From the NCBI GenBank assembly GCA_001938485.1, contig MQRK01170560.1, positions 76,142 through 128,441 on the forward strand: 52,300 nucleotides of DNA. The letters run 5' to 3'. This document shows positions 1 through 52,300 of this stretch, piece after piece (position 1 is the first letter of the stretch; each line of letters opens with the position of its first letter). A program made the position numbers and the translations under genes. The notes beneath the pieces are model-generated. The model was not told the origin of the DNA. It saw nothing but the letters and a program-made list of their open reading frames with translations, and searched no databases. The stretch comes from Girardia tigrina (taxonomy: Eukaryota).

Positions 1-1183
1 GATACGCATGAGCCGGTTCGTTGTCGTCAGTCCGGGTGTGTCTTGGTGACGCTTGGTACCGGTCCGATCCGGTGTGAGCGCATTTCGAGGGTGCTGAACG
101 CCATTCGGATTCCGTGTAAGAACGCCTTGGTAGCGCTTGGCGTCAATTGGATCTGGTTTGGATGCGCTTCAGTAATGTTTGGTGCCGGTCGGCTCCAATC
201 TGGAAGCACTTCAGGGGCGCTTTGCGGCGGGGTCGCCGTCGGNCATATTCCGATCGGTCCGCGTGTCGCGGTCGCGCTCCCTCGTGACGATATTGGATCG
301 CCCGGTCGTCGACCGGAGTGGTGTTTCGGATGTATTGTGGGCGTTGTCGGAATGCTGAAGTCTATGAACTGACTTTCGAGTGTCGGTTGCGGTCGGTATC
401 CGATCGGTTCAGTTTTCTGACACCATATCTATTAAAATGATGTTCAACTAAATAATTTTGTAATGATTGTTGGGCATCTGGAAACGCCGTGAACGAGAAA
501 AACGTCAAACTAGCTGAATAAAAGATTTAAAAATTTGTTTTAAAAAATTTCCGAAGAAAGATAATTTATTTGGAATAATAAAAAAAACTCGTTACATTAA
601 AATAGTCAATTGTACAATTAATATTTAAAAGATTTTCCTGGAAAAATGCGCAGATAAAAAATTGAATATATAAAAATTGTACAAGTTTTTTTATTAATTA
701 ATATCATAAAAAATGTTTTTCCTTTGATTTGAGATATTGTTGGAATTTAGGTTTGAGTTTCTAGTTGAAAAGGTTGGTTGATGAATTGATTGTTGAATTA
801 TTAGATTTGTATTTTGTTTGGGAGTGACAACGAACGCAACAATATATTTATATGGCAATTGTATATATTGTTAAGTTGGGGAGATTGGAAAACTTTATTG
901 CAATCTCTATATGGTAACTTAACAAAAGAGAAATCAGTTGAAATCTCAGAAATTAATTTGGAATTTACAAGGTTACAATTAAAATTTCTTTTAATTCGAT
1001 TTAATTAACTATTACGTGAAAGATTTTATTAAGTTAACGATCAATGATCAACGACTAATATAAAGGCAATAATTTGTGTTTAATAATTAATAATGAATAG
1101 CCGTTAATTATTATTATTCATTTCTATTAAATATTCAATATTCTAAATTAATATTTGATAATCAATAACACAAGACGATATTT

Positions 1184-1188
<5 letters not shown>

Positions 1189-1218
<30 letters not shown>
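1189..1218. repeat. (TA)n microsatellite
   Basis: About 15 perfect TA units. Confidence 0.95.
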
Positions 1219-1219
<1 letters not shown>

Positions 1220-1427
1220 CAACGTACAATTATATTTTGATATACGAATTTTTCCTTAATGTTATTAGAAATAAGGGTCTCTAAGGAACACCGTCCAGGA
1301 GGTCCAAGATTAGTGAGTTATAATACAAATCAAAATTTTAATGATAATTAAAAATAAAGATTTTATTTTTACAATACTAATAAAAATAGTAATTTTATTA
1401 CGAGTTTTAATATTAAATTATTGTAAC

Positions 1428-1569
1428 CGAATGATAAGTTTATTCCTCCAATGGAATCTCTGCGACAACAATAAACTCGAACGATAAGTTTTATTCCTTC
1501 GAATGAAATCTTCGCGGCAACAATAAACTCGAATAATAAGTTATATTCTTTCAAATGGAATCTTCGCGA
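1428..1569. repeat. Degenerate ~51-bp tandem repeat, ~2.8 copies
   Basis: Units CGAAnnATAAGTT..ATTC..AATGrAATCT..GCGrCAACAATAAACT start at 1428, 1478 and 1530. Confidence 0.85.
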
Positions 1570-3000
1570 ATCTGCTGAATCTAGTTTGGCTGGAATGTAT
1601 TACAATAGAGTCAATGCGATCGCAAGGATTAAATATAAATCTCTCAACAAGAAGACAGTGTTTAGATTTGGATTTATTCTTCACTTAGAAATGTCAAGAT
1701 TATTCTAACTGATTCACTTTTATATATTCTGCCAGTAATTCTATCAAAACGTATGCTCAAATATGTCAATGATTCGCCCGAAAACTCTTCACTCTAGACA
1801 TAACCTAGAGTTGGACAAAAAAAGTTGGTGGACAAAATTCTTTATTGATGAAAGAAAAAAAAACATAATTAAAATCCCTACTAAAATTTTTGTATACGTT
1901 ATATTCATTTAATATCTACACAGCTACGTATATGGATGCAACTCATTGGCGAGTTTCTTGTTTTAAATAGTTCATTTTTCTTTATATTCTGTTGATAATT
2001 TTTATTTAAATATATATCATTGGTTCGCTCTAAACTTTCCTAAAAATTTTTATTCTAGAAATAACCTCGGCGAATAATGTTCTCCGATGGTAAAAGGAAT
2101 AAATTTTATCCAGATTATATATAATTAGAATTCCTACAACAATTATTCACACTTTATGCATGAAATTCCTGTATAAAGTAATCATATTTATTTAATATTT
2201 ACACAACTATATGCATATTTATAAATTTGTTAGTATTCCCCCCGGTACCGGCTCAGCAACTTTTATTCTCACTCGTATTTCTTACGCTCTTTCGCCAGTG
2301 CATCACACTTACTTCTCTCGTCCTTTCTCCCTACTCTACCGCAACTATACTGATACCAACTCGCCCCCTCGACTCTCCTCGACATCTTGTGATTATAACT
2401 TATACTAGTATATTTGGAATCGCAGGGTGGTGATATTAAATGCTGATAGACCTACATATGTTCAGTCACTAACTTATTAATAACTTTATCCAAAAACAAA
2501 AAGTGAACACATAATAAATTATTACAAAATATATATTAGTAAATTAACAAAACTAAAATAAATGGCGCGAAATCAATTCAAATCAATAATAAAAGAAAAA
2601 TGGGATTCAACGGGTGAAATTAATGAAACAAAAGTTTACCTCTGTGGCTACAATGGATGCAGATAAAAGATTTTCCGTTCTCTTCTTTAAATGATACTAT
2701 CGATGATTTTTAGCGATCTGAAGCAGCGGACCGGAATCCCGACCCAGCTCATCATCCTAACAAGCTGGGAGCCCATTTACAAACACTTGAGGATAGTCGA
2801 GTTTGACTATCCTCAAAACAAACGAAATACGGGCTCTCAAGCGTAAGGGGTGTCGGGCTTGGGAAAGGATGAAGGCACTCTGCAGTTATGCAATGGTGTC
2901 GGTCGTAACAAATACTTTTAAATACTTTTTTTAAGAGAAAAAAAGCATGTTTTTGAGACGTATTTTTCAATTATATAAATCACTATTAATCACTTTATTT

Positions 3001-3043
3001 CATTGCACTGAAGATGCCGAAATGGTGAAACGCGTATGTATTG
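3001..3043 (+). ncRNA. Minimal type I hammerhead ribozyme (Penelope-like element type)
   Basis: Stem I CATTGCA/TGTATTG, core CTGAAGA, stem II GCC-GAAAT-GGT, then GAAAC, palindromic stem III ACGCGT and cleavage triplet GUA (cut after 3036). AATAAA follows. Confidence 0.75.
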
Positions 3044-3881
3044 CAAATAAATTTAATATTCAAAAATGGCCTTTCTTTGCATTATATATATATATATATA
3101 TATTCGTTCATTTACGTTCGTTTAAACCCTTTAAATATTATACGGTAACTCCGTATTAATTGTAGTTTAATATGAAATAAAAATTATTATGAATCGAGTT
3201 TATCGATTTTTTATAATGAATATTAAAATTGAAATGATGCTTTATTGTAGTAGGTCTTAATTGTTTTTGATATTTGTAAATTATATCCGATCGTTTTGGT
3301 GGGATAAACTCCACCCGTTTAAGGATGGAATGGTCGCAAGAGAGAGCAAAAGTGCCCATTAAATTGGAAACTGCATTGATGTCATAACAAACCAAATTAG
3401 TCGTTTGAGAGATATCGAAATTAAAGGCTTAAAATACTCGAAAGGCTTGAAATACTCTATCGAACAATTGAACCACTCGATTCAACAATTATCGCTCATC
3501 GAAACGATGAAAATAAATTTCATAAATGAAATCTTAACGTGGATAATTTGCGACGGACGCGATATTGTGACGCGGAAGCAGAGATTCAGTCACGTTGCGA
3601 CACATGTCAAACTAATTATTGTCGAAAATTTCAACAATTTAACCGAACTTTGTCAACTGAAAATTAATAACTCATTGAAATGTTAAACGAGAAATTCCCC
3701 TACAACAATTTCCATTTCACATTGTTCGATACAATCGTTGGATTTGGTGAAACGGACGATTGACTGCATGCTGAGAGCCCTGATTGAAGGTGATAAAGTC
3801 GAATTTATTTATTTACATTTAGAAAATAATAGATTAAGCAATTACAATAATGATAAAAATAAAAGCAAAAATAATAATGAA

Positions 3882-4793
3882 TTAAATGATAATAATAATA
3901 ATAATAAAAGAGCGAGCAAAAAGCAAGACAACTGGCGAACACTCCGAGCTAGAGTCGCTCATTGTAGTGTGAAACTCGCCCCTCTCTATGCAATCAGCCG
4001 ATGGCTCATTTGCCGCGACACTTGCAGTGGCACTAGTCGCTGCATCTGATGTCAAAGGGTTCCATTCGCCAGTATTGTGCTTGCTCCAAGTTGCCGAGTA
4101 ATATATAATATTGGATACAATGCACATGCGTTTCATGTTCATTTTTGTTATATCAGAGAGCTTAAGCGTTTTTAACGAATCGTCATTCGCTTTCGGCCAA
4201 GAACCCAGACAACCAACCACAATAGTGTCCAGTCGCACTGTCCACCCTTTGTGGTGTTCCATCGTTTCTTTTTGTAATTCCTCATATTTTTTTATATTTT
4301 CTTTACGTGCTGATTCAAGTGTTTTGACAGTGTCATATGGCGTTTTAATGTCAATTAACCAGATTTCTCTTGTTCCATTGTTGTATATTTGCAAGTCGAC
4401 TCTACTTTTAGTGATTGACCACTCACACTCACGGTCTATGATGATTTTAAGTATCGGTTTTTCTGAAAGCATTGCCTCAGCAACCGTATGCATTACTATA
4501 TTGTGTCTTGCAGTGATTAGTGAGCTGTTTCTTTTGCAAAGACACAGAACATGTGTTTGTGTCTCTGCACTTGTTCTGCAGGCACGGCAGAGTGTTTCAT
4601 GGCGTGGCTTTCGTGGCTTATAGTTTGTCGGCAAGCTGCCAGTGCGTGCGCTGTGTAAAAATCTCCATTTGGTGTTTGACAAACCTTCATTGTGCATCAC
4701 CGCGACACTATCCTTTGACTCTGCAATCGGAATTGCATATGATCCGGCCATCGATTGCTTGCTCCATTTTGTAAACTTGAGCTTTGCATACAA
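3882..4793 (-). pseudogene. Non-LTR C-terminus: CCHC zinc knuckle + restriction-like endonuclease
   Basis: CRAC..ETQTHVLCLC, RHN, RVDL..IDIK, IVVGCLGSW. Confidence 0.9.
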
Positions 4794-5051
4794 TAGGTGG
4801 AAGTGTGGAGAAACTGTGTCAATTACTTTTTTGAGACCAGCACTGAGTCAGTGTCAGTGTAGATTTTCAGACAGATTCCCAATTCGTTTGTAGCGAATCC
4901 GACTCGCATTCCAATCGAACCGAGATATTTCATTGAATTGCGAATCTTTGTCCACCACGATTTAAACTCGTTTTCTTTTGTCCCGCATTGATCCAATCAA
5001 GACACTCAGAGAGTGTCCAGTCTCCGTCTTTTTGTGATAACGGTCCATCGT

Positions 5052-6453
5052 TTAAGCCAAGTTTATCAGAGTAAGATCTTGTGATGTTGAGTCCGAACAG
5101 GTAAGATTTCTATATGCCTGTATAATAGACTGCATGGCATATTCATCTCTCACCGACACAAGTCCAAGTCCGCCAAGATCTTTGTCAGCATAAAGATATT
5201 CATTGGACGAATTCGGAACTGTTCCACACATTTGCTTGAACAGTCGTCGGAACTCAACATCTAGACCGCTTTTAAAAATTGATTTTTTTCTCATCATGAC
5301 CCTAATCTGTGAGTTCCCTATTTGGAATGTTGTAGTTTCAGAAATAAAATGTAAACCTGGAGTGTATAAAGATTTTGTATGCCTCCAGCTTCTGCCAAGG
5401 AAACAACACAGATTTGGTAATTTTTTCCATGTCTTTTATAGCCGTTTTGAATAAGGTTTCTGGAGTAGTTTTTGTTTTTCCTGTGAAATTGACACCCAGG
5501 GAGTGGTACCCCCCCTCTTCAACTATTGGAATATTGGTGTTATTTATTAGAATGTCTTCAGTAGAGAGTGGAATGGATACGTAGCAACATTTACTGCGGT
5601 TGAATTTCATAGAGCTCCACGAGACTATATCTTCTGCTTTCCTGATCATTTTTTGTAGAGTTTGGTTTGATTCTGCAACGAGCGCAACATCATCAGCATA
5701 AGCCAGACAGGTTATGTGGCCGGCGTCTGTTGTTATTCCGTATTCCGGGTCTTCCTGTAGTGCCATTAGCATTGGATCGATCCCAACGCTAAATAACAAC
5801 ATAGAAAGTGGACATCCTTGTCTCACCCCCCTCCTTATTGAAATGTTTTCGGTTGTACAATCATTACAAGTGTAGATCGACGCACAATCCGAGTATAAAT
5901 TGCGTATTATGGGGCACGAGAATTCGTCCACCCCTTACGTGACAGTATATCAAGAATGTGTTCAATTTGTATACTGCCAAACGCATCTGTTAAATCTAGG
6001 AAGGCGACATGGAGATTCTTGTAATCTTCCAATAGAATGCGCATTATATTGTTGTGTTCTGTACAGCCGTCAGATGGACCTGTTCCTTTTTAAAATGGTG
6101 AAATCAAATTGTTTGCAAGCAACCATTCTTCCATCTGACTGCACAAGCAAGAGGTAAACAGTTTTGCAAGGCATTCCTTAGACCGATTGGTCTCCATGAG
6201 CTTATTTCCGTATATTTTCCTGCTTTACCCGGTTTTGGAATCATCACAGTCAGAAATTTTTTCCACGCAGTCGGAACAAGTCATGTAGTGATGATTCTGT
6301 TAAATAAAAGAGTGGTGAATTGACACCCCGGGTCACAATAATCAATATCCGAGTATGTGGTGTTAGAGATACCTGGACTACTTTTCTTAGTATTTTTAAG
6401 AATTTTGTCCACTTCTTCTGTTGTAACTTGTCGAATTTTGAATGTTGGACCAC
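5052..6453 (-). pseudogene. Non-LTR reverse transcriptase (fragmented)
   Basis: RGVRQGCPLS, LAYADD, FNRSKC, YHSLG, LYADKDLGGLGL; upstream KSSPG motif. Confidence 0.92.
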
Positions 6454-7533
6454 GTTTGATGTTTGGAGAATTGTCCCAGTTGGTCATTGGCGATTCACTC
6501 GTCTTTGATTGTGCATGAGTCCAAGCACTCCAGAGAGAGCTTGTATCCACGCTGATATCGTTCAAAATTATTTCAATCGCCTTTTTTGGATTAATTTTGA
6601 AATATTCTCGCAGATTTTTGTCTTTTTTAAATCTATCTTTGTTTAATTTTTTACCAGAGTGGATTTGTTTACTTGATTTTGTCCTTACCTGTAAAATATA
6701 TTTGGTAAAGACACATTCAAGTTCCTGCGCGCTCAGAAGATTATTTAGTGCAATTAACTTTGTTATTCTGTGAAATCTTTTGGCTCTATCTTCCTGAATT
6801 TTAGTCTCTTTTTCTAATTTCTTAATTTTTCTATATGATTTTTTATTTGTAATATCACATATGATTTCTCTAACATCGTTTTCAGGTGGACAGTTGTTAT
6901 ATAGTTGCCACAATGCATTTGAAATCCAAAACCTGTATATTGTTTATTGTCTGGAAAGTTTGTTGCATTTGTTGTTGTCCAATTATCTATCAGTAATCGA
7001 AAAAAAGAGAGCAGATTTTTATTTAGATTGTCAATTGCATTTGCCTGATCTTTTGTAAGAGAAATCATAGTGTTGTATATTGTGCTTGTTCCACTCAATA
7101 GGTTACAAAACGTCTACAAGTATCCACTGAAAATCAAAGATACAGAGATCAAAATACCCGTTATACATTTATAAACATTTCGAAAGATATATTTTGTTTA
7201 ATATAAGTATCATCATTTGTTGTTATTCTCAAAGTCGTTTGTGTAGATAATGTCAACCAGTTATCTTTAGTCGGTAAAAGTTTAGTCAAGTTGTTCATTC
7301 TAACATATTCGAAACGAAGCAGGTTTGCGACAGTTTCCCTCTTTTTCATATAGTCAGTGATATTTAGTTTACTTACTTTTTTGTATATTTAATCGGTTTT
7401 TTATCATTAGATATGTTATCATTTTTTTTAGAATTTTTCTTTCTATAATAATTATTATCTATTTGGTTGACTTTTTTGTATATTTTTTAACTTTTTATCA
7501 TCAAATATTTTATTATCCGGTCCTCACAAACTG

Positions 7534-8062
7534 TCACCCCCCTATAGTTTTGGCATTTCTATTAAGAATGTGTGGGCGCAGTTTGTGACATCTATTTATA
7601 ATGTTATCAATATCAATTTCCAAGAGAGGGTCCAACCGTTTCTTTATAATATTTTCTAAAAAAACACATACAAACGGACCACAATCGTTGTTATTTTCTT
7701 GTTTCTCGCATTCAGGAAAGATAAACGGTAGTTTTATTCTGTAAGGTTTATTTTGTCGGTCGGTGACTCTTTTGTTTATTGCAGTTATCGTTGGCGATAC
7801 AAGAGCAGTGACTATCTTTTCGGACGGCAAGTTGTTTAGATAATTAAAAATATAAGCGTGCTTCGGTGTACAGCATAACGCTAGCCAGTGTGAGTTATTG
7901 TAGTTAATTGGAATTACACATGACTCTTTTGTTTGTGTTAAAACCTTCAAAAATTGAATCTAAATCCTCTTCACCATGAAATAGTCTGGTAAAACCAGAG
8001 ATTTTTTCTTAATGCTGACATTTTTCAAAAAGATGTTTATTTCGTCATCATCGTACCAGTAT
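7534..8062 (-). pseudogene. Ulp1/C48-family cysteine protease domain of the retrotransposon
   Basis: WYDDDEINIFL (~8060), IPINYNNSHWLAL (His), KQENNNDCGPFVC (Gln, Cys). The expected Asp reads FNYL. Confidence 0.85.
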
Positions 8063-10333
8063 GACGGGTCAGGTGGCCTATCTGCATCTTCAGCAGTAGT
8101 TGAAGTTGCAGGGTCATCCCGTCAATCTGAATCTTTTAAACTTTTATTGATTTTAATATATTTTTTGTTTTTTGATAAGATAAATCTAGACGATACGCTA
8201 GACGCGTCAGAAAAAAAGATCACTATCACTTTCATCGACAACTAAATCTTTTGTAAGATTTATCGGTGTCTGGATATCACCTATTCGCAGGCTATCGTCC
8301 AAGTCCACCGGTTTGGCGAATTTTGCGATTACAGTAACGTGGTTCTCGGTCCTTCCGGATCCCGTAACCAATGAAACTTTCTCGCTTTCACCGGCAACGG
8401 TCGGCAGAACCGATCCGGTTGCTTTAATATTCAGTTCTGAGACTGAATTATTGTTGCCAATGTGGTAATTATTAACTCTTTTAGTGATTATAAAATTATT
8501 AAATTGTGAATCATTCCTTCCAGGTGCAAATTTGATATCGCCCGTCGCAAATAAACTTTATAGAATCGCGTAATTGTATACTAGTACTTTATGTTCTTTT
8601 ATAATTTCTTTAAGTTGTGATTTTAGATTAATATCAGCAACTAAATCTTTATGACGGGTAATTTTTAGTATCAGCTACGAATCTCAAAAGTCGTATCCAG
8701 ATTATTTAGTAGTTTTAGAGTTTGATATATTTTGTTTTTGCGTATTCGTGGTTGTCTTTTTCTTAAAGAGTCGTGTTATTTCATCAGAAAGTTCATCACA
8801 TAACAGATTCTAAAATTAAATCTAATTTTATATGTCGCTCGGTCGATCGGTCGGTTGGTCGGTCGCTCTGTCGATTTGCCGAGTGGATCAGTCGATTCTT
8901 TTTGACGAATCTGTCTCGGATCGGTACCGTTAGATTCGTCTCGTCGCGGCGTTTCTGAATCTGCTCCGTTCGTCGGCAAACTCCCGGTCGTTCGCTCCCC
9001 AGCTCGGCTTACATCAACGCAAATCGAATTTAACGCCAGATCTAAGATATTGGAGAGTAGACAATTAATTTTATTTCTGTTTAACTCGCTAAAGGTTTCA
9101 GGTGGAAACTTAGCGGCAATTTTCAGCACTTCTTTAGTAAAAGGCGAAAGATTGAAAAGATAGCTTTTTGAGAATTTTTGTGTCATTTTTTTAAAACTGT
9201 TTAAAACCGTCCTAAAGACGTCATTGTTTATAATTTTGGATTTCTATAATTGAACTGGGACAATTACTACCAATTTGACCTCATCATCAAATATTTTTGT
9301 TTTACTCTTTTCTTAACACGATTTTAGTATAATTATTGAAAAATTGCAAATCTTTTTTAATAATTTCTTTAAGATATTTTTAAAATTTATTATTTTTTAA
9401 TATTAGTTTAATGATATTTAAAAAATTATTTTTCTCACACATACTTACAACATTATTTAAATTTATACACATACACAAACACAACATGCATCCAACATTC
9501 AAAATAAAACTAACAATTTTCCTATCGTCCTCGTCGGAAAGAATGTCACTTTCATGAATGCAACCGAATTTGTCTTTTTGGCGAGATGTTTCAAATCTGC
9601 TAACTTTTTTTATCTATTTTTTGGGGATACGGCCCTTTGATTTTGTATATTTTGCGCACAATCCCACATCTTGGACACCAAATTTGGATGGAAACCGTGC
9701 CTCTACATTAAATTTAAAACCAGAGAACAGAGTTTCTAAATGAGCATCACTAGGCCAATGTACTTTAAAAGGTCTATTTGAATTAGGAGGATAATTTGAT
9801 ACAATTTCGTTTACTAGATTATTATTTATCAAATAATTGTGATGAGACAGAACACTGAACATTTTTTTTTATTTGAACAATTTGTTGGGTATTTAATTAA
9901 TTGACCTTTTAACTCTCTTGAGTTTTATAATGTCTACCAGAAATTTGTCTTTGAGTTCAGAAGGTTCTTCCAACTATCTGAATTCCTTTAACAGTTATTC
10001 CTCGCTTGAGGTTCAGTAAATCTTCCTCTCTTGAGGATCGTCACCAAATTCAATCTCGAAAGAGATTCTTTAGATTTGTTTTCTAAAATATTCTCGCAAG
10101 AGAATTTAGCAATTAACTTCTCGTTAAAATAAATAACAAACGACCAAATCTAGAAAACTTTATTGAGTAATTCAAATCGGCGAATATTCACAGTGGAAAG
10201 AAATAACAATGGAGAATCTCGATTAATTTTTCAATACTCTTTTTTGATTTTAAAATATGTTCCCTCTTATGCGTGCCCCTAACTTTAAGATTTTTCTTTA
10301 GAAAATTTTGTGTGAAATTTTGAAAAATTAGTA

Positions 10334-10349
10334 CGGGTATTTATACCCG
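10334..10349 (-). promoter_or_regulatory. TATA box (TATAAATA) embedded in the inverted repeat CGGGTAT-NN-ATACCCG
   Basis: Lies ~480 bp upstream of ATG 9862 on the same strand; promoter function inferred. Confidence 0.4.
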
Positions 10350-10493
10350 ATTTTATATAAAAAAAGTTAATTTAATTTTTTTTATCAAAATTATAAAATT
10401 TTTATATTAATAATATTAAATTTATTAATTAAAATTATAAAATTATGTAATCATAAAAATTAATTATTTTTCCTTTTTGTGAATTTATCCTGA

Positions 10494-10719
10494 ACATGAC
10501 AGGTGCACAAGCACCTGTCATGTACTATTTTAAATAATGTGCGATTGCACAAATTTAATATTTTTCGGTGCGCTTGCACCTGACTCTTAATTATTTTTCC
10601 TTAAGGTGCGATTGCACCAATTTCTAATTAAAACGATGCACCTGCATCGAAAACTACTCGGCTCACCCGCTCCTGTCTACTTCTCTCCTAACGATGCGCT
10701 TATTCGGTGCACTTGCACC
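10494..10719. repeat. Array of six dyad repeats GGTGC-N4-GCACC with mostly AT-rich spacers
   Basis: Dyads at 10494-10523 (13-bp stem), 10538-10551, 10567-10580, 10605-10618, 10634-10649 and 10706-10719. Confidence 0.9.
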
Positions 10720-10825
10720 AATGAATGTACAAATGGCAATAATGCCATTAAAATTTTTGGTGGAAAAATTTCCATCATTTTTTTAATTTTTAATTTTAAA
10801 TATAAGTTTTTATTTACAATATTAA

Positions 10826-11066
10826 TTAAATAATAAGTAATAATAATAATATAAATATTTAAATAATAATTATAATAATAATAATTATAATTACATTAAT
10901 AATTAATAATAATAATAAATAATAATAATAATACTAGTAATAATATTAATATAATTAAATAATAATAATTAATACTAAATAATAGTAATGATAATTATTA
11001 TAATTATAATAAGAGTAATAATAATAATACTAATATTAATAATAATGATAATCATATAATAATAAT
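10826..11066. repeat. Degenerate (TAA)n low-complexity tract
   Basis: About 240 bp composed almost entirely of TAA/AAT. Confidence 0.9.
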
Positions 11067-11308
11067 GAATCCGTTTACAGGATGACGACAAGTCTCTGCG
11101 GTGTATATGGCGTCACAATCATTGCATTTATTCTGATAAACTAAATTTCAACACAGATCAGTTGGAGTGATAGATTTACTGCTGAATAAACTTCCTATCA
11201 TACATGATCTAGAAAATTTTAAAATTTAATTTTTAATTTACTTTCATCATGTTTCAAAATAGAGTTTTTTAATTTTCTGAACTCTCAGAATAGGGAACGG
11301 TTATACCC

Positions 11309-11460
11309 GAAAACAGCGAGTTACAAAACAGCGAATTACATAACAGCGAATGTCAAAACAGCGAATGTCAAAACAGCGAATGTCAAAACAGCGAATCATC
11401 AAAACAGCGAATCATCAAAACAGCGAATCATCAAAACAGCGAATTCCGCAAAATAGCGAA
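11309..11460 (+). repeat. MULE left subterminal 15-bp tandem array
   Basis: About 10 copies of AAAACAGCGAATnnC. Confidence 0.95.
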
Positions 11461-11655
11461 TGAAATTTTTCATTTTAAAATGAGATTTTTGTCATTTAAA
11501 TNNNNNNNNNNNNNNNNNNNNNNNNNNNNNNNNNNNNNNNNNNNNNNNNNNNNNNNNNNNNNNNNNNNNNNNNNNNNNNNNATATAATTTAAAGCTTGTT
11601 TTAATTTTCGATTTTTCCATAACATTATTTTTAAGTTTTGCTTGTGAAAAACTCA

Positions 11656-13016
11656 ATGGAAATATTAACAACTCAAAAAGGTTCTGAAGCATGCAATTAG
11701 GGAGGATATTCCTACCGTGTAGATACAGTCACCGCAATTAGAAAAATTTGGCGATGTCGTACAATCGGTTGCAAAGGAAGACTTTGGTCAGATATTGACA
11801 ACTGTCATCCGATTGAAAAACAAGGGCATTCTCATCCACCAGCACCAGAAATTGGTATCGTAAAGTCTACTATTTGTAAGATGAAGCAACAGGCAAAAAC
11901 AGAAACGCGCAGTATTCCGATTATACATACTGATGCGGCAGCTGAAATTTCTGGTAATACTTCAGCTTCCGCCATATTTCCAGCTTTCAAATCTATAAAC
12001 AACGTGTTGTATCGGGCACGTCATGAGAAATTACCGGTTTTGCCTCAAAGTTTAAATGACGTCAACATACCTGATCAATTGACACAAAACTATTTCAGGC
12101 CAATTATTCCTATTGTTTATCAGTGTGGACAAATCAATTATATTATAATTATACTTGGAACAATAAGTAATTTACAAATGTTATCCAGCAATAACGATTG
12201 GTTCATGGACGGGTAGCACCTCCCTTTTATAAACAAATATTTACAACCCATGCTCTTCTTCAAAATAAAGTACTTCCATTAATTTATTGTATTCTGATAG
12301 ATAAAAAAGCTGAAACATACACATCAGTTTTTCGTAAAATTCGGGATTTATGTCTGGAGCATAATTTGATACTTTCACCAAATTTAATCACATTGGATTT
12401 CGAGAAAGGTTTAATAGTTGCGTTACAACAAGAGTTTCCGCAAAGTCGTCTACGTGGTTGTTATTTTCATTTCTGCCAAGCGATATTTAGACAAGTTCAG
12501 AAATTAGGTTTTAGTATCGATTATGGTAATAATCAGGAACTTAGAACGAAAATACGTATGCTTATGGCTTTGGCGTTTGTTCCTGAACAAATTGTTCAAC
12601 AAACTTTCGACAATCTGAGGGACGAGGCATCGGTAAATATTAGACCTCTATTCCAGTACTTCCGCCAGCAATGGTTTCAAAATATTAAAAAATAAATGTG
12701 GAATATGTATGGCATCAGACGGCGGACTAACAATGATGTTGAGGGGTGGCAAAACCGCTTCAATAATTTAGTTGCTAAGCATCACCCCAATATTTATGAT
12801 TTAATATCATGTATAAGAAAGGAACAAGGATTTACAGAAACATTGATGGCACAAATTAATGCTGGGCAAGTTANNNNNNNNNNNNNNNNNNNNNNNNNNN
12901 NNNNNNNNNNNNNNNNNNNNNNNNNNNNNNNNNNNNNNNNNNNNNNNNNNNNNNNNNNNNNNNNNNNNNNNNNNNGTGGAATTTCTTTCAGTTTAAGCAC
13001 ACCAATTGCATTTTGA
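11656..13016 (+). pseudogene. FLYWCH-MULE transposase, disrupted
   Basis: ATG 11656; WRC..C..HSH (FLYWCH); WFMDG, TLDFE, GCYFHFCQA, RTNNDVEG. Stops at 11698 and 12693; frameshift near 12210. Confidence 0.9.
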
Positions 13017-13094
13017 CAAAGTATTTAAAGTTGGTATTTTCTTAAAATAAAATTTTATATCTAATTGACTTTTTTTTCTATTTGGATAGTAAAT

Positions 13095-13240
13095 CGCTTT
13101 ATGTAATTCGGTGTTTTGTAATTCGCTGTTTTGTAATTCGCTGTTTTGATGATTCGCTGTTTTGATGATTCGCTGTTATGTAATTCGCTGTTTTGGGATT
13201 CGCTGTTATGTAACTCGCTGTTTTGTAATTCGCTGTTATG
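13095..13240 (-). repeat. MULE right subterminal 15-bp tandem array (inverted)
   Basis: About 10 copies of ATTCGCTGTTwTG. Confidence 0.95.
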
Positions 13241-14696
13241 GGGATACGCCTTATGAGGATTCGCCTAGGGAACAATCAAAACAAAACCAATATGATCATA
13301 ATTATTATTATCTATTTGATTTTCATTTTTGTCGCTATTTATTGTGTATAATTTTTCGTTTTCATTTTCCGATTTAATTAATTTATCGACAGTTTCACGA
13401 GTTATGTTTTCAACTGTCGATTTAGAAAAGCCATTTTTATGAAGCATGTGTTATAAATTGTCGTGCTCCCCTTTAAACAACATTAATAATGAGTCCCCAT
13501 CAGTTTTCCATTAGAGTTCAACTGCAACTCTATCGAAACTTAATCTATTTCATGTCAACGGGGAACAGACGCGCCTCCTTCGCTCACATCAACAAGTTGT
13601 GTGCGCGTCGGAGCGCCTACGGGTTCTTGACCAGTAACGAGGATATCCCGACTGGTAACTCAGCTTCTAGAGGGAATGATTATAACTTTGTTGATTCAAC
13701 TCCTCAAATCCGATTTTGTTACCTTGCGCCAGACAAAGATATCTCAACGAGACAAATGACGGTCAGCCCATGTGCCCCTGTGCATACTATGGTCTGCCTG
13801 CACCGTCTCCTCGAGGTCTTGTCCGAACAGCAACCCCATTCATGATTATGTTCCACCCATGTGTATGAATTCGTTTATACTTGAGGATCTAATTATGTAT
13901 ACTTCATATTATTATACTTATTCCATTAAATCACATTTTTATATATGTTAATCTCTGAATGACTTTTACAACTTGACTTTAGTGGTGATAGATTTTAGAA
14001 AGAACAACTTTCCTCAGTACTTTTGTCATGATGATTTGATATATCTGACTCTACACCTTTTACCCTGCATTCAGTTTTACATTTGACGCAATAATTTAAT
14101 TTAATTCTTGAGCCGGCAATAGTAATTTATATTTAATACGAAAGAATAGTTTAATTTCAAGAAATCGCTGTTATTTCAGAGAATCATTTTAGTTAATCAG
14201 TTAAAAGAACTCCTTGGAACAGTATTTTTCATGTTACCAGGTGTCATAATAGTGTAGATTGCGAGTGTTGTTTTAATCACCATTTCGAGGTTCTCATTCG
14301 TCTCTAACTTTATCTCCTCATTTTAATTCAGTCATCATAAATTCCAGTCCTGACGAAGACTGTGTCCCACTCTCTCATACGCCTCGACCTCTTGCCAATC
14401 TCACCTCACCCTTTCAGTTCTCAGTTTCTAAGAGCATTTTCTTACTCGCATTTAACCGTGCATAAGATCAACTCGATGGTCGTAAAATTCATAAAGTTGT
14501 AACCGCAAAATTATAAGACGATCGATAAAATTCGTGATTATGAAATATACCTACAATCGTATAGTATTTACAAAATCATTGACCGATTCAAAACGTTGTT
14601 ATAGAAAAATCTTTAAAACTGCATTACGGTCGAATTAGTTACAAATTAAATCAATAATTACAAATTACATCAATTATAAATTATATCCAAATAAAC

Positions 14697-14887
14697 TGTA
14701 AATCAAGACAGAATTAAAATCGAAATTGTTAAGAGAAAATATAAAACAAAATTAAAAGTATTTAAAATAATCAGCTTAGGATAAATTAACTCCCGATAGA
14801 TTGTAAATCAAAACAGAATTAAAATCGGAATTGTTAAGAGAAGTATCAAAACAAAATTAAAATTTCTAAAATAATCAGCTCAGGATA
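14697..14887. repeat. ~105-bp period tandem duplication
   Basis: TGTAAATCAArACAGAATTAAAATCG...ATAATCAGCTyAGGATA occurs twice (~14697, ~14802). Confidence 0.85.
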
Positions 14888-15024
14888 TTCCTTTCCGTCG
14901 TTATTCTTACTATCTACTTCAACTCAGTTTTAGATCAATTGAAAATTAAAGATTATTAAAATGAAAGGCGAAACAAATCAAATTAATGTTTATTCACAAA
15001 ATTGAATTTGATGAGGAAATCATA

Positions 15025-15260
15025 CGAAGGGAATGGGCTTTACAAGCTATTTACAACAATGAGGTTTGAGCTATACCTCGGAATCCACTCCGACACCCGA
15101 CTCATAGTTGTGCCAAAGCGGGGACTTCATAATATGTAACTGTTGCTCGTCGCGAGCTTTTCTAATGAACGACAGGAATGGCCCGACTAATTTCAATGAC
15201 GAAGAGTCACGATAAGAACTCAATTCCTTCTCGGAATAGACAATATCGTGGCGACCCATT
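15025..15260. mobile_element. Putative TA-flanked MITE interrupted by the Polinton (right TIR at 32399-32411)
   Basis: TA-CGAAGGGAATGGG (15023-15037) versus CCCATTCCCCTCG-TA (32399-32413); 12/13 inverted match. Confidence 0.5.
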
Positions 15261-15539
15261 AGAAGTATAGAAATTACTCGGATTGATCAGACCCTTCAAA
15301 AATAGCGTTTTTCGCACCTTTTTGAGAATTATTAAAAATCGATATTTTTTATCCATAAAACGTATATAATATTCAATAAATCTAATATTTTTATCGATAA
15401 AACACTATAAAAATTCAAAAAATCGAAAAAAATATTGATAAAACGTATACAATATTCAAAAAGTCATATTATTTATATCAAAAATGAGAACTCGAAGAAA
15501 AAAAAAGTGGATACCAAAAAGCCATACCGTAGTATGGCT
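15261..15539 (+). repeat. Polinton left TIR
   Basis: AGAAGTATAGAAATTACTCGG...GTATGGCT; reverse complement of 32123-32398 with few differences. Confidence 0.97.
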
Positions 15540-15560
15540 ATTTGGTATAATATTATTTTA

Positions 15561-15896
15561 TTAAAATGTTCTATAATTAACAACGTAATCAAATACTCGA
15601 TTACGTTTTATTAAATATTTTTTCAAATATTTATCTTTAATATTATAAAATACAGATTCATCAACAAGATCTTCAGAAAAAATCTGTTTTTCTTCATCAG
15701 TAAATTCTGTATTTCTTATCACTTCGAGTTCCCAAATAAGTTTTTTGTAAACTTCAAGTGATAATTCTTCTTCCTCTTCCTCTTCTTCATTATTATTTAC
15801 AAATATTATCAAATTATTAAAATAAATAATTTGATTATTATTATATATTTCTTCCAAATCATACTCATTTAAAAAATTAAAATTTTTACAGACCAT
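15561..15896 (-). CDS. Polinton hypothetical acidic protein (111 aa)
   Basis: AAAATG start, divergent from the next gene, ends next to the TIR. Confidence 0.6.
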   Translation of the reverse strand: MVCKNFNFLNEYDLEEIYNNNQIIYFNNLIIFVNNNEEEEEEEELSLEVYKKLIWELEVIRNTEFTDEEKQIFSEDLVDESVFYNIKDKYLKKYLIKRNRVFDYVVNYRTF

Positions 15897-15926
15897 TTTT
15901 TAAAATCTATTTTAATTTTAAAGAAA

Positions 15927-16448
15927 ATGAATGAAGAAATTTTTAAAAACAATATTGATTATTTAAAGGGGTTAAGTGATTTATCACTTGATGTTATTGA
16001 AAAAGATGTGAAATATATTGTTAAATCTACTTTTTGTGTTAATAATAAAAAAATTATTTTGGATTATTTGAAATTGAAAAATGAAACAAATTTGAAACAT
16101 TCAGAAATTTGTAAAAGATTAAATATTTCAACTTATCGATTTAATCGTATAATGAAAGATAATGAAATTGAATCGTTTTATCGTCATCCTGTTCCAACTC
16201 AAAAATCAAGAAGTAAGAAAAAAACGGAAAAAATAAAAACTGAGGAAAAACCGAAATTGAAAAGAAAAAAATCGAAAAAAGAAGAAGTTGAAATTGGAAA
16301 AGGAAAACTCGATATCTCTCCTGAATCCGAACTCGAATCTGATCATGAATCCGAATCTGAAAAAATTAAAAATGAAAATCGTGAAAGAATGTTGAAAATA
16401 TTAGAAGAAAGAAATTCAAATTATCTTAAAGAAAATGGAACTTGCTAA
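15927..16448 (+). CDS. Putative HTH DNA-binding protein with basic NLS-like tract
   Basis: LKHSEICKRLNISTYRFNRIMK resembles an HTH; K-rich region follows. Confidence 0.65.
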   Translation: MNEEIFKNNIDYLKGLSDLSLDVIEKDVKYIVKSTFCVNNKKIILDYLKLKNETNLKHSEICKRLNISTYRFNRIMKDNEIESFYRHPVPTQKSRSKKKTEKIKTEEKPKLKRKKSKKEEVEIGKGKLDISPESELESDHESESEKIKNENRERMLKILEERNSNYLKENGTC

Positions 16449-16944
16449 AATAAAAAATAAAAAAAATTTATCAAAGTTTATAACAAGAGCTGAAAAGGAA
16501 TATGATAAGATGAATCTGAAATCTCAAGCGCATCAAGGACGAAAACAAATCACTCAAATATTCCAATTGAAAGGAGAGCTCATAGATATGAAAAGTAAAT
16601 GGTTTACCGCGGTAGATTATTGTGCTGAATTGGCAGAAGAAGTGGAAAAAAAAGATGAAGATATCCTGTTTTTAAATAATGTAATAGATACAAAAAATAA
16701 TCAAATAGATATGTGTTTGAAAGAAATTGGAAACGATGATAAAGACAAACAAAAGAAATATGAGGATTTGATAAAACAACAAAATGATATATTGGACAAA
16801 TCTCTAACTGTTCCAAAATTCAATAATCGAAAAACTATTCTTTCAAAAGTGTTAAATAAAATGTATAATTGGTCACCAGAAGAATGTGAATTTATTTCCA
16901 CTTTAGAAAAAATTAATGGTATAAATAATGATCTACCGGATTGA
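16435..16944 (+). CDS. Polinton hypothetical coiled-coil protein (169 aa)
   Basis: AAAATG start overlapping the upstream ORF; heptad-like composition. Confidence 0.65.
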   Translation: MELAKIKNKKNLSKFITRAEKEYDKMNLKSQAHQGRKQITQIFQLKGELIDMKSKWFTAVDYCAELAEEVEKKDEDILFLNNVIDTKNNQIDMCLKEIGNDDKDKQKKYEDLIKQQNDILDKSLTVPKFNNRKTILSKVLNKMYNWSPEECEFISTLEKINGINNDLPD

Positions 16945-17091
16945 TTTAATCAAGCTTTATTTAGCTTAAATTGAAAAAAAACGCGGTACTTTTACTCTAT
17001 CCATTCGCAATAAATCCCTATCTAAACGATAGCGATATACTAATTTTAATATTCGAATGGAAAATTCATCCTCGAGAAATTAAAATTATTT

Positions 17092-17376
17092 TTAAATAAA
17101 ATCATCAATATTATTATCTTTACATTTTTCCTTTATTTCATTGGTTTCATTTTCAAGATCAATAATCTTATTTTTTAACATTTCTNNNNNNNNNNNNNNN
17201 NNNNNNNNNNNNNNNNNNNNNNNNNNNNNNNNNNNNNNNNNNTTAATAAAATAATTTAAATTTATTATAGCATTTTTATATACTCCTATCAAAATTTCTT
17301 TATCCTTTATAATCTTTTCTTTTGTTATTTGTATACCTATTTTATCATTATCAGATTTTAAATTATTTTTATTCAT
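17092..17376 (-). CDS. Small hypothetical protein (~94 aa, spans a gap)
   Basis: AAAATG at 17376 (MNKNNLK...). The longer ORF call merely reads through the repeat. Confidence 0.45.
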   Translation of the reverse strand: MNKNNLKSDNDKIGIQITKEKIIKDKEILIGVYKNAIINLNYFIXXXXXXXXXXXXXXXXXXXXEMLKNKIIDLENETNEIKEKCKDNNIDDFI

Positions 17377-17403
17377 TTTCTTTAAAAATATAATAGAATT
17401 TAT

Positions 17404-17484
17404 AAATTCCCAAATCCAAATCCCAAATCCCAAATCCAAATCCCAAATCCAAATCCAAATCCCAAATCCCAAATCCAAAACCCG
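17404..17484. repeat. AAATCC/AAATCCC tandem repeat (GGGATTT on the minus strand)
   Basis: About 12 units of 6-7 bp between divergent genes. Confidence 0.95.
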
Positions 17485-17647
17485 AAAGTTGTATCGTGAT
17501 TTGAAAAAATCACAATCTAAACATTTATTTATTAACAAATTTTTTTTCGACTCGTTCATTTTCTTTAAAAATAATTTGAAAATGGAAAGCAAATTTTTTT
17601 TTAAAAAAATTCGCGTTCTTTTCACCAAAAATTCGAAAAATAAAAAA

Positions 17648-18559
17648 ATGCCGAAGGAAAAACTGAATATTTTAAGTATGTACGAGTCAAAGTTTAAAAA
17701 CAAATTATTCCCAAAGAACTTTAGACTGCTAATAGTTGGTGAGTCGGGATGTGGAAAAAATGTTTTACTAGCGAAAATGTTATTGGAGGATAATTTTTTA
17801 GATTTTAATAATTTAATATTTTATTCCACAACTATTGATCAACCAGAATTGAAAGTGATTGCAAGTGGTTTTCGATTTGAGGACGGATCATCTTTAACAA
17901 AAATGGGAATACGCGATATCTTTGATAAACAAAATATGCTCTTATCCATGATAAAAGAGGAATTAGGTAATGATTCTGATAAAGATTATATTCCTCCTCC
18001 GGAATATCTGGTTTATGCGTATAAAAGATTTATTAATAATAAAAATAATATTGATAAATCAAAATACTTGATTAGAGATCCTGAGAAATCCATATCCGTT
18101 CTATTTTCTTCGGATCCCAATCAAATCGTCGCTTGCGACTCGCTACCAAAAGATGCAAAGAATCTCATTATTTTCGATGACGTGGTGAATCTGTCAGATC
18201 AGAAAATAATGAAATCGTATTTCACCAGAGGACGCCATAATAATTGTAATACGATATACATCTCCCAAACTTTCTACGGATTGGATAAGCATTCTATCCG
18301 GAATAATTCCACTAGATTCATTTTTTTCGAATTAGGAAAAAGAGATAAATCTTATATCTTCTCTGATCTCTTACCCAATAGCGAAAATATCAATGAATAT
18401 CAGCGGGAAATCATTCATCACTGGCAGCGGAAAAAATATAATTATATTTATTTCGATCGGACTGAGAAAAAAATTTATAAAAATATTTTTACTGAAGAAG
18501 AAATAGCGATTGATAATCCGAACATGCACTCAGATACGGAATTAGATGAAAGTGATTAA
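17648..18559 (+). CDS. A32/FtsK-like DNA packaging ATPase
   Basis: Walker A GESGCGKN, Walker B LIIFDD, RGRH, ISQ..IRNN; likely start MPKEK at 17648. Confidence 0.95.
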   Translation: MPKEKLNILSMYESKFKNKLFPKNFRLLIVGESGCGKNVLLAKMLLEDNFLDFNNLIFYSTTIDQPELKVIASGFRFEDGSSLTKMGIRDIFDKQNMLLSMIKEELGNDSDKDYIPPPEYLVYAYKRFINNKNNIDKSKYLIRDPEKSISVLFSSDPNQIVACDSLPKDAKNLIIFDDVVNLSDQKIMKSYFTRGRHNNCNTIYISQTFYGLDKHSIRNNSTRFIFFELGKRDKSYIFSDLLPNSENINEYQREIIHHWQRKKYNYIYFDRTEKKIYKNIFTEEEIAIDNPNMHSDTELDESD

Positions 18560-18691
18560 TGATTTTATAAAATAGTTAATAGCATATCATGGAATACACA
18601 TTAAAAATATTATTGTTCTTTTCTAACCGTTTTCCTTTATTATCATGTCTACAGAAATAGCTTGATAGTATTGGAAATTTTTATTAAGAAA

Positions 18692-19633
18692 ATGATGATT
18701 ATTAAAAAAGAAGGCGGTGGAGGCGTCTTTGATAGCGCGAAGCGGGTATCCAAAGGCGGTGGAGACTTCGATTCTCGAAGAGCAATCGGAGGTGACATTC
18801 AACAATCTATGGGAAATTTTGCAAAATATATCCCTGGATTTATGAAAACAAAATACGGAGAACTGCATTTACCAGGTAAAAATTATTGTGGTCCTCTAAC
18901 AAGATTGGATATCCGATTAGATGAAAATGATCAACCAATCGGCGAAGATAATAAACCAGTAGATGGATTAGATGAAGCCTGTTATAAGCATGATATCGCT
19001 TACAGATCTGAAGATTTACGAGATCGGCATTTAGCTGATATAAATTTGATTCATGATATCAATCAACTTCAAGATCTGTCTTTACGCCAAAAATTCGAAA
19101 GATTTCTCATAAAAACAATTATGAAAGGTAAAATCGCATTTGGCGGTGCCGTTGATGATAATAAAATAGATAATAAACAATTAGCCAAGGAATTACATAA
19201 AGAACATAAAAGAAATAAAGACTTTCTTCGAATAAATGTTAAATCACTGAATCGGATTTGGTCTGCTGACTTGATAACTGTTGACGCTAAAGAAGATACT
19301 GAAAATGGAGTCGTTGCAACAACAATAACAAAATCGGGACAAACCAGAAAAATTTGGAAATATTATATTTTAACAGTTATAGATATTTATTCTCGTTATG
19401 GTTTTTTCCGTTTTCTTCCCAATAAAAAATCTGAATCGATAATTCAAGCTTTCATTTCAATTCTTACTGAATTAGGAAATACTGAATTACCAATTCCAAA
19501 ATATTTATGGGTTGACCAGGGAGCTGAGTTCACAAACAAGGAATTCGATAAAAAATTCCTAAAAGCTAATAATATTAAAATGTATTTTGTAAAGAAAAAC
19601 CTGTTTTTATTGAAAGATTCAATCGAACTTTGA
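18692..19633 (+). CDS. PLA2 (parvovirus VP1u-like) fused to the N-terminal/core part of a retroviral-type integrase
   Basis: LPGKNYCGP and DEACYKHDIAY, then in frame LAKELHK, WSADL, VIDIYSR, WVDQGAEF. Confidence 0.92.
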   Translation: MMIIKKEGGGGVFDSAKRVSKGGGDFDSRRAIGGDIQQSMGNFAKYIPGFMKTKYGELHLPGKNYCGPLTRLDIRLDENDQPIGEDNKPVDGLDEACYKHDIAYRSEDLRDRHLADINLIHDINQLQDLSLRQKFERFLIKTIMKGKIAFGGAVDDNKIDNKQLAKELHKEHKRNKDFLRINVKSLNRIWSADLITVDAKEDTENGVVATTITKSGQTRKIWKYYILTVIDIYSRYGFFRFLPNKKSESIIQAFISILTELGNTELPIPKYLWVDQGAEFTNKEFDKKFLKANNIKMYFVKKNLFLLKDSIEL

Positions 19634-20097
19634 AATCTGAAATCTATAAACTATTTACCGAGAAAGGGGAGAAAGTTATCACTGAGTTGGAAATGCAAAA
19701 AATATTAGAGAATTATAATAATAGAATTCACAGCTCTATCCGTCAAATTCCACATGATGTAATGTTCAATGATGCGATTCCAGAACCAAAACCACAAAAA
19801 TTACCAAAGAAAAAAATTAAGCCAAAATTCAAAGTTGGAAATCGAGTTCGGGTATTCGAAACAAAATTATTCAATGGAGATAAACCTGAAGGCACTCGTA
19901 ATAAAAACCAGGAACGGAAATTACAGACTTTTAAAAAAGGTTATGAACCGAAATGGACTCGTGAAATTTATGTAATTTCAAAAGTTTTGGATCATGAATA
20001 TCCTGTAACTTATAAACTGATAAATCCTACAACTGAAATACCTAAAGAACTATTTGGTCGGTTCTATGAAGCGGATTTACAAAAATCAAAATTTTAA
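19591..20097 (+). CDS. Integrase C-terminal part (-1 frame relative to the upstream ORF)
   Basis: KEKPVFIERFNRTLK (catalytic Glu), YNNRIHSSI, KFKVGNRVR, FKKGYEPKWTRE, GRFYEADLQ. Confidence 0.9.
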   Translation, partial: KEKPVFIERFNRTLKSEIYKLFTEKGEKVITELEMQKILENYNNRIHSSIRQIPHDVMFNDAIPEPKPQKLPKKKIKPKFKVGNRVRVFETKLFNGDKPEGTRNKNQERKLQTFKKGYEPKWTREIYVISKVLDHEYPVTYKLINPTTEIPKELFGRFYEADLQKSKF

Positions 20098-20102
20098 AGA
20101 AA

Positions 20103-21536
20103 ATGGAAACAAGTTTTGAAAAACCAATAAATCAATTAACCTCAGGAATGATTCCGTTGGGAATTTTAGATCTTGATAACAATAAGGAATTTAGTCACGT
20201 TTTGAAAAAAACCGATGTAATAAAACTGGCGCCAACCAGTGGATCACAAGCATACATGAATCAGAATGGAACTCTGGTTTATCAGCTCTCCCAAACCACC
20301 GATCCGATAGATATTTGTAATGCTAAACTGGTTTATGATATTGAAATAAAAAACGGGGATGAACATTCAATTCTTGAAACCAACTTCTTCCCTAAATTAT
20401 TTTCATGCATGTCATTAAAATTAGGTAACTATGTCGTGGAATCGATAAATAATCCTGGAGTTGTATCAGATATGTTATTATATGTCTCTAAAGATAGAAA
20501 CTATTTACCCTGCGGAGAAATAACGGATTTTATTCCTGATCATTATGAAATGACATATGGAGAAAAAATAGCTGCGGTATCATCAGTACCATCTACAAGT
20601 AAAAAAATTATTGATGAAGAAGATGAAGAGGATACTCCCGGTTCGAGCGGGGGTACTCTCAATACAAAAGAAATTCCAGCTGGTCTACGATATCAAAATA
20701 TTGGAATAGAAATTCGTAAAAATCAATTTAAACATAATAGATTCAAAGGTGCTTTCTCACTGAAACATCTTTTCGGATTTCTGCAAAATTATAACCGAGT
20801 TATTTACAATATTCTCCTGGAATTTACAATGGTTCGAAAAATAGATCATAAAAATATATTTTACAACAAAAATTGTACCAAATGTGAAGTACATATAAAA
20901 TCCCTGGAACTGCATATGAATCAATTGGAATTGAATATCGATTCTTATGGACGAATAATTGAACGATTAAATCAGAAAGATAAACCGATTTATGTGGATT
21001 TCCTTAAACGTCTCTCAATGGAGTACTCATTAACATCCGAAAAATCATTTAACTGGAATGCTGCATATCTGAATTATTTACCTCGATATATTTTCATTGG
21101 AATGAAACTGAAAGATTCAGATTATAAATCGAATAATTCTCGATTTTTTATGGATAAAGAAGAATTCTCAATTCAAATAAAACTTAATAATACCTATTAC
21201 CCAATCCAACCAATGGAAAATGTAAAAGCAAATCGGAATTTCTATGATTTATATAATTCATATGTTCAATGCTGCCGTGGATTTCAAGACAAAGCTCCAA
21301 TATTATCATTGAAAGATTGGAAATCTCTATATCCAATTATATGTTTTGACACTTCGGATATTGATAAAACTTTATCCGTTAACAATGTTACCGTAACAAT
21401 AATGATTAAGAAATCTGAAACGTTTCAACCAAAGATGTATTGTGTAATTTTGGAAGAAGCAAAAATAAAAATGACTCTGCGGGGATCACAAATTACCATC
21501 ATAGAACCATTAAAAGGATCTGTTGATAAGAAATAG
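20103..21536 (+). CDS. Major capsid protein (double jelly-roll, PY/hexon-like)
   Basis: 477 aa, beta-rich; LKHLFGF, PRYIFIG, NNTYYP and YPIICFDTS motifs typical of Polinton MCP. Confidence 0.88.
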   Translation: METSFEKPINQLTSGMIPLGILDLDNNKEFSHVLKKTDVIKLAPTSGSQAYMNQNGTLVYQLSQTTDPIDICNAKLVYDIEIKNGDEHSILETNFFPKLFSCMSLKLGNYVVESINNPGVVSDMLLYVSKDRNYLPCGEITDFIPDHYEMTYGEKIAAVSSVPSTSKKIIDEEDEEDTPGSSGGTLNTKEIPAGLRYQNIGIEIRKNQFKHNRFKGAFSLKHLFGFLQNYNRVIYNILLEFTMVRKIDHKNIFYNKNCTKCEVHIKSLELHMNQLELNIDSYGRIIERLNQKDKPIYVDFLKRLSMEYSLTSEKSFNWNAAYLNYLPRYIFIGMKLKDSDYKSNNSRFFMDKEEFSIQIKLNNTYYPIQPMENVKANRNFYDLYNSYVQCCRGFQDKAPILSLKDWKSLYPIICFDTSDIDKTLSVNNVTVTIMIKKSETFQPKMYCVILEEAKIKMTLRGSQITIIEPLKGSVDKK

Positions 21537-21683
21537 AAAAAAAATTCTGCTTCCTTTCTATGAAAAATAAAATTTTGGATCCCCGAAGGTTAATAATTTT
21601 TTTCTCAGCGAGAACAAAAATTATTATTACCAAAGGTTTGATAAATATTTTATTTTTCACAAAAAATAAAATATTTATCAAAA

Positions 21684-22370
21684 ATGGCTCCGAAAACAGA
21701 TGCTTTAAAAATACGAAAATTGATAGATACTCAAACTCCCGGTTTGATTCGTGTGAATGGAAAGGAAATGTATTTAAATCGGGAAATGTTGAAAAAGATT
21801 AAAGATTTGGAAAAAAATGGTGGAGAGATCGGTGGATATTATCACAGTGGTGGATTATTGCCACTTATCCCCGCTATAATCGCTGGTTTAACTACTCTTT
21901 TCACAGTAGGAGGAGCAGCTGCGGGAGTAGCCGCTGGAGTATCAAAAACTGTTTCAAATGCTCGTGAAGCACAGAAGATGCAGGCGGAAAAAGAGAAAAT
22001 AGATATTGAAAAACAAATAAAACAAAAGGAACTTGAAAAAATGAATACACCGGTGGTTCCACCAACGGGATCGGGATTACGGAAATCAAAAGGAAAAGGA
22101 TTACTTGGAGAATTTGTACCTAGAACTATAATGTCGAAAATGGGAATAAAAGATATAGATGAGGGAGAAGGGTTGTACTTGGATGATTATGTTGGAAAAG
22201 GAATACAAAAATTTTTTCGTGAACAAATAAATCAATCGGATAAAGATCCAAAATCGAAAAAGGCTCTATTGAATAAAAATAAAAAATTGGGAGGGAAATT
22301 GAAATGTCATTTCATGGGAAAGGGATTATATTTGGAACCTTGGGATCCGAATAATCAGAATCGGATATAA
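21684..22370 (+). CDS. pX-like core/membrane-active virion protein
   Basis: GGLLPLIPAIIAGL..GGAAAGVA hydrophobic segment, coiled coil, repeated GxG[LI], C-terminal GKGLYLEP. Confidence 0.8.
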   Translation: MAPKTDALKIRKLIDTQTPGLIRVNGKEMYLNREMLKKIKDLEKNGGEIGGYYHSGGLLPLIPAIIAGLTTLFTVGGAAAGVAAGVSKTVSNAREAQKMQAEKEKIDIEKQIKQKELEKMNTPVVPPTGSGLRKSKGKGLLGEFVPRTIMSKMGIKDIDEGEGLYLDDYVGKGIQKFFREQINQSDKDPKSKKALLNKNKKLGGKLKCHFMGKGLYLEPWDPNNQNRI

Positions 22371-22372
22371 AA

Positions 22373-23497
22373 ATGAATGAACATCAAATACATTTTCAAG
22401 AATTACAAAAAAGTATTCAAAGAACTTTAGTAGCAGTTCAAGAATATAATCGTCAAGAATTTGAATACAAAGCTGGTATATCCGATTTTCAAACATCAAT
22501 GTCTAAAATGTTTCAACCTTTAATGAGTGGATTACAAGGTCCTATTACTGAACGGATAACATCTCTCAAGACTAAAGTTATAAAATTAGAAAACGATCTC
22601 AAACGATTTATTGAAGTCGATATAAAAAATTATGATAATGTGAAATCCAAATCTTTTTTTGATCAGTATCAACAGGAATATTTATTAATCCATCAGGAAT
22701 TAGCTCCGATAATGCAGGAAATGATTGAGAAATATCCTCAAGATAAGGAATTTATCACCAGTCATCATGAGGTAACGAAAAAATTATTAGAAGAGTTGGC
22801 ACAGAAATTGGGAACGAAATTCGATTCTCAATTATCTCAAGCTGGTCCCTTTTTGGAAATATTCTTTGATACAAATTATTATGTAAATTTCAAATCTTCA
22901 CTAATGTTGCAACCAACGTTTGGAAGAAATGCCGAGGGAAAACAATTTATGACATTCAATAAATATACATTTATTCTCATGAAAGAGGGAGAAAAATATT
23001 ATTTCGTGCGAAATGATAATCGGGTTCGAGTAGAGCTTGATGATATTTTTAATAATATCCTAATTGGGAATTATGAAATTATTTTCAATAAAAGTTATAC
23101 TATGGAAGAAAAACATACATCATTCGATAAGTATTTATCATTTCTATTAAATAATGGAATAAACGCTCGAGAAAGAAATTTTTATTATACTAAACTTTGT
23201 TTCGATGCTTTTAATAAAGCTGAAGGATTAGTAGGAGAATTTGCACGACCACTAGAACCCACGAAAAAGGAAAGAAGATCATCATCATTACCACGGTTAC
23301 GTCCACGAAAAGGGACAGGAATACCCTCTGATCCGATTTCATTGTTTTCATATTTATATAAATATATCGCTGCAAAGAAGGCTGGTCATGATGGTTTGGA
23401 TGATAATATTATTGATATTATGAAGAAATTAAGACGAAAAAAATTATTATCAAAAGAAAAACAGGAGGAATTAATGAAACGAATTTTCGATAAATAA
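22373..23497 (+). CDS. Conserved Polinton protein of unknown function (374 aa)
   Basis: C-terminal KGTG..SDPISL..IAAKKAGH..IIDIMKKL resembles the DPxEL..AGN motif of Polinton ORFs. Confidence 0.75.
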   Translation: MNEHQIHFQELQKSIQRTLVAVQEYNRQEFEYKAGISDFQTSMSKMFQPLMSGLQGPITERITSLKTKVIKLENDLKRFIEVDIKNYDNVKSKSFFDQYQQEYLLIHQELAPIMQEMIEKYPQDKEFITSHHEVTKKLLEELAQKLGTKFDSQLSQAGPFLEIFFDTNYYVNFKSSLMLQPTFGRNAEGKQFMTFNKYTFILMKEGEKYYFVRNDNRVRVELDDIFNNILIGNYEIIFNKSYTMEEKHTSFDKYLSFLLNNGINARERNFYYTKLCFDAFNKAEGLVGEFARPLEPTKKERRSSSLPRLRPRKGTGIPSDPISLFSYLYKYIAAKKAGHDGLDDNIIDIMKKLRRKKLLSKEKQEELMKRIFDK

Positions 23498-23551
23498 GGA
23501 TGAATTCTAACGAAATGGGAATTTGTTTACAAATTACTGATTTCGTTAAAA

Positions 23552-24373
23552 ATGGGTGAACGAAGTAGATTTTCAACGACTTTTACAATATCATCCGCGA
23601 AATCGGAAATCAAAGTCCAGTTGCCTGTTGAATTGAATTTGAATCCTAATTTTAAATACGAAATCGGATTGGTCTGGTTTTCAACTTATAATACTGTTAC
23701 AAATGTTACTGAAACGAATAATGAATTTACTTTGGTGTATAATGGAAAAGAATTTCCAGCTGATAAAAAATTCAAAAATGTGAAAAAGAAAGATGATACT
23801 GAATCTGTTTATGTAGAATTAAAACTGAAACCAGGATCAAAGGGATACAAGGAAATCAATGAAGAAATTGAAAAACTGACTCAAGGAGCAATCAAAGTGA
23901 AAACTGATGAGAAAACCGCCAAGTCAATAATGTTTATTTCCGATGGTTTTGAAGTGGAATATGAAGATAAATCATTCCTGCATTCGATGCATGGATTTGC
24001 AGGTAAAAATATTGTAGATCCAATAAAAGGTCTCGAATCGAAATTTACTTTTCAGATAACGGATATAAATATTTGTAATATCGATTGTAATATTGCTAAT
24101 GGTGGATACGTTTCGAGCGAAGATGGTGTGGAAAATAAAAGTATTAACGAAAGCGTGCGTAACTCTAATATTATTTATTCGTTTCCGGCGTTTACAGTTC
24201 CAATCGGATACAAGATTTTAGAGCGGCCAGCATTTGTAACTTACTATCCCGTTTACATTTATCAAATAAATGATTTCACTGTGAGAATTATTGATAATAA
24301 GGGACGTCTAATAGATTTCAAAAATGAGAAAATAAATATGTGCTTGCGGTTGAGACAAATAATGGAAAAATGA
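23552..24373 (+). CDS. Minor capsid protein (penton-like, PX)
   Basis: YEIGLVWFSTYNT..NV, IDCNI..GY, IIYSF..VPIGYKI.E.P, YYPV, IIDNKGRLIDF. Confidence 0.9.
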   Translation: MGERSRFSTTFTISSAKSEIKVQLPVELNLNPNFKYEIGLVWFSTYNTVTNVTETNNEFTLVYNGKEFPADKKFKNVKKKDDTESVYVELKLKPGSKGYKEINEEIEKLTQGAIKVKTDEKTAKSIMFISDGFEVEYEDKSFLHSMHGFAGKNIVDPIKGLESKFTFQITDINICNIDCNIANGGYVSSEDGVENKSINESVRNSNIIYSFPAFTVPIGYKILERPAFVTYYPVYIYQINDFTVRIIDNKGRLIDFKNEKINMCLRLRQIMEK

Positions 24374-24457
24374 GAAGAATTATATTATAAAAATGATAGA
24401 ATTTGGTGACCCGAAGGGTAAAGAATTCTATCTTGCTATAAAAATTTTTTTATAAAA

Positions 24458-24937
24458 ATGATAGAATTCTTTACTTTGGAAGACATAATGATGATGTTCG
24501 GAGTTGATACTTCAACGAATGTGCAACTTGAAGATTGGGCAAAAAAATTAAAAATTGAAATACAAGTCTTGATGGCGGATGAGGTTGATGAAAAATTAAA
24601 ACAGAAAAAACTATCAATAATAAATTACCAGGATTCAGATGAGGAGGGAAGTCATTGGGTAGGATTTTATAATGGGGATAAAGAATTTGAGAAGGAATCT
24701 TTAAAGGAACCAGTATCTTACTACTTTGATCCGTATGGAATAGAGCCTTTACCTGATTTTTATAAATGTATATATAATAGCGTACAAGTACAACCCTTTG
24801 GAACGAGACTATGTGGTCAATTGAGTTTATATTTTTTATTTAAAATGAATCAGTGTGTATGTGGTAATAAGGCACAAAAGTTTGATGATATAATTGAGGA
24901 AATGTTAGATTGTTTATGGCCTGAAACTCTTTTATAA
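24458..24937 (+). CDS. Adenain-like maturation cysteine protease
   Basis: GSHWV (His), YYFDPYG (Asp), QVQ..LCG (Gln, Cys). Confidence 0.93.
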   Translation: MIEFFTLEDIMMMFGVDTSTNVQLEDWAKKLKIEIQVLMADEVDEKLKQKKLSIINYQDSDEEGSHWVGFYNGDKEFEKESLKEPVSYYFDPYGIEPLPDFYKCIYNSVQVQPFGTRLCGQLSLYFLFKMNQCVCGNKAQKFDDIIEEMLDCLWPETLL

Positions 24938-24992
24938 TAGTATTGTAATTGTAAATATTTTTGTTCTCTAAAAGAAAAAAATATTTACAAAA

Positions 24993-26726
24993 ATGAATAC
25001 TTATATTCCTGTGAATAAATTGGGAATGATGATGCAGATTGGAGGAATGAAAGAAGAGAAAATAAATGAAAAAATTGAAGCGAGTAAACGGATAATATTT
25101 TCAGAATCGGATAGGAGATATATGAATACAGAAAAAATTAATGAAACTATAGAGGTGAATAATAAAAAGTTAGATAAGATATTTGTGAATGAGCAGGGAA
25201 ATGATGATGTTGAATCAATGCGAGTAAAAAATTCATTAATTGTTAAAGATAAAGATATTTATCAGGAAATAGATTCAATAAATAAATTTAAAAAATTTGT
25301 CATCAATCCATTGAATAAAAATGTTATTGAGAATACGAAAAAGATTGATAATATTAAAGAGAATATTAAACAGAATATTCTTGAAAAAATTAATGACGAT
25401 ATTGAAAAGATAAAACAGAATATTCTTGAAAAAATTAATGGGGATATTGAAAAGATAAAACAGAATATTCTTGAAAAAATTAATGGTGATATTGAAAAGA
25501 TTAAACAGAATATTCTAGAAAAAATTAATGGGAATATTAATGAAAAAATAAAAATAATAAATAAAGATATTCTGGAAGTGAGGAATTCGATAACGGAGGA
25601 GAAAAACCTATTTGGTAATTTGAAAATAAGTGCTAATATTAGTTATTCAGAAGAAATAATATTTTATGAAGATAAAATAAAAAAATTAGAAAAATCTATT
25701 AAATTTATAGCAAAAATAACAAAAAGAATTAATTTCTTTATCCCAAAAGTAAATGAGAAAATAAAACGAGAAGAAATTGATGATGCAACCTTACAAAAAA
25801 ATAATATTGAGAATATAATTAAAAATTTAACATTAAAACATTTAATTATATTAACTTTTTTATTATATTATGGTCTTGATAAAGAAAATGAAATTAATTA
25901 TTATTTCATGAAAAGTGAAAAATATGAAGAAATGAGAGAAAATTTCTATATTATAAATAAAGAATTATTGAGTGCGATAAATTATAGGAAAAATAAATAT
26001 ACTGAAAATTATAAGGATGAAGAAGATTATAAGGATAAAATGGAAATAACTGATTTAATTAGAATAAAAGATCGTGATAAAGAAATTTTTACATTTGATA
26101 AAAATTTTATAGAAAAAGATGATTTCTTTAAAAATAATTTTTTTACTTTTTCAATTTACATTCAGAAATTAAAAGAAAAAATAAAAGAAAAATATTATAA
26201 AGAAATTATTTTAAAGAAAAGAATTGAAAAATTAAATTCATCTGATTCTGAATCGATGTATATAAATTTCTATTTGAAAAATAAAGTGGAAAGACTGGAA
26301 GCTCGATTGCGGACATTGGAGCAACATTTGAATAAAAATACCCATGAAATAATTGATCATAGGGAACAGACAAATGAAATTATTTTTCAAAAATTTGTTA
26401 ATAAATTCATTTCGAATTCATTGTTGAATGTTGAAGAATCAAAAATTATTGAATACACATTTGTTGAAATATTTGAAATGCAAATATATAAATTTATTGT
26501 AAATCTGTATGATAAAAATTATAAAATTGAAAAAGTTATCCAGTTGACAAATATTAATTTATATGGGAATTGGGAAATTAAGAATAAAAAATATTATGTT
26601 ATATTCAATAATACGATTAATAAGTATTATGTTTTTCAAAATTTTATATTTTATTATTATTTCTTTTTCAAATGGAAATATGTTGTAAATACTTTCGAAG
26701 TAAAAAAGGAATTGATAAGAAAATGA
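24993..26726 (+). CDS. Polinton 577-aa coiled-coil protein with 15-aa repeats
   Basis: Long ORF with IKQNILEKINGDIEK repeated ~4 times; function unknown. Confidence 0.75.
   Translation: MNTYIPVNKLGMMMQIGGMKEEKINEKIEASKRIIFSESDRRYMNTEKINETIEVNNKKLDKIFVNEQGNDDVESMRVKNSLIVKDKDIYQEIDSINKFKKFVINPLNKNVIENTKKIDNIKENIKQNILEKINDDIEKIKQNILEKINGDIEKIKQNILEKINGDIEKIKQNILEKINGNINEKIKIINKDILEVRNSITEEKNLFGNLKISANISYSEEIIFYEDKIKKLEKSIKFIAKITKRINFFIPKVNEKIKREEIDDATLQKNNIENIIKNLTLKHLIILTFLLYYGLDKENEINYYFMKSEKYEEMRENFYIINKELLSAINYRKNKYTENYKDEEDYKDKMEITDLIRIKDRDKEIFTFDKNFIEKDDFFKNNFFTFSIYIQKLKEKIKEKYYKEIILKKRIEKLNSSDSESMYINFYLKNKVERLEARLRTLEQHLNKNTHEIIDHREQTNEIIFQKFVNKFISNSLLNVEESKIIEYTFVEIFEMQIYKFIVNLYDKNYKIEKVIQLTNINLYGNWEIKNKKYYVIFNNTINKYYVFQNFIFYYYFFFKWKYVVNTFEVKKELIRK
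25365..25540 (+). repeat. 45-bp coding minisatellite, ~4 copies
   Basis: ATwAAACAGAATATTCTwGAAAAAATTAATG..GATATTGAAAAG. Confidence 0.93.
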
Positions 26727-27370
26727 GTGACGAATTGAAAACTTCTGTGGAAGACACTGTTTCGTATCCTGATTTGTACATGGAAGAATTTATGTTAAAA
26801 TATAAACAAAAAGAGGAAACTCCCGAAAATTATAAAAAAGAATTGAATACTTTACATGTGCAGTATTTCAAGAAAGATTTGGAATATTTAAGTGAGCATA
26901 TTGCCCATTATCAAAAATTACATAAGAGATGGAAAAGAATTGCTATAACAGTAAAATATTGTAATGGGATATTAACTTTTGTTGGATCTGTTGGAGCAAT
27001 AATTGTTGTTTCCATTTCAACTTTGGGAACTTTAACAATTCCATTAACTGCTGCTTTTGCTGGATTGGGAGTTTTATCAAATATTGGAGATAATGGCGCT
27101 AATTTAATAACTTTGAAAAAATTGAAAAAATATCGAAATTATTTACGGGAATTGGAAAAGACCAATGATGAATTATTTATGTTTCATAAGAAAGCATTGA
27201 GTGATAATTTGATAACTGATGACGAGTTAAAAATGAGTAAAGATATTTTGGAGAAGTGTAAAATAAATATTGGAAAATTAAATGACGGACAAAAAAGAGA
27301 AGATAAAACGAATACGTTAATTACAAATGATCATTTGGAAAAGTTGAGAACTTTATTAGAGAAATTATAA
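26723..27370 (+). CDS. Membrane-hairpin protein (possibly GasderminX-like)
   Basis: ATGA overlap with the upstream stop; ~45-aa hydrophobic hairpin between basic helices; KALSDNLITDDE motif. Confidence 0.7.
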   Translation: MSDELKTSVEDTVSYPDLYMEEFMLKYKQKEETPENYKKELNTLHVQYFKKDLEYLSEHIAHYQKLHKRWKRIAITVKYCNGILTFVGSVGAIIVVSISTLGTLTIPLTAAFAGLGVLSNIGDNGANLITLKKLKKYRNYLRELEKTNDELFMFHKKALSDNLITDDELKMSKDILEKCKINIGKLNDGQKREDKTNTLITNDHLEKLRTLLEKL

Positions 27371-27391
27371 TAATTTAAAATAATAAAAAAA

Positions 27392-27652
27392 ATGGAGAAA
27401 GAAAAATTTATTTGTGATGTATGCAATTTTAAAGGTTTAATACAAAATAAACAGAGACATTTGGATAGTAAAAAACACCATGTAAAATCGAACTTTGAAA
27501 AAGTTTATCAAGCTGTTAATTCTAATAATGAATATATACCGAATACAGAAAATAATAGTAATTCCGATACTGAATATATACCGAATACAGAAAATAATAA
27601 TAGTAATACCGATCCTGATTATATACCGAGTAATTATTCCGATACTGAATAA
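27392..27652 (+). CDS. Small C2H2 zinc-finger protein with repeated acidic tail
   Basis: CDVC..KQRHLDSKKH; EYIPNTENN repeats. Confidence 0.75.
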   Translation: MEKEKFICDVCNFKGLIQNKQRHLDSKKHHVKSNFEKVYQAVNSNNEYIPNTENNSNSDTEYIPNTENNNSNTDPDYIPSNYSDTE

Positions 27653-27810
27653 AAAAAATTTAAATGACTTTAAATAATCTAATGTTTTTATTAATTTGTT
27701 AGTCTGATAAATAATTTTATTTTTTAATTTCACAATGGCAATAAAAATAATAACCAATAGCTATTTGGCACCCGATTTTTTTTCCAATGCTATAATATTT
27801 TTTAACAAAA

Positions 27811-30800
27811 ATGAGTATAAAATTTTTACACAAGATAAGTTTAAGAAGGAGATCGCGAAAATTTGATATTTGGGATGAGGAGAGTTTAAATTTAGAGTGG
27901 TTATTCTGTGAGACTGAAATAAATATTAGAGAGGATATCGATTTCAGTATTGATGTTAATGATGATGAGGAAATTGAAACAGATACCGAATCTAATAATA
28001 TTCCGCCAAATATTATTGGAGGAGATATCGATTTCAATTTTGAGGATGATAGTAACGATGAAGATTTTGTTATAAAAATAAATAATAAAAAAAAATTAGA
28101 CGAAGAGGAAATGAGTATAGATAATGATTGCGAATCTTTAGATGGAAATAATATTGTAAATGAAAATCCATTGTATTGTACATATTGTAGAAAACATTTT
28201 AAAAATAAATCTGGAATTGGTTCACATAATAGAAGTATACAACATATAAGAAACGTAAATCTTCAAAGAATTGAAGGAGAAGGAATTGGAGAAGATGAAA
28301 ACATGGAAATAGTTGAAAATGACGAATGTTCATATCTGATAAATCGGTTTCCAAAATCAGAAAATAAATTTGTTATTGATAAAGAGGATGTAAAATATTT
28401 AATTAATATTTTAAAAAATCAGAAAAAGAAAATGCCCTATAAATTAGAATTATCCGCTTCTGTTATTTATGAAAGGAAAACACAAATTGATCCCAATACA
28501 AAGACTTATGAAGAATGTTTTCCAGTATTTAAAAATTCAAAGTCAAAAACTATACGAACGAGATCGGATTTACAGTCATTTGTTAATGAATCATATATGG
28601 AGGTAAATGAAGGAATCAGTGATCATATGCAAGGACCTTCTGATTTATCAGTGAAACGGGTAGAAACTTTAACACTAATACGGATGAATTATACAAATGC
28701 TATTTCAGGTGTTTATTTTAAATTTCCTAAAAATATTGAAAATTCTCATACGATTATTAATATTCAAAACCAGGATGATAAATGTTTTCTCTGGTGTTTC
28801 ATTCAATACCATAAATGGGAAGAAGTGAGAAATTTAATTAATAGAAATAGAGTTTCTATTTATAAGAATATATATTATGAGAATAAAGAATATTATGATT
28901 TAATATTTAAAGATATTAAATTTCCTGCAACACTAGATGATTTTAAACAATTCAATAAACAACAAACTGATGATTATAATCTTGTTAATATTTTTAATTG
29001 TAATGAAAAAGGGGAATTAAATTGTATTCTACTTTCACATTTAAATACTAAAGGATTTAATATAATTCAATATACAAAAAATAAAATTTCACATTTAGTT
29101 TATTGTAGAGATTTAGCAACTTTATTNNNNNNNGATAATAATGGAAATAGAAAAGAATTATGTTTAAACTGTTTATGTTTTTTTACAACAAAAATAGGAT
29201 TTAAAAAACATGTGGAAAATTGTTTAGAAAATAAACCAACGAAAGCGGTATTCCCAAAAAAGGAATATTATTATTTTGAAAAATGGGAATATAAGAATAG
29301 AGTTCCATTTGTAATCTATAGTGATTTTGAAGCTGCAAATTATCGATTAGAAAATTTTAAGAATGAATTCATGGAAACATCAACAACAGATTTTATTAAT
29401 TTCAATGAGGTTACTCCCCCAGAGATTAAAGATACTGAAAAAATAAAATATGATGTTAGGCAGAAAGCAATTTCAAATGGAGTATATTTTCATTCGGATA
29501 TTCCTGAAATTGAGGAAAGTTATTATCGAGAATTCATTGGAGAAGATGTTATTACACAATATATTAATTATATAATGGAAATTAATGAAAAATATACTAA
29601 GATATTTGCAGAGAGAAACATTCCTTTGGAAATGACTCCAGAACAGGAAGAAGATTTTCAAAATGCAGAAGTTTGTCATTATTGCGGAGAAAAATTTGAA
29701 GAATATAAAGTTAGAGATCATAATCACTTAACAAGGGAATATAGAGGAGCTTCGCATAATATTTGTAATCTGAATGCAAAACAAATTAATTTCATACCAC
29801 TATTTTTTTTCAATGGAGCGAAATACGATACGCATTTATTCTTTAAAGATTTGTTTATTAAATGTAATGAGATGAATATTGAAACAAGCGTTTTACCAAA
29901 AACATCTGAAGATTATATAAGTTTTCAAATCGGATGTATAAGATTTTTAGATGCAAGAAAATTTGGAGATGGATCTTCACTACAAAATTGTACAAGCAAA
30001 TTAAAAAAAGAAGAATGTAAGATTTTATCTGAAAATAATTTATTATTTTTATCAAATCCTCATGAACTAGATCCAACAAAACATATATATGCTCCTAAAA
30101 AAGGAATATTTCCATATAGTTATTTAACTGGAAATAACTATCAAGATATTAAAAAGAAATTAAAAGAAAAGAGATTACCTCCACATTGTGAATTTTTTGA
30201 TATATTATCACAGAAAAATATTTCCGAAGCAGAATATAAAATAGCAAAAGAGAATTGGAAGGATTTGAAATGTAAAAATTTACAAGATTATATGATGCAG
30301 TATATGAAAACAGATGTAATATTATTGGCTGACTTCTTTGAAAATTTTCGTAAAATGTGTATGGAATATTTTCAGATAGATCCATGTTATGGATTTTCAA
30401 CTCCTGGTTTAACATGGATGTTTGGTATGAAATTTACTGGTATAAAATTAAAATATTTTAAAGAAGATACATATGATATGTTATTATTTTTTGAGGAAGG
30501 AACAAGAGGAGGATTTTCAGGGGTATTAGGAAATAGATTTGCAAAAGCTAATAATCCACAAGTTGATAAGAATTTTAATGAGTATATTTCCACTTCAATT
30601 GATTTCTTTAGACAGTTTTATAATGATTATATTGAATGTGAAAATAAGGAAAATTTTGATTTTGAAATATATAAAACGGATAATTGGGAATATAATTTAA
30701 TTATTGAAGAATTTAAAATGATAAAAAATAAAGAGAATTTTAATTTTAATAAATTTTTCCGTGAAAGTTATATATTCTATTTAGATGCGAATTCATTATA

Positions 30801-32022
30801 TGCGGCTGCAATGACATATTTTTTACCAACAGGAGAAATGAGATGGTGTAAAAGATTAACATATAGAAAATCGAGAGAAAACAGTAATTATGGATATGTT
30901 TATGAAGTGGATCTGGAATATCCAGATTCCATAAAGAAAAAATCATTCTATTACCCCTTTTGCCCTGAAAGAATTATTCCGAAAATCCCAATAGAAAGAA
31001 TGAGTAATTATGAAAAAATGGTTTTCCCACAAAAATATTCAACAAATACAGAAAAATTAACACTGAATTTTCTCGATAAAGAAAATTATATTGTTGAAGG
31101 ACGAACTTTGGACTTTTATTTAGAACAAGGGATTAAAATAAAAAAGATACATAGGAAATTGAAATATGAAAAATCTCCATGGTTGAAACCATATATCGAA
31201 TTTAATATTGAAAAACGAAAAGAAGCTAAACAAAAAAAAGATTCATTTGGTGATTTCTTCTTTAAGTTGTTGAATAACGCTTTCTATGGAAAAACATTGG
31301 AAAATGTGCGAAATCATTGTAATATTAAAATAGTAAATAATGGAAAATATTTTAAAAAATTAGTTGGTAAACCAGAATTTAAATCTATACATCCTTTCTC
31401 AAAAAATCTTTGTGCACTTGAAATGTTTAAATCAAAAATATATTTTAATAAATTTAATTATATAGGGTTTACAGTTTTGGAAATATCTAAACTGATTATG
31501 TATGATTTCGCTTATAATACTCTTCATCGAATTTGGGATTTTGAATCTGATAAAATTCAAATGCACTATAGTGATACCGATTCATTATTTGTGCAGATAT
31601 ATGATAACTTGGAAAATATAAATAATAAATTAAAAGATTATGTACATCCAACTGATTTAGGGAAATTTAAAGATGAATTGGAAAGAGGGCAATTTATTCA
31701 ATATTTATTAGCTATAAAATCTAAAGATTACTCCTATAGAATAATAGAAAATTTAAATAAATCAATTGATAAGAATAAGAATAAAGGGGTAAAAAAAGAT
31801 GAAATAAATTTTGAAAATAGAATAAATGTTTTATTTAATAATGAAACTATTGATATAAAAAATTATAGTATAAAATCAGTAAACCATGAATTAAATATTA
31901 TACATACAAATAAAAAAGGAACTTCTGGATATGACAATAAAAGACGATATTATAAAAACTCTATAAATTCTTTTCCGCATGGATATAATCCTCAAGAATT
32001 ATTCGATACTTATAACTTATAA
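27811..32022 (+). CDS. Protein-primed family B DNA polymerase (pPolB)
   Basis: ExoI YSDFE, ExoII FNGAKYD, ExoIII YMKTDV; PolA YLDANSLY, PolB KLLNNAFYGK, PolC YSDTDS. Also C2H2 finger, DDKCFLWC (OTU-like) and an EndoVII/HNH insert. 7-N gap near 29127. Confidence 0.97.
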   Translation: MSIKFLHKISLRRRSRKFDIWDEESLNLEWLFCETEINIREDIDFSIDVNDDEEIETDTESNNIPPNIIGGDIDFNFEDDSNDEDFVIKINNKKKLDEEEMSIDNDCESLDGNNIVNENPLYCTYCRKHFKNKSGIGSHNRSIQHIRNVNLQRIEGEGIGEDENMEIVENDECSYLINRFPKSENKFVIDKEDVKYLINILKNQKKKMPYKLELSASVIYERKTQIDPNTKTYEECFPVFKNSKSKTIRTRSDLQSFVNESYMEVNEGISDHMQGPSDLSVKRVETLTLIRMNYTNAISGVYFKFPKNIENSHTIINIQNQDDKCFLWCFIQYHKWEEVRNLINRNRVSIYKNIYYENKEYYDLIFKDIKFPATLDDFKQFNKQQTDDYNLVNIFNCNEKGELNCILLSHLNTKGFNIIQYTKNKISHLVYCRDLATLXXXDNNGNRKELCLNCLCFFTTKIGFKKHVENCLENKPTKAVFPKKEYYYFEKWEYKNRVPFVIYSDFEAANYRLENFKNEFMETSTTDFINFNEVTPPEIKDTEKIKYDVRQKAISNGVYFHSDIPEIEESYYREFIGEDVITQYINYIMEINEKYTKIFAERNIPLEMTPEQEEDFQNAEVCHYCGEKFEEYKVRDHNHLTREYRGASHNICNLNAKQINFIPLFFFNGAKYDTHLFFKDLFIKCNEMNIETSVLPKTSEDYISFQIGCIRFLDARKFGDGSSLQNCTSKLKKEECKILSENNLLFLSNPHELDPTKHIYAPKKGIFPYSYLTGNNYQDIKKKLKEKRLPPHCEFFDILSQKNISEAEYKIAKENWKDLKCKNLQDYMMQYMKTDVILLADFFENFRKMCMEYFQIDPCYGFSTPGLTWMFGMKFTGIKLKYFKEDTYDMLLFFEEGTRGGFSGVLGNRFAKANNPQVDKNFNEYISTSIDFFRQFYNDYIECENKENFDFEIYKTDNWEYNLIIEEFKMIKNKENFNFNKFFRESYIFYLDANSLYAAAMTYFLPTGEMRWCKRLTYRKSRENSNYGYVYEVDLEYPDSIKKKSFYYPFCPERIIPKIPIERMSNYEKMVFPQKYSTNTEKLTLNFLDKENYIVEGRTLDFYLEQGIKIKKIHRKLKYEKSPWLKPYIEFNIEKRKEAKQKKDSFGDFFFKLLNNAFYGKTLENVRNHCNIKIVNNGKYFKKLVGKPEFKSIHPFSKNLCALEMFKSKIYFNKFNYIGFTVLEISKLIMYDFAYNTLHRIWDFESDKIQMHYSDTDSLFVQIYDNLENINNKLKDYVHPTDLGKFKDELERGQFIQYLLAIKSKDYSYRIIENLNKSIDKNKNKGVKKDEINFENRINVLFNNETIDIKNYSIKSVNHELNIIHTNKKGTSGYDNKRRYYKNSINSFPHGYNPQELFDTYNL

Positions 32023-32122
32023 TTTTTTATTTAAAAAACAAAATTTTTTATTTTAAAAAAATAATTTTTATCGTGAAAACATAATTTTTATTTTAAATTA
32101 CTTATATACTTATAAACCAATC

Positions 32123-32398
32123 AGCCATACTACGGTATGGCTTTTTGGTATCCACTTTTTTTCTTCGAGTTCTCATTTTTGTTATAAATAATATGACTTT
32201 TTGAATATTATATGCGTTTTATCAATATTTTTTTCGATTTTTTGAATTTTTATAGTGTTTTATCGATAAAATATTAGATTTATTGAATATTATATACGTT
32301 TTATCGATAAAAAATATCGATTTTTAATAATTCTCAAAAAGGTGCGAAAAACGCTATTTTTGAAGGGTCTGATCAATCCGAGTAATTTCTATACTTCT
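32123..32398 (-). repeat. Polinton right TIR
   Basis: Inverted copy of 15261-15539. Confidence 0.97.
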
Positions 32399-34385
32399 CC
32401 CATTCCCCTCGTATTCAAACCAAATTTATAAATCTCATACACAGACATAAATTAAAACAAATATCGACAAATAAAATATATTAATTAATATAACAATCCA
32501 ATAACTTTACACATTAAATTAATAATGAAATTATAAAAGGATGACTAGCAACATTGATAATATGTGTTACCAACAAATTAAAAGGAATAAAATAAAAGGG
32601 AAGAAGAATAATAAAATAAAAAAAATAAATAAATAAATAAAATCGAGGGTGATACCTTTATTGTTATCAAGTAAGGATTATCTCGTCAAATCGTAAAATT
32701 GGGGTTACCAAGATTGATATTCGTAAAATGATTAGAATTTTCAATGCAATGATAATTTTCAATATAATAATAATTTTCGATGTGTCAAGTATCAATATCG
32801 CAGTGACCGAATCGGTTCTGGTATTTATATTCCGTTAAACATATGTATTGTTTGAACGTTTGGCATCCTGCGTGCGCGACGGGAAGGAGCACGATTGTTT
32901 ATTTTGTCCAATCTACGGCATCCTGCGTCAAGGTAACTTGTTAATAGTTAATTTCTAAATATTTACTTTATTGTAGCTGGCGGTCATCCGGCCTGATGTT
33001 CGTGAATAGATGATTGTTGATGCGGCATGATTCTTCGCATCGTGGTAAAATTTTAATTAATCAAGATCGCTTAATTAATTTTAACTTTATTTTTAATTTT
33101 TCAGTTCTTTCAAGGTTTCTCGAGGGTCGCAGAAGGCTTCAGGAAGGCTTCGGAGGAGCTCGGGGAACCCCTCGCCTACCCTTCGTCCCAAGAAGCTCGA
33201 AACTAATTTAAAACTAACCGAGGCCAGTCGAGTTAGACTGTCCTCACAATCTTCCTTAAAGGTCTCGGGCGTATGGGATAGGGGGGGGGGTGGTTTTGAA
33301 GGAGGGTTTCCTTCGAGTTATTGATTACTCGAAATGTCGTGCTTTATTATGTCGTAACAAAATGGTGCCAGATTATTCCGCGTTTCTGACATTATGGTGG
33401 TATTAAAATATTCCGACAACCTCAAACAATCCTCACTTTAGAGTAGTAGGAATATGCATACATGCAATCTCTTCCTCACTCATTATCGGGGATAGTACGT
33501 CAAAATTTAATTTAACCGTCCATAGGTACAAATACAATTCCCGGATAATTGAAACACGGACGAAAAAGAAAAACTAAACGATGTCCGAATACTACCAGCC
33601 CGAGGTGTGGCCATATTCGCCATAGAGTATTTTCTCTTCAATAACATTATTAACCCATTTCAAACGAAATCTTTATTACACATCCAGTCAGATCTGCGCG
33701 TTAGCGAAACATTAATAGCTCAATGAGCTACCTTTTTAAGGAAGGTGCTGCCCCTAACAGATGTTACTCTCAAGGGTCAATTTTATATTCCCCAAACGTC
33801 GTAACAAAGGAGAAATAGATAAATCTCCTGGTAGTCGAGTTTTTATAAATTAAAATTTAAAAATGAAAATCGACTTTTTTTAAAACCTTTAAATCAATGA
33901 GTGATTAACAACTTTGAATCAATAAATGAATAAATAATGTAAGACTTTTTCCTTTTAAAAATATTTATTAAGATGTTTACAAAAATTTACAAATTACAAT
34001 TCAAAGAAAATATAACAATATCCTGTGTGTGATGTAGGGATATTATGGAACTGGGAAACACCGTTCTCCAGTTACCAAAAGTTTAAGCTTATAAATAAGG
34101 ATTATTAATTTAATATAATTATTAAAGATTATCGATTTTAAAAATATATTAATTTTAAAGAGAATTATTTGATTTTAAGAAAAAATTTAATTAAAGGATA
34201 ACCTCGTTCGCAAGCAAAATATCGTCAATAATCTGTTCGATCGTTCACAGAAATGAAGTCGTTTCGCCGATTAAATTGTGTGGAAAAATAAGCTTGTTCT
34301 GCCAAATTTCGTCAAATGGGCTGCAAAAAGAAATTAATCTATGCGCTAAGTCAATCTAGGTTGATATTTTTATACAATCATTAAA

Positions 34386-34623
34386 TCGCGTGGCTTAACA
34401 AAACAAAACACCGAAAACACCGGCCGTGCGTTCAAACAAAAAATGGTCACAAAAGAAAAGGAATCATCCGTAACGGATGCGTGGCTTAAACAGAAACGCA
34501 AAGAATGCGTGGCAATAAAAATGGTCACAGCGCACGCGTGAGAAAGAAAAATAACAATGCGTGGCTCAAAAATTGTAGCGCAGTGCGTGACAGAACACGC
34601 AAGGTACAGACGCATCATGCGTT
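34386..34623. repeat. Cluster of GCGTG(GC) motifs
   Basis: At least six YGCGTG on +, plus CACGC copies, in ~240 bp of A-rich DNA. Confidence 0.7.
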
Positions 34624-34860
34624 AAATATTATAATAATAATAATAATTTTAAATAAATATATCATATTAGAATTAATTTATTTTATAAAATTATAAATAA
34701 TAAATAAACACAAAACACAATTAAATATATAAAATTCACAAAAACATAAAAATAAATAAATAAAAATTCACTAAATTCAGAAATATAAAATTCACAAATT
34801 CAAAATAAAAATAAGTAAATAAAAAGATTCATATTTACATTACATTACCCCAACACAGAA

Positions 34861-35420
34861 ATGCAAAGTCGCCTAAGATTCCTCGACGCAGAGTTCGCCA
34901 AGGATGACCACAAAATGTTCCATATGGTGTCTGTCGTTGTTATGGATTATAATAAACAAATCATCTTGCGTACACTAGCAAAGCCTCGTGCACATATAGA
35001 TGAATGGTGCACTGGTTGCCAAGGCAAACCGAGACAGATATCATAGGACAACCCGACGAGTACGAAGTAATAAACACAATTCACCGTCATCTCTTCGGGA
35101 ATATATTGGTAGAGCATGACTTGCAAATGAAAATCAGAGGATTAGCATTGCCAGTAGAATCATTTTTAAGCATTAGGGATACAGAAGCAACACCCGTCTT
35201 CCAGAAATTTAAAACACCACGGAAAGGAGATTTCTACAAACTGAAAACCCTGTCTAGACATATCCTTAAAAGAGATATTCAATCCAGATATCACATTGCA
35301 GAAGAGGACGTATCGGCAGTATTGGATATTTATAAAAAAGTCGAATCGTATTGGGAAGATACAATATCTTCTACAGACGTCGAGAATATCTTTACACATA
35401 TTCCCAATTCACCACCCTAA
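34861..35420 (+). pseudogene. Intronless DEDDh exonuclease (REX4/ISG20-like), frameshifted
   Basis: LDAEF (ExoI), ILVEHDL (ExoII, degenerate), IRDT, LKTLS..IL..DIQ, HIAEED (ExoIII); frameshift near 35027. Confidence 0.85.
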
Positions 35421-36160
35421 CCAACCGCTAAGGAATGGATAATCAATAATAGCCTTAGCCCAAGGAAATGCCCACTGGAAAAGGAAATAGAACTATTGTC
35501 ACCTTGCTACATGTCAGATAAACCTCGTCAACAACCACAGGATGTAACACCCGCGCCAAATTTGGATGAAGAACAATGTATACAAGATAAAGAGTATGAC
35601 CCGGTAACGAATTTCAAGGTACCAATTATTTCGGTTAAAAAGAATGTTCAAACTCAACACAGATACCCCAACATTAATATACGTTTTAAAATCGTATTAA
35701 TAAAACAATTCAAATACAAATTTCCAAATATTGCTGATGATGTATGTAAAAATCGAAATATGTCCAATAATTATATAAATGAAGCTTTAATTAAATTACC
35801 TTTTCAAAATATTAAATATTATTTTCTTTAAGCAAAAAATGTAGATAAGAGAAATCTATTAATAAATAAATATTATTTTAAAATTAATCGAACCTCTTAA
35901 CAAATTGTTAGTGACTTTTGAACTATGGTCAAATAATTTGTTAAGAGTTTTCATTTTATTTTAAAATGAGAATTTTTCGATAAATTTATTATTTTGAGGA
36001 ATCTATTTTTAATTTTCAGTTTATGACAAAAATTACCGTAACTATCATTTATTATTATTGTATTTATAAAAGAAATGTGATTTTTTTGTCATTAAAAACG
36101 TCAAATAATGTTAATGAATTTAATTTTACTATGAAAAGACACTTTAATTATGAACTAGAT

Positions 36161-36403
36161 CATGGATGGCGAACCTCCTCAATAAGAGGATCAAATTTTA
36201 TTCCTGTTTCTTTTGGCAGTAGCTCCTATCCGGTAACATGGGAAAAACTTCAATAATTTTTAGAAAACGCTTGAAATGTAGATTCTTTAAAAAAAACCAC
36301 ATTGTATATAAATTTGAAACTCACGCAAGTAAATAAGACCGTCTAAACAAACAAGTACTTAACACTCGTTGGTCAGTGTCTGACCGCGGGTTCGCCATCG
36401 TTG
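36161..36403. mobile_element. hAT-derived MITE (243 bp)
   Basis: TIRs CATGGATGGCGAACC / GGTTCGCCATCGTTG; perfect 8-bp TSD AACTAGAT with central TA (Buster/Charlie-type). Confidence 0.9.
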
Positions 36404-37384
36404 AACTAGATGAACCATACTAATGGGAAATTCTCTCTAAAATCTTATTTCATAAACCGTTAGCATTTCATATCAAAAAAATAATATATTTAGACCCAAT
36501 ATTTAGCACATTATAATAATTATTTAGCTTTTCTAATAATAAACAACTAATTCAAAATTCTTAATAAAAAATGTTTCTAAACAATAAACTTAAACTGAAA
36601 TAGTAAAAAATAAAATTCATAAAAACTAATTAATAAAGAATTTAATCAGTTTGTTTAAATAGAGTGAATATATTTACTTCCGAAAAATTTGAATAATATC
36701 AACAAAATGATAAATAATTTAAATAATAAAATACCAAAAATAAATCAACAGGAAGATAAAACACAACAAAATGATTGTCGATTCTTTTCCACATTTAAAC
36801 ATATAGTAATGATTCTTGAAAAATAATAGCTTTTCTAAAATATTTTAAGTGTAATTATTACGATTTATTTAAAGTTGTGCCAAGAACACTGACATGGACC
36901 AGATTTAATGTTAAACGATTACCTAAAACAATCTATACATTATTTGTGTACCAAGGCCTATCATTAGAGGCGAAAATTTACGATTAAAATACCAGAAATA
37001 AACAAAAGAAATTACAGTTTATATTCAAATACAAATCATAAATTCCCATAAGCATTAATTAATACAAATTATTGTCAAATTTTAGCCGATTAAATCAATA
37101 AATTCTAATTGAAAATATCAGTTTTTTTTTCATTAAATATTCGACTTATCATTTCCTTCACAACGGTAAGATTTGACTATTACGACCTGAGTGTGCGCGT
37201 ATATAATAATTATTTTTTATTCACCACGAAAATTAACGACGATAATATTAAACACTCATTTAAAAAAATCTAACTGTCAATTCATTTCGCAATATAGCCT
37301 TACTATTCATTAACAAAAATAAGAGCTTTAATAAACTCAAATAATTTTGTCAATTGTAATCAATACGAATAGTGACAAATATAA

Positions 37385-37417
37385 TTCGAGCGAATGACAC
37401 TGCTCGAAGTCGGCTAG
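37385..37417 (+). mobile_element. Possible Helitron 3' terminus
   Basis: Hairpin TTCGAGC-N10-GCTCGAA, then CTAG followed by T; 5' end not established. Confidence 0.4.
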
Positions 37418-38000
37418 TTACGAGAAATAAATCAACACAAAGATAACAATGCACAATTTATTTAAATACAGTTTAGAAATTCACAAGAACAATAAATAAT
37501 CAAACCGATTGTCGAATTTCTCCATCACTAATCCCATTCCATGTGAACCACCGAAAACAAATTCATTCTCTTGCTCCATTAAACATTAAATTTCGACTGT
37601 GACTTTCCACTGCCTTCTTAACTTTAATCTTTTTTTATCATAAATGAAAATCAATCACGACCGAAGTGCGCGTGTAAAATGAGAAATATACGACTAGTAC
37701 TAGTATGATCATCATCTTTATTTTTATAAACTTGGTAAAATAATATTCATAACAAACAGAGACACAAAATTGTATTAATTATTTTTTTTTATTTTCGAGT
37801 TTGATGTTTCTCGGATTTTCGAACTTTTTTTTGCTAATATTAATAGTAATAATAATGATTGTGTGTGTTAATTGCACGGCACTCTTCTCTCAAAACAACG
37901 ACGATAAATGCGCATCGATCATCTATCGATTAGTGATACCGGACAACTAACAACGGGACACACGCAACACGCACACACACTCGGACACGATTATCGGTGA

Positions 38001-38833
38001 TCACGAGTAATTGTCGCCGCCTCTGTACTGTCGGCGGNNNNNNNNNNNNNNNNNNNNNNNNNNNNNNNNNNNNNNNNNNNNNNNNNNNNNNNNNNNNNNN
38101 NNNNNNNNNNNNNNNNNNNNNNNNNNNNNNNNNNNNNNNNNNNNNNNNNNNNNNNNNNNNNNNNNNNNNNNNNNNNNNNNNNNNNNNNNNNNNNNNNNNN
38201 NNNNNNNNNNNNNNNNNNNNNNNNNNNNNNNNNNNNNNNNNNNNNNNNNNNNNNNNNNNNNNNNNNNNNNNNNNNNNNNNNNNNNNNNNNNNNNNNNNNN
38301 NNNNNNNNNNNNNNNNNNNNNNNNNNNNNNNNNNNNNNNNNNNNNNNNNNNNNNNNNNNNNNNNNNNNNNNNNNNNNNNNNNNNNNNNNNNNNNNNNNNN
38401 NNNNNNNNNNNNNNNNNNNNNNNNNNNNNNNNNNNNNNNNNNCGGGCTTCCGAAGGCCGGCTTGCCACCCTGAAATAATGTCAATCAATAGGCGATCAAT
38501 TCCATCGATATTAACTCACCACAACGTCGCCTCCGTCCGGCCCGGTCACGTTCCTCGCCTCGAGTCCCTTGGCGCCTTCGATTATGTCGAATTGAACTTC
38601 TTCGTTATCAGCCAGTGAATTGGCATTGGAGGCCGTGATCGATGAATGGTGCACAAATACGTCGGCTCCGTCGCTGTCTTTACGTATGAATCCGTAACCG
38701 GATTTTGTGTTAAACCATTTTACATGTCCGACAACTTTGGATTCTTAAAAAATAACCGAAAAAAACGGAAGAGATTTTAAGACATGACTGGAAATATTGA
38801 ATAGTACAGACCTTTAATATCATAGTCTGTCAT
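38001..38833 (-). CDS. Cold-shock domain (Y-box-like) protein, spliced host gene
   Basis: Exons 38833-38812, 38743-38520 and 38469 into the gap; GT-AG introns of 68 and 50 nt. Reads [51 protein letters not shown]. The end ([11 protein letters not shown]) lies beyond the gap and is tentative. Confidence 0.93.
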
Positions 38834-39678
38834 GATTAAAAATGGTATCGAAACAAATATCAACTGTCAATAAAACAAATTTCGTTTAATTCATTAAAAG
38901 ATTTGTTTTTTTTTATTATTATTATTTTTTTTTAATAATTGTTTTCGCATTTGTTTTTGTTAATGTTATAATATAATTGAAATTATTTTTTTTCATGAAT
39001 TGAAATTTATCATTTAGTAAAATATTGACTGAATTTCAGTAGATTTTAATCATAAGAAAAAATTGATATTATAAAAAAGTTTATTAATGTTATAATTAAT
39101 TTAAAAATTCATCATAAGAAACATGATTATTTGAAAATAAATATTTAAAAAGAATACAAAAATGAGTATTTCTGAAATTTAATTCAACGTTTGTAAAATA
39201 TGTCATCAAGTTCTGTAGATAAATTACGGATTTAAATTTAAAGCGAAACAGTGAAGTTTTCGAAAAGATTACTAATGTTAAAATTAATTGAAAATGCTAA
39301 AATGACTGTTTAAAAGAAATTTTATACAGTAAACTTCTAAATTTTGCCAAATTTTGCAGATTTAAAAAACTGGCTAAATGGGATGGTAAATTTAGAGATT
39401 ATGTTGCAATTTAGTTCATCGGTCTAAAGTTATATAAGTTATAAGAGTCTAAATTTAAATCAACAAACTACGTGTTTTAAGCTAGAGGTACAAAGTGATT
39501 TTATCGAAAGTAAATAATTTTTGTCAATTACACTGTATTACTCTTAACTTACTGCGGTCTATTGACAAATCTCGATTGGAAATAATTTTTGATTAAAATG
39601 GTGTTCATTAGTTTTTAGTGTTTTAATCATTAATCTTTCATAAAAATAAACCTTCTTTGCTTCTTTATGACCTAAGTT

Positions 39679-40951
39679 TTAACGTCAGAAAAAAAATCAA
39701 TTCTATTCGTTAATTTGATTTTTATTGTAATTTAATAATTTTTCGTATACTTCCTTCTGTCTAATTATTAAATGCTGTCGTGTTTAAATACCAACAATCA
39801 TTTTCGCTTTTTATCACTTCTATATTATTCACATGATATTAGATAATGTTTACCAACAATGCACAAATTTCTCGAAAGCCTTTCTATGCTCCAACTTCAT
39901 ATGCAATCTACTTAGATGATTCACGCAGATTTTGAAATCGAGGTGAAATTGCGTTCAGCGTCATCATCGTCATAGCCATTGGTTTATGAGCCATTTATAA
40001 TCAGACCAATGTACCCCAAAGGAAATGTTTGATTCAATGTGTTCGGATATCTAGGTGATAAAAGAATTTATTGAGAAGAGAAATAAAAACAAAAAAGATT
40101 ATTGTTCTTTCTCAAATTTATTTACTATTCACAAATTGCAAATATTAGAATTAGCCTTAAATCTTAATCTTTGAATTTAGAATTTGAATAGTTAGAGAAG
40201 TACTTCGTACTTGGTTTAAATGATTTTAAATATATATTATATGATATTTTAATTGTAAATAAAATATATTTAATCGCGCACTTTTGATTGACTTCGTTTA
40301 ATTCAGTAATTCGTTTTTTAATGTGAGTGACTTTCGAAGATCTACATATTATAGATCTCAGTCTGAATTAATTAATCTATGCAGGAGATATAATTAATTC
40401 GGTTGATCAAATTCTTTAGATTTTTTTATTAATAACATATCCTTCGACTTTTAAGGTCAATCAAATAATTCTTGATTTTTAACCGAATAAATAATATAAT
40501 TCATTTGTTAATTGATTTTTTTCTTGTCTTTCAAATTAAGGGGCTTTTCCTTCGTCTTCTTTTATAAATAATGAAGGTCGCTATATTTTTTGAACCGATT
40601 TTCTTTGCACTTTCCTTTTAAAATCATATCTTTTATAGTCTTCTTTTGTTTTTAATTAATTTTTATTTATAATTTTAATATACTTGCTTGTTCTATTCTT
40701 ATAAATCTTTCTTTATTTTATCAAGATTATTTACATTTTTGTATAATTCCAATTCAATTATTTATATATATTTTATATTTATTTAAATAGAAGAGTAAAC
40801 ATTTTGTTTTACTCATTAAATTGAAATAATAATTTTATAAAAATATTTTTTTATACTATATACTCAAAAAAATGTATGAAATAAAAGATAAATTAATAAA
40901 TTAATAAATTAACGTCAGAAAAGAAATCAATTCTATTCGTTAATTTGATTT
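39679..40951. repeat. 43-bp direct repeat pair (39679-39721, 40909-40951)
   Basis: TTAACGTCAGAAAArAAATCAATTCTATTCGTTAATTTGATTT, one mismatch. Confidence 0.85.
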
Positions 40952-41284
40952 AACCGTTTTCTGTATGATGATATCATATATTTGTTGGGATATTAGGTGA
41001 TTTTATATAAAACAGAGATTAAAAACAAAGAGTTGTCTTTATAAATAAAATTTATTTATTATATACAAGCTTCACAATCACGAAACTATTTTAGGAGCTT
41101 AACTTATCTGAGAATTTAGATAAAAAGGGAGAAGAAATTCTTCTACCTCTTTGATTTTAAAATATATAAAAAATATGTTATCAAAATATATAAAATATAT
41201 TTTATTTCCGTAATTCGTACTTTTGATTTCTTTCGTCCTAGTCTTTCGTAATCACTGTGCTTTTATACCTTTTGCCAAGTGTAA

Positions 41285-41368
41285 ATAAAAGCACTCTTTA
41301 ATTTTCTTTTCTCAAATAAGCACTCTTCAATCTTCTTTCCTTGACTCAAATAAGCACTCTTTAATTTT
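41285..41368. repeat. ~30-bp tandem repeat x3
   Basis: AAATAAGCACTCTTyAAT core. Confidence 0.8.
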
Positions 41369-41382
41369 CAGCAATCTTTCTT

Positions 41383-42050
41383 TTGCAGTATGCTGAAACA
41401 CAGATGCATGTTCTATGTCGTTGCAACGCAAATATGGCACTAGTCACTGCTCGCCACAATGCTGTAGTAGACTTGGTTATCGAGGCTATCGATTTTGAAA
41501 TGCCTTACTATGAAATCAAGAATGTTGAACAAAGTGATTTCTCAACTTCAAGTAGAAGGATCGATATTCAAGCCAAAAACCCTGGAGGCAAAACTCTATG
41601 GCTGATCGATATCAAAACACCGTATGATGACACTGAAAATCTCAAATCAGCCAGAGAGCTCAACGAGACTAAATACGAGTCCTTGGAAGCTGAAGCCAAA
41701 GCCAAATATCCGGGATGGAATATCCAACTTGGCACAATTGTTGTGGGCTGCCTCGGTTCCTGGCCGAAAAAGAATGACGATGTGCTCCAGGATCTCAAAC
41801 TATCCGATATCGCAATCAACAATCTTCGGAGAAGATGCGTGATTTCCAATATCAAGCACTGCTCGTCGACTTGGGCGAAACATAATACTCTCTGTTTCAA
41901 CCCATGTTCGAGTTCCACGGAGAAGCCAGTCAACTCAATCCTGGAACGAATCAATTCTCTGGACGCTCAATGACGCTCTAGTCAGTAGCAGTCTTCTCTC
42001 TGTGGTCACTTGTGACCCACATCTCCTACTTGTTTTATTGTAATAAAATT
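41383..42050 (+). mobile_element. 5'-truncated RLE non-LTR retrotransposon (open endonuclease ORF 41383-41973)
   Basis: AETQMHVLCRC, ARHN, RIDI..IDIKTPYD, IVVGCLGSW; AATAAA near 42042. Confidence 0.9.
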
Positions 42051-42742
42051 TAGTAAAAAGCGAATTGGAGTCGCACGATCCACGATTCAGCATGTCAAAT
42101 TATGCATGCAACCAGAGCGACGGGTGCATTTACAGTGCTCGTTATATGCTCCTGTCTATTAAAGTGTTAATTTTTCAGAAAAGGATTTTATTTTGAGGTT
42201 CATAATAGAAAAAAATATTAAAGCACATATGAATAAAATTACATTTATAGTTATTGAGATGTATCTATCATTGGTGAGGATTTTCACCTGTAGTTTCGGC
42301 ACATAACCGATCCGTATAAAATCAATACCATCATAAATTACATTTAAGAATAATGAGTTTCGGGATTTTGTCTTTCCGGAATTATGTTATTTCTGGATTT
42401 CGGCTTCGGAGTTATGTCATTCGTGAATATGACCATCTCCCATGCAATCGATACTCAGTCTTACTTGAAAAAGGAAATGAATCAGTTTTAAGATATTAAG
42501 TAACTGAATCACCTGTTGTTGCCTTACGATGACTTAAAACTTGACCAAATTGATTTAACAGGGTTCACAATGAGACTGTATTGAGCTAAACTAAGAACTT
42601 TATTTATTTTAATTTTTCTTCTTCCGAAATACATTCAATTACAAGGTGCGTCTTGATGTTTTGTGTTGATTTTGGATTGTGTCTCTCTTACTCAGATAAC
42701 TGATTAATATTTTAATTCTTATAACCTGTAACTAATTTGTTT

Positions 42743-43011
42743 AAATTTAGATTTAATATTCAAAATTATTTTTAATTTATTATGATTTTAATTTTAAATA
42801 CTTTTGTTAATTTTATTTTTAAAACTGTAAATTTTTAAATCAAATAATTATTTTAGATAATAAATAGTAATTTTAATTTAAACAAAAACATTTGTAGTAA
42901 ATATTTTTAAAAGAATATATAAGTTCCAGTTACTTCAGATTTTGGGATCGATGAATTTGATTGTCATACGGATTGTCATAAAAATGATCTAAATTGTAAT
43001 TGTAATAAATG
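42743..43011. repeat. Dispersed ~270-bp repeat, copy 1
   Basis: Aligns with 50866-51367 (ATTTAGATTTAATATTCAAA...TTCAGATTTTGGGAT...ATTGTAATAAAT). Confidence 0.85.
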
Positions 43012-43019
43012 TATGACTT

Positions 43020-43620
43020 AAAAAAAACAAAGTTTATTAGAAAACAAGTAAATATGCCGTCCGGCGACAGCAATCGGATATCTCGAACTAAAGTCGTTCG
43101 TTGAGACACTCAGCCCCGATCACGCTTCCTTCCACCTTCGTTAGCGGGTTCCATTCTGTAGTGTTGTGCTTGCTCCAAGTCACCGAACTGTATTTGATAT
43201 TGGAGACGACACACATTCTTCGGAGATTTGTCAATGTTGTTTTGGACAATTTGAACGAGCTGAGCATGTAATCATTCTTCTCCGGCCAGGAACCCAAGCA
43301 GCCAACCACAAGAGTGCCCAGGCGAACCACCCACCCTTTGTGATTTAATTGTGCCTCTTCTTGAAGCTGCTTGCATTTTTTTTCGTTGTCTGTTCTTACT
43401 TTTTTAGTAGCTTCTTCGTGTCATATGGAGTTTTGACATCAATAAGCCAAAGTTCTCTTCCTCCGCGGTTGTATATCTGGAGATCCACTCGGTTACTGGT
43501 CATTGACCAGGCGCACTCCCTGTTAATAAGAATTTCCAGGATCGGTTTTTCTGTTGATAATGCCTCAGCAAATAAATTCTGAACCGCATCGTGGCGCGCA
43601 TTAATTAGTGGGAGGTTTCT
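43020..43620 (-). mobile_element. RLE non-LTR retrotransposon 3' fragment, frameshifted
   Basis: ARHDAV, RVDLQIYN..IDVKTPYD, LVVGCLGSWP, WSKHN..EWNPL; AATAAA near 43033. Confidence 0.9.
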
Positions 43621-43834
43621 GTAAGAGGTTTCTTAACAAGTGGCATTAACAAAAATAAAAGGTTTTGAAATACCAATCTTTCTTAAATATGATTTTGCAA
43701 TGATTTTGCTAACAGAGTACTGAATTGTATACAGACTAGACGGATTATTCTAGGCAAATTATTATGAGTGATGATGTTCATTTCCATTTATCTGGGATAC
43801 ATATCATAAATTTTTCGTTTTAGAGATCTTGCAA

Positions 43835-45077
43835 TTAGGGTGAACCAAAAGTCTTTTCGTATTTTTTATTAAAAATTTAAACATAATTTTACAACAAATA
43901 AAAAACATTTAAGTTTCAAAGTAAAGGCCATTTGAATCTATAGCTTGAACCCATCTATGGGCAAGTTGTGCGATCCCACTGTGGTACCAATCCTTGTTCT
44001 TAGAAGCGAAGAACTGGTAACACCCGTTTTCGACCTCGGTTAGATTATTGAAGCTGTGACAACGAAGAAAGTGTGCCATGGAGCGGAAAAAGAGATAGTC
44101 GGATGGCGCAAGATCCTGACTATACGTTTGGTGTGGAAGAAGTTCAAAGACATCGAGATTTTTGATTTTTTCCTTTGTTTGTTTGGCGGTGTGCGGTTTT
44201 CCATTGTCCTGTTGTAGAAGAACTATCTTTCGATTGATCAAAGCGGGGTATTTCTCGCCAAGTGCCGCATACATTCGATCAAGTTGGGCGCAATAAAGGT
44301 CAGCGTCAATGGTACGACCGTTTGGAACCAGCTCGAAGTGAATCACGCCTTCGAAATTCCACCAAACACACAAAAAGGCCTTCTTTGAGAAACGATCTCG
44401 TTTCGCTACCGGTTTTGCCATTTGTCCGGGGTCCAACCATTGATTTTGTTGGTCTGGATTACTGAAGTAAACCCACTTTTCATCGCAAGTTACAATTCGA
44501 CAGATGAAACGGTCATCGCGCGAATTTTCAAGCAATTTTTCGGCTTGAATTTGTGTCAATTCATGAGGCACTTTTCGACATCGTCTATTGACCTTACCAA
44601 GAGCGTGAAGGTGTCGTACAATGGATGTTTAAGGAATATCGAGTTCGACCGACAATCTGCGAGTACTTATTGACGAATTTTTCTCGACGGCTTCACGAAT
44701 TGCTCCGGAATCTACGGTGATAGGTCGGCCTGAACGTGCATTGTCTCCGAACCTTTTGAACCAATTTTGTGCAGTACGATTTGAGACCACATTATCGCCT
44801 TCAACTTCGCATATCTTCTTTGTTGCTGCAGTTGCGTTTAAGCCCTGTTTCCAGTAATGGCGTAAAAGAACACGAATTTCAAAATTTTCCATGATGTTTC
44901 TAAAAGACCATAAAAATTATATTAACGACTAATTAGAAGTTTTAATATACATCGTGATAGAACAGTTCAAGAACTTTAAAAACATATATCACATGTATAT
45001 AAAATATCTTTATTTGGTAATAAGAAACAATTGAACAAAAAGACGTAGAAAATACGAAGACTTTTGGCTCACCATAA
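43835..45077 (-). mobile_element. mariner transposon (~1.24 kb)
   Basis: Imperfect TIRs TTAGGGTGAACCAAAAGTC / GACTTTTGGCTCACCATAA; TA on the right flank. Confidence 0.93.
43909..44892 (-). pseudogene. mariner transposase with an in-frame stop at 44629-44631
   Basis: RSGRP, VPHEL, TCDEKW, QDNGKPH, YSQDLAPSDY. Confidence 0.93.
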
Positions 45078-46476
45078 TATTAATATTCTTGGATTATGTG
45101 AAAGATAGGATCACAGTAAATGTTTCAGAAATGATCTAAACTCTTAAGAAGAAAAACTAAGTTTCTTTACTCGAAATATATAATCGATTATAAACAATCT
45201 TCAAGGTAAATTTCAATAAAAATCGGATCAATTTAAGAGCCTCAGAGAATGTCAGTTATGAAAAACAGTTTATTCAATGTTTGGACCATCATAAATTGAT
45301 AATGGGTTACCATAAACTTGATGTACAGTTTTTTGTACCTTTACTTTGAAAAACAAACTATGCTTAATAAATTACAAAGAAACTAAAGATATTAATTCAT
45401 TTTCTCTAAGTAAAATTATTTTTAGTCCACCTTGTTTTTATCTTATTATTTAAGGACAAGTTAAATTTTTAGTAATTTTATTTTATTTTAATTATCATTG
45501 TATTTTATTAATACTAGTTTTTCTTATGTTTATCAAAAACAATATCATTAATAATTAACATTATATATATTAAACAATTATATATAAAATCAAATAAAAA
45601 TTTAAATATTTTATTTGTATCACAAAAAAAGAAAATATAAAATACTAAAAAAGACAAAATAATGTATCAAGGCAGAGAAAATTGAGAAATTCTATTCCGT
45701 CGAGCTGGTGTTAAAAATCGGTTGTGAACTTTGATTAAGTTTACAACTAATGAAAGGCATTTTTCTTGGCCATCTTAATTATCTGTGTTTCAGAATAAAA
45801 AAGCTTTTGTAAGCTGCACTTAGTTGTTCAAAAATTATGAACATAATTACTGTATTAGAAACTATTTTTAAAAAATAAGGAGCGAATCCTTTCCATAAAC
45901 TATGAAATCCTTCATTTTTAAATATTCTAGAAAACGTATTCTAAAAAGGAAAACAATTATTGCAGTAAATGTTCAAGCAAATATACCCAACAACTGGAAT
46001 ACTCAGGAATTCCATTTATATTTCTCATATTTTGCATTCTTGTTTTTACTATATCCACAGGAAGTGATATTATTGCCGTGTTAAATCCACTAAATACACT
46101 CGCCAAAAAATGCGTACGAATTCCGTCTTCCAACCCTTCTAAAATTATTTGAAAATACTATTTAAGGAATTAATCAACAAATAATAAAAATGCTATTTTA
46201 AAGAACTTTCTTAGTGATACTAGAAAATGACCCGTCATATATGACAAAGTTTTTTCGACTTTGAAAGTTTCTAATTTAATTTTTAAATCGTAATTATTAT
46301 AATTTATTATTTATTGTTTCGAATTCTGTGTTGATTTAACAATCAGTCAGTTAAATCGACTCCCGGAACCTTTCGGCATAGGAGCTGTACAGTCAGAACC
46401 GTCTCGATGCGGACTATGCAGAGTTATCTCAACTTTATGCGGATTCACTCACTGTTCCTCCACTATTTCACATTTT

Positions 46477-46725
46477 GGGACTGTCCATAAATGATGTCAC
46501 GCAATTTTAGCAGATGTCCAACCCCCACTAACCTTGTCAAATTTCGTCACAAACCTGAACCCCTCTCCCCCTCGTCACACTTTGTCACACTTCGTCACAG
46601 AATCCTTTCACTAAATACTTCAGCATTTCGATTTGACGTCACATTTCCAAAACCCCTCTCCCCCAAGTAACACTTTGCCTCAAAATTCTGCCCCCTCCTG
46701 CGTGATGTATTTTATGGACGGCTCC
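46477..46725. mobile_element. MITE, probably PIF/Harbinger-type
   Basis: 27-bp imperfect TIRs GGGACTGTCCATAAATGATGTCACGCA / TGCGTGATGTATTTTATGGACGGCTCC; TTT on both flanks. Confidence 0.7.
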
Positions 46726-47189
46726 TTTATCAGCACATATATGATCATAGTAAAATTTGAGCTTGACCGACAAACCGTAAATCAGAGGATATCGAAACTG
46801 CAAATTTAACCTAAATTTATTTTTAGAAATATAATTAGTAAATAAGTGATAGAAATCGTCAGTTATCAAATTATCAAATAAATTAGCATTTTATTAGTAT
46901 TTTCATAAAAAACTTTCACGAAATTCCATGTAGGAATCATCAAAATCGTCATTATTCGAAATCAGTGTTAATTTAACCATTTAACGACTTGTACGGTTTT
47001 CGATCAATTTCATCGGCTTCCGGGCGTCTGTCAGCGAAGGCGCTGTACCGACAGAATTGTATTGATGTGGGCTATTCAGATTTGTACTCAAGTGGATTCA
47101 CTCCAGTTACTCCGCAATTTTCCAATTTATTTGTTGATATTATTTCTTAATAACGAAAATTTGTAATTTCTAAAAAATCGATTTTTTGC

Positions 47190-48103
47190 AACTTAATTAT
47201 ATTATAAAATTCCTTTCCATCAACCTATTGAATTCAGTTGAGTGAAACGTGGTGTAGCTATTCACAATTAGTTCCCGGAGCGGGGCACATTCACCAAATA
47301 AACTTGAAATTTCCGATACAAAACACTCTACATTATATGCCTTTATTAACTTCTAGATGACGAAGCAGGGAGGACCACAATCAACGATGCTCGAAACTTT
47401 TTACTGATTGACTTAGTAATACTTACAGCAAGCCTCGTCAACTTTTCGCCAATACTCAGTGTCCCATTCTTCCATTTCCCCGGTGTAGGGTGGATAGATT
47501 GGCATCTCTGATATTTTGAAATTAAATCTTTGACATCCGCTCCTGACACTCCGATTTCCAGACTGTCGCACAGATATTTCATTCTCATCACTCTCAAATG
47601 ACACTTATTTTGAACCTCTCGGAGATTGATTTGATTATTTTTGACTGAGAAGCAACAGCTACCCTGTATTAATTGACTCGGCATCCTGATCAATTCGACC
47701 GGTAGTTTCTACTCAATATTATACTCTATATTATACTCATTACATAGCTCCTTAATGACTGATTTTTTTCTCTTAATCAACAACTCACTAAAAACCCTTA
47801 AACTCAATTTCCCACTATCTGATAAGGTGTTAGTTATCCAAGATAAAATTGATTTATTATCTGATTTGACTATCACTTTCTTTATCCCCCATTTGACGCA
47901 TAAATTTAAGTCTTTCACTACTGTTTCCAGCTCGAACACATTGATATGTTTGGAATCATCTGCTTTTCTCAGCCGCAAGGTATGTTCAATTATATGACCT
48001 TTGACTTGAGGCACTGCACTAATCGCAATTGAGCTTGCATCAAACCATGTAACACATTCTTCACCATTATTTACGTTCCATTCCACCTGGTACGGATCGT
48101 AAT
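47190..48103 (-). pseudogene. Ty3/gypsy pol relic (RNase H + integrase), continuing at 50788-50835
   Basis: WFDASS, HINVFELE, VKSDNKS; degenerate HHCC and integrase core. Confidence 0.8.
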
Positions 48104-48424
48104 TATGGTTTCTGGATACTGTTTAACAGTAACAGTAAAACAGCTGTTTTTTCGTCAAAAAATCAAAAACAGCAAACAGCTGTTTTTTCATCACTGTTTT
48201 TTTACTGTTTTTCAGTAAAACTTAAAGTTTTCCCTTTAAAGTTTTACCTTTGAAACTTCTANCTGTAAAACTTTTACTGTAAACAATTTTTGGAGATTTT
48301 ATTAACAAAAACATATGAAAAATGTATAAAAAGCGTTTAACCAAAAAAAACTTCAGTATCCCGCCATGTGCGGGACAATTAATTTCTAACGGCCAAATTT
48401 TAAAACGTATTTTTACATAATGTG

Positions 48425-48801
48425 AAACAGAAGCCATTACTAATAGAAAATTAATCATTTAAAACAATTAAAAACAAATTAAAATCATTGATTTACTTAA
48501 CGAAAATAATGAAATCAGTAAAAATATTTATTTCAGTAAAAGTTGCAATGTTTTTTATAATGTGAATCACATTTATTTCAGTAAAAGTTGCAATGTTTTT
48601 TTATAATGTGAATCACATTTATTTCAGTAAAAGTTGCAATGTTTTTTTATAATGTGAATCCCATTATAAAAAAAACATTGCAACTTTTACTGAAATAAAT
48701 ATTTTTACTGATTTAATTATTTTCGTTAAGTAAATCAACGATTTTAATTTGTTTTTAATTGTTTTAAATGATTAATTTTCTATTAGTAATGGCTTCTGTT
48801 T
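48425..48801. repeat. Long palindrome with three tandem 45-46-bp units
   Basis: ~140-bp near-perfect inverted arms; tandem units start at 48526, 48571 and 48617. Confidence 0.93.
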
Positions 48802-50624
48802 GGGAATTTGCCACAAAACGACGAAATCCGCACACAAAAGCGCTTGAAGGTCAATGCAATCGGTGCAATAGCATAATTAAGTGCTCTGTCAATTCAACGA
48901 CAACTTTAAAGAGACATCTACAGCAGCATGGCATCAAGTTTGATCAGGCTGGGGAACCAAGCACATCCAAGGATGGAATTCCGACCGAAAAGAGATAAAA
49001 AAACTGTTGCTGACTTTTTTGAACGAGAATCTCTCAAGGAAATTGTGTCAGACATGGCACCGGATGGAGTAACTATTCGAGCAATAACAAGAAATAAGTT
49101 CATTAGAAAATCCATAACACGCGATGGTCACAAATTGCCTGCGAATGAAACTGATGTCATGAAACTATTGCACGATGATNNNNNNNNNNNNNNNNNNNNN
49201 NNNNNNNNNNNNNNNNNNNNNNNNNNNNNNNNNNNNNNNNNNNNNNNNNNNNNNNNNNNNNNNNNNNNNNNNNNNNNNNNNNNNNNNNNNNNNNNNNNNN
49301 NNNNNNNNNNNNNNNNNNNNNNNNNNNNNNNNNNNNNNNNNNNNNNNNNNNNNNNNNNNNNNNNNNNNNNNNNNNNNNNNNNNNNNNNNNNNNNNNNNNN
49401 NNNNNNNNNNNNNNNNNNNNNNNNNNNNNNNNNNNNNNNNNNNNNNNNNNNNNNNNNNNNNNNNNNNNNNNNNTGGATCCACACAGGATGGAGCTGCAGT
49501 TAATAAAAGATTTATCAGCCTCATTGATGCTATCTGTCAGTTCTGTCTCAATCACGGTTTACACCTTGGAGTATGTGACACTTTGTACAAAAGGAAATCT
49601 GAAATTGAAGAACCCATCATCATTGATGAAGATCCAAATGAGGAAGATAATTTTGATGAACCAACCGATTTTGAATTAATCAATAAAAATCATAATGCGA
49701 TCGATTATCATGAAATACTCGTACTCAAAAAGTCTCGCAAGATTGTCAAATTCTTCAAACATTCACCTGTTCGAAATCATGCGCTTCAAACAAAAATCAA
49801 ACAAATTCACTCTCGAGAAATTGAAATGCATCTGGATGTGAAAACACGCTGGAATTCAATCCCAACCATGCTTGAACCGTNNNNNNNNNNNNNNNNNNNN
49901 NNNNNNNNNNNNNNNNNNNATTTCAAAGCACTCGATCTGATTGAAAACTTTGATTTTGGCGCTCTGAAATCATTGCTAGCAGCAATGGAGCCAGTTAAGC
50001 TAGCAGTAGAGAATCTTAGCAGAGAGGACTCAACTTTAATGAGCGCGGATAATATTTTAAATTTTATGTTCACAAAACTATCGAACATTAAAAATGAAAT
50101 TGCAGAGAAATTACTGGAAAATCTAAAGCAGCGAGTTGGTGAAAGACTCAATCCCGACCTAATGAATCTCTTANNNNNNNNNNNNNNNNNNNNNNNNNNN
50201 NNNNNNNNNNNNNNNNNNNNNNNNNNNNNNNNNNNNNNNNNNNNNNNNNNNNNNNNNNNNNNNNNNNNNNNNNNNNNNNNNNNNNNNNNNNNNNNNACCT
50301 CATGAAGAAATATCTGAAAATTTATCAATGCAGGAGGAACTAAATGCTTTGCTTCAAAAAAGTGAAACTACAGTCACGCCAGCTAATGATGCTTTCAAGT
50401 GGCTAAAGTCGGAATCTACACTTTTCAAGAACACTGGACAGCGAACTGAAAACCTACAAAAACTCTTTAATGCTATTTTGACCATCAAACCCACTTCCAC
50501 GGACGTAGAACGCGTTTTTTCGGTCACCTCAAGTTTTTGCACAAAAATTCGATATCGCCTATCAGATAAATCACTGCAAGCATTGGTCTTTTTGAAATAT
50601 TATTATAATAAATCAAATAAATAA
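48789..50624 (+). pseudogene. hAT transposase with BED finger (disrupted, gapped)
   Basis: VWEF..CNRC..TLKRHLQQH, TQDGAA, CLNHGLHL, KTRWNS, PTSTDVERVFS; frameshift near 48990. Confidence 0.9.
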
Positions 50625-50865
50625 TTAAAAGGCTTTAATTTCATATTAAAAAGTTTTTTCCTTACATTTAATTTAATAAAATTAAAAAAACAGTAAAACA
50701 GCTGTTAACAGCTGTTTTTTAAAAATCAGAAACAGTTAAACAGCTGTTTTTTGAAAACCACTGTTTTTCAGAAACCCTAGTCGTAATCCCTGATCCATCT
50801 CAGTACCCTTTTAATTTTCTCAAATAACTCGTCTCCCACGTTATCAATTTAAGCTAATTTATTCA

Positions 50866-51367
50866 CATTTAGATTTAATATTCAAATTTATTTTTAACTT
50901 ATTATTATTTTATTAGTGTAAAATTTAAATTAATTATTTTTTAAATTTGTTAATTATTAAATCAAATTTATGTTTTTAAATAATAAATAGTAATTTTAAT
51001 TTTAAACAAAAGCATTTGTAGAAAAAATTTTGAAAAGAATATGTAGGTTCAAGTTAGTTCAGATTTTGGGATGAAAATTATTAAAACTTTGATCGATGAA
51101 TACCTCGGATTGTCATAAAGATGATCCAAATTGTATTGTATTTTCACGCATATAACCCGCATAATTTTTTTCCTCGCCAGGGACAATTTGGGTAAATAAA
51201 ATCACACATTACCCGTTAATTATCATCGTATAATGTTAGTTGTTATCGTGTATATTATTTTTAGGATACCCCGCCAACTTTTATGTCCTGTGAGTGGCGT
51301 GCGGCGTAGATAAAATCACACATGACCGGTGGGTTATATGCATGAAAATACGTTAATTGTAATAAAT
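50866..51367. repeat. Dispersed repeat, copy 2, carrying a MITE insertion
   Basis: Aligns with 42743-43011 apart from 51136-51355. Confidence 0.85.
51136..51353. mobile_element. Tc1/mariner/pogo-type MITE (218 bp)
   Basis: TIR GTATTTTCAyGCATATAACCC; TA TSD supported by the empty paralogous site near 42997. Confidence 0.9.
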
Positions 51368-51526
51368 TTACTATTTTTTTATTTAATTTTCTGAGATTAG
51401 TGTAATATTTTTTGGTCCAACACTGACATATAATAGTTAATGGTCAATGAGTATCAATAAAGGGTCGAATCATGTAAAGTTAATTATATATATTAGCAAA
51501 AAAAACTAAAAGTTATTATGGGTTAT

Positions 51527-51570
51527 CAGTGGCGGATCCAGGAGGGGGCTAAGGTGGCTAGCCACCCCTC
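51527..51570 (+). mobile_element. Isolated hAT-like MITE terminus
   Basis: CAGTGGCGGATCCAG followed by a GGGGGCTA..TAGCCACCCC dyad; no partner TIR seen. Confidence 0.4.
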
Positions 51571-52300
51571 TTGTTTTTTTTCATAAAAACAGGTTAACCT
51601 TTTTGCATCATAAATAAACGAGCAAAAAAGAAATGTAATGAAATGGGCTGAGAAACTCTAACGAAAGCATCCCTTACTTAATGGACCAAAATGCCATATT
51701 TACAGAAATATTGACTCAAGACAAGAAATAAGCATCAACTCCATTGTGGAATCCTAAAGCAAAAACCAATTGCGCTAAGCGTGTGATGCCGGTATTATCA
51801 CAATGGGTGCTTTTACTAATAGGCAAACCTAAGAAACTGCTTAGAGGCACCAATCAAAAAAGGGCACTTGATTTTTTTGGAAAATTTTATCACATATAAG
51901 TAACTGCTCTGCGGAATGCAGTTTTTCATTTTTGAAAAGATTGAAAATATATTTAAGATCAACTATAAAAGAACAACGCTTAAATGCTTTATCGATTTTA
52001 TGATTAGAAATAGATTTTACGTTAAATTTAGATTCTTCCGATATAATTGATGATTTTACTGGAACAAAATCAACATAAAAATTTTAATATGTTAAAGAAA
52101 GTAAAGGAAAAGAATTTTTTTCATATAAATTAACACAAATCACCAAAAATATTAAGTTTTTCCATTCTTTTTATTAGTTTACTTTCTACAGGGTGCGGCA
52201 GCTATTTGAGAACACGTAATATAGACACCATATCTTTTTGTGTGTTATAATTACATAATTTTATTTTTGCTGGTAGACATGGCAGAAGCTACTCTTACGA

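Follow-up and report, generated by a model that had tools for sequence, protein, structure and literature searches.

The closest described counterpart of the locus analysed here is found in plant LTR retrotransposons. For Sirevirus LTRs, sets of about 7-9 palindromes, conserved in their arms and variable in their centres, are described upstream of a TATA box located in the middle of the LTR (PMC2829016, PMC4728375); according to the same sources, the arm sequence varies among families, and a cis-regulatory role has been proposed for these palindromes. Among animal elements, the LTRs of Metaviridae are described with TGTTRNR...YNYAACA ends, a TATA box, an AATAAA signal and a GT-rich tract (PMC3601003), and the Steamer elements carry a Leu primer-binding site (PBS) (PMC8905726). 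As regards non-LTR retrotransposons, LIN elements have been depicted inserted within other transposable elements (PMC4640811).

The window, that is, the whole 52.3-kb stretch of DNA that was analysed, contains an array of short palindromic dyads on the 5' side of a decayed RLE non-LTR retrotransposon encoded on the minus strand. Six strand-neutral dyads, as the initial annotation had proposed, are present at 10494-10523, 10538-10551, 10567-10580, 10605-10618, 10634-10649 and 10706-10719, and six was not reached in any of the 10,000 dinucleotide shuffles made of 10480-10730 (maximum 2, mean 0.013 dyads per shuffled sequence). The centre-to-centre distances of 36/29/38/30/71 bp and the perfect 13-bp arms of the first dyad were measured exactly as annotated. 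These dyads, hereafter family A, share the core GTGC/GCAC, and their variant arms still pair, as had been claimed: the 30 inner pairs include two double changes (dyads 2 and 5, the latter with 6-bp arms) and are Watson-Crick throughout, none being broken. Column shuffles gave as many doubly changed pairs in 1/500 cases; since the copies are paralogous and were recognised precisely as dyads, these compensated changes are weaker evidence than covariation among orthologs. Half-sites are seldom unpaired, with 11/13 right half-sites belonging to a dyad, and there is also a degenerate, strand-neutral seventh unit, consisting of the left arm and centre only, at 10692-10707. The spacers had been described as unrelated, which does not hold for copies 2 and 4 (20/22 nt alike) or for copies 3 and 6 (18/20 nt alike, flanks included). 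Because these pairs have common flanks, we take the array to have grown partly via duplication.

The six dyads belong to a larger cluster than the one first noted, spanning 9911-10777. In the region 9880-10790 the number of dyads with a 4-nt centre was 14, where 0.62 were expected, and 0/300 shuffles attained it, while the same region has one dyad with a 3-nt centre and none with a 5-nt centre; the counts at 6- and 8-nt centres mostly re-count the 4-nt-centred dyads. Nowhere else in the window is such a density found, nor are there further copies of the array in it. Five of the remaining dyads, all strand-neutral, form a family B (CTC-N4-GAG) with the core CTC/GAG, at 9911-9924, 10000-10011, 10024-10037, 10052-10067 and 10090-10105. 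In this second family the fourth pair occurs in three Watson-Crick forms, and its covariation score was matched in 5/500 shuffles. Both families have in common a C-G closing pair and a loose centre pattern, namely TT or AA at the end in 10/11 and A or C at position 2 in 11/11 centres, although this pattern was set post hoc.

As previously annotated, the TATA box lies itself within a dyad: TATAAATA (minus strand, 10345-10338) is enclosed by the dyad 10334-10349, 149 bp from the array. Family B lies downstream of it, and the region 149-430 bp upstream contains the six family A dyads plus two others, both strand-neutral, which we call C1 (10732-10749, 7-bp arms with a 4-nt centre) and C2 (10761-10774, TGGAA-N4-TTCCA). 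The arms of the TATA dyad, C1 and C2 are unrelated. The proposal of a fixed 4-nt centre stands in the sense that all 14 dyads have it, but in 4/14 of them (family A copies 5 and 6, the TATA dyad and C2) pairing reaches down to a 2-nt centre. The dyad centres show no helical phasing at 10.5 bp (R=0.10 and 0.06). On the minus strand, an initiator-like site at 10311-10316, with its A at 10313, 32 nt past the TATA start, provides a first candidate transcription start site; it follows what we take to be the initiator consensus, a common motif with 14 matches in 9250-10900.

Read along the minus strand, the dyads are confined to a segment with LTR-type motifs, whose order is an A-run, TG at 10777, dyads, the TATA box at 10345, more dyads, AATAAA at 9873 (9868-9873), a GT-rich tract and CA at 9685. 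The GT-rich tract (9843-9861, 13/19 nt) includes a TCAGT that offers a second candidate start at 9856. We infer that this segment of 1,093 bp (9685-10777, TG...CA), which contains 14/16 of the 4-nt-centred dyads of 8000-11300, is a 5' LTR. Its presumed 5' end, on the minus strand at 10769-10777 and overlapping dyad C2, is a short inverted repeat with an 8-bp perfect complement at 9686-9693, and the 3' repeat with the CA end (9685-9693, minus strand) was the best among 84 CA-ending candidates; the terminal inverted repeat is perfect over its 8 bp, with one extra base at the 3' end. The termini read TGA...CCA and do not match the terminal consensus TGTTRNR...YNYAACA. Moreover, the combination of TG...CA, inverted repeat and TGG is by itself common: 196 of 5,591 TG starts have it.

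The ends alone prove little, and the telling evidence for an LTR is the match to a PBS. On the minus strand at 9660-9680, beginning 4 nt past the CA end, there is a degenerate complement of the 3' end of tRNA-Leu(CAA), with 18/19 nt matching and a 2-nt insertion; the probe was the tRNA 3'-end sequence given in PMC7997516, picked after the likeness had been noticed. This site, read from 9680 to 9660, ranks at the top of 1,014 TGG sites, with a score of 14.5 compared with 9.5 for the runner-up, and its score was equalled by none of the shuffled probes (0/300 local, 0/40 over the whole window). The probability of the match is 6e-7 per site, about 4e-4 over 12 local sites and 0.03 window-wide allowing 50 tRNAs. 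The match covers the CCA complement and ends at about 18 nt. The CCA end is not encoded by eukaryotic tRNA genes, and primer-binding sites typically extend about 18 nt.

Some further features were observed around this site and elsewhere on the minus strand. The LTR-like 3' end and the PBS-like site together form a predicted G-U-rich stem (9648-9702), in a region whose folding z-score is only -0.33. A consensus splice donor is present at 9443-9448, 3' of the PBS-like site and ahead of an AT-rich stretch, which could correspond to a leader intron. A second tRNA-Leu PBS-like site, whose first 11 nt equal the probe, is located at 415-425 and is followed by a low-complexity ORF (428-27); its surroundings are unlike those of the segment described above, and it is perhaps a remnant of another LTR element.

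Within the 52.3-kb window we detected neither a second LTR nor a target-site duplication, and none of the three minus-strand frames of 8100-9660, 2900-3800 and 1300-2900 had any Pfam match, gag-pol included. As both gag-pol and a second LTR are missing from the window, we consider the segment a probable 5'-LTR remnant and not a full member of an LTR-retrotransposon family. Altogether, we judge it an even call that the array is the U3 cis-regulatory region of a 5' LTR of about 1.09 kb (minus strand, 10777-9685), left by a tRNA-Leu-primed LTR retrotransposon.

The comparison with known systems can be made on this basis. As described for the Sirevirus elements Ji and Opie of maize (PMC2829016, PMC4728375), several short hairpin-forming dyads occupy the upstream half of the LTR, shortly before the TATA box. 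The Sirevirus palindromes of these descriptions differ in having a CGG-CCG core and in belonging to plant Copia elements with multiple PPTs, whereas here the cores are GTGC/GCAC and CTC/GAG, the linkers are very AT-rich, all centres are of 4 nt, a second family lies downstream of the TATA box, the PBS is of the tRNA-Leu type and the element is probably from an animal. No internal domain is left at the locus, and the Polinton-like, mariner and Ulp1-RLE elements of the window suggest an animal host, presumably with an AT-rich genome dense in transposons. By analogy, the array would function like the Sirevirus palindromes without being a member of that group. The TG...CA ends, the short inverted repeat, the TATA box, the AATAAA and the GT-rich tract are shared with Steamer and the animal Metaviridae (Gypsy) as described in PMC3601003 and PMC8905726, and the Leu PBS of Steamer has the same start as the candidate PBS, the first 7 nt being identical (PMC8905726). 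In contrast, the Steamer LTRs of that source measure 153-219 bp with the PBS directly adjacent, compared with 1,093 bp and a 4-nt gap here; with respect to the Metaviridae pattern, the ends deviate from TGT...ACA and neither gag-pol nor a second LTR was found in the window; the superfamily may be Gypsy, BEL or Copia.

Under the LTR reading, the dyads would be repeated double-stranded DNA sites recognised by dimeric host transcription factors, which would drive the TATA promoter at 10345. Dimer-binding palindromes with an uncontacted 4-nt centre are found in the papillomavirus E2-type sites, and the half-sites of family A presumably resemble bZIP half-sites (C/EBP-ATF composite sites), a likeness of sequence only. 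The dyads would have multiplied through short duplications, and their symmetry may be maintained by error-prone reverse transcription together with fold-back copying. In LTR reverse transcription the U3 is regenerated in each round by strand transfer. In an LTR, therefore, there is nothing unusual in a promoter placed ahead of the start site, and under this reading the paradox of an external promoter disappears. Whichever of the two candidate starts is used (10313 or the TCAGT at 9856), family A would be part of U3, while family B would form hairpins of the R region if transcription starts at 10313, or would likewise belong to U3 if it starts at 9856. As for the history of the locus, the LTR element would have been inserted first, the RLE element would then have entered its leader, and the coding part of the LTR element would have been lost from the locus, leaving the decayed RLE element downstream.

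The neighbouring RLE element (minus strand, 3911-8110) carries an Ulp1-like protease, a reverse transcriptase, a zinc knuckle and an endonuclease, interrupted by many frameshifts. The first two domains were identified with Pfam (Peptidase_C48, E=1.7e-8; RVT_1, E=5e-17), and the zinc knuckle and endonuclease motifs were read by eye; the Ulp1-like domain is also present in 2/3 full-length homologs scanned. From minus-strand position 8100 to about 3996 the element aligns with a homolog of 1,348 aa (P0017), with 52-76% identity in the main pieces and 39% in one short piece, and the best PDB matches of this homolog are R2 proteins. The element had been called giant, but its size is ordinary (about 1,350 aa), given homologs of 1,318-1,350 aa and matched PDB R2 chains of 1,114-1,390 aa. 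In domain order alone it resembles NeSL and Utopia-1_TSP as presented in PMC4640811. With 7 stops in 1,252 codons, corresponding to about 4% decay (95% range 2-9%), this copy is dead. The idea that the array is younger than the dead RLE element was dropped: at the decay age of the latter 1-5 broken pairs would be expected in the array and 0 were seen (P=0.07 at the point estimate), a figure to be read bearing in mind that degenerate units exist. No N-terminal zinc finger was found in the RLE element, nor was an snRNA, SL, tRNA or rDNA target detected.

The homology to RLE proteins ends at about 8100, 2.4 kb short of the array. Between both, the leader (minus strand, 8110-9659) contains decayed ORF pieces, such as 9186-8776, in which neither gag nor RLE homology was found. 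The upstream ORFs 9186-8776 and 9862-9383 (with an X at one stop) gave no homologs, no Pfam match and no Atlas match, and the upstream-ORF AlphaFold model had a mean pLDDT of 52. Within one ORF piece, 21 contiguous nt (9131-9151, minus strand) equal the Rfam consensus of U5 snRNA stem-loop I and score 24.9 bits, where the gathering score is 40 (E=0.6-4); this may be due to chance or be a captured fragment. We considered U5 snRNA as a possible RLE target and rejected it, given that only this sub-threshold 21-nt stem-loop match was obtained, with no 3' half at any RLE end.

Two other, 5'-truncated RLE 3' fragments from related families are present in the window (41386-42040, plus strand, and 43030-43629, minus strand), both with an AATAAA and a short A or T tail. 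Their 3' ends, at about 42,030 and 43,035, resemble the LIN24 and LIN26 ends shown in PMC4640811, which have AATAAA and a short T or A tail, and one of the 3' UTRs carries a 4-nt-centred dyad at 42004-42017. The main RLE copy adjoins an (AAT)n tract and lacks the terminal AATAAA, whereas the two fragments have this signal and do not adjoin such a tract.

The arrangement of the (AAT)n tracts raises an alternative that we regard as unlikely, though with a real share of the probability: an RLE element with a captured 5' LTR and PBS module, which would have entered (AAT)n whole, as a 6.9-kb block reaching from about 10815 to 3911; the module could be a trait of the family or stem from a single event of 5' transduction. 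This block is flanked, in one and the same orientation (plus strand), by the only (AAT)n regions that the window contains. One of them (10818-11066), Asn-rich in several frames, forms the outer flank about 40 nt from the TG end, and the other (3846-3914) adjoins the RLE 3' end as an in-frame poly-Asn that follows the remnant of a DUF5738 gene (3228-3410, E=3e-17). Because the left tract is in-frame poly-Asn after DUF5738, the two look like halves of one split tract. Nothing of the LTR element remains after the RLE element, and with a single block between the (AAT)n regions simple nesting would require that the remainder of the LTR element was additionally deleted. RLE families that target microsatellites are known (PMC4640811), and two homolog-bearing contigs (6,709 and 6,735 nt) would extend to the array if they were full elements. 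However, the extent of a contig need not equal that of an element, and other contigs of the same cluster measure 5.7-5.8 kb (5,665, 5,745 and 5,844 nt), which would fit an RLE 5' end near 9500. Besides, a promoter inside the block would lose its U3 in the next round, so that read-through would be required, and the missing terminal AATAAA of this copy hints at a 3' deletion, with which it is compatible, and hence favours nesting. The more specific proposal that an Ulp1-bearing RLE family moves the captured LTR and PBS as one unit of about 6.9 kb into (AAT)n tracts seems to us very doubtful. On the plus strand, the second (AAT)n with a hydrophobic stretch (10818-11140) may continue the DUF5738 gene (3228-3914), which the block would have split. 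We also discarded a Penelope GIY-YIG fragment at 11055-11200, which had no Pfam support and reads equally well as the continuation of an Asn-rich plus-strand gene.

Another possibility, somewhat less likely again, is that the array is the native 5' UTR of the RLE element, with tetraloop RNA hairpins bound by a protein of the element or a host factor and acting in RNP assembly or translation control; the LTR-like motifs would then be coincidental. Each of the 14 dyad units is predicted to fold alone into a hairpin with a 4-nt loop, and the folding z-score of the minus strand is -6.1. The compensated changes in families A and B and the single centre length over unrelated arms, together with the lack of helical phasing, are explained by hairpins no less well than by protein sites, although the covariation counts come from paralogous copies selected as dyads. 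Over 591 nt (10453-9863) there is no ATG, which suggests a real leader (Markov P about 0.001), yet this run is only the fifth among 1,611. Strand-specific support for RNA is missing, since the plus strand folds equally well (z=-8.1), with mean pairing probabilities of 0.67 (plus) and 0.66 (minus) as RNA and of 0.88 and 0.90, respectively, as DNA. The core pairs are Watson-Crick in 50/50 cases, with no G-U, and Rfam 15 gave no match at the gathering score in the whole window (best E=0.38 over 9000-11320). In addition, a native UTR leaves the PBS match unexplained. A ribozyme in the 5' region was discarded as well, there being no Rfam match and no hammerhead core in 9300-11300.

The same data bear on what the dyads may do if the segment is an LTR. 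The RNA-hairpin option of the initial annotation is retained in that the units are predicted to fold, and loses ground for want of a preferred strand. Given that both strands fold equally, that the cores are all Watson-Crick and that the centres take TT or AA, which would be alike in duplex DNA and unlike in an RNA loop, we favour double-stranded DNA sites. Under the LTR reading, a function as DNA sites is thus somewhat probable, a function as RNA or single-stranded DNA hairpins is possible but clearly less likely, and dyads without any function are improbable.

We also considered, as quite unlikely, that the dyads are subterminal transposase-binding sites in a non-autonomous DNA transposon or a Helitron-like element, or that they are functionless palindromes made symmetric through fold-back repair. 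In favour of this, copies 2/4 and 3/6 represent local duplications, the perfect 13-bp stem hints at copying by fold-back and the segment is bounded by an 8-bp inverted repeat. Nevertheless, long terminal inverted repeats with a target-site duplication and head-to-tail units, as in a MITE or satellite, were absent, no tandem array runs across the dyads, and both the PBS and the lack of odd-centred dyads would be left unexplained. Finally, the initial proposal that the array serves the RLE element as an external promoter or enhancer, or else a host enhancer beside the insertion, is the least probable reading: enhancer-like dyads ahead of a TATA box do fit the anatomy, and the TATA box, the initiator-like site and the ATG-free stretch are all oriented toward the RLE ORF, but an RLE promoter is unsupported because the RLE homology stops at about 8100 and the AATAAA, the GT-rich tract, the CA end and the PBS intervene, which points to an LTR, while the TATA dyad belongs to a set of 14 similar dyads that extends to both sides of it, the RLE copy is dead and the surroundings are nearly all mobile-element debris.

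The searches for relatives of the array were negative within their scope. A covariance model of family A, built from six training copies only, gave no hit beyond them better than E=4.8, and blastn against phages and plasmids returned 2 and 4 chance-level matches, respectively. A three-dyad pattern run over prokaryotic genomes (10/64 parts) yielded 120 loci, of which 75 were simple tandem repeats and none resembled the array (best E=0.19); likewise, prokaryotic contigs searched with the RLE alignment contained no relative, and a scan for sigma-70 promoters stayed at background (5 vs 5.5), so this idea was dropped. No such array is described for NeSL, R5 or LIN elements in the portions of PMC4640811 at our disposal. 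In the full-text literature lying outside Repbase/Dfam and most subscription papers, we found no similar array described, either for the 5' UTRs of non-LTR elements or for elements of insects.

Several other mobile elements were observed in the window. On the plus strand, a minimal hammerhead-like core followed by AATAAA (3008-3050) had no Rfam match at threshold; this arrangement is presumably that of Penelope-like element ends. A MULE transposon with a broken transposase and terminal inverted repeats of 15-nt tandem units occupies 11295-13266. It is followed by a 17-kb Polinton/adintovirus-like element (15261-32398), whose terminal inverted repeats measure at least about 300 bp and which encodes an A32 ATPase, a PLA2-like domain plus integrase, a double jelly-roll capsid and an ORF of 1,408 aa that appears DNA polymerase-like by eye, some of its ORFs being split. 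At 34385-35830 (plus strand) repeated GCGTGG-type motifs precede ORF pieces that seem DEDD exonuclease-like by eye; the stretch 35004-35417 had no Pfam match. A mariner element (43880-45080, minus strand; Transposase_1, E=5e-23) and a hAT-like remnant recognised by eye (48130-50780, plus strand), with a 415-bp fold-back around a 46-nt tandem loop at 48406-48820, complete the set.

If the LTR reading is correct, the array would be a palindrome enhancer in the style of Sirevirus, in what is probably an animal LTR, and not a novel type of promoter, which makes its interest modest. Its odd property is that four unrelated arm sequences have one common centre length, and this makes it suitable for asking whether such dyads work as sites in DNA or through hairpin formation, which the accounts of Sirevirus in PMC4728375 and PMC2829016 leave open. 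If, on the other hand, the RLE element did capture the LTR and PBS, we would be dealing with an LTR/non-LTR hybrid that retains an upstream enhancer through target-primed reverse transcription, and its dyads would be a redundant promoter or hairpin array helping the spread of a clade that normally depends on host promoters. Such a hybrid would represent a route by which an R2-like element could become independent of the host transcription unit, and would bear on retroelement evolution and on R2-type gene-insertion tools.

Follow-up and report, generated by a model that had tools for sequence, protein, structure and literature searches.

A near-intact Polinton of Girardia tigrina carrying a phospholipase A2–integrase fusion with a predicted protease site at its glycine linker

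Results

The stretch of Girardia tigrina DNA analysed here (the window; 52,300 nt of contig MQRK01170560.1) contains a full-length Polinton/Maverick element of 17.1 kb at positions 15261–32398. The element is flanked on the left (15255–15260) and on the right (32399–32404) by the same 6 bp target-site duplication, CCCATT, and at the composition of the window an exact 6-mer duplication has a chance probability of 1.3e-4. The left terminal inverted repeat (TIR; 15261–15542, + strand) begins with AG and holds internal subrepeats of about 41 bp, and the right TIR (32120–32398, − strand) has CT at its end; the two repeats (282 and 279 nt) share 273 identities, with 6 mismatches and 3 gap positions. 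A recent insertion is plausible, the TIRs differing at 6 of 279 aligned sites. Between the TIRs the coding share is 94%, made up of 15 ATG ORFs together with the downstream piece of a split integrase, and an AAA-ATG start context is found at 14 of the 15 ORFs versus 59 of 569 ATGs element-wide.

The initial annotation, made from the sequence of the window, had described a perfect target-site duplication, TIRs with few differences, about 15 packed ORFs that are all open except for the integrase, and decayed neighbouring transposable elements, and each of these points was borne out. For two of the frames the description holds only as assembled, since N gaps lie inside both: 7 N (29127–29133) within pPolB, a DNA polymerase B that is protein-primed, and 57 N within ORF 17092–17559. 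The neighbours (an RT/Ulp1 LINE, a MULE, a mariner piece and an RNase H piece) are spread over several frames or carry stops. That about half of the ORFs have no recognizable function was likewise found, nine of the 15 (which we call O1–O4, O8, O9 and O12–O14) having no confident family match in Pfam, NCBIfam and PHROGs, with ORF 17092–17559 outside the scan.

Genes are described here in map order and lie on the + strand unless stated otherwise. At the left end are O1 (15561–15896, − strand), an acidic protein of 111 aa with an AAA-ATG start and no Pfam, NCBIfam or PHROGs match; O2 (15927–16448), a basic protein of 173 aa whose sole match, a sub-threshold KilAC domain (E 0.019), weakly suggests DNA binding; O3 (16435–16944), 169 aa, with nothing above curated cut-offs; and O4 (17092–17559, − strand), the ORF with the 57-N gap. 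The true start of O4 is likely to lie near 17376, past a CCAAATC tandem repeat, since TTAAAGAAAATG occurs a second time on the minus strand, at 17385. These are followed by an A32/FtsK-type genome-packaging ATPase (17582–18559; PF04665, E 3.6e-9), with homologues at the metagenome loci L001, L009, L010 and L014, and, beyond the integrase region, by a double jelly-roll (DJR) major capsid protein (20103–21536; PF21738, E 2.3e-15) with an acidic insert that is missing from all three of its homologues (34–40% identity).

Rightwards of the capsid gene, O8 (21684–22370) encodes a basic, Gly-motif-rich protein with an L014 homologue (E 8e-8), 10 GG/GxG motifs, and a hydrophobic stretch after GG, the hydrophobic windows beginning at residue 55; from these sequence features O8 is likely to be a protease-processed core protein or a membrane-active virion protein. 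O9 (22373–23497) is conserved (374 aa; L014 homologue, E 3e-7), with no Atlas match and no fold or family found. The ORF at 23552–24373 is probably a minor capsid protein (penton), being 32% identical to an L014 protein that sits with capsid and ATPase genes; no support for it was obtained from PDB, Pfam or other libraries, and its predicted model was unusable (pLDDT 32). An adenain-like cysteine protease follows (24458–24937), in which H66, D91, Q112 and C119 are invariant in 5/5 sequences, and the best PDB matches of its profile are adenovirus proteases (E 0.013). O12 (24993–26726; 577 aa), with 15-residue repeats encoded by 45-nt direct repeats at 25339–25575 and no family match, is possibly a fibre, to judge from its sequence. 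O13 (26672–27370) is a membrane protein with a SLATT-like hydrophobic core (SLATT_1, E 0.042, under cut-off; hydrophobic windows at 96–112) and likely starts at 26723, where the second Met has the AAA-ATG context, and O14 (27392–27652; 86 aa) has a zinc-finger-like start and no match above cut-off.

The pPolB gene (27811–32022; 99 homologues, the best at 39% identity) is laid out as a vOTU-like Cys/His region, Exo I–III, an HNH/EndoVII insert and Pol A–C. The exonuclease and polymerase motifs lie in one frame and are conserved in 13 aligned sequences, and six close homologues run across the 7-N gap in one frame. A Cys motif and a His are conserved in the same 13 sequences, and we take these to be the vOTU pair. 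Taken together, these features support the view that the element is a near-intact Polinton with a virion module: of the full module claimed in the initial annotation, the capsid, ATPase and protease stand, and the penton is a putative assignment.

The initial annotation described the integrase as the one ORF that is not open and overlooked its fusion behind a parvovirus-type phospholipase A2 (PLA2). The upstream frame (18692–19633; PF08398, E 5e-10, and PF00665, E 1e-9) encodes, in this order, Gly-rich repeats, a PLA2 domain (residues 57–130), a GG linker (residues 151–152) and the first part of an rve integrase core. The predicted model of the fusion (pLDDT 78) has two separate domains, with fold matches to rice PLA2 (Z 8.0) and retroviral integrase (Z 11.8); the PLA2 profile matches AAV-type capsid proteins at E 0.005, and the PLA2 fold matches parvovirus and densovirus VP1. 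Across 29 aligned sequences, conservation reaches 90% or more at the PLA2 His, Asp and Tyr and at the Asp downstream of them. PLA2 activity is uncertain, however: of 26 fusions only 11 retain the calcium loop's third Gly, and this copy has Leu in its place.

The fusion is not peculiar to this copy and is, by sequence comparison, lineage-wide. Of 150 matching relatives, 32 are fused as judged by profile; both Pfam domains were present in half of the 44 relatives picked from these matches by length and extent (22/44), and 7 of 30 Atlas matches fell in clusters with both domains. In metagenomes, PLA2 and integrase share one open frame at 15 of 39 loci, and at 7 of 26 PLA2-bearing loci the short contig also carries a gene for protease, ATPase or capsid. 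An integrase swap at the junction was considered and not adopted. Relative to L014, the PLA2 of our copy is 62% and its integrase core 42% identical, at the low end of, though inside, the 41–69% range of 18 comparable pairs. In the integrase tree (42 rows, 5 left out) the core of this copy forms a long branch (1.18) among stand-alone integrases, placed there without strong support, and the tree fits one or several origins of the fusion alike. A search of published article text found no description of a PLA2–integrase fusion.

The GG at the PLA2–integrase junction (19142–19147) is a predicted protease site. A GG/GxG motif is present at 27 of 32 fusion junctions, as against 4 of 117 control windows taken from the integrase portion, and in the model the GG follows a helix (residues 131–149) and precedes a linker (residues 153–159) with pLDDT <50. 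From the junction motif to the integrase ELH motif the median distance is 11 residues (measured in 25 of the 32 fusions), and three stand-alone integrases have 8, 10 and 15 residues ahead of ELH. In mavirus, cleavage by the capsid protease takes place at GG|X and GX|G, and the virions hold the integrase together with a hydrolase that has a potential GK|G site (PMC6048507). Four residues ahead of the predicted cut a Lys is common, which differs from the adenain motifs given in 10.1101/341131, and simple read-through joining of two adjacent genes would leave a short linker as well.

An alternative is that the fusion is real and stays uncut, the glycine motif being the end of the PLA2 domain and the PLA2 remaining on the integrase to tag it for packaging, anchor it to membranes or stand in for an N-terminal domain. 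The motif is equally common in unfused PLA2 relatives, where it ends the domain in 13/18 and 30/34 cases, many of these proteins stopping soon after it, so that it may mark the structural end of the domain and not a site retained on account of the fusion. Moreover, 5 of the 32 fusions have no motif in the scored window, and most fused integrases have no separate N-terminal region ahead of ELH. Against this, the stand-alone integrases P0242, P0233, P0206 and L028 start just before ELH and need no such domain, the model resolves two independent domains joined by a low-confidence linker, and the motif agrees with the mapped mavirus sites. We regard an uncut fusion as unlikely, though it deserves serious weight.

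In this copy the integrase frame breaks between about 19579 and 19610, ahead of the third catalytic residue. The rest of the gene lies in another frame (19579–20097), which encodes the third catalytic Glu motif and a C-terminal part without a chromodomain: 19693–20094 has no Pfam match, chromodomain included, and just 2 of the 22 relatives with both domains show a Chromo match. Alignments of intact relatives span the two frames. One could argue that the integrase is not dead, the break being an assembly error or a designed ribosomal frame shift, given that the element contains N gaps, that the break sits in short A/T runs and that all else in the element is open. However, the two integrase parts share a frame at every one of 27 related loci examined, and the break region is read through in one frame by several intact proteins, one of them 54–55% identical, which argues against a programmed shift conserved in the lineage. 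A programmed frameshift was considered and rejected, as no stable RNA structure lies downstream (z +1.55; 190 of 200 shuffles fold better than the RNA behind the junction) and relatives have no split. A living integrase at this locus is quite improbable, though the break may yet be an assembly error. By its sequence this copy is near-intact yet cannot integrate alone; without the third catalytic residue it would need sister copies to do so, and it would still make phospholipase, capsid proteins and polymerase. Under the usage of PMC8097293, in which the core ORFs of an 'intact' Maverick are free of stops and frameshifts, the integrase frame break places it outside that class.

As to copy number and divergence, a check proposed in the initial annotation, sequencing runs of one organism contain 15,000–19,000 related contigs, mostly 90–99% alike, summed contig depth not being a copy number. 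The element family is large and diverse and this copy is one member of it, rather than the lone survivor among decayed neighbours that had been pictured. No empty insertion site was seen among the 15 joints listed of 350. Of the 30 listed substitutions, 14 are synonymous (p 5e-4 versus all changes, 0.09 versus transitions only), and selection on the family is weakly indicated. Among the best-supported small indels in family contigs, 10 of 12 are non-coding or in frame.

These data also bear on whether the element is solely an intracellular self-synthesizing transposon, which forms no particles and whose virion genes and PLA2 have been retained for some other use or are relics of recent date. 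Transposition would be expected to produce a family of high abundance, and no free-end signal was seen in the family contigs, a kind of data that does not show ends. On the other hand, this copy, with decayed neighbours around it, has open frames for capsid, ATPase and protease and has kept their catalytic residues; the small indels just described largely spare the reading frames; and the same module occurs again in distant relatives such as L014. We consider a purely intracellular life improbable.

Transcript contigs were examined as a source of expression evidence and set aside, because carry-over of high-copy DNA looks alike: this applies both to a leaf-litter metatranscriptome (X7; 196 contigs, 27 of 30 bins) and to a data set that is RNA by guess only (X4; 1575 contigs). 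No relatives of the element were found in viral contigs, prokaryote genomes or phages, and none of the capsid in metagenome contigs. A search with flanking sequence gave two matches.

Discussion

The analyses presented here describe an integrated Polinton with a PLA2–integrase fusion, and we lean, by a modest degree, towards the reading that this protein is likely packaged and is cut at its glycine linker, as predicted, by the element's own capsid protease. We suggest that the fusion protein would enter particles, that the capsid protease would cut it at the glycine linker on maturation, that the freed PLA2 would act as a membrane-breaching enzyme during entry, and that the freed integrase would serve the next cell. 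Packaging, cleavage, enzyme activity and particle formation are each steps that we infer. More tentatively, and with somewhat less than even confidence, we propose a widespread and hitherto undescribed Polinton lineage whose virions carry a PLA2–integrase polyprotein that is split on maturation, and whose family in this host is very large and recently active.

The question of particle formation by animal Polintons has stood for a long time and, to our knowledge, their virions have never been seen. A PLA2 fused to an integrase via a protease-type linker would make little sense for a purely intracellular transposon, and the fusion suggests how an integrase could arrive in a new nucleus ahead of all viral gene expression. 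In retroviruses, integrase is made on the structural Gag-Pol precursor and is released by the viral protease. The logic here would be alike in that integrase enters particles on a structural precursor, its processing being predicted only; carrier and protease are unrelated to the retroviral ones, and the element has no reverse transcriptase. If the proposal is true, the fusion would be a DNA-virus counterpart of Gag-Pol, delivering a ready integrase with the incoming genome, and these elements would be genuine animal viruses that spread and integrate. For a particle search, a host whose family is very large and diverse is well suited. This copy itself is less special, since it is defective and near-intact Polintons as such are already known and common.

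With regard to known systems, the element has the Polinton gene set of pPolB, an rve integrase gene (frame-broken here), DJR capsid, A32 ATPase and adenain-like protease. An initial guess of a Beta/group 1 polymerase was dropped against PMC5803895, PMC10748475 and a 2026 preprint; the HNH insert, PF03175 on the closest matches and the PLA2 point to the group 2/Alpha polymerase class, an assignment by domain content and not by a reference tree. The closest known systems are Polintons/Mavericks (class Polintoviricetes) of group 2, or Starrett's Alpha-polymerase adintoviruses, such as the Spodoptera Sf9 Mavericks (PMC5803895, PMC8502044), with which the element has in common a pPolB with an EndoVII/HNH insert, an rve integrase, an A32 ATPase, a DJR capsid, an adenain-like protease, a parvovirus-type PLA2 domain, TIRs and a 6 bp duplication. 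The described elements, however, have a separate PLA2 gene (CAP or PLA2X) and an integrase with a chromodomain at its end, whereas in the present element the integrase protein has PLA2 as its N-terminal half and lacks a chromodomain. Because a C-terminal chromodomain on the integrase belongs to the strict definition of adintoviruses (PMC11071296), we do not file the element as one.

Mavirus, a virophage, shares with it a related protease that cuts GG|X and GX|G and, in virions, an integrase and a predicted hydrolase (two fragments); its integrase (MV02) and hydrolase (MV13, an alpha/beta fold) are separate genes (PMC6048507), its host is a protist, and it relies on a giant virus. The PLA2 of the parvovirus VP1 unique region belongs to the same family (PF08398) and is tethered to the capsid there, to the integrase here. 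In length, the 17.1 kb element is close to intact vertebrate Mavericks, whose mean is 16.9 kb (PMC8097293).

Results and Discussion

The ORF at 18692–19633 (+) of the Polinton/Maverick element spanning 15261–32398 encodes a PLA2 domain (PF08398, residues 57–130) followed by an rve integrase core, and the structure model of its product (mean pLDDT 78, pTM 0.48) has two domains, of which the helical one matches rice PLA2 (Z 8.0, rmsd 3.8, 93 residues) and the core one retroviral integrases (Z 11.8, rmsd 1.7, 79 residues). Viral fold matches were either integrases or PLA2 proteins of parvovirus, densovirus and entomopoxvirus, with a query TM-score of at most 0.30 throughout the 50 matches listed. 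Both parts of the fusion were covered by 33 (tblastn) or 32 (profile) of the best 150 of 1,090 homologues, both Pfam domains were present in 22 of 44 relatives chosen for length, and one open frame carried both at 15 of 39 related metagenome loci. In the Atlas, 7 of 30 matches fell in clusters with both domains (clusters of 184, 111 and 72 members among those listed), and across 29 aligned sequences conservation of the catalytic residues of PLA2 reaches 90% or more. On these sequence comparisons the fusion is lineage-wide rather than confined to this copy. Of the 26 PLA2-bearing loci, just 13 of which reach 2.3 kb, 7 also hold a gene for a protease, ATPase or capsid protein; one locus, L014, has homologues of the capsid protein, the ATPase, two ORFs without named product (O8, 21684–22370 (+); O9, 22373–23497 (+)) and the penton candidate, in a different gene order.

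After PLA2, a GG or GxG motif occurs in 27 of 32 fusions versus 4 of 117 control windows; in the model it closes the helix 131–149 and is followed by a linker with pLDDT below 50. According to the accessible text of PMC6048507, the mavirus protease cuts at GG|X and GX|G sites, and the virions hold the integrase together with a two-fragment hydrolase bearing a potential GK|G site; for Polinton lipases, packaging and aid to entry have been proposed (PMC4642659, accessible text). The predicted linker cut would fall a median of 11 residues ahead of the integrase ELH motif (measured in 25 of the 32 fusions), and three stand-alone integrases begin 8, 10 and 15 residues ahead of it, with predicted starts that may be incomplete. 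Taken together, the junction motif, the mavirus cut sites and cargo, the lipase proposal and these residue counts lead us to lean towards a fusion protein that would be packaged into particles as a precursor and cut by the element's protease at the glycine linker, yielding an entry enzyme (PLA2) and an integrase. That such a packaged, cleaved polyprotein is real we propose only tentatively. Three observations speak against this reading: GG/GxG is equally common in unfused PLA2s (13 of 18 and 30 of 34), Lys frequently occupies P4, which sets the site apart from the adenain motifs given in the available part of 10.1101/341131, and the calcium loop retains its third Gly in just 11 of 26 fusions. 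The main rival, that the fusion stays uncut, seems less likely to us.

The Gly-rich repeats preceding PLA2 (18709–18794) are shorter in other contigs of the family, by whole-codon steps where the intervening letters are known, and further GG motifs bracket the domain on its N-terminal side. L014 carries a Cys-rich, HNH-like gene (L014:1470–2075 (−)) between its PLA2–integrase and capsid genes, and a resembling stretch precedes a shortened PLA2 in a related protein, P0137. In another, P0138, PLA2 is kept together with a longer N-terminal integrase region and a tail resembling a chromodomain; this protein may represent an early version of the fusion or a separate one.

We found no description of a PLA2–integrase fusion in the open literature, including the accessible text of PMC3671162, PMC4642659, PMC11296320, PMC11131425, PMC11161782 and PMC10748475 (subscription papers, Repbase and supplements being outside this scope); the domain pair is already present in automatic Atlas cluster names. 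Within that scope, the lineage-wide fusion with a protease-type linker is an undescribed variant, and it offers a direct test bearing on the infectivity of animal Polintons. In the elements of PMC8502044 and PMC5803895, as far as their available text goes, PLA2 is a separate gene, whereas here it is fused to the integrase. The adintovirus integrase is defined by a chromodomain (PMC11071296, accessible part), which this element and 20 of the 22 double-domain relatives lack. A group 2/Alpha placement is suggested by the HNH insert, by PLA2 and by PF03175 on the closest matches, judged against the features in the available parts of PMC5803895, PMC10748475, 10.64898/2026.06.19.733378 and PMC8502044 (Fig. 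S2 labels); a Beta label was withdrawn.

The element begins with AG, ends with CT, is flanked on either side by CCCATT and has terminal inverted repeats of 282 and 279 nt (273 identities, 6 mismatches, 3 gap positions). Fifteen ATG ORFs and the downstream piece of a split integrase cover 94% of its interior. The near-intact appearance described in the initial annotation is borne out. Since 14 of the 15 ORFs (15561–27811) have an AAA-ATG start context versus 59 of 569 ATGs across the element, they are likely to be real genes. The sequence TTAAAGAAAATG has five copies within the element and none in the remaining window, and may be a start or promoter signal that the ORFs share.

Pfam matches identify an A32 ATPase (E 3.6e-9) and a double jelly-roll capsid protein (E 2.3e-15), whose acidic insert (20552–20754) is missing in three homologues and skipped by some family contigs. 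For the 159 aa ORF at 24458, all 5 aligned sequences share the protease residues His, Asp, Gln and Cys, and the best solved matches of its profile are adenovirus proteases (E 0.013). For the polymerase (1403 aa; 99 homologues, the closest 39% identical), an alignment of 13 sequences shows conserved exonuclease, polymerase, HNH and vOTU-like motifs. N gaps take up 57 bases in O4 (17092–17559 (−)) and 7 in the polymerase, the latter bridged in one frame by six aligned homologues. Among the polymerase matches P0089, P0021 and P0029, a Musca domestica protein combines PLA2 with pPolB in precomputed domains and two aphid proteins combine rve with pPolB; merged gene predictions or further fusions could account for them. 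The ORF at 23552–24373 had no match in the family libraries searched and gave an unusable structure model; its position and a 32% identical L014 protein make it a candidate penton, and with the penton as candidate only the element conforms to the Polinton/Maverick definition. The basic O8 product, which contains a hydrophobic stretch as well as 10 GG/GxG motifs, probably serves as a core protein that is processed. Nine of the 15 ORFs remain unassigned, in line with the earlier estimate that about half lack recognisable function: O4, and eight that gave no confident match in Pfam, NCBIfam or PHROGs.

Intact relatives align to the upstream integrase frame until ~19585 and resume in another frame (19579–20097 (+)) from ~19579–19610. 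The first two acidic motifs lie in the upstream frame and the Glu motif in the downstream one, all three presumably catalytic; the integrase was thus rightly singled out as the exception among open frames. Both parts were matched by 27 of 39 metagenome loci, in one frame in 27 of 27 and open across the junction in 26, and no stable RNA structure was found behind the junction. Hence either this copy is defective or the assembly is wrong at the break, and we reject the break as a lineage feature. With the break, the copy is not an ‘intact’ Maverick as defined in the accessible text of PMC8097293. The original interpretation is partly supported, in that a near-intact Polinton with capsid, ATPase and protease genes stands: this is an ordinary near-intact, integration-defective member of a large family.

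Part of the element was found in 10 of 20 listed sequencing runs (maximum share of its words 0.44), and contigs were compared from four, including X1 and X2, from one coded organism in one study, with 19,012 and 15,290 related contigs respectively. Copy number and divergence had been named as a check: divergence in X1 lies mostly at 90–99% identity (at least 99%, 4,050 contigs; 95–99%, 6,338; 90–95%, 7,250; below 90%, 1,374), and depth, summing to 5,300–165,000 within the element versus 229 in the first flank bin, gives no copy number. This depth contrast indicates that the family is large and diverse. Of the small indels, the 12 with the best support include 10 that either keep the frame or fall outside coding sequence (83 further lie beyond those listed), and 14 of 30 listed ORF substitutions are synonymous (p 5e-4 versus all changes, 0.09 versus transitions; 1,259 more beyond those listed), which weakly suggests selection on the family's ORFs. 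RNA-labelled runs contain relatives of the element, a picture that DNA carry-over would also give, and no empty insertion site occurs among the 15 of 350 contig joints listed. Nor did the contigs, which by their nature do not reveal free ends, give any sign of one.

The flanks hold broken elements only, as the initial annotation had noted, and their types suggest that the host is an animal. In a fragmented non-LTR retroelement (3885–9243 (−)), presumably NeSL/R2-like, an Ulp1 protease and a reverse transcriptase are accompanied by a C-terminal region, which we take to be a restriction-like endonuclease; a second C-terminal fragment of the same kind lies at 41365–41970 (+). A Mutator-like element (11295–13264) has inverted ends built of 15-bp subrepeats and a transposase in three pieces. 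The intervals 35004–35828, 43912–44628, 47349–48122 and 48406–48820 hold decayed pieces: a possibly Penelope-like ORF without Pfam match, a mariner transposase, an LTR-type RNase H and a 154-bp fold-back.
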